A stretch of DNA of 64,000 nucleotides from Planctomycetota bacterium (GTDB lineage Bacteria; Planctomycetota; UBA8742; UBA2392): positions 1 to 64,000 of the forward strand of contig JADLAK010000056.1 of NCBI GenBank assembly GCA_020848275.1, in the 5' to 3' direction. A model generated the notes under the pieces. The model had not been told where the DNA came from, did no database searches, and worked only from the letters and a program-made list of their open reading frames with translations. Position 1 is the first letter of the stretch; the number at the start of each line of letters is the position of its first letter. Made by a program: the position numbers and the translations under genes. This document shows positions 1 to 64,000 of the stretch, in pieces.

Positions 1-2143
1 AGGTGATGTCGCTGGAGTCGTCGGCGACAATCACGTTGCCGCCGGCATCCTGGACTTCAACCACGACCACGGGGGCAAAGGGCATGCCGCCCGTGGTGTC
101 CGTCGGCTGCGACACAATGCCAAGCTTCAGGGGCGGACCCACCGAAACATCAAAGGCCGCGCTGAGGCAGGTCGCGCCTTCGGCGATGCTGAACTGGAGC
201 ACATAACCGACACCCGCGTGGTCCATCGACAAACTGCTGAAAAGCGCCATGGCCGCGGTGACCGGCGCCGTGATTGTGCCCGAGAGCGTCGCACCACCGG
301 GGTTGACCGCGATCGTGGCCGTCACGTCGCCGACGTAACCGGTGACGGCATTGCCGCCGGCGTCCCGTACTTGAACGCGGGGTTGGGGCACAATGGTCCC
401 GCCGCCAAGAATGTTCCCGGGCTGCACCGTCACCACCAACTGCGAGGGCGCTCCCACAGCCATGCTGAAGAACTCCGAGGCGTTGGTCGAGGCCACGCCC
501 GAAGCCGCGAACAGGAGCGAGTAGCCGCTGCCGGCCTTGTTGAATAGCAGGTTTGTGAATGTCGCAACGCCGTTGACGGCGAACACCTGGTTGTTCTGCA
601 CCGTTGCGCCTGAGGGGCTTGACACCAACCCCGCTGTGATTTGTCCGCCGAAATCGACGACCAGGTTGTCGTAGAAATCCCTCGCTTCAACAACGGGCGG
701 CGGCGGCAACGGCGCGCCCACAACGCCGTCAGAAGGCTGCGCTGTAATCGTGAGGCGATAGGCGGGCCCGTGCGTAATGTTGAACGTGTTGGACACCGCC
801 GAAGGCGTCAGCGGCGGTGAAACGAAGCGGATGGTGTAGGCGCCGGGTTTGGCAAATGCCAGGGTGTAAAACATCGCCACGCCCGCAGAGGCCTTGACCA
901 GGACCTGGCTGCTGGATGTGAAGTCTGCGGGGCCGCTGGCAACTTCCGCGACGATGTTGCCATTGAAGGTGGTGTCGATGGCCAGGCCGTTACGCGCTTC
1001 GACGCGAATGCCGCTGGGCGTGTTCAGGCGGCCTCCCGCGATGGCGTCGAGGGGCTGATCAATCATCGCCAGGTTGTTGGCTGTGGGGGTGATGATCGTC
1101 TGGGCCTCTTCGGTGATCCAGCCGTAATTCATGTAGGGCGCGTTGTGGACGATGTCGTAGCTTGCCACGTACATCTGGAACTTCCGGCCGATCACGGCGC
1201 CGGGGGCGACATCAACGACTGCCAGCAAATTGGCCGTGCCGTCGACGGCTACACTGATGTCGAACTGGTAATCGAAATATCCAACTGACGTACCCACAGC
1301 CAGCATGGCGTCGCCGCCATCGGCATAACCGTTGACAAGGTTTTCGCGATACAGGCGGATCGCGGTGATGTCGGCGGGAGCGACCGTGCTGGACCCGCGG
1401 CGCAGCGTCACACGCGTAACGGTGGGTGGACCGGCGCTGTCATCCTCGATGATCCGGAATTGCAGCACGGGGTGGCTCAGGGAGCCGGGATAACAATTGG
1501 CCGCAGGGACTTGCTCGCCGGCAGCGACGGAGAGCTGCGAGTAATTGGGGCCAACGGACGCCAGCGGGCCCTCCAGGTAACCGGCATCGGGGTACTCGCC
1601 GATGACTGTCGTGGTCGAACCCGCGGCAAACGTCATGTCCCAGATGCCGTAATCGGCGTCTTCCCCGTCGTACATCTGCAGGCCCAGGTAGTTGGTCTGC
1701 GCCGCCTCGGCTGTGACGTCGACGGTCACTATCAACATGACTCCCGCGCTGGTAATCGGCAGGTTCACGTTGGTAAACAAGATCAACCAGTCAGTCTCGT
1801 ACCTGTCCAGGTCGGCCTGGCGAAGTTCCTGTTCGCCGGCGTTGACATTGCCGTCGCCGTTCTCATCGAGCCACAACTGCATCCTGGGGATGTCTGAACG
1901 GGGAATCATGTTGTAGGAACCGGAGGTCGCCCAGACCTTCATGTCCTTGAGCGTGTCCGTGTCGCCGCCATCGCGCTTGACTTCAAGCTGGAGCATCGGG
2001 TTGGGATTGCGGGATTGGCGAATCTTCGTCCCCGCCGGCGGTGTGTTGGGCCCCTCGCCGTAAGTGTAGTTACCCGCGGTTTGCGCATGCAGCGCGCCGC
2101 ACAGCGTCAGCAAGAAAAGAACAAGCATCGCGCGAAGAGCCAT
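1..2143 (-). CDS. Large secreted cell-surface repeat protein (5' partial in window; start at 2143, runs off window start). N-terminal signal peptide MALRAMLVLFLLTLCGALHAQ, EF-hand-like DxNGDG loop, Ig-like repeats
   Basis: Reverse-strand reading from ATG at 2143..2141 gives a signal peptide followed by a long open frame with no stop before position 1. It is absent from the ORF track because it has no in-window stop. Motifs such as WLDENGDGNVNAGE and repeated VTVQPG/AGGN Ig-like segments resemble the next gene. Translation was done by eye. Confidence 0.55.
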   Translation of the reverse strand, partial: MALRAMLVLFLLTLCGALHAQTAGNYTYGEGPNTPPAGTKIRQSRNPNPMLQLEVKRDGGDTDTLKDMKVWATSGSYNMIPRSDIPRMQLWLDENGDGNVNAGEQELRQADLDRYETDWLILFTNVNLPITSAGVMLIVTVDVTAEAAQTNYLGLQMYDGEDADYGIWDMTFAAGSTTTVIGEYPDAGYLEGPLASVGPNYSQLSVAAGEQVPAANCYPGSLSHPVLQFRIIEDDSAGPPTVTRVTLRRGSSTVAPADITAIRLYRENLVNGYADGGDAMLAVGTSVGYFDYQFDISVAVDGTANLLAVVDVAPGAVIGRKFQMYVASYDIVHNAPYMNYGWITEEAQTIITPTANNLAMIDQPLDAIAGGRLNTPSGIRVEARNGLAIDTTFNGNIVAEVASGPADFTSSSQVLVKASAGVAMFYTLAFAKPGAYTIRFVSPPLTPSAVSNTFNITHGPAYRLTITAQPSDGVVGAPLPPPPVVEARDFYDNLVVDFGGQITAGLVSSPSGATVQNNQVFAVNGVATFTNLLFNKAGSGYSLLFAASGVASTNASEFFSMAVGAPSQLVVTVQPGNILGGGTIVPQPRVQVRDAGGNAVTGYVGDVTATIAVNPGGATLSGTITAPVTAAMALFSSLSMDHAGVGYVLQFSIAEGATCLSAAFDVSVGPPLKLGIVSQPTDTTGGMPFAPVVVVEVQDAGGNVIVADDSSDIT

Positions 2144-2284
2144 TGGTTTGTTCCCGTTTGAACCTGCGTAAAGATTACCGGAACCGGAAATGCCATGTTG
2201 GCGATGCGGCTCACTTTGTTTTCGAATTCGAAAATCGGCTTAAACCCAAATCGAAACCGAAAAGCGCCGGCATGGACGATGCCG
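2144..2284 (-). promoter_or_regulatory. Conserved promoter/5' leader block duplicated upstream of both giant surface-protein paralogues. Contains the perfect palindrome TTCGAATTCGAA and the direct repeat CCGGAACCGGAA
   Basis: 2173-2192 'agattaccggaaccggaaat' and 2220-2263 'ttcgaattcgaaaatcggcttaaacccaaatcgaaaccgaaaag' are near-identical to 5241-5260 and 5290-5333. Confidence 0.45.
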
Positions 2285-5200
2285 CTAGGCGTCGATCCAG
2301 ACCCGGGCAGCCCGCCGCACACGCAAAAGCCGGACAGCGGCCAGAAGCGCCAGCATGACAACCGCGACAACCGGCAACGCGCCTGCGCCCACCGAACAAG
2401 TGGACGTGTGGTCGAAGGCGGTGATGATGTCGCCCTCGTTGTAGCTGAAGGCCATCGGCAGCTTCTTTTCCTCCAGCCCGCCGGTCTTGAGCGTGACCTC
2501 GAGGTTGCGGCCTTGGCCCGGCGGCACAAACAGGCCCGTGATCTGGCGGCCATCGGCGGTCACGACCGCATGCCCGGGGCAGGCTTTGCCGCCGATGCTC
2601 AGCTTCGCCGGCAGTGAAAACCCGCTGCCCCGGACGACTATCGCTTCGCCCCCATTGCCGCTGCCGAGTTGCGGCGTCAATTGCTCGACGGCAAACATCA
2701 CGACGCTGAGCGTGTTGCTCACGACCGCCTGTTCCATCGGGAAGAACACGTAGCCGCCGCCCGCGTCGACATCAGCGGGGTATTCGAGCGCAAGCTGGAA
2801 GGTGTCCGGCACGCTGCCGCCTGCCCAGGCCACGACATTGAGGACAATCCAGATGTCGCGCGTCGTGCCGCCAGGTATCTCGACGGGTGCGTCAAAAGGC
2901 AGGTGCGACATCGGCGTGCCGCCGTTTGCTGAACACAGTTGCGTGTCGCCGCCCTCGAAGACGCCGTTGCCGTTGTCAAGCCAGGCCTCGATGCCGTTGC
3001 CGCCGCGCAGGTCAGTGGCCATGTCGGCGCTGCCGCGCGAGGTAAAGTGCAGGCCCGAAAGCGTTGCAGGCGCGCCGGCCACGGTGAACCGGAACTTTGC
3101 AAGCACGTAGCTGAAGTCCGCGCCGGTTTCGCGCGAGCTGTCGCCGGGCGAACCCGAGCCAAGGCCGACGGTGATTGTGGGCAAGTCAATCACCGGGCCC
3201 GCGCTGGTCTGGCCCGGGCGGAACAGGCTGTCCTCGGGAAAAGCGCCCGCGACGTCCTCAAGCGCCACGTTGAAGGTGTCGCCCGTCTCGGCGGTGCCGA
3301 TGAACATCGCGACGAGGAAGAAGCGGCGGCTCTGGCCGGGCAAGAACACGGGCTGTTTGAGTTCTGCGCTGTAGACGCCGTTGTCCTCAGGAAACGCCAG
3401 CGGGGACGTCAGTGTCGCGAACATGTCCTGGGGAATGCCGTCGTACACGCCGTTGGCGTTGTCGTCCTCGATCAGCATCAGCGAGGAAAACGCCGTGGCG
3501 TCGTTTCCGCTTCCCGAGGCGCGGAATTTCAGCGCCGTCAGTATCCACTGCGCGCCGTAGGATGAAAGCGTCACGTCGCACAACATGTGGCCGCGGCGGT
3601 CGACGCCCATCGAATTGTTGGCGATCGTCTCGGGCGTCAGCGGCCCGTTGAGGCGCGTCACCAGGTTATGGTTGATGCAAAGCACACCGGCGGCGGGGCC
3701 CGCAGCGGGCGCGGGAATGCCCATGAAGCCGATGTCGGCGGTAAGCTCCATGCCGTCAACAAGGCGCGTCTGGTAGGTCGCGCCGTCGGGGGCGCTGAAG
3801 GACAGTCGCACAACAAGGAAGAAGCGCCAACTGTCGCCGGGCCCGAACATCGGCTCGGTTTCAGGAAAGGTGAAGCGGATGAAGCCGTTATCGGAGGAAA
3901 AACCGGGGGCGGACCCGATCAGCAAATCGGTTAAGGGGTCGTAGCGGCCGCTGCGGTCGGCGTCGCGGTAAAGCTGGACGCTGACGTAGTCGGCGGCGTC
4001 CTGGCCGCTGCCGTAGGCATAGAACGTCAGGTCCTGCACCTTGCGTTGCGGCCCAAATGCCAGGCGCAGGGAAAAGTCCTGCATCAGAAATTCGCTCTCG
4101 TCGGCGGGCGCCTCGGCCTGGCTCGCCGGCGTGTAGTCGATGACCTCAAACGGCTGGTCGGTGGTCTCCAGGCCCTCCATGGTTTCGCTGGGCGCGCCGG
4201 AACAGCCGGTGTCGGGCGTGGTAAGCAGCGCCGCAACCTCGAACTGGAACGTGTCGCCCTTTTCCGCGCTGCCGGAGAGGCGGACGACGATCAAGTAATA
4301 GCGCCTCTCGTTCGCGGCAAAGACGCGCTGGCCTTCGACCAGCGCAAGTTGCGCCGTGCCGTTGTCGGCGCCGAAATTCTGAAAGCCGGGGCATGCGAAT
4401 TCGTCGCCCGCGTCGAGCCTGGCGTCGGCGTTGACGTCGCGGTAGATCGACACCTGGCTGAAATCAAGCGCGTCGTGGCCCGTGCCCGAGGCGCGCACGG
4501 AAATGGACTCGAGCGTGCCGTTTTGCGGCGCACCGACGCTGGCGATGCTGAAGGCGCCCGCGACAAAACCGTTGCCGCCGGGGCCCTGCTCGGCGGGATA
4601 GACGACCTGCTTCTGGCCGATGTCGGCGGTGACCTCCAGGTCGGGCACGATGCGGTAGCCGAAGTCCGCGACCCCGTCGATGTAACTTGAGCCCAGGGTG
4701 CCGCTGGGGTAGGTGTTGGGGTCGCCGGGCAAGCTGGTCGTCACCGAACGGATGAACTCGACGTCGGCGGTGGGACGCCACTCCGGGGTGTCAAACAGGT
4801 TGATCTCGACATAGTACTCGTCGTTGCCCGTGTACTGCGTGACGCAATAGAGCCGGTCCTTCTTGAGCATCACCGGCTGGTCGAGCGTCACCCAGCGCCA
4901 GCTCCACCTCGGGCAGGTGCCGGTCGTGGCCTGCGCGACAATCTCGCGGGTGCCGCAATCGAACAACGTCACGATGCGCGGGTTGCCGTCATAGGTGACG
5001 CAGCCAAGTTCCGTCACCTGCATGCCGGCGGTCGTGCACTTGAACTGGTAGCCGACGTTGAGATTGGCTTCCCAGTAGAAGTACATGAAGTCCGGAAGCT
5101 CGCGCTTCTGCATGGGGTAGCGGGTTTCCTGCGCGCCAAGGGGCGCCAGGGCGACGAAGAGAACGAGCGAGAAGAACAAGCTGATAAGGAAGCGGGCCAT
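2285..5200 (-). CDS. Large secreted or cell-surface protein with four ~150-aa repeat domains, each carrying an EF-hand-like Ca-binding-type loop (DxNxDGxxD). C-terminal hydrophobic anchor plus basic tail
   Basis: ORF 2285..5239. The likely start is M14 (MARFLISLFF..., signal peptide) at 5200, preceded by an AAGGAG Shine-Dalgarno sequence. Repeats: YRDVNADARLDAGDEF / YRDADRSGRYDPLTDL / IEDDNANGVYDGIPQD / WLDNGNGVFEGGDTQL. C-terminus ...ALPVVAVVMLALLAAVRLLRVRRAARVW. Confidence 0.7.
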   Translation of the reverse strand: MARFLISLFFSLVLFVALAPLGAQETRYPMQKRELPDFMYFYWEANLNVGYQFKCTTAGMQVTELGCVTYDGNPRIVTLFDCGTREIVAQATTGTCPRWSWRWVTLDQPVMLKKDRLYCVTQYTGNDEYYVEINLFDTPEWRPTADVEFIRSVTTSLPGDPNTYPSGTLGSSYIDGVADFGYRIVPDLEVTADIGQKQVVYPAEQGPGGNGFVAGAFSIASVGAPQNGTLESISVRASGTGHDALDFSQVSIYRDVNADARLDAGDEFACPGFQNFGADNGTAQLALVEGQRVFAANERRYYLIVVRLSGSAEKGDTFQFEVAALLTTPDTGCSGAPSETMEGLETTDQPFEVIDYTPASQAEAPADESEFLMQDFSLRLAFGPQRKVQDLTFYAYGSGQDAADYVSVQLYRDADRSGRYDPLTDLLIGSAPGFSSDNGFIRFTFPETEPMFGPGDSWRFFLVVRLSFSAPDGATYQTRLVDGMELTADIGFMGIPAPAAGPAAGVLCINHNLVTRLNGPLTPETIANNSMGVDRRGHMLCDVTLSSYGAQWILTALKFRASGSGNDATAFSSLMLIEDDNANGVYDGIPQDMFATLTSPLAFPEDNGVYSAELKQPVFLPGQSRRFFLVAMFIGTAETGDTFNVALEDVAGAFPEDSLFRPGQTSAGPVIDLPTITVGLGSGSPGDSSRETGADFSYVLAKFRFTVAGAPATLSGLHFTSRGSADMATDLRGGNGIEAWLDNGNGVFEGGDTQLCSANGGTPMSHLPFDAPVEIPGGTTRDIWIVLNVVAWAGGSVPDTFQLALEYPADVDAGGGYVFFPMEQAVVSNTLSVVMFAVEQLTPQLGSGNGGEAIVVRGSGFSLPAKLSIGGKACPGHAVVTADGRQITGLFVPPGQGRNLEVTLKTGGLEEKKLPMAFSYNEGDIITAFDHTSTCSVGAGALPVVAVVMLALLAAVRLLRVRRAARVWIDA

Positions 5201-5324
5201 GCCGGATGACTCCTTGCGGGTTGTCTTGTCCATGCCCATAGATTACCGGAACCGGAAATAATCGGCCGACAACGTGGCTTATTTAATGTTCGGAATCGAA
5301 AATCGCTTGATACCCAAATCAAAA
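5201..5324 (-). promoter_or_regulatory. Second copy of the conserved promoter/5' leader block (paralogue of 2144-2284)
   Basis: Sequence similarity to 2160-2270: agattaccggaaccggaaataat; ttcggaatcgaaaatcgcttgatacccaaatcaaaaacgaaaag. Confidence 0.45.
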
Positions 5325-5356
5325 ACGAAAAGGCCGCCTCGTGGCGGCCTTTTTGA
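5325..5356. terminator. Bidirectional rho-independent terminator (GGCCGCC-tcgt-GGCGGCC hairpin flanked by A- and T-tracts)
   Basis: aaaaggccgcctcgtggcggccttttt lies directly downstream of the stop of minus-strand gene 5380..6588. Confidence 0.65.
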
Positions 5357-5379
5357 GCGAAGCGGTGAACGCGCATTAC

Positions 5380-6588
5380 TTAGGACATGATGGCGTCGAG
5401 GAAGTTCTCGCAGGGTTTGAAGTGCGCCTCACCTTCAAGGTCCTTACCGGTCTCCTTGTCGACGTCCTGGTAACCCGCTTTTGCGAGCAACCACTTGGCG
5501 CCGACCTTGTTGAGTATCCAGACAGGGCAAGTGTTGTCGTACTTGACGGCAAATCGAACGACGGCCGTGTCTTCGTTCAGCTTCTTGATCGAGTCCGGCT
5601 TCATTTTCGCGCGTTCCTCCGCGCTTTTTGCCTCGGCTTCTTTCCGGGCTTCCTTCACTTTTGTGGCCAGGTACTCGGCATCAAAGAATTCGCGGCAACA
5701 TTCCAATCTCGAAAGGCCAAACTGCTTGAAGACCGCCCTTTCAACATTCAGGAAGCGAAACCGGGCGACCGACCAGAGAGTTTGAACTGCTTTTTCCGGC
5801 GTTGAGCAATCGGGCTCGGGCAGATCATGGCTCTCGAATTGCGTCGCCCAGGCAGCCGCGACGCAGTGACCATCCCGCCATTCCCTGATTTCCGGCGAAT
5901 ACTCCCCAAATTCCTCCTTGGCGTCATCCATATCAACGTCCACGCTGTCCCAGCTCTGCTCGCCAAAAATACGCCATTCGTCTTTTTCGTTCTTCCTGCA
6001 AAGGAAGCGTCGGCGCGAAACATTGAAGGTGTCGGTGGCGGCGGACACGTAGACAGATTCCGCGTGCACCCAGACCTCGCCTTTATCGATGATTTCAACC
6101 GAGGCAACGCGATTTTCCCCGCTGTAACTGTCGCCGTCGAATGAGAAAGGCGGTTTCTTTGCCGCAAGCTTTTTGACGTATGCCCTGTGCGCGCTTTGGT
6201 CATGTTCGTCAAAGGACTTGGCCAGCTCCGGCGCAAGAAATTCGTCCATGACCGATTTTTGCACCGAAAGCTCCATCCCATTCACTTCGCTTACCGCCCG
6301 GTCATAGGCAAGCGTTGCTTCCGGCTCGACGGGGTACCACAGCGCCAGGTACGCCTCCACCACCTGCTTTGGCGAACGAAACGACGGCTGCTTGATCGAG
6401 ATGGCTTCCAACTTCAGGTCGGCGATGTTGTCGCCGCTGACGCGGTACTTCCAGTAGGCCTTGCCGCCCGGGTCAAACTCCTTCGCAGGCTTGTCCGCCC
6501 TGGCGGGGGCTGCCGGATCGGCTTGCACGGACCAGCCGAACATCAAAAGTCCGGCGAACGTCGCAGCTACCAGGTTTCTGATCGACAT
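5380..6588 (-). CDS. Secreted hypothetical protein (signal peptide MSIRNLVAATFAGLLMFGWSVQA), Lys/Glu-rich helical C-terminal region
   Basis: Long ORF with a clear signal peptide; no recognisable catalytic motif. Confidence 0.65.
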   Translation of the reverse strand: MSIRNLVAATFAGLLMFGWSVQADPAAPARADKPAKEFDPGGKAYWKYRVSGDNIADLKLEAISIKQPSFRSPKQVVEAYLALWYPVEPEATLAYDRAVSEVNGMELSVQKSVMDEFLAPELAKSFDEHDQSAHRAYVKKLAAKKPPFSFDGDSYSGENRVASVEIIDKGEVWVHAESVYVSAATDTFNVSRRRFLCRKNEKDEWRIFGEQSWDSVDVDMDDAKEEFGEYSPEIREWRDGHCVAAAWATQFESHDLPEPDCSTPEKAVQTLWSVARFRFLNVERAVFKQFGLSRLECCREFFDAEYLATKVKEARKEAEAKSAEERAKMKPDSIKKLNEDTAVVRFAVKYDNTCPVWILNKVGAKWLLAKAGYQDVDKETGKDLEGEAHFKPCENFLDAIMS

Positions 6589-6755
6589 GTCAACTCCTCC
6601 GGGGCGGGGCTTGTTCTCGTCCAGGCCAGTTTATCGAAAACAAGAAAGTCAGCGACGCCGCCCCGGCTAGTTATTTTCGAATGCGAGAAACAGGCATGGG
6701 CCTCAATGAAAACGAAAACCCCCGCCATGGTGCGGGGGTTTGATCGTCCGGCAGG

Positions 6756-9700
6756 CTACTTCGAGCGGTCGGGGTAGGCCGGTTTCTTGGGCACGACCGG
6801 CGGGTTGGCCGCCAGATCCTTTTTCAGCTCCTCAATCGCGCGGTCGAGTTCCGGGTCGGCGCCCTTGGCGATCTTGCCGGGGTCGGCAATCACCTCGATG
6901 TCCGGGTCAACGCCGTAGCCCTCGATGATCCACTCGCCCTTGGTGTTGTAGATGCCAAAGGTCGGCGCGATCACGGTGCCGCCGTCAATGAGCGACGGCA
7001 CGCCGGTGTAGCCGATCAAACCGCCCCAGGTGCGCGTGCCGATGAGCTTGCCCACGCCCGCCGCCTTGAAGTAGTAGGGGAAGGCGTCGCCGCCGCTGCC
7101 CGCGCGGCCATTGATCAGCATGGCTTTGGGGCCGTTGTGGGCGATGCCCGGCGTCTGCCAGTCAGCGCCGTCGCGCACTCCCCAGTAATTCAAAATCGGG
7201 CGGTTGAGCATCTCGACGAAGCGGTCGGGCAACTGGCCGCCGCCGTTCCAGCGTTCGTCGATGATCAGCGCCTTCTTGGTGTACTGCGCGCGCATCTGCC
7301 GCACGAGTTCATTCTGGCCGCGGCGGCCTGTGTCGGGCACGTAGACGTAGCCGATATCGCCGTTGCTGGCCTTCTCGACGCGCGCCCGCGTAGCTTCGAC
7401 CGCCGACAGGTAGCGCAAGCGCCCTTCGTTGGCCATCGTGGTCACGAACACTTCGCGTGCGCCGTCCATTGTCGGCTTGTTGTTGATTTTCAGCGCGACG
7501 GTCTTGCCGCCCAGCCCCTGGAACGCCGCCCAGGGATCCTTGCTGACGTCGATCTCGACGCCGTTGACCGCAATCAGGTAGCCGCCCTGCTCGACGTTCA
7601 GGCCGGGTTCGCGCAGCGGCGAGCGCACTTCGCTGTCCCAGGGCGCACCGTCATAGATGCGCGAGATGCGATAGCGCCCGTTCTCGAGCGAGTAATCGCA
7701 GCCCAGCATGCCGACACTGAGCGACTTCGCGGATTCTTCATCGCCGCCCCAGCGATAAGTGTGCGAGGCGTTGATTTCGCCGATCATTTCTCCGATCAGG
7801 TAGTTCACGTCCCAGCGCGTGACGCACTGGCCAAGCATCGCGCCGTATTGCTCGCGGATTTTCGGCCAGTTCACGCCGTGCATGCCGGGGTCGTAGAAAT
7901 AATCGCGCTCGATGCGCCAGGCGTCGGCGAAAATCTGCTTCCATTCGGCGACCGGGTCGACGGTGAGCTGCATGTCGGCCAGCGACAGCGTTTTCTTTTC
8001 CTTCTTCGGGCCTTCTTCCTCATTAGGCATGGGGCGATTGCCGCCGCGGCTGCCGCCGCCCATTCCCCCGCCGCGGCCCATGTTGCCGCCGCCGCCCCAG
8101 CCGCCGCCGAAACCGCGGATCGTCCAGGCGCCCTTGTTTTCGACCAGCATCTGCCGCCCGTTGCCGGAAACCTGGAAGCTGTTACAGGATTCCTCGAGTG
8201 TCTGCTCTTCGCGGTCGTCGAGGTCGTAGGATACGAGCGCGTTGTTCTTGTCCGCCGAGCCGGTGCGCGGCCGCTTCAGGTACAACACCTTGCCCTCAAC
8301 GGCCTGCAACTGCGCGTAACGTCCCGACACAACGGGCAATTCAACGATGCGGCGTTCAAAGTCGTCGAAGTCGATGCCGACCGGTTTGACTTTCGGCTTT
8401 TCGGCCTTGGGGTCGTCGGGTTTGCGCTCCTCCTTCTTCTCTTCCTTTTTGACGTCGTCGTTGCGCGTGGCCAGCGGCGACTTCACGTCCTTGCGCAGCG
8501 GCACCGCGACGATCTGCGTGCTGTTGGTGTAGATCCAGGTGTTGTCGACATCGCTGTAGATCGGCTCGTAATTGCGGTTTGAGAGGAAGTACAGGTAGTT
8601 GCCCGCCGGGTCAAAGCTCGGCTCGCTGTCCGAATAATACGCCGACGTCACCTTGCGGCTGGTCTTTTCCGTCGTGTCGAAAATGTAGACCGCGTCGTGC
8701 TGGTTCTGCTGGCCGCGCGAATAAGCCATCCATCGGCTGTCCGCCGACCACGTGACGCGGAAACGTTCGAGGTCGCCGTGGTAGGACCAGAGTTCCTTGT
8801 CGACTTCGTGGGTCTTGCCGCTGTCGAGGTCGTGCATGCGGATGCGCATCGTCTGGTCGATGAACGCCAGCTTGCGGCAGTCCGGCGACCATTGCGGCGT
8901 GTATTTAAAGCCGCCGCCAAGCTTGGTGTGGATGGTTTCGGCTCCGCCTTCGGCCGGCTGAGTGGCGAGTTCGTATTCGCCGCCGCGGTCGGTGAAATAC
9001 GCCATGGTCTTGCCGTCGGGAGACCAGGCCGGGTAGCGCTCGGCGATGCCGGGCGTACGCGTGATATTGCGGGTCACGCCGTGCTCGGCGGGCACTGTAA
9101 AAATGTCGCCGCGCGCCTCAAATCCCGCGCGCTCGCCGCCGGGCGACACCGTCGAATTCGCGACGGCTTTGCTGACGTCGACGGTGCGCGGACGCAGGGT
9201 CGAACCGTCGGTGACGACGCTGATGTCGACCGCGCGCGTTTTGTGGCTCTTGAGATCGAGCAATTCGATGCGTGAGCCGTGTTCAAACACGATGTCCGCG
9301 GGGCCAAGCGATGCAAAACGCACGTCGAAGTCGGTGAAATTGGTGATGTGCTGCGCCTTGCCGGTTTTGTTGTCGTAGCAGACAAGGTTGTTGCGCGCGC
9401 ATTCGTTGTCGTCGCAGATGTAGTAGATGCAATCGCCGCTCCACATCGGGCTGCCGTAGCTGGCTTTGCCCGTGGAGATTTCGGCGGCGTCAAGCGACTT
9501 GAGGTCGAACTTCCAGATCCGCGCGGACATGCCGCCGCGGTAACGCTTCCAGGTGCGGAAATCGAGCGACCAGGGCGTGTAGGCGATGGTGTTGCCGTCG
9601 GGCGAGAAGCTGCCATTGTCGCCCCAGGGCATCGGAAGCTTTTTGGGCAGGCCGCCTTTGTCGCTGACGGTGAAGAGTTCGCTGTAGCGGCCGGTGGGGC

Positions 9701-18769: not shown

Positions 18770-19789
18770 TTATTCGTTCACGGGCTGGGTGGTGGCGCTG
18801 TCACCTTCAACGTTGCCGGCCGCACTGTTGATGCTGTGGCCCGAGGCCTTGCGCAACATGTCCTGTCCCGGCCAGAGCTGATGCTTGGCGTTTTTCTGGC
18901 CGACCGAGAAGCCAATTGGCCGGTCCTTGGCATTGGGCTGGGTCAAGTCGACGCGATAAGGCTCGCCCTGCAGGTTGTCGTGCTTGGGTTTGGTGTAGAC
19001 CGAGTAGGCCGTGCCGCCCCAGAACTGGCTCAACACATCGTCGCTCTTGAACAAACCCATCAGCGGGAAAGTGACGAACAGGAACATCACCAGAATGAAC
19101 GTGACGCCGTTTAGCACCTTCCAGGCCATGCCCTCATTGGGCACGATCTCGACGTATTTAATTTGCTCCTGGATCTGGACCGGGGCAGGAGCGCCCATGG
19201 GCGCCATGGCGCGCGCGGGAGCCTCATCCTCGACGATTTCTTCGACGGGCTCGGTCTGCAGGCCGACGTCATCGTCCTCATTAAGGTCGAGGCCGCCGTC
19301 AATTTTCTGCGTCGCATCGGCGTCAACCGCCGGCGCCTTCTCTTTGTCTTCGAAGTCCAGCCCGCCGAGTTCGTCGGTCTCATCGAACACGAGCTCTTCG
19401 GTCAGCGTCGCTTCCTGGTCCTCGCCGCCCACACCCTCGAGTTCGACCGTCGGCACGCTGGTGGCGCCGGTATCCTCGAAGTCCTTGTCGCCGGAGAGAT
19501 TCTGCAGGTCGAGAAGCGTCTCGTCGGTTTCTTCCTCGACGACTTCAAGGCCCGAGCCGCCGACCTGGGTTTCGCCCAGCTCGATCTCGTCCTTGCTGAC
19601 TTCCTTGGTGCGCGATGAACGCAGGTTCACGACGTCTTCCGTACGGAACTTCATACGGTCCTCGTCGCGGAACGCGCGAATCTGGCCTTCGGAGACGAGC
19701 CTCTTCAGCTCATCTTCGTCCATGTCCAGTTCTTTGAGGACTTCATCGAAAGAACGGTACTTGCTCATTTTGCTTGCTCCGGACTTCAT
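18770..19789 (-). CDS. Membrane protein with an N-terminal excisionase-type HTH (HTH_17-like) motif, a long acidic low-complexity linker, one TM helix and a C-terminal extracytoplasmic domain
   Basis: N-terminus SKYRSFDEVLKELDMDEDELKRLVSEGQIRAFRDEDRMKFRTEDVVNL; acidic D/E-rich middle; TM helix VLNGVTFILVMFLFVTFPLMGLF. Confidence 0.55.
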   Translation of the reverse strand: MKSGASKMSKYRSFDEVLKELDMDEDELKRLVSEGQIRAFRDEDRMKFRTEDVVNLRSSRTKEVSKDEIELGETQVGGSGLEVVEEETDETLLDLQNLSGDKDFEDTGATSVPTVELEGVGGEDQEATLTEELVFDETDELGGLDFEDKEKAPAVDADATQKIDGGLDLNEDDDVGLQTEPVEEIVEDEAPARAMAPMGAPAPVQIQEQIKYVEIVPNEGMAWKVLNGVTFILVMFLFVTFPLMGLFKSDDVLSQFWGGTAYSVYTKPKHDNLQGEPYRVDLTQPNAKDRPIGFSVGQKNAKHQLWPGQDMLRKASGHSINSAAGNVEGDSATTQPVNE

Positions 19790-19949
19790 CCGGTTTGGGG
19801 GTAATGCGCCACGCCAAACACTTTCAAATTATTTTTGGCGTGAGCCGTCAGTATTGCGATTTTGTCGGCCGGACGCAAGCCTAGAAACAGAGCGTGATTG
19901 GACTGTCATAGCCCAATCACGCCCCAAACATCAGCATTCCAAGCCGGTC

Positions 19950-20468
19950 CTACTTGTCCGTGGACTTGTCGTCCTTCTTGGGCGGCACCACGACGCGGTC
20001 CTCCAGCTTCCCGACATAGTCCCACACGTCGTAGGCCTTCCATTTGTCGTGGTTGTCGACTTTCGTCAGGCTCGGGACCATCAGGTCATACTCGATGGTG
20101 CGCGCGCCGACAAACTCGATGCCCATCTCGCTGTTCTCGGGCTTCAGGCGATAGATGGCCATGTTCTTGACGCGGTTGCGGTCCGCCACCTTGGTCTTGG
20201 GATTGCTCTTCTTTTGGCTCATGCCCACGAAGTCGCGATCAGATTCCGCCACCACGACGATGTACTGCTTGTTCACGTCGCCGGCCGTAATGGGCGTGAC
20301 CGTCCAAGACGGGCCTTTATCTGTGCCCGAGTTAATGGCTTGGGCGCTCACGACCTGCGCGTTGTTAACGAAGGTGTTGTAGGCGACCAACCCGATCACG
20401 ATTGCCAGCATCACCAGCAGGCACGCGCCTGCCGCCAGGCCGGCGATGTGCAGCGTCTTGCGATCCAT
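19950..20468 (-). CDS. Small signal-anchored membrane protein, paralogue A (conserved GTDKGPxWTVTP...KQY and MAIYxLK motifs, Lys-rich C-terminal tail)
   Basis: Start moved to MDRKTLHIAGLAAGACLLVMLAIVIGLVAY (ATG at 20468). Paralogous to 20738..21265. Confidence 0.6.
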   Translation of the reverse strand: MDRKTLHIAGLAAGACLLVMLAIVIGLVAYNTFVNNAQVVSAQAINSGTDKGPSWTVTPITAGDVNKQYIVVVAESDRDFVGMSQKKSNPKTKVADRNRVKNMAIYRLKPENSEMGIEFVGARTIEYDLMVPSLTKVDNHDKWKAYDVWDYVGKLEDRVVVPPKKDDKSTDK

Positions 20469-20737
20469 AACAAACTCCTCACATGGGACGCGGTGCGCGT
20501 CCCAAACACAGGGGCCGTCTTCTACGCAGGGGATAATGTAGTCTACCCTACACCCGCGCAAGCGCAATTTAGAACGGCCTGCCGCCGCTTCCGTTACACC
20601 CCGGCCAACACAACTGCCGGAAATCTGGCAGTCGAGCCAGTCCAGTGGACCGGCGAGAGAGCGAAGTGCGAGCGCCTGCGAAGCGGCCCGTCTGCGACCT
20701 CAGTTTCCCGGCACTCCGCTCGCCTCGCCACCGCGCC

Positions 20738-21265
20738 CTACTTGCCGTCCTTCTTGTCCTTTTCCTTCTTCTCTTTCTCCGCGCGTTCCTTTTCCTTCTC
20801 GGCGAGGTCCTTCTCCAGCCTCGAGAACTGCTTCTCGACTTCATAGGGCGTCGGAGCCTTGCCGTTTCCGCCCAGGCTGGTCGGCAGTTTCAGGTCGTAG
20901 TCAATCTGCCGGTTGCCGGTCAGTTCGACATCTATGCCCGTTGCGTTGGCCTTCAACTGGTAGATCGCCATGTAGGTCGGGTTGGCCGCAAGGTCCGATC
21001 GGCCGCTGTTGATGCCAACGACGTCCTTGTCGCCTTCCTTGATCACACACAGGTACTGCTTGGTTGCGTCGCCCCACATCACCGGCGTGACCGTCCACTT
21101 CGGGCCCTTGTCCGTGCCGCCCGTCGGCGCCTGCCCGGCCTGCACCGGGGCGAAGTCCGCCTTTACTGTCTGCTGACCGAACACCACGTGATAAGCCAGG
21201 ATGCTGAGAAGCGCCGTGGCCATCATCAAAGGGCCATTACCGGCAATCATGGTCTTGCGTTCCAT
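20738..21265 (-). CDS. Small signal-anchored membrane protein, paralogue B, with a KEKE-rich C-terminal tail
   Basis: Start at MERKTMIAGNGPLMMATALLSILAYHVV. Shares the GTDKGPKWTVTPV...KQYLCV...MAIYQLKAN motifs with the upstream paralogue. Confidence 0.6.
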   Translation of the reverse strand: MERKTMIAGNGPLMMATALLSILAYHVVFGQQTVKADFAPVQAGQAPTGGTDKGPKWTVTPVMWGDATKQYLCVIKEGDKDVVGINSGRSDLAANPTYMAIYQLKANATGIDVELTGNRQIDYDLKLPTSLGGNGKAPTPYEVEKQFSRLEKDLAEKEKERAEKEKKEKDKKDGK

Positions 21266-21445
21266 ACCAATCTCCTTGCAGCGATCTACACAAAGGGGAA
21301 GGGGTATGAGGGACACACAAAGAATATCCCATCGCCCCACAGATGGCTCTGGAATGCGGGTTGGCGAACAATTGATGCCGGACGTCTGGCAGAAGAGCTG
21401 CAGCGGTATCCACGCAGCCGACCAACGAAGTTACCAGTGTGCGGG

Positions 21446-22456
21446 CTATAACAACTTCGCTGCGCCTTCTTTGATGGCTTTGCGCGCGAGCTTGTTGCCG
21501 AGTGCATCGGGCGCATCGATGCCGCCCTTGCCGCTGACTTCGATCTTCAGCGACCCGTCGGGCGCATAAATCGCACCGCGCAACGTCAGCGTGTTGCTCT
21601 CCGTCGATTGCGCATAGGCGCCCAGCGGCGCGCTGCAACCCGCATTCAGCGTGCGCAGAAACGCGCGTTCGGCGCTGACCGCCGCAAATGTCCCGGCGTC
21701 GTGAAGCGGCGCAAGCAACTTCGCCACGCGCTTGTCGAAAGTCCGCGCTTCAATGGCCAGCGCGCCCTGGCCGACCATTGGCAGCCAGTGTTGCGGCGTC
21801 AAGACAAAGCAATCGAAGCGGTCCTGCACGCGGCCCTTTTTGAAGAAGCCGAGACGTTTGACGCCCGCCAGCGCCAACAATATCGCGTCGGCCTTGCCTT
21901 CGCCGAGTTTGCGCAGGCGGCTGTCGACGTTGCCGCGAAACTCGATCACTTTCAGGTCGGGACGGCGCGCCATGATCTGCGCGCGGCGGCGCAGGCTGGA
22001 ACTCCCGACCGTCGCGCCCTTGGGCAAAAGCGCAAAGGGATCGTCGATCATTTCGTTGACAGGTTGTTTCTCACGCAAGATGAGCAGGTCGGAGACGTCT
22101 TCGCGCCTTGGCGTGCAGACGATTTTCAGGCCGGGCGGGAGCGTCGTCGGCAGGTCTTTCAGCGAATGCACCGCGATGTCGCAGCGCTTGGCCAAAAGCG
22201 CGTCCTCGAGTTCCTTTGTGAACGCGCCCTTTCCGCCGATGGCTTGGAGCGATTGCTTTTGCTTGATGTCGCCGCTGGTGCGGATTTCCTCGATGATGAC
22301 GTCGAGGTCTTTGTGCACGCGCATCAGGCGCTCGGCCACCCAGCGCGATTGCGTGAGCGCCAGCGCGCTGCCGCGCGAAGCGATGATCAACGGGGATGCG
22401 TTATTTCGAGGCAACGTTTTCGCTCGTGAATGCAAGGAAGTTTCGATGTGCATCAA
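21446..22456 (-). CDS. hemC: Hydroxymethylbilane synthase (porphobilinogen deaminase)
   Basis: N-terminal IIASRGSALALTQSRWV..., dipyrromethane-cofactor region ...GCSAPLGAYA; typical length. Confidence 0.85.
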   Translation of the reverse strand: MMHIETSLHSRAKTLPRNNASPLIIASRGSALALTQSRWVAERLMRVHKDLDVIIEEIRTSGDIKQKQSLQAIGGKGAFTKELEDALLAKRCDIAVHSLKDLPTTLPPGLKIVCTPRREDVSDLLILREKQPVNEMIDDPFALLPKGATVGSSSLRRRAQIMARRPDLKVIEFRGNVDSRLRKLGEGKADAILLALAGVKRLGFFKKGRVQDRFDCFVLTPQHWLPMVGQGALAIEARTFDKRVAKLLAPLHDAGTFAAVSAERAFLRTLNAGCSAPLGAYAQSTESNTLTLRGAIYAPDGSLKIEVSGKGGIDAPDALGNKLARKAIKEGAAKLL

Positions 22457-22457
22457 C

Positions 22458-22519
22458 AGGTTCAGGTTCAGATGCCTCGCGCTGACGCATTGTTCTGAAC
22501 CTGAACCTGCACCTGAACC
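22458..22519. repeat. (AGGTTC)n hairpin element: CAGGTTCAGGTTCAG ... CTGAACCTGAACCTGcaCCTGAACC
   Basis: Inverted hexamer repeats between hemC and the upstream PLP-enzyme gene. A second copy is at 25149-25213. Confidence 0.55.
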
Positions 22520-22523
22520 TTGG

Positions 22524-23666
22524 CTAGTATGCCGCCAGGCCCTCGTTGAGGTCCGCTATTAAATCGTCTGCACTTTCGATACCCACGGACAGGCGTATCA
22601 GTCCGTCTGTTAAACCGATCTTGCGCCGGACGTCGGCGGGAATGCTCGCATGGGTCATGCTCGCCGGGTGTTCCAGCAGGCTTTCGACGCCGCCGAGGCT
22701 TTCGCCCAGCGTCCAGACCTTGCGGCCGGAAACGACCTTGACGCCGTCGGCCACGCTGCCCTTGATTTCAAAGCCGATCATCGCGCCAAAGCGCTTCATC
22801 TGGCGGCGGGCAATCGGGTGATTCACATGTTCGTGCAGCGCGGGGTAAATGACTTTCGCGACGCGTTTGTGCTCAAGCAAAAATGTCACGATCTTTTCGG
22901 CGTTGTCGCAGGCGCGTTCCATGCGCACGCCAAGCGTCTTGATCCCGCGATGGACGAGGTAGCAATCCATCGGGCCGGGCACCGCGCCGCTGGCGTTCTG
23001 GTTGAAGCTGATTTTCTCGGCGAGATTGTTATGGCGCGTCACGAGCGCGCCGGCGACGACGTCGCTGTGGCCGCCGAGATATTTCGTGCACGAGTGCAGC
23101 ACGATGTCCGCGCCGAGTTCGAGCGGCCGCTGCAGATACGGCGACGCAAACGTGTTGTCGACGACGACGATCGCACCCTTCTTGTGCGCGATCTCGCAAA
23201 GCGCCGTGATGTCGGCGATCTTCAGCAGCGGGTTGGAAGGCGTCTCGATGAAAAGCATTTTCGTCTTGGCCGTGAACGCTTTGTCGGCGTTGGCGACGAC
23301 GGTTGTATCCACAAAAGTGAAGTCGAGGCCGAAGCGGCGATAAGTCTTGTCGAACAACCGGAACGTCCCGCCGTAAACGTCGTCGGCGACCACGACGTGA
23401 TCGCCCGCGTTGAGCAGTTTCATCACGGTGTCGGTCGCGCCCAGCCCGCTTGAAAAAGCGAAGCCTTTGACGCCGCCTTCGACACTGGCCAGCACGCCTT
23501 CAAGTGCGGCGCGCGTGGGATTGCCGCTGCGGGCGTATTCGTAGCCCTGGTGTTTGCCGGGCGCGCTTTGCGCAAAGGTGCTGCTCATGAAGACAGGCGG
23601 GTTAACCGCGCCGAAATGTTTTTCGGGGTCGTATCCGGCGTGAATCGCGCGAGTATCAAAGTTCAT
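22524..23666 (-). CDS. PLP-dependent Cys/Met-metabolism enzyme (cystathionine gamma-synthase / beta-lyase / gamma-lyase family)
   Basis: AIHAGY..., SSGLGA, ...HSCTKYLGGHSDVVAG (PLP-Lys region); typical ~380 aa. Confidence 0.8.
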   Translation of the reverse strand: MNFDTRAIHAGYDPEKHFGAVNPPVFMSSTFAQSAPGKHQGYEYARSGNPTRAALEGVLASVEGGVKGFAFSSGLGATDTVMKLLNAGDHVVVADDVYGGTFRLFDKTYRRFGLDFTFVDTTVVANADKAFTAKTKMLFIETPSNPLLKIADITALCEIAHKKGAIVVVDNTFASPYLQRPLELGADIVLHSCTKYLGGHSDVVAGALVTRHNNLAEKISFNQNASGAVPGPMDCYLVHRGIKTLGVRMERACDNAEKIVTFLLEHKRVAKVIYPALHEHVNHPIARRQMKRFGAMIGFEIKGSVADGVKVVSGRKVWTLGESLGGVESLLEHPASMTHASIPADVRRKIGLTDGLIRLSVGIESADDLIADLNEGLAAY

Positions 23667-23690
23667 GGTAGCTCCATGCGTAGAATGTGT

Positions 23691-24143
23691 TTAGTCGTTT
23701 CGGACGTTGTGTCTGCCCGCGCGAATCTTGGAAGTCTCGTCAATCAATCTGCATTTCAACGTGGAGAAAGACAGCTCGTAGATCGAAGGGGTTTCGTCCA
23801 ATGCGCGCCTCTCAATTTCCGGCCACGCGGCGACAATCTTATTCGCCAACTCTTGCGGAGAAAGTCTGCTAAACCGATTCCCAAGAAAGAAGAACGTCAA
23901 CTTCGATCGACAGAGGACTTGGATCTCTTGGGGCAGGCGAAGCATTTCTATGTTTTTCGTTATGACTATTCGACGCTCATTCAGTTTGGCGATAAACGGA
24001 ATCCAGTCTTTGTCGTCCGTCCGATGACTAAGATTGGGTTCATGATCGCGCCAAGTTTCGACGGAATGACCGTTATTGGAAATTGCCGCTGCAAGCAACG
24101 CAGGGGCGTTTTTGCCCATGTCGGCATCGCAGAAAAAGATCAA
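23691..24143 (-). CDS. DUF5615-type PIN-like (Mut7-C-like) putative toxin partner of the DUF433 protein
   Basis: MIFFCDADMGKN...DKDWIPFIAKLNERRIVITKNIEM resembles the DUF5615 consensus. The start overlaps the upstream gene's stop by 4 nt. The segment is locally lower in GC. Confidence 0.55.
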   Translation of the reverse strand: MIFFCDADMGKNAPALLAAAISNNGHSVETWRDHEPNLSHRTDDKDWIPFIAKLNERRIVITKNIEMLRLPQEIQVLCRSKLTFFFLGNRFSRLSPQELANKIVAAWPEIERRALDETPSIYELSFSTLKCRLIDETSKIRAGRHNVRND

Positions 24144-24805
24144 GCCGCCGACCTCTGGGGATATTGGTTTGCGAAGTCGACGGCGTCTCGAACTTGCGCA
24201 ATACTGAGGTCGTAATCGTCGGCGACGGCCTTGGCGTTCTTGCCGCTGGCGTAATAACTATCCGCAATAATGTAAGCCGGAATTCTGGTATTGCGAATCA
24301 CCGGGGCGCCGAAGTTGCGGCGTGGGTCGAGCACTACGAATTCTGAAAGACGCCAAATTGTGGCCAACCCATTTTCGTCAGCCTCGAGGTTCTTAAGCAA
24401 AGGGTCCATAATCGGCTTGATGAAATGCTGCCTTTTGGTCTTTGCGGCCAACAATTTGGGTTCGCCAGCCTTCGTCATTGCTTCAACGAGAATCTTATAG
24501 CCGTCGGTCCTGATCTTCAGGTTGGCGAAGGGATGTGAAAGATTCCAATCCTTCAGGAGGATGTTGTAGGTGTCACGGATAACCTTCGGCGACAAGCCAA
24601 TTTCACGCAGGCGCGACCAGACTTTTGCCTCGACGATGTCCAAAAAACTTAAGGCAATTCGGCCCTTTACGACATCAAAGGAGGGCGTGAGTTTTCTCGG
24701 TTTGTCGTTGTGGTCACGGAACCACGCATACAACCGATTTGGCTGTAGCCCGGTGTAGCGGGCTGCTTCGGAAATCGAATATATGCCTTGTCCAATCATG
24801 ACCAC
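24140..24805 (-). CDS. DUF433 domain protein (C-terminal DUF433 with an N-terminal extension); putative antitoxin-like partner
   Basis: C-terminal VVLDPRRNFGAPVIRNTRIPAYIIADSYYASGKNAKAVADDYDLSIAQVRDAVDFA matches the DUF433 consensus (DP..xGG.P.I.GTRI.V..I......G.S.E.I...Y.L....I..AL.YA). Confidence 0.6.
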   Translation of the reverse strand: MVMIGQGIYSISEAARYTGLQPNRLYAWFRDHNDKPRKLTPSFDVVKGRIALSFLDIVEAKVWSRLREIGLSPKVIRDTYNILLKDWNLSHPFANLKIRTDGYKILVEAMTKAGEPKLLAAKTKRQHFIKPIMDPLLKNLEADENGLATIWRLSEFVVLDPRRNFGAPVIRNTRIPAYIIADSYYASGKNAKAVADDYDLSIAQVRDAVDFANQYPQRSAA

Positions 24806-25148
24806 ACACTCCTTCTCCTAATAGTACACGATACCGCGACATAGACCGCCGAAAAAGAGGACTCGGCGCGGGGGCAGCCGCGCCGGGTATGGTGATGAGA
24901 TTTTGCGAGGTATTGAGGTGTGTGCGCGTGCTCAGTGCGCAGGGGGCAAACGCTCCCGCGTTGGCCCAGCAGTGTTTTGGTGTTGCGGCGGACCCGCCCG
25001 TCCGCGTTGTGTGTCCCTGTTGCAAAGCCAGGTCCCAACCGAGCAGCCCTGGCTTATCGCGAGGGGGTCGAGACCGTGAAATTTGCGGAGTACTGATTCC
25101 GCTTCTGTTCCAAGCTTCGACAAACGGCGCGCGCAGCTTGATAGAAAT

Positions 25149-25213
25149 CAGGTCTAGGTCCAGGTTCAGGTTCAGAAAAGCATCTCTGGACCTGAACCTA
25201 ACGCCTGGGCGCT
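25149..25213. repeat. (AGGTTC)n hairpin element, second copy: CCAGGTTCAGGTTCAGGTTCAG ... CCTGAACCTAACGCCTGG
   Basis: Same hexamer-based inverted repeat as at 22458-22519. Confidence 0.55.
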
Positions 25214-25740
25214 TCGATGCGGCCGCTGGGGCGGCGCCACCAGCCAAAACCCGAGTACTGGCGCAACGCCCGCCAGATCAAGCTCATGTCCCGGCGCGCG
25301 GGATCAACCTGTTCCTTGGGGTTGCTGACGGCCCGCGCCGCGTGCAGTTCAAACGCCGGCTCGAAATCAAAGGTGTATTCGATAATCCAGCGACACTCGA
25401 GGTTGTCGCGCAACAGCCGCAGCGTCTTGCCGAGGTTCTCGACGATGTCGAGCCTGCGATCCGTCAGCGCAAACGAAACGAACGGCAGTTTGCCGGTGAC
25501 GGGATCGCCGTTGGAATCGGCGATCACCTTGACGCCGGGCTGGTCGTGCAGAAAGCGCGCGAGCGGGTAGGACTCAATCGAGGCGCCGAGTTCGTCCGCC
25601 TCGCGCTGGAGCATCGCGAGCTCGACAAGGTCAGCGGGGCCGAACAGCTCGCCGCACATTTCGCATTCGTCGAGCGCGCCGCCCGCGAGGCTGATGCGGT
25701 TGAGCGCGTGGTTACCACAGGACGGACATTTGTCGGCCAT
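25198..25740 (-). CDS. Hypothetical protein with an N-terminal zinc-ribbon (CPSCG...CEMCG)
   Basis: Four-cysteine CxxC...CxxC motif at the N-terminus; otherwise no recognisable domain. Confidence 0.45.
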   Translation of the reverse strand: MADKCPSCGNHALNRISLAGGALDECEMCGELFGPADLVELAMLQREADELGASIESYPLARFLHDQPGVKVIADSNGDPVTGKLPFVSFALTDRRLDIVENLGKTLRLLRDNLECRWIIEYTFDFEPAFELHAARAVSNPKEQVDPARRDMSLIWRALRQYSGFGWWRRPSGRIEAPRR

Positions 25741-25902
25741 GGGGCACTTAGTACCGCCTCAGGCTAAAAAAAGCAAACTGCGGAGACTCAGAGACGCGGA
25801 GGATCTATGCAGCCCACGTGCTCGTTTGTTTCTCCGCGTCCCCGCGCCTCCGCGGTGGAATTTACCTTTTGCTTTTGGCCGCCAGCCTCTAGCCTCGCGG
25901 CC

Positions 25903-26859
25903 ATGTCCCGCGCGTTCATCAGCTTTGACGACTTCAGCGCCAAGGGCCGCGAGCTTGCAGCGCTTCGGCCCGTCGTGACCGTCGGCAACTTCGACGGCGT
26001 GCACCTCGGTCACCAGTACCTCGTGGCGGAACTTATTGAATGGGCGCGGCGCGAACACGCTCCCAGCATCGCGGTGACTTTTTCCGTTCACCCACGCGAG
26101 CTGGTGACCGGCAATCCGATGCCCGCGTTGACCACGCCCGAGCACAAACGCCGCTTGCTGACCGAACTTGGCGTCGACGCGGTCGTTCTGGTCGATTTTG
26201 ACCGCGCGCTACAGCAGCGTTCGGCGCGCGACTTCATGGATCTCTATATCAAGGGCAGGTTAAATGCGCGGGCAATGCTGGTCGGGTTTAATAACCGTAT
26301 CGGGAAAGACGGCGAGGGCACCACGCGCGTGCTGGCCGAGATCGGCCGCGAAATCGGCGTCGATGTGCGCGAGGCCGAACGCATCGAGGTCAGCGGCCAC
26401 GCCATGAGCAGCAGCGCAATCCGCAACCACGTCGCCCACGGCGATTTCCTGTGGGCGCGCAAAATGCTCGGCCGCCCCTACAGCATCGTCGGCGTCGTCC
26501 AGCACGGGGACCAGCGCGGCGGCAAGATCGGCTTCCCGACGGCGAATATTGACCTCGCGGGCCTGGCCTTCCCGCCGCAGGGGGTTTACGGCGTGCGCCT
26601 GCGCCTGTCGGGCAAAAATTACCTCGGTGCGGCGAACATCGGCACGCGGCCGACGGTGGACCCCGCGCGCACGACGCCGCTGCTGGAGGTGCATGTGCTC
26701 GATTTTTCGGGCGACTTGTACGGCAAAGAGGTTGAAGTCGAATTCCTGTTCAAGGTAAGAGACGAACAGAAATTTTCCGGGCTGGACGCGCTGAAGGCGC
26801 AACTGGCCAAGGATGTTTCCGAAATCCGCACGCGAGCCGCACAAGAAGGGCTAACTTAG
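25903..26859 (+). CDS. ribF: Bifunctional riboflavin kinase / FMN adenylyltransferase
   Basis: VTVGNFDGVHLGHQ (adenylyltransferase motif), C-terminal riboflavin-kinase region GFPTANI...PTVD...EVH. Start set at MSRAF (ATG at 25903); the track's longer N-terminus is probably spurious. Confidence 0.85.
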   Translation: MSRAFISFDDFSAKGRELAALRPVVTVGNFDGVHLGHQYLVAELIEWARREHAPSIAVTFSVHPRELVTGNPMPALTTPEHKRRLLTELGVDAVVLVDFDRALQQRSARDFMDLYIKGRLNARAMLVGFNNRIGKDGEGTTRVLAEIGREIGVDVREAERIEVSGHAMSSSAIRNHVAHGDFLWARKMLGRPYSIVGVVQHGDQRGGKIGFPTANIDLAGLAFPPQGVYGVRLRLSGKNYLGAANIGTRPTVDPARTTPLLEVHVLDFSGDLYGKEVEVEFLFKVRDEQKFSGLDALKAQLAKDVSEIRTRAAQEGLT

Positions 26860-26881
26860 AGGGAATAGGCAACGACTTGTG

Positions 26882-26964
26882 GGCCACGAATGAACACGAA
26901 TTCTCACGAATCTTTGAATGCGCTCTTGCTGTCAATTAGTGTTTATTCGTGTGGATTCGTGGCC
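26882..26964. repeat. CACGAAT palindromic intergenic element, copy 1: GGCCACGAATgaaCACGAATtctCACGAAT ... ATTCGTGtggATTCGTGGCC
   Basis: Direct heptamer repeats in the left arm and their reverse complements in the right arm. Family members are at 40147, 41284 and 60091. Confidence 0.6.
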
Positions 26965-27006
26965 AAATAACGGCTGTCTAAAAGCCGTTGCGTTCGACAA
27001 AGCGAG

Positions 27007-27567
27007 ATGACCATGACCGACATCAAAGCCGCACGCGAAGAACTGAAAAAACTGATTGGCGCAACGATTGCCGAAGGGCCCGTGAAACTGGCCTCGGGCA
27101 AGGTCAGCAACTTCTACATTGATGGCCGCCTGACGACGCTTTCGGGCCGCGGGCTCGAGCTGATAGGCCGCCTGTTGTTTGAACGCATGAAGCCGCTGGA
27201 AATCAGCGCGGTCGGCGGGCCGACCATGGGCGCCGACCCGATTGTCGGCGGCGTGCTGGTTGAAAGCGCCAAACAGGGCAAGCCGCTCAACGGATTCTTG
27301 ATCCGCAAGGAACCCAAGGGCCACGGCATGCAGCGCTGGGTCGAGGGCCCGGATATTCCCGACGGCGCGCGCGTTGCGATTGTCGAGGACGTCGTGACCA
27401 CCGGCGGCAGCGCCATCAAGGCCATCGAGGGAATGCGCACGCAGTACAAGCCCAACATCGTGCGCGTTTACGCGATTGTCGACCGGATGGAAGGCGCCGC
27501 GGAAGCGCTCAAGGCCGCAGGTTTTGCGTTTGAGGCGCTATTCACCAAGGCGGACTTCGGAAGATAG
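27007..27567 (+). CDS. pyrE: Orotate phosphoribosyltransferase
   Basis: PRPP-binding motif VAIVEDVVTTGGS; typical 186 aa. Confidence 0.85.
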   Translation: MTMTDIKAAREELKKLIGATIAEGPVKLASGKVSNFYIDGRLTTLSGRGLELIGRLLFERMKPLEISAVGGPTMGADPIVGGVLVESAKQGKPLNGFLIRKEPKGHGMQRWVEGPDIPDGARVAIVEDVVTTGGSAIKAIEGMRTQYKPNIVRVYAIVDRMEGAAEALKAAGFAFEALFTKADFGR

Positions 27568-27649
27568 TGGCTGGGCCCAGTGAACTACCCCAATCGAACG
27601 TCAATGAGACTCGCTGGGGCCCGCGGCCCCAGCCACTTTACATCAGAGG

Positions 27650-28615
27650 CTATTGCGTTAGCGCAGCGACTTGTTTCCATGCCCAATCGGAATCGTTGGC
27701 GGTCACCAGTGCGCGGTAGATGTCGCCCTCGCGCCAGAACAACACACGTTTGCCGTCCACCGTGAACTCGCCCTTGTCGACGCCCGACGCCGCGTCCTGC
27801 ACCATCTTCGGCGTCAGGGTCAGCAGGACGTAGCGCTTGTCCTTATTCCACGAACAAACCAGGTAGAGCGCGTCGTCGCCCTGCACCGGCATCGTTCCCG
27901 CAACCATGCCTGAGGGCATGTCGCCCTGCATCCTGGGCATCGGCTGTTTGGGATACATGTCGCCGTGCTTTTTGGTGAAGGTGTTCCATTCGTCGAGCGA
28001 TTTGACTTCGCCGGAAAGCAGCGTGCCGGTCTTGTCGGCAAACATGCGCATACGCGCGTTGAGCGGGTTGTCGCCGGTCTTGCCGCTATTCAACGCCAGC
28101 GCCGTACCGCCTGCGCCCAGCGCCGCACAGGCAATCGCCAGCGCGACCAGCGCGTATATCGGCATGCGGACTGTGCGAAGGCCGCCGGCGCCCGCAAAGG
28201 CGTGCTCGTGTTCGTGGTCGTGATGGTGGTGATGATCGCGGTGGGAATGGTCGTGGCCGTGAGAATGCCCGCCGTGTCCTGAGCCTGTCGAAGGGTGCGA
28301 ATGATCGTGCGCGTGTTGAACAACCGGCTGCCCCGGCGCACCGCCGAAATTCTTCTGCAACGCCATGACCACCTTGACGCGAAGCGACTCCGTCACGCTG
28401 CCGCAACAATGTTCGACCATGGTGTGGGTGAGCAGGCGATTGAAGGAACTCTGGCTGTTGATGTATTCGTTGCAGTGGTCGCAGTGCTCGAGGTGTTTGG
28501 CCAGGCGCTCTTTCTCGTCCGGCTCGAGTTCACCATCAAGAAAGCCCGACCACTTCTGCCAGACTTCGCGGCAGCCTTCGTGCATGGTGGATCCCTTGTC
28601 GTGTTCCGGGTTCAT
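27650..28615 (-). CDS. Zinc-finger (ZAS-type, HxxxCxxC) anti-sigma factor with a His-rich tract, TM helix and C-terminal extracytoplasmic domain
   Basis: HLEHCDHC motif; HAHDHSHPSTGSGHGGHSHGHDHSHRDHHHHHDHEHEH; TM helix IYALVALAIACAALGAGG; lies 8 nt downstream of the ECF sigma gene. Confidence 0.65.
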   Translation of the reverse strand: MNPEHDKGSTMHEGCREVWQKWSGFLDGELEPDEKERLAKHLEHCDHCNEYINSQSSFNRLLTHTMVEHCCGSVTESLRVKVVMALQKNFGGAPGQPVVQHAHDHSHPSTGSGHGGHSHGHDHSHRDHHHHHDHEHEHAFAGAGGLRTVRMPIYALVALAIACAALGAGGTALALNSGKTGDNPLNARMRMFADKTGTLLSGEVKSLDEWNTFTKKHGDMYPKQPMPRMQGDMPSGMVAGTMPVQGDDALYLVCSWNKDKRYVLLTLTPKMVQDAASGVDKGEFTVDGKRVLFWREGDIYRALVTANDSDWAWKQVAALTQ

Positions 28616-28622
28616 GCCTGGC

Positions 28623-29210
28623 TCAATCGTTCAATGCGTACTCGGGACCGAGTTCGCGGACCTTGTCACGAAGGACGGACTTTGCGCGCGACAGGCGCGA
28701 CATCACGGTGCCGATTGGGATGCCAAGCTGCTCGGCGATGTCCTTGTAGGGCATTTCGCCAAGCACGTTCAAAATCAGGATTTCACGGTACTCGTCGCTG
28801 ATGCTTTCCAGCGCCTTCTTCAAGCGGCTGTCCAGCCCGTTGAGAAACGCGGGGTCCGCCATTGCCTTGGCCGCCTGCTGGGCGCCGCTGAAATCGCCCG
28901 CGGCCTGCTTTTCTTCGGCGCCGACAAAGGGCTCGACATCTTCAAAGCTTGCGCCCTCGCCGCGCGAACGCTTCTGGCGATAAAGATTCACGAAGCGGTT
29001 GAAGAGGATGCGGTGCAGCCAGGCCTTGAGGTTGGTGCCGGGCTTGAACTGGTCGAACTTTTCGTAGGCGCGCAAGTAAGCGTCCTGAAGCAAATCCTCG
29101 GCGTCGCGAGGGTTGCGCGTAAGGTGCAAGGCGGCAGTGTAAAGGCGATCCATCAGCGGGAGTGCCTCTCGCTCAAATCGCTGCCTCAACTCGGCGGCAA
29201 GGTCTACCAC
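28623..29210 (-). CDS. ECF-type RNA polymerase sigma factor (sigma-70 regions 2 and 4)
   Basis: Region 2 [16 protein letters not shown]...[16 protein letters not shown]; region 4 [38 protein letters not shown]. Confidence 0.8.
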
Positions 29211-29300
29211 GCCCGACTTTCTTAAGGCCCCGCGCCCGGGGGTTATTCCGCGATATTGGCCGCTCGCGGCGGCGGATGCAACAACTCAACAAGACCCATT

Positions 29301-30221
29301 CTACCTTTGCGGCGGGTCAAGCCACCCCGTCGAAGTTTTCTGGGGTTGCGGCTGTGCGGCGGGCGCCGAGCTAGGCCTCGGCAGCGATATTGGCTTGGGC
29401 GCTGCGACGGGCGCTGCGACGGGGGCAGGCGGCGGTTCCTCGGGCGCGCTTTCGCGCACCGTGCGCACCGTGCGGCAGAAGCTGTCGGCAAAAAGGTCCA
29501 TGCGGTCGCGGCACATGCGCGCGCGGCCGCTGAGGTCGCGCAGCGAAAAAATTTCGGTCGGGCGGATAGCGAAGCGGCCAAGCAGGCGCGTGGTCGAAAG
29601 TTTGCCCTTGTCGCGCACCATCGCTTCAAGCTCGGGCAGGCGTTCATGCGAAACTTCAAACACTGAACGCAGGACGACGAACGGAAGCTGCCACTCTTCG
29701 GCCACCGTCGCGACCGCAAGGCCGGTAGCGTCGGCGAGGTCGGCGCGCGAACGCTCAAACAGCGCCATCTTCATTTCAGGTTCGTGCGGCACTTCCGGCA
29801 CGGCGGCGAGGCTGCCCAGGCGCGAGCCAAGGCTCGGGTTGAGCTTTACGAAGGTGCGCACCATGTCGAACAGTTTGCCCGCAAGCGGCCGCGTCGTGAC
29901 GGCGCCGGCCGGCGGCACGACTTCGAACTTCTGCGCCACGATCATGTCGCCGATCTGCAAATCCGCCGTGAGGGCCGTGGCGAGGCCCATGTTGACCACC
30001 GCCACGGGACGGTCCATCTCCAGCGCCTCGCGCAGCGCCGCAGCCGTCGGTTCGCCCTCATGGCCGGCAAGCAGCACGCGCACCGAGGCGTCGCGCCAAA
30101 GGCCGCCATGAATCATGCCCGTGCGCTGCTTGTAGAAACGCGGGTTCTCGAGCTGGCTGATGATCGAAAAAGCGTCGGATTCCGTCGCGGCGACGAAAAG
30201 GATTTTGGGCAAATCGCGCAC
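29301..30221 (-). CDS. Phosphorylase family-1 (PNP/UDP/MTA-nucleosidase-like) protein, possibly futalosine-hydrolase-like, with a Pro/Ala-rich C-terminal tail
   Basis: ILFVAATESD...LLAGHEGEPTAAA...VAVVNMGLATAL pattern; the tail is PAPVAAPVAAPKPISLPRP... Confidence 0.4.
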   Translation of the reverse strand: MRDLPKILFVAATESDAFSIISQLENPRFYKQRTGMIHGGLWRDASVRVLLAGHEGEPTAAALREALEMDRPVAVVNMGLATALTADLQIGDMIVAQKFEVVPPAGAVTTRPLAGKLFDMVRTFVKLNPSLGSRLGSLAAVPEVPHEPEMKMALFERSRADLADATGLAVATVAEEWQLPFVVLRSVFEVSHERLPELEAMVRDKGKLSTTRLLGRFAIRPTEIFSLRDLSGRARMCRDRMDLFADSFCRTVRTVRESAPEEPPPAPVAAPVAAPKPISLPRPSSAPAAQPQPQKTSTGWLDPPQR

Positions 30222-30359
30222 AGGGACTCCGTGAATCCAGTTTGGACGTTCCGAGTGCGATGACGAGGCCTCAAACTGTGCCGCACGAAGTCCAACGGCG
30301 CAAGAAGTTAATGCGGCGATTTGGGCGATTACGGCGCGCGGGCGCGTAAACTCGCGGCG

Positions 30360-31454
30360 TTATTCGTCTTCTGAGGCGGGCTTCTTGCGGATGCGGCCGG
30401 AGAACTTACGGGCCGGCGGCGCAGCCGGATCTTCGAGCACGCCTTCGCGCGCCAGGCGCGCCTTCAGCGCATAGCGTGAGTTCACGGCAAGCTTGCGGTA
30501 GATGCGGCGGACATACGAACGCACCGTGTCCATCGAGATGTTCGCTGCATTGGCAACCGCGCGATAACTTGGCATGCCAACGATCAGCCGCGCCATGTGG
30601 AGCTCGCGGTTGGACAGGCGGGTGCTGCGCCGCGCTTCGGAAATCGTCACAACCACCAGCGACAACGCCGGGTTCGAGGTGTCTTCCCTCAAGCGGGCAC
30701 TGAGATGTATGCGCAGGCGGCGAACGTGGCGCGACGCCTGCTTCACCTGCGCGCTGGCGGGTTCAAGGCTGCGCAATGCGGCGATTACCGGCAGCGCGAC
30801 CTCGAGCGCCTCCGAGACAAGGTCGTCGCGGTCGAGGCGGCGGCGGTAGAGCACTTGGTCCGCCGCCGAGTTCAGCCACAACAGCTTTCCATCGAGGCCG
30901 ATCAGGAGCGCTGCGGGCGCACCGATTTCCTCAAGTTCGCGCGCCGCGTCGACAGCGTTGGTGACCGCAGCCGCGCCGAGTTCCTGCGCGCGGTCGAGCA
31001 AGTGATCGCAGGCAAGACGAAGCGTCGTACCGTCGAAGGACGCATCAGGCGTGGCATCGAGGATTGCGGCGGCGGGTTCGATTGCATGAAGGAGCTGATT
31101 CGTGCCCTCAGCAGCATGTTTGGCGTAATCCGAGCCAAGCATCTCTGCAATGCGATCATTGATCGGTAAATTGTCGAGCGCGGCGCGGCGCAGCGCGCTT
31201 TCGAGGCAAGTGCTCAAGTCCGAGGGAATATCTCGGTCGCGGAATGTCGCCGGAAGCGCACCTTTGAGACCGTGCAAGGTGGAAGCCGCAAGTTCGCGGA
31301 GGTTGCGGGACGCGTGAATACGACGGACTAAGTCGGAAAACAGGCGCAACTGATGTAACCGCTGATCTGCGCGCGCCACGGTCTGCCCCTTCCCTGATGC
31401 CAGTGGCGTACAAATTGTTCTGGCGCACATAGTTATGCAACAAAATTCGTGCAA
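30360..31454 (-). CDS. LuxR-family transcriptional regulator (C-terminal LuxR-type HTH; N-terminal domain unknown)
   Basis: LSNRELHMARLIVGMPSYRAVANAANISMDTVRSYVRRIYRKLAV. Confidence 0.7.
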   Translation of the reverse strand: MHEFCCITMCARTICTPLASGKGQTVARADQRLHQLRLFSDLVRRIHASRNLRELAASTLHGLKGALPATFRDRDIPSDLSTCLESALRRAALDNLPINDRIAEMLGSDYAKHAAEGTNQLLHAIEPAAAILDATPDASFDGTTLRLACDHLLDRAQELGAAAVTNAVDAARELEEIGAPAALLIGLDGKLLWLNSAADQVLYRRRLDRDDLVSEALEVALPVIAALRSLEPASAQVKQASRHVRRLRIHLSARLREDTSNPALSLVVVTISEARRSTRLSNRELHMARLIVGMPSYRAVANAANISMDTVRSYVRRIYRKLAVNSRYALKARLAREGVLEDPAAPPARKFSGRIRKKPASEDE

Positions 31455-31678
31455 CTCCCGAGCCTGAGATTTCGATGATTAGATAAACGTCACGTCTAAG
31501 AATGCAATCGAGGCTGCTGGGATGAGGCTTTGCGGGCAAGTTGTAACATGCATGCTACGTCACAATAAAACATACTCTTAATATGAAGCGCCCGCCAAAA
31601 TCTGGCGGGCGGCAGCACTTTTGCATGATTACCGACCAGTCGGGACAATCCCGACTAACTGGTTTTTTACATTACGTT

Positions 31679-32581
31679 CTATTTCGTTGCCGCGACGGGC
31701 TCCACCGTTTCGTCATTTAATTCCGCACTCTCGGCTGTCTCTGCAACCGTTTCGGGCAGTTCCGCAGTCGGTTGGGTTGCGCGTTTGGCCTCACGCGTGT
31801 GCAGCGCGGCGCGTGCTTCGTAGTCGAGATCGGCCGGCTTGCTGCGCGTGGCGCGCAGGCGTTCGTCTTGCTCGATACGCGCTCGTTCGATGGCGGCCTT
31901 CACCGCGCCCAGCGTGTTCATCGTTTCGCCGTGGCGGCCCTGGACCCCGGCTTTGCGCGACTCCGCAAGCCGGATCGATTCTTCGTTGCGCGACAGGCGC
32001 TCGATCTCGCGAAGCAAGCCCTGGTACTGGATCTCGAACTCGGCCTGCTCTTCACGCACCGATGCAAGCTGTTCCTGCACCGCGGCGTGCTCGACGCGCA
32101 GGACGCGGGTCTGCTCGTCGAAATCCGCGAGGCGTTCTTCGTAAAGTTCGCGGGTTTGCTCGACGCGGCTTACCAGAGCGTCAGCCTGCTCAGGCTTGTA
32201 GCGGCTGCCGCGGAAACTGATTGCCGCAGTTTTGGCGTCAGGCTTGGCGTTGCGGATGTCGTTTAGGTCGGCGTCGCACAGGTTGATGATGTCGCGAGCG
32301 CGGACACTGTCGCGATCGAGTGCGGCGAGTTGGCGCTCGACCTCGATCGACTGGGACCGCAGCAGCGCGATCTGCTTGGGATACTCGGAGCGCAGCGACT
32401 CAAGCTGGGTGCGCATGTCGTTCTGGCTTGCGATCAGCTTGTCGACTTCGCTTTGCGCCATTCCCTGCAGCGCCTTGATCGCGCCGTGCGCGCGGCCCTT
32501 GCCCAGCACGACATGGGCCAGCCCAACCGTTCCGATACCCACAAGGCCCACAATCAGCACTGTCTTGAAAAAGCATTTCAT
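31679..32581 (-). CDS. Signal-anchored coiled-coil protein (hypothetical)
   Basis: N-terminal TM helix VLIVGLVGIGTVGLAHVVL followed by heptad-rich sequence. Confidence 0.5.
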   Translation of the reverse strand: MKCFFKTVLIVGLVGIGTVGLAHVVLGKGRAHGAIKALQGMAQSEVDKLIASQNDMRTQLESLRSEYPKQIALLRSQSIEVERQLAALDRDSVRARDIINLCDADLNDIRNAKPDAKTAAISFRGSRYKPEQADALVSRVEQTRELYEERLADFDEQTRVLRVEHAAVQEQLASVREEQAEFEIQYQGLLREIERLSRNEESIRLAESRKAGVQGRHGETMNTLGAVKAAIERARIEQDERLRATRSKPADLDYEARAALHTREAKRATQPTAELPETVAETAESAELNDETVEPVAATK

Positions 32582-32908
32582 CGTTCGTCTCCGTTGATTC
32601 GAAAGTGGTTTTTCCCCCGACGCTGCTTATTGGAAAAGCGCGCGCCGCAATTTCAGGAAGCCTGCCGCGCGTACCGCATTCCGTCTCGAGTCAAAAAGCG
32701 GCGCCACAAGCGACACGAAGAGACGAAGGCACGAAGAAAGGCAACGGCATTTAACCGCGAAGGCCGCGGAGTTCGCGGAGAGCCGCCACCCGTCAGGCGC
32801 ACCAGAAGACCCTCTGCGTCCTTTGTGGTCTCCGCGGTTAAGTTTTTGCCTTTGTTGTGTAGTTGTTTTGACTCAGGACACTGGACCCCGGACTCCGGAC
32901 AGGTGTTA

Positions 32909-33541
32909 ATGCCGACCATGGCTCGCACAGACAAACGAGTTTTCTTGGGCGGTTCATTTGACCCGCCGCACATCGGCCACCTGCTGATGGCCGAGCGCGC
33001 ACGTGAGGTCTTGAAGGTTGAGCGTGTGGATTTGCTGGTGACAGCGACGCCGCCGCACGCAAAGCCGAAGAAGTCGACGGCGAATGCGGCGCAGCGCCTT
33101 GCGATGGCGAAGCTGGCCATCGCCGGCAATCGCGGGCTGGGCGTAGACGAACGCGAATTGCAGCGCAAGGGCCGCAGCTACACCATCGATACGGTGCGCG
33201 AGCTATTAAGGGAGAGGCCCGGCGTGCGACCGGTGTTCATCATCGGCGGCGACATGCTGGCGGACCTGCCGACGTGGAAAGACGTAAACACGCTGGTGGA
33301 ACTTGCGGATTTCGCGCCGGTGTTCCGCCCCGGTTTCGGCGATGAAGTGTTCAAGGGCCTGCGCGCAAAGCTTGGCCGTGATGTCGCGGCGCGTCTGGAA
33401 AAAGCGGTGATCGAAATGCCGCTTCTGGAAATCTCCTCGACGGCAATTCGTTCACGCATCAAGGCGGGATTATCGGTGCGCTATCTGGTACCAGACACGG
33501 TGCGCGCGTTTATCGACCGGGAAAATCTTTACGGGGGTTAA
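32909..33541 (+). CDS. nadD: Nicotinate-nucleotide adenylyltransferase
   Basis: VFLGGSFDPPHIGHL (HxGH nucleotidyltransferase motif), ...ISSTAIRSRI (C-terminal motif). Start chosen at ATG 32909 (MPTMARTDKR). Confidence 0.8.
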   Translation: MPTMARTDKRVFLGGSFDPPHIGHLLMAERAREVLKVERVDLLVTATPPHAKPKKSTANAAQRLAMAKLAIAGNRGLGVDERELQRKGRSYTIDTVRELLRERPGVRPVFIIGGDMLADLPTWKDVNTLVELADFAPVFRPGFGDEVFKGLRAKLGRDVAARLEKAVIEMPLLEISSTAIRSRIKAGLSVRYLVPDTVRAFIDRENLYGG

Positions 33542-33698
33542 CTGCAACTGCATTTCTCGCAGAGTTCGCGGAGGGGGTTGGACCGCCCGCCGGACCAAAC
33601 GCAAAACCGGCGTCTTGGAAGAGCGCCGGTTTCACGTTGGACTCTCCGCGTGCTCCGCGAGAGCTGCTTTTGCTTTCGCCTTTCAATCCGCAATCAGT

Positions 33699-34940
33699 TT
33701 ACACCGCCGGTTTGATGTCCGGGTTCATCATGCCGCCCCGCCCGCCCTTGGGTTGCGGCTTGCCATAACCTTTGGCGACCGCTTCGGGTTCCTTGCCGTT
33801 GGCGGGCGGGCCGTCTTCTTCCTGCGCCTTGAACCAATAGGCGAACTCGGGCGTCGTCAGCGCCTGGTTGGTCTCCGGACGCAGCAGGTTCGAGACGCTC
33901 GGCTTCTTGCAATGCGGCAGGAACACAACGTCGTAAATTTCCGGCGGGCCCGAGGTGAACTCGAAGCAGCCGTGGACCTGGCCGGTCTTCCAGTTGACCA
34001 CGCTGACGCCGCACTTGAGCTTGGGGTATTTGTGCAGCACCGGCGGGCCGTTTTCCTTGCGATACTTTTCGCGGATGCGGCCGTGGCCGACCAGCGCGTA
34101 ATCGCCGATAAAGTACAGGCCGCGCGTCCAGCCAGGCAGATTCGCAACCACGTCGTGCTTGCCCGGGTTTTTGGGGTCCATCACGCAGAAATCGCCTTTA
34201 CCACTATCCAAAAACCACAGGCGGTTGTCGTGCCAGCGCGGCGAGTGCGGCATGCACAGCCCGCGCTGGATGATTTCCTTGCTCGCGACATCCATGATGA
34301 TGCCGGAGTGGTGCTTGTCCTCGCGCCACTTGCTTTGCTCGTTGGTTGCGGCAAACGCCGAGACAAACGCGGCCTTGCCGTTGCGGATCGCCATGCCGTT
34401 GAGGTGGCAGCGGTCCTCGGGCGCGAGCTGGGTGATGTAGCTCGGCTGCCAGCGCGGGATGAAGCTGTATTCGACGCTGAGCGAGGCAAGGCAGGCGAAC
34501 TGCGTGTTGACGAACCAGAGGCCGTCGTCGCAGAAACCCATGTCGTGGGTGTTGAGCGGGCCGGTGTAAAAGGACGCGCGCGGCAAGTAAACCCCGTCAT
34601 AGCGGCCGGGCGTCTCGGGCGTGAAATCTTTGGCCAGCAGCGACGAATTCGTCAGCATCAGGATGTTGTGGCGACACGCAATGGCCATGCGCTGGCCCTG
34701 GATTGCGATGCCCATGGGTTTGTCGAACTCACGCATCACCAGCGTGACCTGCTTGCCATCCCAGCCGATAAACGCCATGCGGTTGGTGCGGTAGGTCGAA
34801 AGCGCGATGGACCCGCCCATCTGGATCAACCAGCGCACGAAGCCCTCGTCGGGCTGCACGGTGATTTTCTCGGTTACCGGGCCCTCGGTCTCGTCGGCGG
34901 GCTTGTCGGTGGCTTCAACGGGCGGTGGTTGGTCGGTCAT
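33699..34940 (-). CDS. TIGR03032/DUF4915-like conserved hypothetical protein with a C-terminal Gly/Pro/Lys-rich disordered tail
   Basis: The core is shared with the adjacent paralogue (ALSTYRTNRMAFIGWDGKQVTLVMREFDKPMG, MPHSPRW, CGVSVVNW). The family name is recalled from memory and not verified. Confidence 0.5.
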   Translation of the reverse strand: MTDQPPPVEATDKPADETEGPVTEKITVQPDEGFVRWLIQMGGSIALSTYRTNRMAFIGWDGKQVTLVMREFDKPMGIAIQGQRMAIACRHNILMLTNSSLLAKDFTPETPGRYDGVYLPRASFYTGPLNTHDMGFCDDGLWFVNTQFACLASLSVEYSFIPRWQPSYITQLAPEDRCHLNGMAIRNGKAAFVSAFAATNEQSKWREDKHHSGIIMDVASKEIIQRGLCMPHSPRWHDNRLWFLDSGKGDFCVMDPKNPGKHDVVANLPGWTRGLYFIGDYALVGHGRIREKYRKENGPPVLHKYPKLKCGVSVVNWKTGQVHGCFEFTSGPPEIYDVVFLPHCKKPSVSNLLRPETNQALTTPEFAYWFKAQEEDGPPANGKEPEAVAKGYGKPQPKGGRGGMMNPDIKPAV

Positions 34941-35019
34941 AGGTTTAGGGCTAGGGTTAGGGTTAGATCCATATCATCCGCGATTGGGGATAGGTCTACC
35001 TATCCCCGCTTCTGCTTTT

Positions 35020-36387
35020 CTAGCCCTGTTTCACAGGGTCCGTCACGCCCGGCTTGTCGTCCTGGATCACGTTGCTCGGGCGCAGCCAGTAAGAGAAGTC
35101 CGGCGCGACAAACGCCTGGCGCGCCTGCGGCTTCAGCAGGTTCAGGATGTTCGGCTTCATGATGTTCTTGATGAACTGGACGTCGTAAAGCTCAACGCAA
35201 CCCGAGGTGAACTCAAGGTTCGCCACTTCCTTGCCCGTGCGCAGGTCCACAATCGACACGCCGCAAAGCAGCTTCGGGTACTTGGTGCCGACAGGCAGGC
35301 CGCCGAAGATGTGCTTTTCGCGAATCTTGCCCATGCCGATCAACGCATAGGGCCCTGCGAAACTCAGGCCGCGCAAAAATCCCGGAAGCTCACAGACCAC
35401 CGTCTGCTTGCCGTCCTTGGGATCGACCTGCAGCATCTCGCCCTTGCCGCTGTTGAGCACCCACAACTTGCCATCGTACCAGCGCGGCGAGTGCGGCATG
35501 CACAGCCCGCGCGTGATGACTTCTTTGCTCGCGACGTCCATAACTACGCCACCGGTGGCCTTGGTCGGGCGCCAGCCGCCGACAACGTCGGTTTCACCCA
35601 GCGCGGTGACGAACGCAGGTTTACCGTCGCGCATCGCCAGGCCGTTGAGGTGGCAGCGGTCTTCGGGCGCGAGCATGCTGATGAACTTCGGCTGCCACTT
35701 GGGCACGAAATTGAATTCGTTGGAGAGCTGGCTCAGGCACGAGAAGCGCGTGTTCACCAGCCACAGGCCGTCGTCGCCAAAGGCCAGGTCGTGCGTCGCA
35801 AGATCGCCGGTGTGGTAGCTCGCGCGCGGCAAAAACAGGCTGTCGTATTTGTTCTTTTCGTTCTCGAGGTAATCGCCGGCCAGAAGCGGGCCGTTGGCAA
35901 ACAGCATCAGGTCGTGGCGCGTCGCAAGCGCGAGGCGGTTATTCGGCCCGACCGCAAAGCCCATGGGCTTTTCGAACTGGCGCATCACCATCGTGACCTG
36001 CTTGCCGTCCCAGCCCACCAGTGCAACTTTGCCCGCCTGGTAAGTTGTGATGGCGAGTGAACCTTTGGCCTGCGCCAGCCACGAGACGAACCCTTCCGTC
36101 GGCTGACAGGCGATGGTTTCGCCGGCGTTGGGGTGATTCTCGTCCTTGGGCGCGCCCTCGGGACGCTTCTGGCCGTAGGGATTACCCTGCGGGCCGTAAC
36201 CGCCGCCGCCATACGTGTTGCCGGGAACGCCGCTGGGTTGGCGCTGGCGGCGCGGGCCGCCCTGACCCTGCCCGGGACCTCCCTGTTGGCGTTGGCCCTG
36301 TGAACCCGGGCCGGGAATAGGCGGCTTGCCCTGTGGCTGTTGCGGCTTGTTCTTGGCGTCTTCGCCCAGTCCGGTGGCGTAGTTCAT
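35020..36387 (-). CDS. TIGR03032/DUF4915-like conserved hypothetical protein, paralogue with an N-terminal Gln/Gly/Pro-rich disordered extension
   Basis: LAITTYQAGKVALVGWDGKQVTMVMRQFEKPMG, MPHSPRW, CGVSIVDL; N-terminus QQPQGKPPIPGPGSQGQRQQGGPGQGQGGPRRQ... Confidence 0.5.
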   Translation of the reverse strand: MNYATGLGEDAKNKPQQPQGKPPIPGPGSQGQRQQGGPGQGQGGPRRQRQPSGVPGNTYGGGGYGPQGNPYGQKRPEGAPKDENHPNAGETIACQPTEGFVSWLAQAKGSLAITTYQAGKVALVGWDGKQVTMVMRQFEKPMGFAVGPNNRLALATRHDLMLFANGPLLAGDYLENEKNKYDSLFLPRASYHTGDLATHDLAFGDDGLWLVNTRFSCLSQLSNEFNFVPKWQPKFISMLAPEDRCHLNGLAMRDGKPAFVTALGETDVVGGWRPTKATGGVVMDVASKEVITRGLCMPHSPRWYDGKLWVLNSGKGEMLQVDPKDGKQTVVCELPGFLRGLSFAGPYALIGMGKIREKHIFGGLPVGTKYPKLLCGVSIVDLRTGKEVANLEFTSGCVELYDVQFIKNIMKPNILNLLKPQARQAFVAPDFSYWLRPSNVIQDDKPGVTDPVKQG

Positions 36388-36550
36388 TTCTGTACCCTAA
36401 TTGGCCGAATTTAAGAGGGGCGGAGTATAACGGCTTTCCGGCCCGATGGCAGGGGCTAGAAGCAGCGTTTCAGGCGGCAGGCTTCAGGCGGCAGTTACTG
36501 GAAACTTGCTCGTTTGTAAGTGAAGGCGGACTAACGATGAGTTAGTTTCT

Positions 36551-37930
36551 ATGGCCGGAGAACACATGGCCGCCCCCCGCAAAGCTTACGACCTTCGCCC
36601 GCTCGACTTCGGCGACATCTTGTCGCGCAGCTTTTCGATTTTCACTGGCAACTTCGTGTTGTTCGCGGGCCTGTACATGCTGCTTTACTTCGTGCCCGTG
36701 GCGCTAATCACGCTGGGCGCGTGGTCGGTGATGAATAGCCGCCTCGACAACGAAACCCTCGCCAACACCTACGCTCCGATTGCCGGCGCCTATCTCGGCG
36801 TGCCGTTTTCACTCGTGCTTGCCGGCGGCGCAATTTACTACCTGATCGCGCGCGTTTATCTTGGCTCAGAGACAAGCATCGGCGAGGCCGTGCGGCAGGT
36901 TTTCCGCCGCCTTGGCTCGCTGATCGTCGCGGGCCTCATCTACACGCTGATAATGATCGGCCTGTTTGTCGCCGCGGCGCTGCCGATGATCCTGGCGCTT
37001 GCGTCGGCCCCCGCACATCGCAGCGGCGAGGCGATGTTGGCCGCCATGGGCGTGACACTGCTGCTATGCCTGGCGATTGTGCCGGTTTCCTACTACCTGC
37101 AAACCCGCTATGGCCTGGTGTTCTGCGTCATCATGCTGGAGGACGCGGGGCCAATCGAGGCCTTTGGCCGCAGCAGCCAATTGACGGAAAACTTCCGTTG
37201 GCGGTTGTTCGGCGTCAACTTCGTGATGGGCCTGGTGCTGGCGCTGTTGTCGATGCCCGGCGGCATCGCGCAGGGCGCGATGTCAACCAGCGAAGGCGCG
37301 GTGCCGATCATCGGCATGATGATCGGGACAGCGTGGTCCTCGGCGGTGATGCCGCTGAGCACCATCCCGCTGGTGATCTATTACTTCGACCAACGCTGCC
37401 GCAAAGAAGGCTTCGACCTTGCCGTGCTGGCGCAGAGTTTCGGCGTCGACCCGAGCACGCTTCCTCAATATCAGCCGGGTTATTACGGCGGCTACGGCCA
37501 GCCGGGATACCAGCAAGGCTACATGCCCCAGGGTTACATGCCCCAGGGCTACGTCCCGCAGCCGGGATATCCACCTCAGCCCGGCTATCCCCCTCAGCCT
37601 GGTTACACGCCTCCGCCGGGTTACGCAGCGCAGCCGGGATATCCACCTCAACCGGGGTACGCGCCGCAACCGGGTTACCCGGCGCAACAGGGCTATCCGC
37701 CCCAGCAGGGTTACGTCCCGCAAGCCGGGTACGCCCCGCAGGCAAGCTACGCCCCGCCACAACCACAGACGCGCGCGGTCAACCGCAGCGACCTTGCACC
37801 CTGGGAGCAAACCGGCGCAGCCCCCGGCAGCGCACCGCCAGCGGATTCGCACGGACCGGGGACACCGGCGTCCCGGCCGCCGCAACCACAAGTGCGCCTG
37901 CCCGCACCCCGCCGCAACCCGCCGGCGTAA
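36551..37930 (+). CDS. Polytopic membrane protein (~7 TM) with a C-terminal tandem PGY(P/A)PQ repeat tail
   Basis: Multiple hydrophobic helices, then GYMPQGYMPQGYVPQPGYPPQPGYPPQPGYTPPPGYAAQPGYPPQPGYAPQPGYPAQQGYPPQQGYVPQAGY... Confidence 0.55.
   Translation: MAGEHMAAPRKAYDLRPLDFGDILSRSFSIFTGNFVLFAGLYMLLYFVPVALITLGAWSVMNSRLDNETLANTYAPIAGAYLGVPFSLVLAGGAIYYLIARVYLGSETSIGEAVRQVFRRLGSLIVAGLIYTLIMIGLFVAAALPMILALASAPAHRSGEAMLAAMGVTLLLCLAIVPVSYYLQTRYGLVFCVIMLEDAGPIEAFGRSSQLTENFRWRLFGVNFVMGLVLALLSMPGGIAQGAMSTSEGAVPIIGMMIGTAWSSAVMPLSTIPLVIYYFDQRCRKEGFDLAVLAQSFGVDPSTLPQYQPGYYGGYGQPGYQQGYMPQGYMPQGYVPQPGYPPQPGYPPQPGYTPPPGYAAQPGYPPQPGYAPQPGYPAQQGYPPQQGYVPQAGYAPQASYAPPQPQTRAVNRSDLAPWEQTGAAPGSAPPADSHGPGTPASRPPQPQVRLPAPRRNPPA
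37518..37765 (+). repeat. In-frame tandem 18-nt (hexapeptide PGYPPQ-like) repeat array inside the CDS
   Basis: cagccgggatatccacctcagcccggctatccccctcagcctggttacacgcct... about 13 units. Confidence 0.7.
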
Positions 37931-37933
37931 CCA

Positions 37934-38015
37934 TTTTGGATTTTCAGTTCTGGATTGTGGCGCGACGACACCCGATGGCCCCTCAATCCAAAATCCAAAA
38001 TCTAAAATCCAAAAC
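37934..38015. repeat. Palindromic TTTTGGATT-based element (arms ttttggattttcagttctggattgtgg / ccaatccaaaatccaaaatctaaaatccaaaa)
   Basis: ~27-nt imperfect inverted arms around a GC-rich loop, between the membrane-protein stop and the DUF4129 start. A related TGGATTG direct repeat is at 48436-48466. Confidence 0.5.
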
Positions 38016-38043
38016 CAGGCGCCGCCGCTACCATACGCGCCCA

Positions 38044-38781
38044 ATGGGCAGGCTCTTGCCATACTTGCTGTTGCTCGCCGCGATTCTGTTCGCGGCGCCG
38101 CTTGCCGCGCAGAGCGAGCCCGAGCGCGCGCGCGACATCATTTCGGGCGAACCCTACAAGGGCTACCGTCTGCACAGACCGGAGAAGCTTGAGCCCGCCG
38201 AGGAATCCAAGCCCTCGAAAGAAGAACCCTACCGCGGCGACCGGCGCGAGACCGGCGTGCGCAGCGACCCGCAGATGCCGCAGATCGGCTCCGGCAGCGG
38301 GCTGGCCGAAGCGCTCAAGATCGTGATGTGGGTGGTGCTGGGCATCGTCGTGGCCGGCGCGATTTTCCTGCTGGTGCGCGCGCTGCTTGACCGCCAGGCC
38401 AACCCCCGCGTCAAAAAGATGAAAGAAGAAGCGGCAGTCGAGGAAAAGAAAGCCGAACCGCCGCCGGCGCCACAGGACATCTCGACCCTCGAAGGCGACC
38501 TGCATGACGCGATAAGGGCGGGCAACTACGCGCTCGCTGCGTTGATCGCGTTCAAACTTTTCTGGCGGCGCTCCGGCTGGACGGGCTTTGCGGATATCCG
38601 CGATGTGAAGACCTGGCGCGACGCGTGCAAACAGATCCGCAAGGCCGACACGCGCCAGGAAGTCCGCCGCCTGCTTGGCCTGGTTGAGCGCGTGCGTTAC
38701 GGCAAACACTCACCCAGCGCAGCCGAATTCGAGGCATGGCGCACACGACTCGACGCAGTCGACACGAAGGTGACCGGATGA
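38044..38781 (+). CDS. DUF4129-like protein (signal peptide, TM helix, C-terminal helical domain) of the MoxR/DUF58 neighbourhood
   Basis: MGRLLPYLLLLAAILFAAPLAAQ signal peptide; TM helix IVMWVVLGIVVAGAIFLLV; C-terminal ...AIRAGNYALAALIAFKLFWRR... is typical of DUF4129; the stop overlaps the next start (ATGA). Confidence 0.55.
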   Translation: MGRLLPYLLLLAAILFAAPLAAQSEPERARDIISGEPYKGYRLHRPEKLEPAEESKPSKEEPYRGDRRETGVRSDPQMPQIGSGSGLAEALKIVMWVVLGIVVAGAIFLLVRALLDRQANPRVKKMKEEAAVEEKKAEPPPAPQDISTLEGDLHDAIRAGNYALAALIAFKLFWRRSGWTGFADIRDVKTWRDACKQIRKADTRQEVRRLLGLVERVRYGKHSPSAAEFEAWRTRLDAVDTKVTG

Positions 38782-40145
38782 AAGGCCAGACCGAAAACCT
38801 TCGCAAGCGACTGCTCACGCCCAAGATCGGCGGTCGCGAGACGATGTTTCGCTGGATCATGCTGGGCGTTTTTGCCGCCGGGCTCGGCTACGTGCTGATC
38901 CGCGGCGTGTTCGAACAACCCAAAAAGCCCGACAACTTCTCCAACAGTTACAGCGCCTCGCCCGGCGGCCACAGCGCGCTGGCGGAATTGCTCAGCGACC
39001 TCGGTTTCAAGGTGCAGCGCCGCGTCACGCCCCTGAATCGCCTCGGGCCTGAGTATTACGCGCCGGGCGGAAGCTGCGTCACGGTTCTGGAGCCCGACCC
39101 GGAACAAGTCGCCTCCAACAAGCGCGAGTTCAAGGACCTGCTTGGCGAAAACTGGCGCAGCCCGCGCGCGATCATCGCCCTGCCCAAGCGCTGGTACTAC
39201 GACACCCACGGCGGCGGCAAAGGCATCGTCGAAGTCGGCGAAGGCTGGTACCGCATCAGCGATGTGAACATCGTGCTTGCGGCGTGCGGCCTGAGCAGCG
39301 AACTCTCCGTGTTTCGCACCACGACCGAAACTTTTCTCTCGACTCCCAACCCCAACGCCTGGCGGCGCGAACACCCGATGTTCGGCGACGATGAACCCGT
39401 GCCGGAGTGGCGCGACCCCCTGCGCACGCGCCTGCACACCGAGCCCATCCAGGCCTTCCGCTTCGCCGACAACGGCGCACGCGGAAAGTACGAAGTGCTG
39501 ATCCAGACCGAACAAGGCGACCCGGTGGTAATCCAGCCGCGCGTCGAGCTTGGCCTGTCGCGCGCGATTTTGGTCAGCGACGCCGATTTTCTCAGTAACC
39601 GGTTCATCGGCCAGGGTAACGCCGCGGCGCTGGCGATGAAAGTTTTTCGCGCCGCCGACACCCGCACCTTCGACATCGACGAATCGATGCACGGGCTGGC
39701 GTCGCAGGCGTCCATTGAATATCTCGCGGCCACGCCGCCGGGCCTATGGTTCACGCTTTCGCTCTTCATCGTGCTGCTGATGTTCGGCTGGCGCGAGGCC
39801 ACGGTGCTGCGGCCAGCGGTTGCCGACACCGAGACGCGACGCTCGCGCGGCGTCGTGATCGAGGGCCTGGCGCGCATGATGGCTCGGGCGCGCGATTACG
39901 TGACGGCCTCGACGGCGCTTTTACGCCGCGCACACAACCACCTGGGCGCGGGGCCGGTGCAGGTGCACGCCTCGGGCATGGCGGGCTCGACCTCGAGCGC
40001 GCTGGCCAAGGACCAGAAGGCTACGCTGGAGGCGATCAAGATCATTCCCGGCGAAGGCGCCCTGAACGTACTGCGCGCCGCACAAACAGTTTCGTCGCTG
40101 AAAAATAAAGAACCGCGCAGGGCAACGCCGCAGAAAAAGACTTGA
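38778..40145 (+). CDS. DUF4350-like protein (N-terminal TM helix, periplasmic domain, second TM helix) of the MoxR/DUF58 neighbourhood
   Basis: TM helix WIMLGVFAAGLGYVLI, then NSYSASPGGHSALAELLSDLGFKVQRR (DUF4350 hallmark), late TM helix LWFTLSLFIVLLMFGW. Confidence 0.55.
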   Translation: MKGQTENLRKRLLTPKIGGRETMFRWIMLGVFAAGLGYVLIRGVFEQPKKPDNFSNSYSASPGGHSALAELLSDLGFKVQRRVTPLNRLGPEYYAPGGSCVTVLEPDPEQVASNKREFKDLLGENWRSPRAIIALPKRWYYDTHGGGKGIVEVGEGWYRISDVNIVLAACGLSSELSVFRTTTETFLSTPNPNAWRREHPMFGDDEPVPEWRDPLRTRLHTEPIQAFRFADNGARGKYEVLIQTEQGDPVVIQPRVELGLSRAILVSDADFLSNRFIGQGNAAALAMKVFRAADTRTFDIDESMHGLASQASIEYLAATPPGLWFTLSLFIVLLMFGWREATVLRPAVADTETRRSRGVVIEGLARMMARARDYVTASTALLRRAHNHLGAGPVQVHASGMAGSTSSALAKDQKATLEAIKIIPGEGALNVLRAAQTVSSLKNKEPRRATPQKKT

Positions 40146-40146
40146 T

Positions 40147-40212
40147 CCACGAAAGAACGCGAATTCTCACGAATTCGGGTTTCTATTCGTGCCTATTGGT
40201 GAAGATTCGTGG
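40147..40212. repeat. CACGAAT palindromic intergenic element, copy 2
   Basis: CCACGAAAgaaCGCGAATtctCACGAAT ... ATTCGTGcctattggtgaagATTCGTGG, between the DUF4350 and MoxR genes. Confidence 0.55.
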
Positions 40213-40260
40213 TGACTGGTTTTGGTTTTTCGATCAGGCAAACAAAAAGGATTCACACGC

Positions 40261-41277
40261 ATGGCCGGGCAAACTCCGTTTCAACCAGAGCCGGTGCAGC
40301 CGCAGGCCGCTAGGCCCGCCGACCCGCTGGCGCAAATGGCTCACTTCGCCGATCACCTCGAAAACGCCATTGCGCGCGTGGTCAAAGGCCAGGCGCACGT
40401 CGTGCGCCACATGCTCGTCAGCCTGCTGGTTCAGGGCCACGTGCTGCTTGAGGGCAACCCCGGCACGGCTAAGACGCTGCTGGTGCGCACGCTCGGCCGC
40501 CTGTGCAGCCTCGATTTCAAACGCATCCAGTTCACGCCCGACCTGATGCCAAGCGACATCACCGGCACCTCGATCTTCCGTCCCACAAGCGCGGAATTCG
40601 AGTTCCGCAAGGGCCCGGTGTTCACGCAGCTTTTGCTCGCCGACGAAATCAACCGCGCGCCCGCACGCACACAGGCCGCGCTGCTCCAATCGATGCAGGA
40701 ACGCATCGTCAGCGCCGACGGCGCCGACTACAACCTGGGCGATGTCTTCTGCGTTGTCGCGACGCAAAACCCGCTGGAGAGCGAAGGCACCTACCCGCTG
40801 CCGGAAGCGCAACTCGACCGCTTCCTCTTTAAGCTCATGGTCGATTTCCCCGACCAGACCACCGAACTTGAGATCTTCAAGCAGCACGGCGCGCCCAAAA
40901 GCGGCGACGACCTTGAGGCCGCGGGGCTGCAGCCGCTGTTTGGCCTCGATGAAATCCGCGCCATGCGCCAGCGCGTCTACGGCGTCGAGGTCCGCCCCGA
41001 CATCGCGGGCTACGCGCTTGCGATCATCCGCCACACGCGCGAACACCCGTTTTTGCGCGCCGGCGCCAGCACGCGCGCCGGCGTGATGCTGCTGCGTGCG
41101 GCGCGCGCCGCCGCCGCAACTTATGGCCGCGGTTTCGTGATTCCCGACGATGTGCGCGAGCTTGCGGTGCCGGCCTTGCGCCATCGCCTTTACCGCACGG
41201 CGGCCGCGGAACTCGAGGGCGTGAGCACCGACAGCATCCTCGAAGACATCATCTCGCGCGTACCGGTGCCCCGTTAG
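40261..41277 (+). CDS. MoxR-family AAA+ ATPase
   Basis: Walker A LLEGNPGTAKT, Walker B LLADEINRAPARTQAALLQSMQE, sensor and C-terminal lid; about 340 aa. Confidence 0.9.
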   Translation: MAGQTPFQPEPVQPQAARPADPLAQMAHFADHLENAIARVVKGQAHVVRHMLVSLLVQGHVLLEGNPGTAKTLLVRTLGRLCSLDFKRIQFTPDLMPSDITGTSIFRPTSAEFEFRKGPVFTQLLLADEINRAPARTQAALLQSMQERIVSADGADYNLGDVFCVVATQNPLESEGTYPLPEAQLDRFLFKLMVDFPDQTTELEIFKQHGAPKSGDDLEAAGLQPLFGLDEIRAMRQRVYGVEVRPDIAGYALAIIRHTREHPFLRAGASTRAGVMLLRAARAAAATYGRGFVIPDDVRELAVPALRHRLYRTAAAELEGVSTDSILEDIISRVPVPR

Positions 41278-41283
41278 TTTTTC

Positions 41284-41483
41284 GCCACAGATGAACACAG
41301 ATAACAGCAACCGCAGTAATCCACGGAAGACACGGAGAGCACGGGAAAAACAAAACGGTTTGAGCCACGAATTCACACCAATCATCACGAATTCTACGCC
41401 TCAGATTCGTGCCAATTCGTGAAGATTCGCGGCTCACCGGCTTTGCCGTCTCAGTTTTCCGTGAATTCCGTGGCCTCCGTGGA
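41284..41483. repeat. Compound CACGAAT/CACGG palindromic element, copy 3 (nested inverted repeats)
   Basis: The outer arms ccacggaagacacggagagcacggg / ccgtgaattccgtggcctccgtgg pair as an inverted repeat, and so do the inner arms ccacgaattcacaccaatcatcacgaattc / gattcgtgccaattcgtgaagattcgcgg. The 5' edge carries CACAG repeats. Confidence 0.55.
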
Positions 41484-41541
41484 CAAAAGCAGTTGCAGTT
41501 CTATGCGGTTTTGCGCCTTTGCGTGAGATGTCTTTTCAAGC

Positions 41542-42858
41542 ATGAACTACTCCCCCACCATTGTGTGTCTGCTGACCGCCGCAATACTTTGCGCGCTGGC
41601 GGCGCTGGCGCTGGGGTTTCCGTTTTTGTTGCCGCTGTGGGGCATCGCCACGGGCGTGTTTTTCCTGCTGATTTTCATCGATCTGGTCCTGCTGCCGCGA
41701 AAAAACGACCTGACGCTTGAGCGCAAAGCGCCCGGCGAGCAAGGCGTCGGCATCGATTTCCCGCTTGAGGTCCGCATCGGCAACGCGGGCTCGCGCGCGC
41801 TGCGCATGAAATTCTGGGACATCCTGCCCGTGGCCATGGACGGCCCGCGCGACGCCCTTGCGGCGACACTCACGCCCGGGAAAATTTCATGCTACACACG
41901 CCAATACCGGCTGCTGGATCGCGGCAAGATCGAACTCGGCCCGGCGACACTGGAGGCCTTCGGGCCGCTGCGCATGTTGCGTCGCATCGTTCGCCTCGAA
42001 GCCAAGGCGACGATCATGGGCATTCCCGGCGTCGAACTTTTGCAGAGCAACCGGCTGATTCTGCGCGCGATGCAGGACGCAGACAGCGGCATCAACCGTT
42101 CGCGCGGCGTGGGCCGCGGCGGCGAATTCGAATCTCTTGCCCCCTATGTGCCCGGCGACCCCGTGCAATCGGTCGACTGGAAGGGTTTTGCGCGCAGCGG
42201 CAACTTAACTGTGCGGCGCTACGAGCCCGAACGCCGCCGCCATGTCATGCTTTGCTGCGACGCGGGCCGCCTGATGGGCGGCCGCGTCGGTGGGCGACGC
42301 AAGGTCGACCTCGCTCTCGCGTCACTGGCGCGCGTCGCCGCGGCGGCGCTTCAGCGCGGCGACCTCGTGGGCCTATGCATTTTCGACGCGACGGTGCGCG
42401 TGCTGATACCGCCGCGCGCGGGCGGTGGGCAGCTCGCGCGCATCATCCGCGCGTCGCTCGAGGTCAGCCCCAGTCACGGTGAAACGGCGTTCACGCCCGC
42501 GTTTGTCGCGATGGGACATGCGCTCACGCGCCGCGCACTGGTGGTGCTGGCGACGGATTTCGACAACGAGGCGCAGGGCTGGGAGCTTCATCGCAACGTG
42601 GCGGCGGTGCACAAACGCCACGCGGTGATCGTGTGCAGCATGCGCGACCCGGTGTACCAGCAGACGCTGGGCGACGAAGTGCTAGACCTTCACGGCGCGT
42701 ACCGGCAACTTGCGTCGCTGACGCTGCTGGACGAGCGCCGCGATATCCTGTTCAAGCTGCAGAAGGTCGGCGTGCATACCATCGACGCCGAGCCCGACGA
42801 ACTTTCCGGCCCGCTGCTGAACATGTACGGCCGCGTGGTTTCCAGCGGCGCGCTATGA
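41542..42858 (+). CDS. DUF58 (vWA-like) protein, MoxR partner
   Basis: Two N-terminal TM helices; YVPGDPVQSVDWKGFARSGNLTVRRYEPE DUF58 signature; vWA-like C-terminal half. Confidence 0.85.
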   Translation: MNYSPTIVCLLTAAILCALAALALGFPFLLPLWGIATGVFFLLIFIDLVLLPRKNDLTLERKAPGEQGVGIDFPLEVRIGNAGSRALRMKFWDILPVAMDGPRDALAATLTPGKISCYTRQYRLLDRGKIELGPATLEAFGPLRMLRRIVRLEAKATIMGIPGVELLQSNRLILRAMQDADSGINRSRGVGRGGEFESLAPYVPGDPVQSVDWKGFARSGNLTVRRYEPERRRHVMLCCDAGRLMGGRVGGRRKVDLALASLARVAAAALQRGDLVGLCIFDATVRVLIPPRAGGGQLARIIRASLEVSPSHGETAFTPAFVAMGHALTRRALVVLATDFDNEAQGWELHRNVAAVHKRHAVIVCSMRDPVYQQTLGDEVLDLHGAYRQLASLTLLDERRDILFKLQKVGVHTIDAEPDELSGPLLNMYGRVVSSGAL

Positions 42859-42900
42859 GGTAAAATGGGGTGGCCGGGCGGGGCGAGCAGGAGTCCCGCC

Positions 42901-43122
42901 ATGCGCAAACCTTCCGTCAAAACCGAAACTCCGAAAGTTCCGCTGGTTGCCGGGCCGCGCGCCCGCGCGCATACGCTGATCGACGCGCTCTTCGACAACG
43001 CGATCCAGAGCGTGCTGCCTTACCTTGAGTACCTCATGGAGCAGCAACGCAAGGCCGCGGTGTCCAATCGCGCGGCGAAGGTCGTGTCGAACGACTCCAT
43101 GCGCAAGGACATGGGGATTTAG
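42901..43122 (+). CDS. Small antitoxin-like protein, paralogue 1 of the antitoxin upstream of RelE/ParE
   Basis: AHTLIDALFDNAIQSVLPYLEYLMEQ is similar to the next ORF (AHKLIDSLDGTELWAVLTYLEFIKNR); ends ...MRKDMGI versus ...IKREMGL. Confidence 0.45.
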   Translation: MRKPSVKTETPKVPLVAGPRARAHTLIDALFDNAIQSVLPYLEYLMEQQRKAAVSNRAAKVVSNDSMRKDMGI

Positions 43123-43163
43123 CGCGTCGCCGCCCGATGCTACGCTGGTGCACAGGTGAACCT

Positions 43164-43415
43164 ATGCGCGCGAAATCTGCTGAACATCCAAAGAAAGAAA
43201 ACCTTGGCGCCAAGCGAAAGGTTGCTCACAAGCTGATTGACTCGCTTGACGGCACTGAGTTGTGGGCGGTGCTGACGTATCTTGAGTTCATCAAGAACCG
43301 CGCGCGGATTATCGAGGACTACCTGGACCACAAGGATGCACAAGAGGCGATCAGGGAAGCTGAAGAAAAAGGCTACATACCGTGGGAGACGATAAAGCGC
43401 GAGATGGGCTTGTAA
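43164..43415 (+). CDS. Antitoxin-like protein immediately upstream of (1 nt from) the RelE/ParE toxin gene
   Basis: 84 aa with C-terminal ...EKGYIPWETIKREMGL, typical of RelE/ParE-partner antitoxin C-termini; the toxin start follows after TAAC. Confidence 0.5.
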   Translation: MRAKSAEHPKKENLGAKRKVAHKLIDSLDGTELWAVLTYLEFIKNRARIIEDYLDHKDAQEAIREAEEKGYIPWETIKREMGL

Positions 43416-43416
43416 C

Positions 43417-43680
43417 GTGGCCTATACCGTAGAGTTTACGCCTCACGGGAGTCGGGACTTTCGCGGCCTGCCTCGCGATGTTCAGGGGCGAATGGCGCCG
43501 AAAATCGATGCGCTCGCTAACAATCCGTTTCCCGCTGCCAGCACAAAACTCGTAAACACCGAAGACGAATATCGTCTACGCGTCGGCGACTATCGAGTGA
43601 TTTACCAGGTAAAACAGCAACGGCTTCTCGTCCTTGTGGTGAAGATCGCACACAGGCGCGAGGTTTATCGCAACATGTAA
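43417..43680 (+). CDS. RelE/ParE-family type II toxin
   Basis: 87 aa; YRLRVGDYRVIYQVKQQRLLVLVVKIAHRREVY is a classic RelE/ParE core. Confidence 0.8.
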   Translation: MAYTVEFTPHGSRDFRGLPRDVQGRMAPKIDALANNPFPAASTKLVNTEDEYRLRVGDYRVIYQVKQQRLLVLVVKIAHRREVYRNM

Positions 43681-43683
43681 TGA

Positions 43684-44253
43684 CTAGTTGCTAGGCTTGA
43701 TGTTGAGCATCTTCTGGATTTCTTCGAGGTCGCGTTTCATGCGCTCGTTGTCCTTGCGCAGTTCCTTAAGCTCTTTGCGATCAGCCTCGCTTTGCTCACC
43801 CTGCTTCTTTAGATCGTCTTCGAGCTTGGTTTGACGCTCATCCAGTTTGCCGGCTTTGGTCTTTTCCTTTTCGAACTCCGTCTTCACTTGCTGAAGTTCG
43901 TCTTTCGTTTCCTGGGCCTGTTTGCGCACTTCGCCGAGTTCCTTTTCAACTTTTTCGGCGTCGGCCTTCTTCGCTACATCCTTGCGCAACTCGCCAAGGT
44001 TTTTCTCAAGCGTCGATGCGCGATTCTCAAGGTCAGTGGTCCGCGTAGTTAGCACCTCCACACGCTGCTCAAGTGTGCTGATCTTTTTGTTACTTTCCGC
44101 TTGTTCGTGACGGATCGCCTGGATGTCTTGCTTTGTCGTGGCCTGGCTGGGAATCTGCTGCTGGATGTATTCGTAGATCAGCCACGCCGTGCCGCCCGCC
44201 AGCGCAAGCACGATCACGATCAGGCCCGTAAAGAGTGCACGAACCTTGTTCAT
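43684..44253 (-). CDS. Signal-anchored coiled-coil protein, Lys/Glu-rich; lower GC than its surroundings
   Basis: N-terminal TM helix LFTGLIVIVLALAGGTAWLIY, followed by a continuous heptad-rich K/E sequence. Confidence 0.5.
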   Translation of the reverse strand: MNKVRALFTGLIVIVLALAGGTAWLIYEYIQQQIPSQATTKQDIQAIRHEQAESNKKISTLEQRVEVLTTRTTDLENRASTLEKNLGELRKDVAKKADAEKVEKELGEVRKQAQETKDELQQVKTEFEKEKTKAGKLDERQTKLEDDLKKQGEQSEADRKELKELRKDNERMKRDLEEIQKMLNIKPSN

Positions 44254-44277
44254 GGGAAACTCCGATGCCCGCCCGAT

Positions 44278-44715
44278 TTAACCCGCCGGCTTGGGCGGGA
44301 TATTCCCCGGCTGGGGGACCATTCCCGACGCCGGTTTGACCTGCGCGGCAATGCCCGAGGCCGGCTTGGATTTGTCGACTTTCTGTGATTCGCGTTGGCG
44401 GTGCCGTTCTTTCATGACGATTTCGCGGTCGCGCAACTTGTCCAAAATCGCCTTGATGTCGATCTCGCGCACTTCGACCTCGCGGCCGCAAGTCGCGCAC
44501 TTCACCTGGTTGAGCTCGACGTCGCGCGAGGGAACTTCCATGCCCTCGTGGTCCTCGATGTAAAGGTTGCCGTTGGCCATCAGCATGCACGGGTAGGTGA
44601 ACGGCCGCGTAATGCTGAACTTGCCGCGGTCGCAATCGCCCACGATGGTCGTGAGGAAGGCGTCGGGAATCCACACCTTGCTGTTCACGCAGCACAATAC
44701 GCGGTCGAGGGTCAT
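44278..44715 (-). CDS. Small Cys-rich hypothetical protein (CC...C...C...CxxC), possibly metal-binding
   Basis: VLCCVNSKVW...GDCDRG...YPCM...KCATCGRE; lies in an operon 14 nt downstream of the giant coiled-coil gene. Confidence 0.4.
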   Translation of the reverse strand: MTLDRVLCCVNSKVWIPDAFLTTIVGDCDRGKFSITRPFTYPCMLMANGNLYIEDHEGMEVPSRDVELNQVKCATCGREVEVREIDIKAILDKLRDREIVMKERHRQRESQKVDKSKPASGIAAQVKPASGMVPQPGNIPPKPAG

Positions 44716-44729
44716 GTTTGCCTTTGTTG

Positions 44730-47700
44730 CTACTTTCGTTGTGGCGGCGCCAGGTCGGCCGCGCTCAGTTTCCCGGCGGCCTCATAACGTTCGCGGTCAA
44801 GCACGGTTGCCAGGGCCACGGCCCAACGCTGGTCCAGGTCGCGCAGCGCGTCAGCGTTGGAGCCTGCCTCGGCCACCACATAATAACACTGCTGCACACG
44901 ACCGTCAGGCAGGATCACCGGCTCGCCGCTGTAATAAAGATTCCACAACGCCTCCATCAGCTTGGACTTCGCGACCAGCGCGTCGGCCTCGCTCGCGGCA
45001 AGGTTGAAGCCGCGGTAGGGCGCGCAGAAACCGTCGAGCAGCGCAACGGCCTGCACCTGAGCCTTCACGGCGGCCTCATTGTAACGGTCGAGCGCGGCAA
45101 GTTGTTCCTGGTGCTCGCGATTGTCTTCGTCAAGGGCGCGTGCACGCAGGTATTCGATGCCCGCGTGCTCGGCGTGCACCTTCTCGAAGTCCGCTTGCAG
45201 CTTGCCGTAGTTGACGATCAGCGGCCGCGTCTTCATTTCATCGACCGAGGCCTGGATCAAGTCGCGAGCGGCGCCGCGCTTGGCGATTTCCTGGTCGAGG
45301 GCGACGCTCTTTTGTTTTTCGGTGTCGAGGCGCTTGATTTCGTCCTTGGCTTTGTCGCCGGCGTCGACAGCGGCAAGTAGCCCGGCAAGTTCGTCGCGCA
45401 GGGGCGTAGCGTCGTCCTCCAGTTTCTTGAGGGCGATGTCCTGGTCTTCGAGCGCGAACTGCGCCTTGGAAAGCACGTCGGCGGCTTCGCCCCACTGCAC
45501 GGCGAGCACTTCGAGTTCAGCCTTGGCGTCTTCCTGGGCCTTTTGCGCGGCCTCGGCATCTGCGACAGAAGCCTTCTGACTGGCTAACTCTTGCTTCCCT
45601 TCACTGACCTTGGCTTCCCATTCCGCTACTTTGCCCTCTGTAGTTACTACCTCGGCATTGCAATCTTTTTGTTTTTGCCATGCTTCGCCAAGTGCCTTCT
45701 CCGCATTCGTAAGGCTCAGTTCCGCAAGATTCAGAGATTCGTCGGCTTTGTTCTTCGCACCACGAGCTTTTTCCTCCACCACCTTTGCTTTTTTCAGGTC
45801 CTCCTGAAGAGGGCTTTTCGCGCGATCCTTCTCCGGCAGCGCGTCGATCTTCTTCTGGATTTCCTCGACAGTCTTTTCCGCCTTCTTTAGTTCTGCGTCG
45901 GCTTGTTCAGCCTCTGACTTCCTGTCCGCGGCAGCGACTCGAAGATCTTGATCCTGTTTTTCTAGTTGATCAAACTCTGCTTTTGCCCCTTCAGCTTTCT
46001 TTTTTGCTTCGGTCAGTCGCGCCTTGGCGAGTTTGAGCTGAGCCTCTGCGGTTTCCAAAGCGGGAATTACCTTCTTTTCTAGAGCAATTATAAGCCCCTC
46101 GACCAATTCCTTGGCCTGCGCGAGTTTTTCGGCGGTGTAGGGATTGGCCTTCTGCCTGGCCGAGATCTCGTCGACGGTCTTCTGCTTGTCCGTGACGGCG
46201 GCGGCCAGCGGCACGCGCGCGCGTTTGCCGTCGTCGATCTTCGACTCGAAGCCGTTGAGCTTGAAGCGCACGAGTTCGAGTTTGCTGCGCGCTTCGCCCG
46301 CCGCCTTTTCAATCTTGCGCTGGTCCTCAAGAAGCAGGTCGAGCGCCTTGCGCTTGGAGCCGTCGAGGTCGAAGTAGGGATCGGCCTTGAGTTTTTCGAT
46401 CTCGGCGTTGTCCTCGCCGATGCGTTTGATCAGCTTGTCGAGGTCGTTCTTGAGCGCGATCGCCTTGGTCAATTCCTGTTCACGCAGGTTCACTTCCGTT
46501 TCCAGTATCTGCGCCCGGCCCAGCAGCGTCTTGGCCGCGCTGCCCAGCGTCGCGAAGCTGTCGGCGCGCGACACCCAGCGCGCGACAATCTCGCGCATCA
46601 GCGGCGCCGAGGCCACCAGGTCATGGTCGCTGATGCGCAGCGGCCCCTTGGGCGGCAACTGGTCGTCGGGCAGCGTCTTGTTTTCGTCGATGCGCTTTTG
46701 CGCTTCCGGCACATTCTTCGAAAGCTCCGCCTCGAACTCACGTTCGAAGGCATAGATCTCGTCACGGCCGATGCGCACCACGTAACGTTCGCGGTACTCC
46801 AGCAGCGCCTGCGCAAGCTTGTGCAGGCGGCGTTCAAGCTCGAGTGTGCTGTTTTCGGCGCGCAGTGGATAGATTTCCGTCGTCAGCCAGTGCAGGTCGT
46901 CCTTGAAGCGTTCGGTCTGGTCCAGCCGCAACAACTTGAAGTTTTCGTTGCCCTGCTCGCCGACCACGGGCGAGGCCTTGCCGTAAAACACCATCCACTG
47001 GTCGCGGTTGACGGCCTGGCCCTGGCTATAGCCCTGGCGCGCGTTGACGGACCCGCGAAACACGCGCAACACCGCCAGCGGCGCCGCGTCGGCCCCGCCG
47101 GCCAGATTCAGCGGCAGCATCGCCAGCGCACGGTCGCCGGTCACAAGGTCGAACTCGGCCGTCGTGCCGGAAATTTCGTACTGCCCGCGGCCAAACGTGA
47201 CGGCGAACTTCTGGCCTGCGGCGGCAAAGCGCGCCCAGATTTCGCCCTTGGCGAGCGCGACGACCTGGCGCACGCCCTCGCGCGGCTCAAGCACCACCAG
47301 CGTCGAGTCAGGCGCGATCACGACGCGGTTGGCGAAGTCGAGTTGCAGCGTCGCCTGCGCGCCCGGCGAGGTCTGCACTTCCTGGTTCATTACCAGCCGC
47401 TTGCTGCGCGAGACCGAAAGCGGGCGTGAATCAAGCAGCACGCGGCCTTCGCTGCGTTCAAGCATTACGTCGGGCGGTGCGACGTAGGCCCCCGTGCGGT
47501 GCAGCAGGAAAAGCAACGCCGCCATTCCCGCTATCTGGAGCCAAAGCGCCGCGGCGGGCGGGATACCCATGGCGCGGTAAGGGCTGCGGGCGCGCACGCC
47601 GACCTGGATGCGCGACATGTCAAAGGGCGGAAACGTAAAGGCCTGGCGCAGCGCGATGGCCTGGTGGCGCAGGGCATCAAGCCGCGCCTGCGTGCCGCGG

Positions 47701-47795
47701 TCGGCAAGGGCCCGGCGCTCGATGCGGTCAGTGCCCTTGCGGTCGAGGCCGCCGCGCACGTATTCGCGGATCTCGGAGTCCGACTTCCAGGTCAT
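44730..47795 (-). CDS. Giant FecR-domain (anti-sigma-like) protein: cytoplasmic N-terminus, TM helix, FecR-like sensor domain, then a continuous coiled coil of about 800 aa
   Basis: Start assigned to MTWKSDSEIREY (ATG 47795-47793). It overlaps the sigma gene's TGA stop as ATGA. TM helix AAALWLQIAGMAALLFLL. FecR-like EGRVLLDS...LAKGEIWARF...FAVTFGRGQYEISGTTAEFDLV. The remainder is heptad-rich. Confidence 0.6.
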   Translation of the reverse strand: MTWKSDSEIREYVRGGLDRKGTDRIERRALADRGTQARLDALRHQAIALRQAFTFPPFDMSRIQVGVRARSPYRAMGIPPAAALWLQIAGMAALLFLLHRTGAYVAPPDVMLERSEGRVLLDSRPLSVSRSKRLVMNQEVQTSPGAQATLQLDFANRVVIAPDSTLVVLEPREGVRQVVALAKGEIWARFAAAGQKFAVTFGRGQYEISGTTAEFDLVTGDRALAMLPLNLAGGADAAPLAVLRVFRGSVNARQGYSQGQAVNRDQWMVFYGKASPVVGEQGNENFKLLRLDQTERFKDDLHWLTTEIYPLRAENSTLELERRLHKLAQALLEYRERYVVRIGRDEIYAFEREFEAELSKNVPEAQKRIDENKTLPDDQLPPKGPLRISDHDLVASAPLMREIVARWVSRADSFATLGSAAKTLLGRAQILETEVNLREQELTKAIALKNDLDKLIKRIGEDNAEIEKLKADPYFDLDGSKRKALDLLLEDQRKIEKAAGEARSKLELVRFKLNGFESKIDDGKRARVPLAAAVTDKQKTVDEISARQKANPYTAEKLAQAKELVEGLIIALEKKVIPALETAEAQLKLAKARLTEAKKKAEGAKAEFDQLEKQDQDLRVAAADRKSEAEQADAELKKAEKTVEEIQKKIDALPEKDRAKSPLQEDLKKAKVVEEKARGAKNKADESLNLAELSLTNAEKALGEAWQKQKDCNAEVVTTEGKVAEWEAKVSEGKQELASQKASVADAEAAQKAQEDAKAELEVLAVQWGEAADVLSKAQFALEDQDIALKKLEDDATPLRDELAGLLAAVDAGDKAKDEIKRLDTEKQKSVALDQEIAKRGAARDLIQASVDEMKTRPLIVNYGKLQADFEKVHAEHAGIEYLRARALDEDNREHQEQLAALDRYNEAAVKAQVQAVALLDGFCAPYRGFNLAASEADALVAKSKLMEALWNLYYSGEPVILPDGRVQQCYYVVAEAGSNADALRDLDQRWAVALATVLDRERYEAAGKLSAADLAPPQRK

Positions 47796-48433
47796 GCGAA
47801 GGACTCCTTGATAATGCCGCGCGACAACAGCGCGCCCGCCGCGGATTCGATCAATTCCTCGACCGACGCCTGCGGCGTGCCGAACCAATGCGCAATCAGG
47901 CCGGAGTCAAAGCCAAAGCGGAAATACAGCGCCAGCACCTCGCGTTCACGCGCCGAGATGCACTCAAGGCCCATGCGGGCACGTTTGCTGTGCACCTTGA
48001 CGTCCTGGGGACGAAAGCGCGTGGTGTTGTTTTCACGAAACGCGCGCAACGTGCCCTCGCTGACCATCTGCGCGAGGTCGCCTTCGGTAATCTGGAGTTC
48101 CGCCAGCACTTCGTCGAGCGTGTAGCTTTCGTTGTCCTTGGGCTCGACAGCGGGCGCCTCGAGCAGCCTGCGATGGCGCGCGCGCAGGGTGCGCACGGCG
48201 CTCTCGAACAAATAGCGTCGGAAACTTTCGTCGCTGGAGGTATCGGCGGCGCGCAATTGCGTGATGATGTCGACAACGATGTCCTCAAGCAGTTGTTCGA
48301 ACTCGTCGCCGCGCCTGGGAACAACGGCGGTGGCATAGTCGGCGAGGTCCGTGCCGTAGGAACGCAAAAGCAGGTTGATGGAGCCCAGCCGGGCCTTGAT
48401 GATGCTGTTGACGATTTTGGCCGGCTCAATCAT
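47792..48433 (-). CDS. Sigma-70-family (ECF-like) protein with an inserted excisionase-type HTH (HTH_17-like) module between region 2-like and region 4-like segments
   Basis: Region-2-like DLADYATAVVPRRGDEFEQLLEDIVVDIITQL. Insert LDEVLAELQITEGDLAQMVSEGTLRAFRENNTTRFRPQDV. Region-4-like ISAREREVLALYFRFGFDSGLIAHWFGTPQASVEELIESAAGALL. Confidence 0.55.
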   Translation of the reverse strand: MIEPAKIVNSIIKARLGSINLLLRSYGTDLADYATAVVPRRGDEFEQLLEDIVVDIITQLRAADTSSDESFRRYLFESAVRTLRARHRRLLEAPAVEPKDNESYTLDEVLAELQITEGDLAQMVSEGTLRAFRENNTTRFRPQDVKVHSKRARMGLECISAREREVLALYFRFGFDSGLIAHWFGTPQASVEELIESAAGALLSRGIIKESFA

Positions 48434-48474
48434 TCAATTGTGGATTGTGGATTGCGAATTGCGGATTGAAAGGC

Positions 48475-49776
48475 CTAAGAGCCTGTTTCCTTGTCTTCGT
48501 CGACGGCAAACAGCGCATCGACGAAGTTGCCGGCGTCAAAGCCCTGGATGTCGTCAAAGCTTTCACCCAGGCCCACGAATTTAACGGGCACCTCGACCTT
48601 TTCGTTGATCGTCAGTACCGCGCCGCCCTTGGCGGTGCCGTCAAGCTTGGCCAAAAACAGCCCCGTCACGTTGGCGGCGGCCTTGAAGGTCGTTGCCTGG
48701 TTCAAGGCGTTCTGCCCGGTTGTCGCGTCCAGTACAAGTACGGTTTCGTGGGGCCCGCCGCCCACCTTTTTCCCGATCGCCCGGGTGATCTTGGTAAGTT
48801 CGTCCATCAGGTTCTTCTGAGTATGCAGGCGGCCCGCGGTATCGACCAGCAGCACGTCGGCGCCGACTTCAACGGCGCGCTCGGCGGCCCGGTACGCAAC
48901 GGCCGCGGGATCCTCACGGTCCTTGCCCGTGACAATTTCGCAGCCGATGCGCTCGGACCACGTCGTGAGTTGCTGGACCGCCGCGGCGCGGAAGGTGTCC
49001 GCCGCCGCAAGCACCACGTGTTTGCCGTCACGCTCAAAGAAACGCGCGAGCTTGGCGACGCTGGTGGTCTTGCCCACGCCGTTGACGCCGACGACGAGGA
49101 TGATCGTCGGTTTAACAGGCGCAAAATTGACCGTGTTCCCTCGATGGGTGAGGCGGCGCTTTAGTTCGTCTTTGATGTACGGAAGTATCTGGTCGGTCGT
49201 TTCGATCTTCGTGCTCTTCCAGGCGCCGCGGATCAGGTCCATCAGGTATTCGCTGGTCTCGACGCCGAAATCCGCCTCGAGCATCGACTCCTCAAGCTTC
49301 GTCAGCGTTTCTTCGTCGATCTTTTTGCCCAGGCCGACAAGCCCCAGCACCTTGCGGCTGAAAATCATGCGCGTCTTCGAAATCGCGCGCGTGAGTTTCT
49401 TGAAGAAGCCGCGTTTCTCGGGCTGGGGCTCGGAAGGGTTTGATGCCGCCGCCTGCCTGCCGGAAACCGGCTTGTTGCGTCCCGACGATTTGGCCGCGGC
49501 ATTGCGGCCTGATCCGCCCTTGGCGGGCGCCTTGGGCGGCGGCAATTCGGTCGGCGGGTGGCTTGGCGGCACGGCGGGCGTGGGTGCGGTGCCCGGCGGT
49601 TTTGACGGCACAGGCGGCGTGCCCGGCGTGTTTGGCTTTGTCGGCGGCGGGGCCGAAGGCGGCAGCGCCGGCGGATTACCGGGCAGCGGCGCGGGCTTTT
49701 GCGGCGATCCCGGCTTGGGCGGGCCGGCGTCAGAAACCTCAGGCGGCGCTTTTTTCTTGAAGAAGTTGAATACCAC
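48475..49776 (-). CDS. ftsY: Signal recognition particle receptor FtsY with a Pro-rich N-terminal region
   Basis: NG domain: GVNGVGKTTSVAKLA, DTAGR, TKLDGTAKGG; N-terminal PPALPPSAPPPTKPNTPGTPP. Confidence 0.85.
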   Translation of the reverse strand: MVFNFFKKKAPPEVSDAGPPKPGSPQKPAPLPGNPPALPPSAPPPTKPNTPGTPPVPSKPPGTAPTPAVPPSHPPTELPPPKAPAKGGSGRNAAAKSSGRNKPVSGRQAAASNPSEPQPEKRGFFKKLTRAISKTRMIFSRKVLGLVGLGKKIDEETLTKLEESMLEADFGVETSEYLMDLIRGAWKSTKIETTDQILPYIKDELKRRLTHRGNTVNFAPVKPTIILVVGVNGVGKTTSVAKLARFFERDGKHVVLAAADTFRAAAVQQLTTWSERIGCEIVTGKDREDPAAVAYRAAERAVEVGADVLLVDTAGRLHTQKNLMDELTKITRAIGKKVGGGPHETVLVLDATTGQNALNQATTFKAAANVTGLFLAKLDGTAKGGAVLTINEKVEVPVKFVGLGESFDDIQGFDAGNFVDALFAVDEDKETGS

Positions 49777-49808
49777 TGGCGAATCCTCTGAGACGCCCCC
49801 GGCCCGGG

Positions 49809-50261
49809 TTAAACCTTCTGAGGACAGAGCGTCTGGTACAGCTTGTCGAGCAAGCCGTTCACAAACGCGCCGGATTTCTCGGTCGAATACTTTTTCGCCA
49901 GCTCAATGGCTTCACTGATCGTCACCTTCGGGGGCACTTCCTGCGAGTAAAGCAGTTCCGTGGTGCCAAGGCGAAGGATCGCGCGGTCAACAGCGGGCAT
50001 GCGCGACAGCAGCCAGTTGATGGCGACTTCCTGGATGCGCGCATCGACTTCGGGCAGGTGTTCGCGCGCAGAGGCGAAAATTTGCCGCGCATGGCGGCGC
50101 ACGTCGGCCTGGTCGGTCTCGCCCTGCAGCAGCACCTCAACCTGGTCCTCGAAGCCCTTTTTGCTGCCGAGGTCCATCACGTAGAGCAGCTTCAACGCAA
50201 GTTCGCGCGCGAGAGTGTCCTTGCGTGTACTTTCAGCGGGCCTGGAAGTTTCGGTCGTCAT
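49809..50261 (-). CDS. nusB: Transcription antitermination factor NusB
   Basis: [19 protein letters not shown]...[14 protein letters not shown]...EAIELAK; overlaps ribH (ATGA). Confidence 0.85.
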
Positions 50262-50764
50262 GGTTGCTGTTCGAACAGGTTGGCCATCTCAATGGCGGTG
50301 ACAGCCGCATCGTACCCTTTATTGCCCATTTTGGTACCGCAGCGTTCGATGGCTTGCTCGAGGTTTTCAGCGGTGACAACGCCAAAGATGCAAGGCACGC
50401 CGGTGCTCATCTGGGCATTGGAAACGCCGCGCGCGGCCTCGGTCGCGACGTGGTCATAGTGCGATGTCGCCCCGCGTATAATCACGCCGAGGCAAATCAC
50501 GGCGTCGAACTTGCCGCTTGCCGCAAACTTCTGCGCCGCCACGCCGAGCTCGAAACTGCCCGGCACTTTAATTTGAGTGTCGACCTTGCCGCCGTGGCGC
50601 CTGATGCCGTCAATGGCGCCTTCGACGAGCTTGTCCACAAGGTATTCATTGAAGCGCGCCGAAACGATGGCGAAGCGAAAGCCCTTGGCGAGAAGATTTC
50701 CTTCAATGAGATGCGGCTTGGCGGCGGCTGACGACTTGGACGGCACGAGGGAATTCTCCGGCAT
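50258..50764 (-). CDS. ribH: 6,7-dimethyl-8-ribityllumazine synthase
   Basis: [22 protein letters not shown]...[12 protein letters not shown]...[15 protein letters not shown]. Start set at MPENSLV; the ribH–nusB arrangement is the classical one. Confidence 0.85.
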
Positions 50765-51378
50765 CGGGGAGGCGGATTGTAGAGGTCGCGTTATATGCGA
50801 GCAAGCCGCTTGACGGCGATGTCCCACCCGGTAGATTATTGAGACCCCAAAGAAATCCCCTAGAACGCTGATTCAAAACCCTCTCGTGGGTGCTTTTTGG
50901 CGGCGAGCGTCGCATCTCTGCGTCACCCTCTCTGCACCGTATCGCTGGGGATACGGCTCGGTCGGGCTCCTTGATCGGTTCGCTCGGCGCTTAAAAATCA
51001 CCTTACTCAGGGTATTGAAACAGCGTCTGAGCGTGCAGGATGACTTTGACGTCGTTGCGCACATCCGCGCGCCGATGTTGTCTTGCCGCCGCCGTGATGA
51101 AAAATGCCTTCGAAGGGGCTTGGCAACGGCGAAAGAAGGGAATCAGTTGGGTGTGTATATCTTGCACGAAGGCAAGGATCACTGGAAACTCTCGTTCCAC
51201 AGAGGTTCAGCAAAGCGTTGTTTAGGCGTAAGTTAGGTTTACCAGAGGTATTGGCACGTTGTGCGCTGAATTCCTGGTCTGAGAAGGGTATGGCATCACA
51301 GGCGGTGCGGCCGGATGCCTGAAGTACTGTTGGAAAGCCGACGGCAATCAGCCGCGGCTGGGGTTCAAGGAGAATTTC

Positions 51379-52590
51379 ATGAATCGTCTGGTAGGCACGA
51401 TTGCAGCCGGCATGCTCATGGGCGGCGCGTTGATGCTGGCGGGATGCGGTCCCGGTGGCATCCTCTTCAACGGCACGCAGCAGGTGGAGCAGTTCCCGGT
51501 TCGTAAAACCCCCATTACGCACTACAACCTCCCCTCGGAGATGATCAACCCTGTCACGCAGGAAGCAGTTATTGTCGAAGCGCGCCTGCCGGTGCAGGCG
51601 ACATCGTTCATCCAGCGCGGTCCCGCGGGTTATGACCTGTGGGAGCAGCGCATGTACAACCACTGCACGGATAACCCGACCTGCCCCACTCCGGCCCCCA
51701 TTCCGGACTGGATCTACGCCAACAATACCGTCGATCCGAATGACAGCGTGCCGGGCGGTCCGAACTGGAAGGGCCACGCCGTCATTGCGGCCTATGTCCT
51801 GTCGTTCATGAACCAGTGGTTTTTGCGCAATACCGACGGCAACGACCTCATTTCCGCCGTTCCCGGCCAAGCGCCGATCATGTACGAGAACGTGGCGTTC
51901 GCTTCACTCAAGATTTCGCTGCACGAGGCCCAGCGTTCGACCAGCCCGCGCAGCCCGCTGATCACCGCGGCCAACCCGTCGTTCGCGCAGCAGGAAGTCG
52001 GCGACCCGGCCACTGTGGGCGCCAACAACGTCCCGCGTGTGCGCGTTCCTTGCCAGAACATCGTGATGTGGCAGTGGGCAGCGACGCTAATCCCTGCCGG
52101 CTTGATTGCGGCGGGATGGCAGGAGGCCCCGGGCAAGAACATCCACATCGAAACAAACATGTTCCGGATGGACGGCGTTCCGGCGCCTGAGTATTTCGCG
52201 GGCAACGGCCCGATCACGACCAAGCTTGGCGTTTATCTGTTGCCTTGGATTGCACAGTGGCGCATTGCGTCGGGCCAGGCGGCGTCGGTGTTTACGGCCG
52301 ATGACAACGTACACTACGCCTACTACCTGGCTTGTATTGGCACTCACATCGTCGGTTACGGCCTGGGCGCCGTTGATAGCGCTTTTGCCGTCCCCGGGGT
52401 GGCCAACAACAAGCAACAAGACATTATGAACCTCTCCAACGTCCTTGACATGTCAGCGTATGTCGCAGGCGGCTTGGAACTTCAGTTTGTCGTGGAGGAC
52501 CTGCAGCGTTTTGCGCACGGCACCAGCGGCAACTGGCAGGCCCCCAGCGAAGACGCCACCCTGCCAGGTTTTGGACGCACCAACCCGTAA
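51379..52590 (+). CDS. Lipoprotein of unknown function (lipobox LAGCG), paralogue of the next gene
   Basis: MNRLVGTIAAGMLMGGALMLAGCG; shares the SFMNQWFLRNTDG / PNWKG motifs with 52684..53862. Confidence 0.5.
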   Translation: MNRLVGTIAAGMLMGGALMLAGCGPGGILFNGTQQVEQFPVRKTPITHYNLPSEMINPVTQEAVIVEARLPVQATSFIQRGPAGYDLWEQRMYNHCTDNPTCPTPAPIPDWIYANNTVDPNDSVPGGPNWKGHAVIAAYVLSFMNQWFLRNTDGNDLISAVPGQAPIMYENVAFASLKISLHEAQRSTSPRSPLITAANPSFAQQEVGDPATVGANNVPRVRVPCQNIVMWQWAATLIPAGLIAAGWQEAPGKNIHIETNMFRMDGVPAPEYFAGNGPITTKLGVYLLPWIAQWRIASGQAASVFTADDNVHYAYYLACIGTHIVGYGLGAVDSAFAVPGVANNKQQDIMNLSNVLDMSAYVAGGLELQFVVEDLQRFAHGTSGNWQAPSEDATLPGFGRTNP

Positions 52591-52683
52591 TTGGACCAAT
52601 GCTGTAGGTTCCCGCTCCCTGGCGGGAACCTCCCCCGAAACGAGATACCCCGCGTAGAAAACGTAGTGCAAGGAGAGATGTTT

Positions 52684-53862
52684 ATGCAAAAGATTGCGGC
52701 GGCGCTTCCAGCACTGGTTCTCGCAGCATCCTTGGGCGTGTTGGCCCTGGCGGGCAGCGGCTGTGATGGAAAATTCGCCGGTCCTCCGGCCGGCTCGGTC
52801 ACGGGCACGCCCGGCACCGATCCGCTCTTCGGCGTCACGGTGTTTACCTTCACCGTCGAGAACTGGAACGAAACCGGCTTCTACAACGACGTCTGGTACA
52901 TTGATCCGGGTCTTGACACTGACGACGGCCCCACGGGCCAGCCGAACTGGGTTGCGGACACCATCACGGTGCTGCAAGTCGCCGGCATGAAGGGCTGGAT
53001 CACCGGCGATCCGGCGCCTACACATATCGAGGTCAACAACCAATACCCACTGATGCTCTCGTTCATGAGCCAGTGGTACAGGCGCAACGCTGACGGAACG
53101 CGCATTCGTGAACGCGACCAGTTCGGCCAAATCCAGTGGTCGCCCAAGAGCTTGAACATCAACTTCCTGACCGCCCCGGTTCGCTTCCGTCAGCTGCCCG
53201 GCAACCCCTTCCCGATTCGCATTTGGGACGTGTTGCGCTCGCAGTTCCCGGCCGGCATCCCGGGCAGCATGATCTTCCTGTGGAATTCGCAGCCGCACAA
53301 CAGCCCCGGCGACTTCCCGTCACCCGTGCGCCAGTTCCTGTCCAAACAGTTCAGTGAAGTCGGCACGGTGCTGATCGATGCCCTGGTTCCATCGGGCTCG
53401 CCCCAGTTGACCAACGCCTTGGGCGTGGCGATCCAGGATTCGCCCGGCAGCTTTGGCAATCCCAACGTGCTGGGTAACGAAAACACTGAAACCATCGGCA
53501 CAATCCCGCGCAACGTCGGCGGTGGCCCGGCGGCGGTCCCGATCCCGACGGGTGTCTTCGGCGACAAGTTCGCCAAGGCTTACAGGGCTGCGCCCGTGGT
53601 GCAGTATGACTCGCCCGGCCACGACCCGATTGAAGCGGTGGTCGAGTATTGCCGTCATTGCGGCGCCTTGCACAGCAACCTGATCTGTCAGTGTATCGGC
53701 CTGATTTCCAACGAGGCCGGCACGATCATGGACACCAAGCAGGTGATCTTCCAGAACGGTTATCCCTATGCCTTTGCACAGAAGGACGTTGACACCATGT
53801 CCAAGCTGTTGCTGCCCGGAAAAGGCCGCGATCCGCGTCCACCGGCACAGCAGAACCCGTAG
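52684..53862 (+). CDS. Lipoprotein of unknown function (lipobox LAGSGC), paralogue of the previous gene
   Basis: MQKIAAALPALVLAASLGVLALAGSGC; SFMSQWYRRNADG and PNWVAD motifs. Start set at ATG 52684 downstream of an AGGAGA Shine-Dalgarno sequence. Confidence 0.5.
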   Translation: MQKIAAALPALVLAASLGVLALAGSGCDGKFAGPPAGSVTGTPGTDPLFGVTVFTFTVENWNETGFYNDVWYIDPGLDTDDGPTGQPNWVADTITVLQVAGMKGWITGDPAPTHIEVNNQYPLMLSFMSQWYRRNADGTRIRERDQFGQIQWSPKSLNINFLTAPVRFRQLPGNPFPIRIWDVLRSQFPAGIPGSMIFLWNSQPHNSPGDFPSPVRQFLSKQFSEVGTVLIDALVPSGSPQLTNALGVAIQDSPGSFGNPNVLGNENTETIGTIPRNVGGGPAAVPIPTGVFGDKFAKAYRAAPVVQYDSPGHDPIEAVVEYCRHCGALHSNLICQCIGLISNEAGTIMDTKQVIFQNGYPYAFAQKDVDTMSKLLLPGKGRDPRPPAQQNP

Positions 53863-53934
53863 CATCGCAGCCCCCTTGGCATGAACTTGAGGTCCCCGAC
53901 TCCGACTTACGTGACGATGCACAGGAACCATACC

Positions 53935-55296
53935 ATGAAGACTCTATCCTCCTTCTGCGCTTTGACCCTTGCCGTGGGCCTGCTTTCAGGCGCCGCTTCA
54001 AGCGTGGTCTCGGCCAAGGCAATGAACTTTTCAACACCCGCAGAGACCACTGTGCTGCGGCTTGCTGACCAGGCCGAAGTGATCGTGGTCGGCCGCATGA
54101 CGGGCGTCGAAAACACCGCGCTGGCAGAGCCCGGCGTTGAAGGCACCTTCTACAAGCGCATCGGGGACGGCTCGCAGCAGGACGGCGACCCGATGGTGCT
54201 GCGCCAGGGAGTCCTTCGCGTAAGCGAGACGCTCAAAGGCGACAGCCACGTCCCGTCGAGCAACGAAATCCGCTTCATCAGTATCCGTCAGCTCCAGTAC
54301 GCGGCCTACGACAGCGGCCTCAAGGACGGCAACGCGATTTACTTCCTTGATGTCCGCACCGACGGCAAGCTGGCCATTGTCGCCAACGAGCGCGGCATCG
54401 TGACGCCGGGCGACGTCGGCGGCCTGTTGCTGCCCGCCACCGACTTCATGCGCTCCTACGTCATGACCTCGGCCGCGAACATGAACGGCCGCTTCAGCAA
54501 CATGCGTACGCAGATGATGTCGGCCATCCGCCTTGACGGCTCGCGGCTGTCGGTCGATTGTGTGACGGAGCTGTCGACGAACTTCAACGATTACGCAAAT
54601 ATCCTGACGCCCCAGGACAAGGCAACGCTGGTCCAGTTGATGCTCAGCAGCGCCGCGGGTTCGGTCGAGCGCCCGGAACTGATCGTGACGATGGGCCGCT
54701 ACAAGCCCCAGGGCGCCAGCGACGCGTTGTTCACCATCTTGCTGTCAGATACTAACTACAGCACTTCGGCGCTTTGCTGCTGGTCCCTGGAGCAGAACGA
54801 CCGCCTCGGTGCGCTTGGCCGCATGACAGAAGAATACGGCACGGCTACCGACAACGGCAAACTTGCGATTGTCCGCGCCATCGGCCTGATTCGCCCGAAG
54901 TTGGGCTATGACGGCGAAGGCATACGCAATGGCGCGCTCAACTTGATTGGCAGCCTGCTGACCAGCACCACACCCGACGCGCTGCTGAAGGAAGCGCTGA
55001 TCGCCTCGCGCGATCTGCGCAGCGGCAACGCCCACATCGCCGCCCTCAAAGACCTGATCAACAACCGCGCAACCAACGGTATCAGCAAAGACGCTGTCCG
55101 GGGCGCCATCATCGCCCTGGCCGCTGCACGCATCGAAAACACTGACGTCGAGGGAAACAACCACGACCAGGTATTCGCCGAGGATTACCTCCTTGAACTC
55201 GGCAACACGGTGCCCGACCTGAAGCAGATCGTCACGTCGGCCCTGAAGACTCCGTGGACCACCCTTATCACGGATTGTGACGGCAACGCCCGCTAA
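53935..55296 (+). CDS. Secreted alpha-helical-repeat (HEAT/ARM-like) protein of unknown function
   Basis: Signal peptide MKTLSSFCALTLAVGLLSGAASSVVSA; C-terminal half rich in the leucine/alanine helical repeats typical of HEAT-like solenoids. Confidence 0.45.
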   Translation: MKTLSSFCALTLAVGLLSGAASSVVSAKAMNFSTPAETTVLRLADQAEVIVVGRMTGVENTALAEPGVEGTFYKRIGDGSQQDGDPMVLRQGVLRVSETLKGDSHVPSSNEIRFISIRQLQYAAYDSGLKDGNAIYFLDVRTDGKLAIVANERGIVTPGDVGGLLLPATDFMRSYVMTSAANMNGRFSNMRTQMMSAIRLDGSRLSVDCVTELSTNFNDYANILTPQDKATLVQLMLSSAAGSVERPELIVTMGRYKPQGASDALFTILLSDTNYSTSALCCWSLEQNDRLGALGRMTEEYGTATDNGKLAIVRAIGLIRPKLGYDGEGIRNGALNLIGSLLTSTTPDALLKEALIASRDLRSGNAHIAALKDLINNRATNGISKDAVRGAIIALAAARIENTDVEGNNHDQVFAEDYLLELGNTVPDLKQIVTSALKTPWTTLITDCDGNAR

Positions 55297-55350
55297 CCGC
55301 GGTGCAGTGAAACTCGGTGCTAAAGAGGGGACCTCCCCTCCCTACAAGGA

Positions 55351-56634
55351 ATGAAGAACATGAAGAAGCTAATGACGAGCCTGGGGTTGATCGCTGTGAG
55401 CGGCCTGATGGCCGGCCAGCTTCAGGCCGGGTTCTCGCTGTTCGACACCGCCAAGGACTCTGGCTACATCGCACGCGGTCGCTTCATCGGCCTCGAGCGC
55501 ACCGCCGGCGGCGACCGCCTCACCTTCCGGCTTGATTCCTTCATCAAGGGAAGCATCGCCGAAACCGAAGTCGTGATCGAGCCTTTCGACAAGGCCTATA
55601 ACGATGTCGCGGTCGGCCAGGATGCGATTGTCGGCTTTACCCGAAGCAATGTTGATCAGAAGTATCGGACGTCATGGGGTATCCGCAGCATCTTCCTGCC
55701 AAACCAGAACCTCACCAGTTGCGATACCGCGCTGCAAAACCTCGTGGCGATTAACGCGCCCTACCAGGCCGTGATCGACGCCGAGCTTGCCAAACGCGCC
55801 GAGTACCAGGACCCGGGCTACGAAGGCGTGTTCCCCGGCGCCTTGATGGAAGCCTGGCGCACCGAGCTGCTCTCGCAGATTTCCCTGGCCGGCTCTGACG
55901 CCGCCAAGAGCGCGGCGCAGGTCCTGGTGGAGCACAAGCTGTTCAAGGGCACTGTTGGTCCCAGCCAGTTGGCCCAGTACGTGGCGCCGCGCGTCACACT
56001 GACGCCCTCGGGCACCAAGGAACGCGCTTATGTGCTGATGCTGATTGGCAGCCAGCCCAGCCTGTACCCGAACACCGATGAATTGTTCACTATGCTGGGG
56101 CAGGAAATGCCGAACTCGGAAATCTCCTGCGCCGGCCACATTGCGGGCCTGCTGCGCATCAAGCCCCGCACCGACGTCGTCACTCGCCTCCAGACTCTGG
56201 TGACCGGTGACATCGATACGCCGGTCAAGGCCAACGCCCTGTTCGTCGCTGAAACCCTGAAGGACATCTCCACGCTGCCCATGGTCCAGGGCTTGCTGAC
56301 GGCGCAGAGCGCGCTTGGCGCCGACGCCGACCTCACCCTGACCCGTGCCGCTCTCAAGGTTTTGCGCGCCACGCCCCACAGCAGCAGCGCCCAGTTGCTG
56401 GTCGACTTCCTTGCCAGCGACCTGTGCAAGCAGGACAAGAACCCTGACACGTGGTGGGAAATGACTCGTCGCGGCATCGTCGCCTACGCCATGATCAACA
56501 ACCCCACGACCAACGCCAAGGTCCGCGAGTGGTTCTTTGCGGCTGAAGGCGCCCGCCGCCAGTATCTGCGCTTCATGATCGAAGAGAACAAGGATTGGCG
56601 CCCAGTGGTGATGATCTTCAACGAAAAGAACTAG
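55351..56634 (+). CDS. Secreted protein of unknown function (probably helical-repeat)
   Basis: Signal peptide MKNMKKLMTSLGLIAVSGLMAGQLQA; no catalytic motif recognised. Confidence 0.45.
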   Translation: MKNMKKLMTSLGLIAVSGLMAGQLQAGFSLFDTAKDSGYIARGRFIGLERTAGGDRLTFRLDSFIKGSIAETEVVIEPFDKAYNDVAVGQDAIVGFTRSNVDQKYRTSWGIRSIFLPNQNLTSCDTALQNLVAINAPYQAVIDAELAKRAEYQDPGYEGVFPGALMEAWRTELLSQISLAGSDAAKSAAQVLVEHKLFKGTVGPSQLAQYVAPRVTLTPSGTKERAYVLMLIGSQPSLYPNTDELFTMLGQEMPNSEISCAGHIAGLLRIKPRTDVVTRLQTLVTGDIDTPVKANALFVAETLKDISTLPMVQGLLTAQSALGADADLTLTRAALKVLRATPHSSSAQLLVDFLASDLCKQDKNPDTWWEMTRRGIVAYAMINNPTTNAKVREWFFAAEGARRQYLRFMIEENKDWRPVVMIFNEKN

Positions 56635-56884
56635 CAAGGTTACTGACAGACCTCGCTCCAAAACTCAGGGTGTCGGCTCGTTGCCGGCGCCTTTGAGTTT
56701 TTAATGCGCTAACTGGTTCGTTTGAAGCGCGCCGAGCTTTTCCAAGACGATGGAGCGAGCTTTTGCGCTGCGCCGGGCGAGCAGATCGAGAAAGCCACGC
56801 AGAGCGAGGCCGACGCCGAGATGCGATGCCCGCCACAAGCAAAAGCCGCTACAGCGTTGCAGGAAATGCTCGTACAATGCGGCC

Positions 56885-58033
56885 ATGAAGACGAGGCTGG
56901 CCCTATCAGCTTCAGTACTCCTCGCCGCAACATTGCTGGCGGCATGCGCCTCGGCGCCGGCGCCCAAACCTGATGACGGGCCCGATGGCACCAGCCTGCG
57001 CCGTTACACCGGCCTTCCGCTGACGTTGTCCGAGTTCAATGAAAACCGCGGCGGCGCGATTTCCGTCTGTCGCGTGCTGGCGGCGCTGGAACGCGACCTG
57101 CATGAGCAATCAAACGAAGCCCGCGATGCCGAAATCCTGGTGGACCAGGCCACACGCAGCGTTGGCAGCGACCTGCGCACTGCGCGCGAATTGTGGCTGG
57201 GCGCCGAGCGCGTGCCTCCGGGCGCAGGGCGCGAGGTATTCCACGAATACGGCTACTACGGCGGCGAAGCGGAGCACGAACTGTTTGCGCCGCGCAACGC
57301 CATCCCTTCGCTGGGCGCCGAGGCGGCGCGCCTGCTTGAAACCCACGCCGACATGTCGCCGCGCGGGCAACTGCTGGCGGGCTGGCGGCATTTCGCGCCC
57401 GAGGTGCGACAGCGCGCCGAGGGTTACCTGGCGAGTTCGTGGCGCTTTGAGTTGGTATCGCGTGGCAGCGCCCGCGTCAGCCTTTGCGACAGCCTGTTAG
57501 GCCCCTTTGAACGCTCACGCGTCGAAGACGCCGGCGACGCTTACCTTGCCGGACCGATCATGCTCTACGAGGGCTATAGATGCCCCCAGGGCCTGATGGA
57601 ACTTGTGGTTGAGGGCCCGGCCTCGCCCGTTGCGGCGACGATCAGCGCCCTGGCGCGCGTCGGCCGCGGCGAAAAAGCTGAATTGCCGGTGCTGATCGCC
57701 GAGGGCTACGTGCGCGTCGATCTTTCGAAGGAAGACCGCGCGTTCCTGTCCGCGGCGCTCAAGGGCTTGTCGCAGGGCTACGCCGATGTCGCGGACCTGC
57801 CCCTGAACTGCCGGCGCTTTGACGTAACCTTCAGCTACCTGGTCGATCTCAACGAGGCCCGCGCAACCCTGGGTTTCAAGCGCATCGCCGACGGCTGGTC
57901 GCTGGAAAAATTCGTCTACGAACCCGCTGCCGCGCAGGTCATGCGCCGCAACGTCAGCATCGACATGATGGAAATGGTCGCCGCCGCGGCATCTGGCAGC
58001 GCCACGAAGATGATCTCGGCGCGCAGGAAGTAA
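56885..58033 (+). CDS. Lipoprotein of unknown function (lipobox LAACAS)
   Basis: MKTRLALSASVLLAATLLAACAS; start at ATG 56885 within the longer track ORF. Confidence 0.5.
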   Translation: MKTRLALSASVLLAATLLAACASAPAPKPDDGPDGTSLRRYTGLPLTLSEFNENRGGAISVCRVLAALERDLHEQSNEARDAEILVDQATRSVGSDLRTARELWLGAERVPPGAGREVFHEYGYYGGEAEHELFAPRNAIPSLGAEAARLLETHADMSPRGQLLAGWRHFAPEVRQRAEGYLASSWRFELVSRGSARVSLCDSLLGPFERSRVEDAGDAYLAGPIMLYEGYRCPQGLMELVVEGPASPVAATISALARVGRGEKAELPVLIAEGYVRVDLSKEDRAFLSAALKGLSQGYADVADLPLNCRRFDVTFSYLVDLNEARATLGFKRIADGWSLEKFVYEPAAAQVMRRNVSIDMMEMVAAAASGSATKMISARRK

Positions 58034-58114
58034 TGTGGCTGGGGCCGCCGGCCCCTGCGCACGTCATTGACGAGCGATTGGGCAGTTCGCTGGGACCGCC
58101 GGCCCCAGACACAT

Positions 58115-59143
58115 CTACTTTCTCTTTTCCGGGTCAATGTCGATCAGCTTCAGCGTCGCGTTGGCGCGGTCGAAGTCCGCCTTGCTGCCCCTGAAAATCA
58201 CCGAGCGCGTTTTCTCGTAGGCGCCGATCTGGACTGAATACGCCGCGAGCTCGGTCGTGAACATCTCCCTCAACACTTTCGCCGCGTCATCGGCGGTGAT
58301 GTAAACCAGCCGCGCGGTGTAGGTGCCCTCGGCATAGGCCGGATCGGCGGCGTTGGCGTCGAGCTTCTGGAGACGCTGGTGCACGCGCGAGAGTTCGTCG
58401 CGCCGGCCGCTAATCAGAAGCGTGTTCGAGGTTTCGTGCAGCGTCATCTTCCAGCTTTCACCCTCGGCGCGAAGGCGCTCCATAGCTTGCGCGTACCGTT
58501 TGACCTGGCCGTTGCGCGGCGCGAAATCCTGCAGGACGAGGTCCTCGTCGCGCACGGCGGCATTGTCCGCCGCACGTCCGACCGCCAGCGCCGCAACAAG
58601 CCTGTCGGCGAAGTCCGAGACAATCAGCGTGTGCGTGGGCTCGAAAATTTCCACATGCCCCGATTGCGGCGACAGCACGCGGCGCACCTCACCGGCAAGT
58701 TTGGCAATGTCCGTGCGGGCGGCCTTGATGGCGACGGCGGCGAAGTAGTGTTTGTTGAGGTCGCGTTCGTCCTCGACAAAGGGCGCGTAGCGCGCGGCGT
58801 CCTGCCCGCGCACAAGTTGGTAGGTCGGGCCGGGCAGGCCCTCGACTTCGAAGGCCACGAGGTCGCAGCGGCGCAGCACCTCGAACAACAGCAGGCGGCG
58901 CGAGCGGTCGTCCTTGGGCGCGGTCGTTTCACTCGTTACGCGCCGGGGTTTGCCGTCTTCGCCGTTGAGCTCGGCCGCGTCGTAGACAAAGCCGCAACCA
59001 AGCGCGTCCTGCGCCCATTTCAGCACGTCGGTGACCGGCGCGTCCTTGAACTTCGGGTCGGGTTTGACCTCGTCAGCGGTGGAGGCGACAAACCCGAAGC
59101 ACAAGCAGCACACAAGCGCCGCGGCAAACGTGGACATCTTCAT
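58115..59143 (-). CDS. Secreted protein with three Secretin_N (NolW-like) type repeats but no secretin pore domain
   Basis: Signal peptide MKMSTFAAALVCCLCFGFVASTA. Repeats THTLIVSDFADRLVAALAV / SNTLLISGRRDELSRVHQRLQKLD / RSVIFRGSKADFDRANATLKLIDID. The start ATG at 59143 overlaps the upstream gene's stop (ATGA). Confidence 0.45.
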   Translation of the reverse strand: MKMSTFAAALVCCLCFGFVASTADEVKPDPKFKDAPVTDVLKWAQDALGCGFVYDAAELNGEDGKPRRVTSETTAPKDDRSRRLLLFEVLRRCDLVAFEVEGLPGPTYQLVRGQDAARYAPFVEDERDLNKHYFAAVAIKAARTDIAKLAGEVRRVLSPQSGHVEIFEPTHTLIVSDFADRLVAALAVGRAADNAAVRDEDLVLQDFAPRNGQVKRYAQAMERLRAEGESWKMTLHETSNTLLISGRRDELSRVHQRLQKLDANAADPAYAEGTYTARLVYITADDAAKVLREMFTTELAAYSVQIGAYEKTRSVIFRGSKADFDRANATLKLIDIDPEKRK

Positions 59144-60024
59144 GGCTTTTCTTTCTGTGTCGAGGACCGCTGTGCGGCGATCATGCCGAACGCAACGCCC
59201 GTCAGCAGCAACAACCCGCCCGCAGCCTGGAGCGGCGTGAGCGTAGACTTCGCAAAAACCTCGAACTGGTCCTTCAGCGCCAGCATCATCAAGAGCGCGA
59301 TCACGGGTTCGCCCAGGATCGCCAGGTTGATGTAAAACACCGGCACGTACTTCACCGCATAATGAAACATCGAATGGCCGATTAAAGTTGGGATCAGAAT
59401 GGCGCAACCGAGAAAAATCCACGTCTGGCCGGGGTAGCCCCAAAGCGCGTCGCCCTTGGCCAGCGCCACCGCAAGGCTGGTCAGGCCGCCAATGCCGTAG
59501 AGCGCCGTCAGGTAGCCGACCAGCGACATTTTGGGCCGCAACCCGCGCCCGAACGAATAACTGATCACGATAAGCAGGCAGCACGCGAGCACCATGCCGT
59601 CGCCGATCAATTGGCGCATATCGGTAATCGAGTCGTTCCAGCCAAACAGCACGATGCCGGCAATGGCGATAATGCTGCTTATGGCGACCCAGCGCGTGAT
59701 CGGCTCCTTGAGCCAGATCGCGCCGATGGTCGCCGCCATCAGCGGCTGCGCGCCAAGCAGCACGACGGCGCTTTCCTTGCTTGTGTGGTCAAAGGCCCAG
59801 GTAAAAAACACGAAGTGAAAGCCATAAAGCACGCCCGAGAGCAGCAGTTTCAGGCGGTCGGCGGTATTCAGCCGCTTGAAATCCTCGGCCAGCCGCGGCG
59901 CGGCCAGCGGCATCAATATCAGCGTTACGCTGAGCATGCGCCAGGCGGGCAGCGCAAAAGGGCCAATGGGCGCGAGCAGGATAAAGGGCCCCGCGGTCGA
60001 AACCGCGATCAGGCCAATCAGCAT
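59140..60024 (-). CDS. EamA/DMT-superfamily transporter (10-TM drug/metabolite exporter family)
   Basis: Two EamA-like halves of hydrophobic helices. Start placed at MLIGLIAVS (ATG 60024), because the longer track ORF would run through the repeat element at 60091-60158. Confidence 0.6.
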   Translation of the reverse strand: MLIGLIAVSTAGPFILLAPIGPFALPAWRMLSVTLILMPLAAPRLAEDFKRLNTADRLKLLLSGVLYGFHFVFFTWAFDHTSKESAVVLLGAQPLMAATIGAIWLKEPITRWVAISSIIAIAGIVLFGWNDSITDMRQLIGDGMVLACCLLIVISYSFGRGLRPKMSLVGYLTALYGIGGLTSLAVALAKGDALWGYPGQTWIFLGCAILIPTLIGHSMFHYAVKYVPVFYINLAILGEPVIALLMMLALKDQFEVFAKSTLTPLQAAGGLLLLTGVAFGMIAAQRSSTQKEKP

Positions 60025-60090
60025 GGCAAGCACAGGCAAGGCGCGGGAATCTGCCGGGGGCGAACTCAGAACCACCTCCAAAGACAAGTC

Positions 60091-60158
60091 GGACACGAAT
60101 TGACACGAATTGACACGAATCAGCAAACCCATTCGTGAGAATTCGTGTGCATTCGTGG
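60091..60158. repeat. CACGAAT palindromic intergenic element, copy 4 (3x CACGAATTGA direct repeats, then 3x ATTCGTG inverted)
   Basis: ggaCACGAATtgaCACGAATtgaCACGAATcagcaaacccATTCGTGagaATTCGTGtgcATTCGTGG. Confidence 0.65.
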
Positions 60159-60179
60159 CTAACAATCTCAGGTTTGTTT

Positions 60180-60995
60180 CTAGGAAACGACAGCGGTCGC
60201 GTAGCCCACAACCTGTTCCATGTCGCCCGAGGTCGGGCCGCTGGTCGTATGCTCGATCACGCGTGCGCCCGTCGCGCCAAGAAGCTTGCAGGCCTCGACC
60301 ATCAGCGCCGTGGCAAACGCGCCGCACATGCTGATGTCCTCGCGCAGGCAGACCTCGAGCATGCCGCGCGGGTCAAACGCCCGCAGGCGCTCCAGCGCCT
60401 TTTCATCCTTGGCCAGGGTCAGCGTATGGCCTTCGTAGTGGTTCATGTCGCTGGACGAAACGATAAGCACGCCACGCGCATGAGCCTTGATCGCCGCCGC
60501 AATGTTCGCCGCGGCCTTGAGCAACTCGCGATAATCTGTGTGGCCGACGCTGATCACCGCCACGCGCACGTCGGGCCGCAGCACTTGCAGAAACGGCAGC
60601 ACAACCTCCGCGGCGTGGTCGTGGCCGTGCGGGCGGTTGGAAACGACCACCGGTGGCTTGTCGAGGGCATCGGTCAGTTCGCGATCGGTCGGCAATTCAC
60701 CCAGCGGCGTGCGCCAGGCTTCGTATGCGGCCAGCGACAGGTCGCCGCCGCCGGGCCGATGTTTGGTGTGCAGGATCAGGACGGTCTCGGGTATCTCGAC
60801 GCGCGCGAGCACGTGGCCGCAAAGCGCGCCCGAGTAAACGTAGCCCGCGTGGGGCACCATCACGCCCAGGGCTTTTTCGGGTGTGATTGGTTTGCCGAGA
60901 TACTGGTGGACTTCGGCCTTCAGGCTGCGCGCATCGCCCGGGTAAAACATGCCCGCAACCGCGGCGGCCCGGGGGCTGTCGTAGAGCACGCTCAT
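60180..60995 (-). CDS. MEMO1-family protein (AmmeMemoRadiSam system protein B homologue)
   Basis: MFYPGD..., VMVPHAGYVYSG, HGHDHAAEVVLPFLQ, SSDMNHY. The start ATG at 60995 overlaps the upstream small gene's stop (ATGA). Confidence 0.7.
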   Translation of the reverse strand: MSVLYDSPRAAAVAGMFYPGDARSLKAEVHQYLGKPITPEKALGVMVPHAGYVYSGALCGHVLARVEIPETVLILHTKHRPGGGDLSLAAYEAWRTPLGELPTDRELTDALDKPPVVVSNRPHGHDHAAEVVLPFLQVLRPDVRVAVISVGHTDYRELLKAAANIAAAIKAHARGVLIVSSSDMNHYEGHTLTLAKDEKALERLRAFDPRGMLEVCLREDISMCGAFATALMVEACKLLGATGARVIEHTTSGPTSGDMEQVVGYATAVVS

Positions 60996-61435
60996 TGGGA
61001 CACGCTTTCGGGCCCCTTGGCTTCTTCCCGGTCGAACACCATCGCAAGCAGGCCACCCAGCACTTCGCCTGCAACGGCCAGCGCGAAAATCCAAAGCGGC
61101 AGAGACCACACCTGCGACAGCGGCAACTCCTGCAGGCCCTTGAGCGAAACGCCCGAAAGCACCGACCCCACGCCCGCGCCGGCGATCACCGCGGGCCCGA
61201 GCGCGTAAATCGTGCCGGTACGAAAGGCCTTGATGGCCGGGCTGCGCGCGCCGCGCAACAGCCAGGGCAGCAACCCCGCGCCGATCAAACCCGCCGCAAG
61301 GATCAGGCCGAACTTCGCCAACAGCACGGGCACGTCGACTTCGGCCTCGAGCGTGCGCTTCATGCCCGGCACGTCCGACGCGCCCTGCATGCGCGGGAGA
61401 AACGGCGAAACAATTGATTTCAGAAGTGAAAACAT
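60992..61435 (-). CDS. Small polytopic membrane protein of unknown function
   Basis: 147 aa with 3-4 hydrophobic helices; translationally coupled to the MEMO1-like gene. Confidence 0.4.
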   Translation of the reverse strand: MFSLLKSIVSPFLPRMQGASDVPGMKRTLEAEVDVPVLLAKFGLILAAGLIGAGLLPWLLRGARSPAIKAFRTGTIYALGPAVIAGAGVGSVLSGVSLKGLQELPLSQVWSLPLWIFALAVAGEVLGGLLAMVFDREEAKGPESVSQ

Positions 61436-61483
61436 GGCTGGGACGAAATTCGCGACTCCGCGCTCCTCTCTCCGTGCTCCGCA

Positions 61484-63331
61484 CTACCCTATGTCGATAT
61501 CGTCGGCTTGTTCTTCAGGCGCGACGTCGACGATCACGTACGTGCGCGCCAGCAGGTCGCCCAGCCGCTGCTGTTTGCCCGTGAGCATCATCAGGCCCAG
61601 AGGGATCAACAGCAGCGTCCAGTGCGCAAGTTCGATAATTCGCACCAGGTTGCGCACCACGATCTGCCACGACGCCGGCGCCTCGCCGTCGGCGTTCACC
61701 ACGCGCAGATGCAGCAACGCCTTGCCCAGCGTGCGGCCCCACATCAGTTCGCAGAACAGCGAATACGCCGCCAGCACGCTCAGCGTCACCAGTGAACCCT
61801 GGATCACCGGCAGCAAATTGCCGCCCGCGCCGCCAATGGGCCCGAAATAAAGGAAGCCGTAGGCCTGCGACCATTCATAGCCGTAGACCTGCTTGAGCAA
61901 AATAATGATCGGGCTTGTCGCAAGCAGGTCGACAATCAGCGCCACGCCGCGCGCAAGCTGGTTGGCATAGAAAAGTTTTGGCGCGGCCTTGGCCGGCACG
62001 GGTTTGCCGTCCTTCTGGCTTGCGGCGAGGATACCCGCCAATGTCTTGTCGAGTTCCTGCTGCCGGTTCAAGAGCAGCCAAACACCCTGCCCCGCCAGCA
62101 GCACCAGCATTACCAGCAACACGCCCGCCCAAATCAGCAGCGGCGTCAGGCCGTGCGAGGCTTCAAGTGCAAGGTCGCGGGATTCCCAGGTGAAGTCACC
62201 GCCCGCGGGCGTGCCGATCGCAAGCTTGACCACGCCGCCATCGCCGTATACCGCCGCAAGTTTGTTGCCCGCGGCGGTCAGCGACATGAAGCCGCCCATG
62301 CCAAGCGGGTTTTGCGCAAGCGCGGGCGGCTTTTGCTCAAGGCGTATCCATTCCGACGGCGGCTGCAGGCGGAAGAACTCCCACTCGCGTTTTGCCGTGC
62401 CGCGGCGCGTCAGGGCGACCACGGGCTGGCCGGCGACAATCGCCAGCGACGACATCTGAACCTCGCTGCTGACCCGGTTGTCGCGCATGACAAATTCCGC
62501 CGTCGCGCGCCTGCGCCGCGCCTGAGGCTCCGCGGGAGGCGGTTCAGGCGCCGCGATCAGGGCGCTCGAGGCGTGCGGGAGATCCGCTTGCTCGGCGGCG
62601 ACCTCGATTGCGGGCTTGAACGCGTGCAGCGTCAGCGTCCCGGTTTTGCGTTCCTGCGTGACAAGCCAAAGCACCGCGCCGTCGGCGATCAAATCAAGCG
62701 CAGCACCCGCGCGCTCAAGGCGCGTGATCGAAAACGGCTGCACATCCGGTTCGTTCAGCGGGCGCACCAGCACTTCGTTGCCCGTCGTCCAGCACAACCA
62801 CGTGACTCCGCCAACGACCGCCGCGTGCGGCGAGCCGTCGGCCTCGGCGATGCCGAGGCTGCCGCTGCGCACGACTCTGGGCCAGTCCGGGCCGACATCG
62901 CCCGAGAGGTCGAACTCGACCAGTTGTTCCGCAAAGAGCACCAGCGCGCGGCGCTCAGGCAGCATCACGACGCTTTCGCATACCCCGTCGAACTGGCGCC
63001 CCGCCTGCAGGTCGGTGTCGACAATGCGCGCAAACCGGAAACTGCCGCGGTCCCAGTTCGCCGCGCCGGAGTCAAGGGACTGGTCGATCAGCAAACCGTG
63101 CAGCTTGCCGTCGGCGGCAACGGATGCCTCGGCAAGCCCCGAGACGCGAAAGGACGGCGACAGCCCCTGGTAGGCAGTCGCCCCAAACATCATCGCGACC
63201 GCCAGCACCGCAGTGACTGCAAAGCTGAAACGCACGAATTTAAGTCGGCGCTGCTGGGCAAGCAGCCGTTCGCGTATTGGATCGGGGATGTTGGGCACAG
63301 GGGCCATGTTGTCGATGTTAACCCAAATCAA
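61484..63331 (-). CDS. RDD-family membrane protein with a large N-terminal extracytoplasmic domain
   Basis: C-terminal RDD-like region ARGVALIVDLLATSPIIILL...GRTLGKALLHLRVVNADG...VRNLVRIIE; N-terminal TM helix, then a ~400-aa domain. Confidence 0.6.
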   Translation of the reverse strand: MIWVNIDNMAPVPNIPDPIRERLLAQQRRLKFVRFSFAVTAVLAVAMMFGATAYQGLSPSFRVSGLAEASVAADGKLHGLLIDQSLDSGAANWDRGSFRFARIVDTDLQAGRQFDGVCESVVMLPERRALVLFAEQLVEFDLSGDVGPDWPRVVRSGSLGIAEADGSPHAAVVGGVTWLCWTTGNEVLVRPLNEPDVQPFSITRLERAGAALDLIADGAVLWLVTQERKTGTLTLHAFKPAIEVAAEQADLPHASSALIAAPEPPPAEPQARRRRATAEFVMRDNRVSSEVQMSSLAIVAGQPVVALTRRGTAKREWEFFRLQPPSEWIRLEQKPPALAQNPLGMGGFMSLTAAGNKLAAVYGDGGVVKLAIGTPAGGDFTWESRDLALEASHGLTPLLIWAGVLLVMLVLLAGQGVWLLLNRQQELDKTLAGILAASQKDGKPVPAKAAPKLFYANQLARGVALIVDLLATSPIIILLKQVYGYEWSQAYGFLYFGPIGGAGGNLLPVIQGSLVTLSVLAAYSLFCELMWGRTLGKALLHLRVVNADGEAPASWQIVVRNLVRIIELAHWTLLLIPLGLMMLTGKQQRLGDLLARTYVIVDVAPEEQADDIDIG

Positions 63332-63416
63332 GCATCTTATCTTGCGTGAAACGTGCTACGCGCCTCGTGTTACGGATCAATCAACCCGTGGCACGAGGCA
63401 CGTAACACACAGCGTG

Positions 63417-64000: not shown

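Follow-up and report, generated by a model that had tools for sequence, protein, structure and literature searches.

The four palindromic intergenic elements of the window (the 64,000-nucleotide stretch of planctomycete DNA analyzed here) are probably miniature, gene-less members of a widespread inverted-repeat family, that is, non-autonomous REPIN/MITE-like derivatives of a cassette carrying a GxxExxY gene. These shells keep both arms of the cassette and have a loop of 10-23 nt where the cassette has its gene.

Four phased hairpins in the window

All four intergenic copies of the original prediction are present at their predicted coordinates. Two to three repeats per arm had been described; the repeats are there, but each arm actually has three units with an exact 10-bp period, built of a 7-nt unit and a 3-nt spacer, with CACGAAT three times on the left and ATTCGTG three times on the right. 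The window contains 24 CACGAAT/ATTCGTG heptamers against 9.0 +/- 3.3 expected, a number reached in none of 100 shuffles, and 17 of the 24 fall inside the four elements. The two-unit pattern CACGAATNNNCACGAAT, with up to two mismatches allowed, occurs 16 times (0.56 expected), all 16 inside the elements. Features are as follows.

26882..26964, no strand assigned: copy 1, an ORF-less hairpin in the ribF / pyrE-like gap
26885-26911: copy 1 left units (26885, 26895, 26905), CACGAAT three times
26935-26961: copy 1 right units (26935, 26945, 26955), ATTAGTG, ATTCGTG, ATTCGTG
40146..40212, no strand assigned: copy 2, ORF-less, in the DUF4350 / MoxR gap
40148-40174: copy 2 left units (40148, 40158, 40168), CACGAAA, CGCGAAT, CACGAAT
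40185-40211: copy 2 right units (40185, 40195, 40205), ATTCGTG, ATTGGTG, ATTCGTG
41286..41312, plus strand: third variant, a left-type arm that is solo or degenerate, with CACAGAT twice and a decayed third unit
41320..41483, no strand assigned: copy 3 outer element, a sister variant with arms of period 9
41363..41434, no strand assigned: copy 3 inner element, in the MoxR / DUF58 gap
41366-41392: copy 3 inner left units (41366, 41376, 41386), CACGAAT, CACCAAT, CACGAAT
41405-41431: copy 3 inner right units (41405, 41415, 41425), ATTCGTG, ATTCGTG, ATTCGCG
60091..60158, no strand assigned: copy 4, ORF-less, in the Memo / EamA gap (both genes on the minus strand)
60094-60120: copy 4 left units (60094, 60104, 60114), CACGAAT three times, perfect
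60131-60157: copy 4 right units (60131, 60141, 60151), ATTCGTG three times, perfect

Pfam assignments agreed with the gene context first described, namely ribF/pyrE-like phosphoribosyltransferase, DUF4350/MoxR, MoxR/DUF58 and Memo/EamA, with Memo and EamA both on the minus strand. Copy 1 is flanked by the ribF stop at 26859 and the pyrE-like start at about 27007; copy 4 is flanked, on the minus strand, by the Memo stop (60180-60182) and the likely EamA start at 60087, 60075 or 60024; and the DUF4350 stop codon TGA (40143-40145) sits within the terminal TTGATC motif of copy 2. The 23-nt loop of copy 1 tops a stem closed by GGCC/GGCC, in an inverted repeat with 30-nt arms that are 80% complementary, and the 12-nt loop of the copy 3 inner element tops a stem closed by AGC/GCT. 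Copies 2 and 4 both have 10-nt loops, and copy 2 is the most degenerate of the four. The six degenerate units vary mainly at heptamer position 4 (CACCAAT, ATTAGTG, ATTGGTG) or 2 (CGCGAAT, ATTCGCG), which are also the variable positions across the whole family, and the window copies have their own common spacers, GAA or GCA and then TCT.

Copy 3 is, as predicted, a compound with additional CACGG and CACAG arms. Its inner element lies inside the loop of the outer element, and the arrangement is therefore a nested insertion. The outer left arm (41322-41346; CACGGAA, CACGGAG, CACGGGA) pairs with the outer right arm (41457-41480; TCCGTG three times), both with period 9, in an inverted repeat with 51-nt arms that are 73% complementary. 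To the left of this hairpin are two CACAGAT units (41286-41302, period 10; tandem repeat called at 41286-41306), and no clear ATCTGTG partner was found for the 41286-41312 arm.

The long hairpins that had been predicted for every copy were recovered by RNA folding for three of the four, which fold far better than shuffled sequences: copy 1 (-38.1 kcal/mol, z -6.3), the copy 3 inner element (-32.3 kcal/mol, z -5.4) and copy 4 (-31.6 and -34.3 kcal/mol on its two strands, z -4.8 and -5.2). Copy 2 (-23.8 kcal/mol), with a z of -1.7, is only marginally more stable than its shuffles. The whole 264-nt MoxR/DUF58 gap folds at -90.9 kcal/mol (z -4.4), with nested helices in both the minimum-energy and the centroid structures. 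Since the spacers are mostly non-complementary, the stem consists of 7-bp helices parted by small internal loops. No Rfam family matched the elements.

Arms at both ends of a GxxExxY cassette

The full cassette is about 0.45 kb, and its gene encodes a GxxExxY protein (TIGR04256/PF13366) of about 125 aa. Pfam-based surveys list the function of this family as unknown; its fold is a minimal Cas4/RecB-like PD-(D/E)XK nuclease fold. At its left end the cassette reads t-T-(T/G)-A-A-C followed by three CACnAAT units with purine-rich 3-nt spacers, and at its right end, in mirror image, three ATTnGTG units followed by G-T-T-(A/C)-A. Three loci (L057, L022 and L036) have a GxxExxY ORF between the arms (E values of 1e-34 to 1e-40). 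Using 80 metagenome loci found by the GxxExxY protein alone, we observed a 3-unit periodic arm within 60 nt of the start in 62 of 79 upstream flanks and within 60 nt of the stop in 63 of 73 downstream flanks, versus 2 of 776 control windows. The last left heptamer often supplies the ATG (CACGAATGg), and at the other end the first right-arm unit overlaps the stop codon. These results show that the arms form the termini of a GxxExxY gene cassette. The CACAGAT variant likewise flanks a GxxExxY gene (L185), and one locus (L160) has an internally deleted, 89-aa gene between its arms. No GxxExxY gene lies within the 64-kb window, and of three distant family members looked up, two had no clear arms or partial arms only. 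Most loops of 100-300 nt contain no detectable gene remnant, which counts against deriving the elements from the cassette.

The arm variant co-diverges with the GxxExxY protein phylogeny. All eight CGCGAAT-flanked genes and 65 of the 66 CACGAAT-type genes have a nearest neighbor with the same variant, and L248, a family member with 36% identity, carries a variant of its own (ATTCACG/CGTGAAT). Gene and arm cores are both under purifying selection: at orthologous sites the gene has a dN/dS of 0.06-0.08 at a dS of 0.5-1.75, while the arm core positions diverge by about 2%. Cassettes in differing host contexts share no more than about 80% DNA identity, and no sign of recent transposition was seen in the cassette sample. 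The cassettes appear to have persisted for a long time and to have been passed on mostly by vertical descent.

Insertion, distribution and known repeat systems

The original prediction proposed a comparison with related genomes for polymorphic insertion, and in the closest relatives available, whose MoxR is 74-77% identical at the aa level, the elements are missing at two of the four sites, those of copies 2 and 3. In four relatives DUF4350 and MoxR overlap by 4 nt or lie close together with no element, and the MoxR/DUF58 gap is 2-20 nt without arms, compared with 264 nt in the window. For the full cassette, the ptsI/nucleotidyltransferase junction provides a clean pair of empty and filled sites; the two genes overlap by ATGA in L252-L263 and are split by a cassette in L121-L125 and L036. 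Insertion has taken place, then, both in the window lineage and at this junction. Cassettes and shells occupy many unrelated gene junctions, and L015, with a tandem array and dispersed ORF-less copies sharing a conserved loop, shows that shells can multiply within one genome.

A search of 596 Gb, in which chance would account for about 0.3 matches, placed the exact 3-unit arm at more than 120 genome loci spread over 15 or more phyla. The arm also occurs in 42 viral-contig stretches, none of which has a GxxExxY gene. The window repeat is one sequence variant of this cross-phylum family and not a genome-specific REP family. Paired arms are most often left-to-right (55), with 10 right-to-left, five left-left and five right-right pairs.

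The REP/MITE-like behavior originally proposed is evident in the absences from relatives, the kin elements in many genomes and the gene-carrying form with the same ends; the defining REP features and the target-site duplication of MITEs are not. Bertels and Rainey reportedly described long-term, largely vertical persistence of REP/RAYT systems with the enzyme under purifying selection, which the cassettes share. Like REPs and REPINs with their RAYTs, the elements are short, palindromic, intergenic, dispersed and at times clustered, have a presumed enzyme gene between inverted copies, are far commoner without the gene, and make no target-site duplication (none was detectable across 132 elements). 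REPs, however, are single imperfect palindromes of 20-40 bp with a GTAG or CGTC tag, specific to a species or genus (PMC3733652), whereas the elements here are 66-83 bp, have arms of three phased direct repeats without either tag and belong to a repeat found across phyla. No RAYT partner is involved, and the cassette enzyme is a 125-aa Cas4/RecB-like PD-(D/E)XK protein, not an HUH/Y1 transposase; we rejected a strict REP assignment.

With bacterial MITEs (Correia/NEMIS of Neisseria, ERIC, RUP) the elements share a size below 300 bp, terminal inverted repeats without an ORF, locations in intergenic operon gaps where they are co-transcribed as hairpins, nested insertions and the existence of a longer relative that has a gene between the same ends. 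A strict MITE assignment fails on the target-site duplication; in addition, the gene-carrying relative encodes no transposase of a known family, the terminal repeats have an internal period, and the cassettes look ancient and site-stable, not recently transposed. The intervening sequences of 23S rRNA also have a long inverted-repeat stem around a small ORF. In both systems the ORF family has many paralogues scattered over Bacteroidota, PVC, Cyanobacteria and similar groups, and the stem could plausibly be cut by RNase III. The present elements, in contrast, lie between protein-coding genes, their ORF is GxxExxY and not the four-helix-bundle "IVS protein", and RNase III processing of them is putative. 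Heptanucleotide repeats (cyanobacterial STRR; the TAACTGA repeats of Beggiatoaceae, PMC4679880) are likewise iterated, conserved 7-nt intergenic units shared by distant lineages, but STRR are contiguous arrays with no 3-nt spacer, obligatory inverted partner or enclosed gene. True period-7 arrays (GGATTTT, ATTGCGG) also occur in the window and related loci. Integron cassettes are compact single genes bounded by imperfect inverted repeats that form hairpins with unpaired bases, but attC stands at one end only and has R/L boxes, and integron cassettes are arrayed beside an intI integrase, none of which was seen here.

Alternative explanations and a proposed mechanism

A role in RNA, compatible with derivation from the cassette, is a lesser possibility. 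The hairpin in the operon transcript would be an RNase III-type processing site, a barrier to 3' exonucleases or a means of sequestering the cassette start codon, with arm sequence maintained for that role and spread incidental. Stable folding in both transcript orientations is consistent with this, as are purifying selection on the arms, the start and stop codons within the stem of full cassettes, and the prevalence of co-directional and convergent gaps (39 and 17, versus eight divergent, from crude gene calls). Spacers have more G.T (42) than A.C (24) on the sense strand of the cassette gene, and covariation is seen at the first flank position (-4/+4, with 34 T:A and 22 G:C). Against it, 32-45% of arm pairs have no base pair at heptamer position 4, where substitutions go uncompensated, so that each 7-bp helix is broken midway; a hairpin needs neither direct repeats nor a 10-bp phase; and right-to-left pairs would fold as well as the strongly favored left-to-right ones. 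The heptamer is identical across phyla, where a structural RNA would be expected to drift, some arm arrays are in the same sense (L016, L099), and orthologous operons of relatives have no elements. Having no T tail, the elements were not called as intrinsic terminators. It is less likely still that the hairpins are primary, with a homing-type GxxExxY nuclease cutting those empty hairpins that belong to its cognate variant, and its gene then being copied into the loop, so that the window shells would be unoccupied targets and not decayed cassettes. PD-(D/E)XK homing endonucleases such as I-Ssp6803I exist, and I-Bth0305I was among the weak fold matches. The nested insertion into the loop of copy 3, the fit of arm variant to protein clade and the lack of a gene remnant in most empty loops point the same way, as does the fact that the gene can face either way between symmetric arms (L022 versus L036/L057; 11 in the direction of the host genes and seven opposite). 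The sole resolved site, however, alternates with no element and not with an empty hairpin, the innermost heptamers run straight into the start and stop codons, leaving the gene no ends of its own, the arms remain strongly constrained after occupation, which homing does not need, and the gene of L160 is decaying in place.

The suggestion that a host transcription factor or nucleoid protein uses the heptamers as iterated half-sites, with three same-face sites per arm regulating the flanking genes, we regard as very unlikely. The exact 10-bp phase does put the sites on one helix face, and CAC-n-AAT, a conserved core with a free central base, resembles a protein recognition site. This part of the original prediction is unsupported because the elements are missing from these operons in relatives, stand between coding genes in all orientations and co-vary with the enclosed GxxExxY protein and no host regulon; they also lie between or after operon genes and not at promoters (8 of 64 in divergent gaps), next to unrelated genes (ribF, pyrE, MoxR, DUF58, EamA, ptsI and many others). 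Least credible is an origin without function or mobility, by slippage giving tandem repeats and template switching giving the inverted copy. The same genomes are rich in other tandem and hairpin repeats (periods 7, 8, 9 and 10), and arms have grown to at least five units in L093 and L097, but the heptamer counts far above shuffles, the identical 21 specified bases at more than 120 loci in unrelated phyla, the precise junctions with a conserved gene, the flank counts and the purifying selection on the arms effectively refute it.

For the favored reading, that the elements are gene-less cassette derivatives, it is plausible that the cassette's own protein binds the arms. The three helix-phased units per arm are putative binding sites for the GxxExxY protein, and six protomers or three dimers might occupy one DNA face and draw the two ends together. 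The predicted nuclease may cut at or near the ends, after which the unit would be copied or moved, and gene-less shells may be served in trans, as RAYT serves REPINs and a parent transposase serves MITEs. A shell within an operon would be co-transcribed and fold as a long interrupted hairpin, probably affecting, as a secondary consequence, mRNA processing and the translational coupling of the neighboring genes. As gene-less miniatures of the GxxExxY cassette, the elements therefore seem to represent a type of REP/MITE-like selfish DNA that has not been described before.

Hairpin elements and other repeats of the window

The four hairpin elements of the window lay where the original prediction had placed them, and Pfam identified the neighboring gene pairs that it had named. 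They are given here with the other repeats of the window.

Hairpin elements and other repeats (nucleotide positions in the window)
26882-26964: copy 1, between ribF and a phosphoribosyltransferase gene
40146-40212: copy 2, between the DUF4350 and MoxR genes
41363-41434: inner hairpin of copy 3 (outer hairpin 41320-41483), between the MoxR and DUF58 genes
60091-60158: copy 4, between the Memo and EamA genes
25777-25856, 32751-32841 and 33555-33663: sister-variant hairpins of CGCGGAG/CTCCGCG units, period 8-10, one of them closed by TTAAC...GTTAA
32712-32738: solo, partnerless arm of three CACGAAG units, period 8
37517-37757: tandem repeat, in frame within the ORF at 36551-37930, its periods of 18, 36 and 54 nt nested in one another
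37934-38014: period-7 hairpin, GGATTTT-like units opposite CCAAAAT units
48437-48468: period-7 array, ATTGCGG x4.6
58033-58114: G+C-rich palindrome with 30-nt arms, 83% complementary

The heptamer CACGAAT and its complement occurred 24 times in the window (9.0 +/- 3.3 expected), and the two-unit pattern with a 3-nt spacer 16 times (0.56 expected), with all 16 inside the four elements. The elements are 66-83 bp long and have no coding capacity; their arms of 27-30 nt are 80-85% complementary and enclose loops of 10-23 nt. The arms had been described as two to three direct repeats, and direct repeats they are, but every arm contains three units with an exact 10-bp period. In all four copies CACGAAT forms the left arm and ATTCGTG the right and, since the spacers are mostly non-complementary, the predicted hairpin consists of three 7-bp helices with small internal loops. 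Folding as RNA was borne out for copies 1, 3 and 4 (-31.6 to -38.1 kcal/mol, z -4.8 to -6.3); for copy 2, the most degenerate, the fold was marginal (z -1.7). Copy 3 is indeed nested, its inner CACGAAT hairpin lying within the loop of an outer CACGGA x3/TCCGTG x3 hairpin of period 9, and a CACAGAT x2 arm is located further left. Scanning for intrinsic (Rho-independent) terminators called no full hairpin, only small alternative hairpins inside copy 2, and this candidate was rejected. The sole match of the window to Rfam 15 at the gathering threshold was a tRNA.

Several of the other repeats also occur elsewhere. Variants of the CGCGGAG/CACGAAG type recur in three Verrucomicrobia loci (L080, L096, L107), and the same heptamer arrays as the true period-7 arrays, which are reminiscent of cyanobacterial STRR repeats, were found in Chloroflexota, Verrucomicrobiota and Acidobacteriota loci (L003, L006, L012, L034). 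The palindrome at 58033-58114 fills the entire gap between two convergent genes, at 56750-58033 (+) and 58115-59584 (-, encoding a secretin domain), and is probably a bidirectional terminator or a member of a different repeat family. The tandem repeat at 37517-37757 encodes a low-complexity region rich in Pro, Gln, Gly and Tyr.

The element family and the GxxExxY cassette

A scan of 185,579 species-representative genomes with the three-unit arm CACGAATNNNCACGAATNNNCACGAAT, for which the chance expectation was ~0.3, returned at least 120 loci, and the hairpin elements are not private to the window genome. Hosts among the matches listed were Verrucomicrobiota, Planctomycetota, Chloroflexota, Acidobacteriota, Gamma-, Beta- and Alphaproteobacteria, Desulfobacterota, Bacteroidota, Lentisphaerota/Kiritimatiellota, Nitrospirota, Spirochaetota, Actinomycetota, several candidate phyla and one Thermoplasmata archaeon. 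Among these same matches the arms were paired left-to-right in 55 cases, right-to-left in 10, left-left in five and right-right in five, with a median loop of 40 nt. The commonest form reads T(T/G)AAC-CACGAAT-rrA-CACGAAT-rrA-CACGAAT, then the loop, then ATTCGTG-Tyy-ATTCGTG-Tyy-ATTCGTG-GTT(A/C)A. The proposed family is defined by left-to-right arms, each of three A-CAC-n-AAT units with a ~10-bp period, and by a stem closed by a C...G pair and two to four further pairs, and all four window copies match this architecture. Their closing bases are GCC/GGC, a type also present in other loci; AAC/GTT is the commoner type. Either TAA or TGA is always contained in the terminal motif T(T/G)AAC, which often provides an upstream host gene with its stop codon, as it does for the DUF4350 gene (motif at 40142-40147 of the window), for ptsI in L128 and L148, and for others, so that the element can directly abut coding sequence.

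Sister variants with the same architecture, in the listed loci and the window, had a period of 9-10 (CACTAAT, CGCTAAT/ATTCGCG, CACGGAT, CACCAAT, CACAGAT) or 8 (CACGAAG, CGCGGAG, CACAGAG). In L097 (7855-7973) the arm passes into a continuous GGATACGAAT array and in L093 (1956-2002) there are five or more units; such arms, far beyond three units, suggest that the decamer is able to grow by slippage. In L016 and L099 several same-sense right-type arms (TTTCGTG x3-GTT, ATTCGTG x3-GTT and so on) lie ~15-40 nt apart, and the ~60 nt of flank inspected contained no left arm, suggesting that the arm is a module in its own right.

In L057, from a member of the Phycisphaerae, the 427 nt between the two arms contain a 125 aa ORF, and arms likewise surround an ORF in the Verrucomicrobia loci L022 and L036. 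The three ORFs encode GxxExxY proteins (TIGR04256, E values 1e-34 to 1e-40, and PF13366, PDDEXK_3). We call this gene-containing form the cassette, and the arms and short loop alone the shell. A protein-only search of metagenome contigs yielded 80 loci in 27 different host contexts, and in nearly all 80, read directly, the left arm was immediately upstream and the right arm immediately downstream of the gene. By a strict three-unit criterion an arm was present in 62 of 79 upstream and 63 of 73 downstream flanks, versus two of 776 control windows; the flanks that failed mostly had two units, or an extra left arm and loop downstream of the gene. The latter layout (left arm, gene, second left arm, short loop, right arm) was seen in L137, L138, L156, L159, L170, L175 and L070, and in the CGCGAAT-type loci L147, L161, L163, L182 and L199. 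Its single right arm is able to pair with either left arm, and it might be a switch exposing or burying the start codon, or might have arisen when a full element recombined with an empty one.

The arms are fused to the gene, the last left heptamer often supplying the start codon (CACGAATGg) and the stop codon overlapping the first right heptamer (T-A-A-TTCGTG). Arm variant also tracks the protein tree, with a nearest neighbor of the same variant for eight of eight CGCGAAT-flanked and 65 of 66 CACGAAT-type genes. L248 contains a family member of just 36% identity with an arm variant of its own (ATTCACG/CGTGAAT), and in two other distant members the arms are partial or absent; the link between arm and gene is thus widespread in the family, but not universal. 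Period-7 arms around 600-750 bp were considered as further cassettes and rejected, since the genes they enclose are ordinary host genes (LysM, QueF-like, GNAT-like), with a separate repeat array to each side.

The GxxExxY family comprises 13,078 representatives at 50% identity (E <= 1e-3), in which the residues E...D...(D/E)xK are conserved. The AlphaFold model reached a pLDDT of 93.5 on a deeper alignment (42 on a shallow one), and a sequence comparison with solved structures returned no homologue. PADLOC and PHROGs gave no family match, and in the literature PF13366 is given as 'Unknown', with multiple transfers.

Among IMG/VR viral contigs, 42 stretches (L206-L247) contained the three-unit arm, with four to five copies in L211, L221, L237 and L240. 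None of the 42 had a GxxExxY ORF, and viral-contig scans with two divergent GxxExxY proteins found no relatives. These stretches may be vehicles of cross-phylum transfer or mis-binned host DNA.

Insertion, amplification and persistence

The window elements are shells of the proposed GxxExxY cassette family and arrived by insertion; the 64-kb window itself has no GxxExxY gene. In the nearest relatives of the window genome available for comparison, which are distant (MoxR 74-77% identical), DUF4350 and MoxR overlap by 4 nt or lie close together, MoxR and DUF58 are separated by 2-20 nt, and periodic arms are absent from both junctions. The corresponding gaps in the window are 115 nt (copy 2) and 264 nt (copy 3). 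Presence/absence polymorphism, as in MITEs, was seen at the orthologous sites of copies 2 and 3 in these distant relatives. A cassette shows the same at another site: in L252-L263, which have no cassette there, ptsI shares an ATGA overlap with a nucleotidyltransferase gene, whereas in L121-L125 and L036, whose nucleotidyltransferases are 87-92% identical, a cassette lies exactly at this junction. Here NTGAA is found on both sides, providing the upstream stop and downstream start codons, and selection keeping these codons would also explain it. Target-site duplication was not a general feature of the 132 elements compared; at the first flank bases inverted-only matches (16-60) outnumber direct-only ones (0-5), the pattern of inverted repeats, and 4-6-mers outside the stem matched no more frequently than in shuffled pairs.

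Copies 1, 2 and 4 (three of the four) have the spacer TCT in common, with GAA or GCA as first spacer, which points to multiplication of shells within the genome. L015, a Nitrosomonas MAG, has a tandem array and dispersed gene-less copies with a conserved loop. Positions 1-3500 of L015 (3.5 kb) contain at least nine elements. Among them are four to five tandem gene-less copies of ~170 bp, whose 100-nt loop is conserved; interspersed are toxin-antitoxin-like genes and a single GxxExxY gene, which is located between two hairpins and not inside one. Loops of 100-300 nt and those of the window were searched for gene remnants, and only L160 was positive, with an internally deleted gene between its arms; the likeness of the copy 1 loop to the 3' end of the gene was not significant. 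No orthologous pairs of empty and filled hairpins were found among the loci examined.

The cassette family is ancient, cross-phylum and under selection. Within orthologous host sites gene dN/dS was 0.06-0.08 at dS 0.5-1.75 and arm cores differed by ~2%, indicating that selection maintains both protein and arms and that a cassette can persist at one site long-term. Cassettes from different host contexts were at most ~80% identical in DNA, and the sample held no near-identical cassettes across host contexts that would indicate recent transposition. L144 is a rearranged member of group 1.

Relation to known elements and a candidate role for GxxExxY proteins

The original prediction of REP/MITE-like elements holds for their behavior, but not for the size, tag and RAYT of REPs or the target duplication of MITEs. 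A REP comprises one imperfect palindrome, 20-40 bp long (two inverted REPs make a REPIN), and is marked at one end by the conserved tetranucleotide GTAG or CGTC (PMC3733652). The window elements are 66-83 bp, their arm is a set of three 10-bp direct repeats and not itself a palindrome, and neither tetranucleotide is present, the family ending in (T/G)AAC-CACGAAT and ATTCGTG-GTT(A/C) and the window copies in GCC/GGC. In the 80 loci the gene between the arms is GxxExxY/PF13366, and no RAYT (HUH/Y1) was seen. With MITEs the elements share a size below ~300 bp, terminal inverted repeats, lack of coding capacity, multiple copies (four in 64 kb, arrays in L015) and presence/absence differences between relatives; they differ in that no target-site duplication flanks them. 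A longer, same-ended form exists and encodes GxxExxY, a candidate transposase. Three full cassettes gave a best Rfam E value of 0.16, and the literature searched held no description of these arms. In their overall workings the elements appear most like REPIN-RAYT systems and MITEs.

Chance origin of the elements was rejected, as was the suggestion that the heptamers are half-sites for a host transcription factor. Less probably, selection acts on a hairpin in the transcript, a reading that may coexist with the cassette; the start and stop codons embedded in the stem, an excess of G.T pairs and covariation between positions -4 and +4 favor it. Across 40 distinct arm pairs, conservation and pairing reached at least 93% at all positions of the A-CAC-n-AAT unit, with these exceptions: heptamer position 4 was paired in only 55-68%, its substitutions uncompensated, and two spacer positions kept a purine on the left and a pyrimidine on the right. 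An unpaired central base, the phase of the direct repeats, the preference for left-to-right polarity and sequence identity across phyla are not what an RNA hairpin alone would call for, and together they argue that the primary constraint is sequence-specific recognition of DNA ends.

For such recognition the cassette protein is the candidate. The phased heptamers would be its putative binding sites, its putative nuclease activity would drive copying or maintenance, and the shells would depend on it in trans. It is possible, if somewhat doubtful, that GxxExxY proteins serve a new class of hairpin elements as enzymatic partners, in a system analogous to REPIN-RAYT but with a different enzyme superfamily. 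Minimal Cas4/RecB-like PD-(D/E)XK nucleases would then recognize three helically phased heptamers per inverted arm and propagate or maintain their own single-gene cassette and a cloud of gene-less shells, leaving no target duplication, in a system common to at least 15 bacterial phyla, some archaea and viruses. There is a substantial chance that the system represents a new enzyme class for a REPIN/MITE-type lifestyle. So strict an architecture, in which each arm has three phased sites, the central base is free and the start and stop codons are joined to the arms, allows the hypothesis to be tested directly with short oligonucleotides and a small protein.

Because shells split translationally coupled genes and add transcript hairpins of 65-265 nt, they are relevant wherever genomes of PVC, Chloroflexota and Acidobacteriota are annotated and their operons predicted. 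They are relevant to metagenome assembly too, because identical 27-nt arms recur across phyla, and are usable as lineage-specific insertion markers. If the link to the protein holds, it would give GxxExxY/PDDEXK_3, a family with thousands of members and many paralogues per genome, its first functional context, and PD-(D/E)XK would be a third enzyme class, beside HUH and DDE, sustaining miniature hairpin repeats in prokaryotes.
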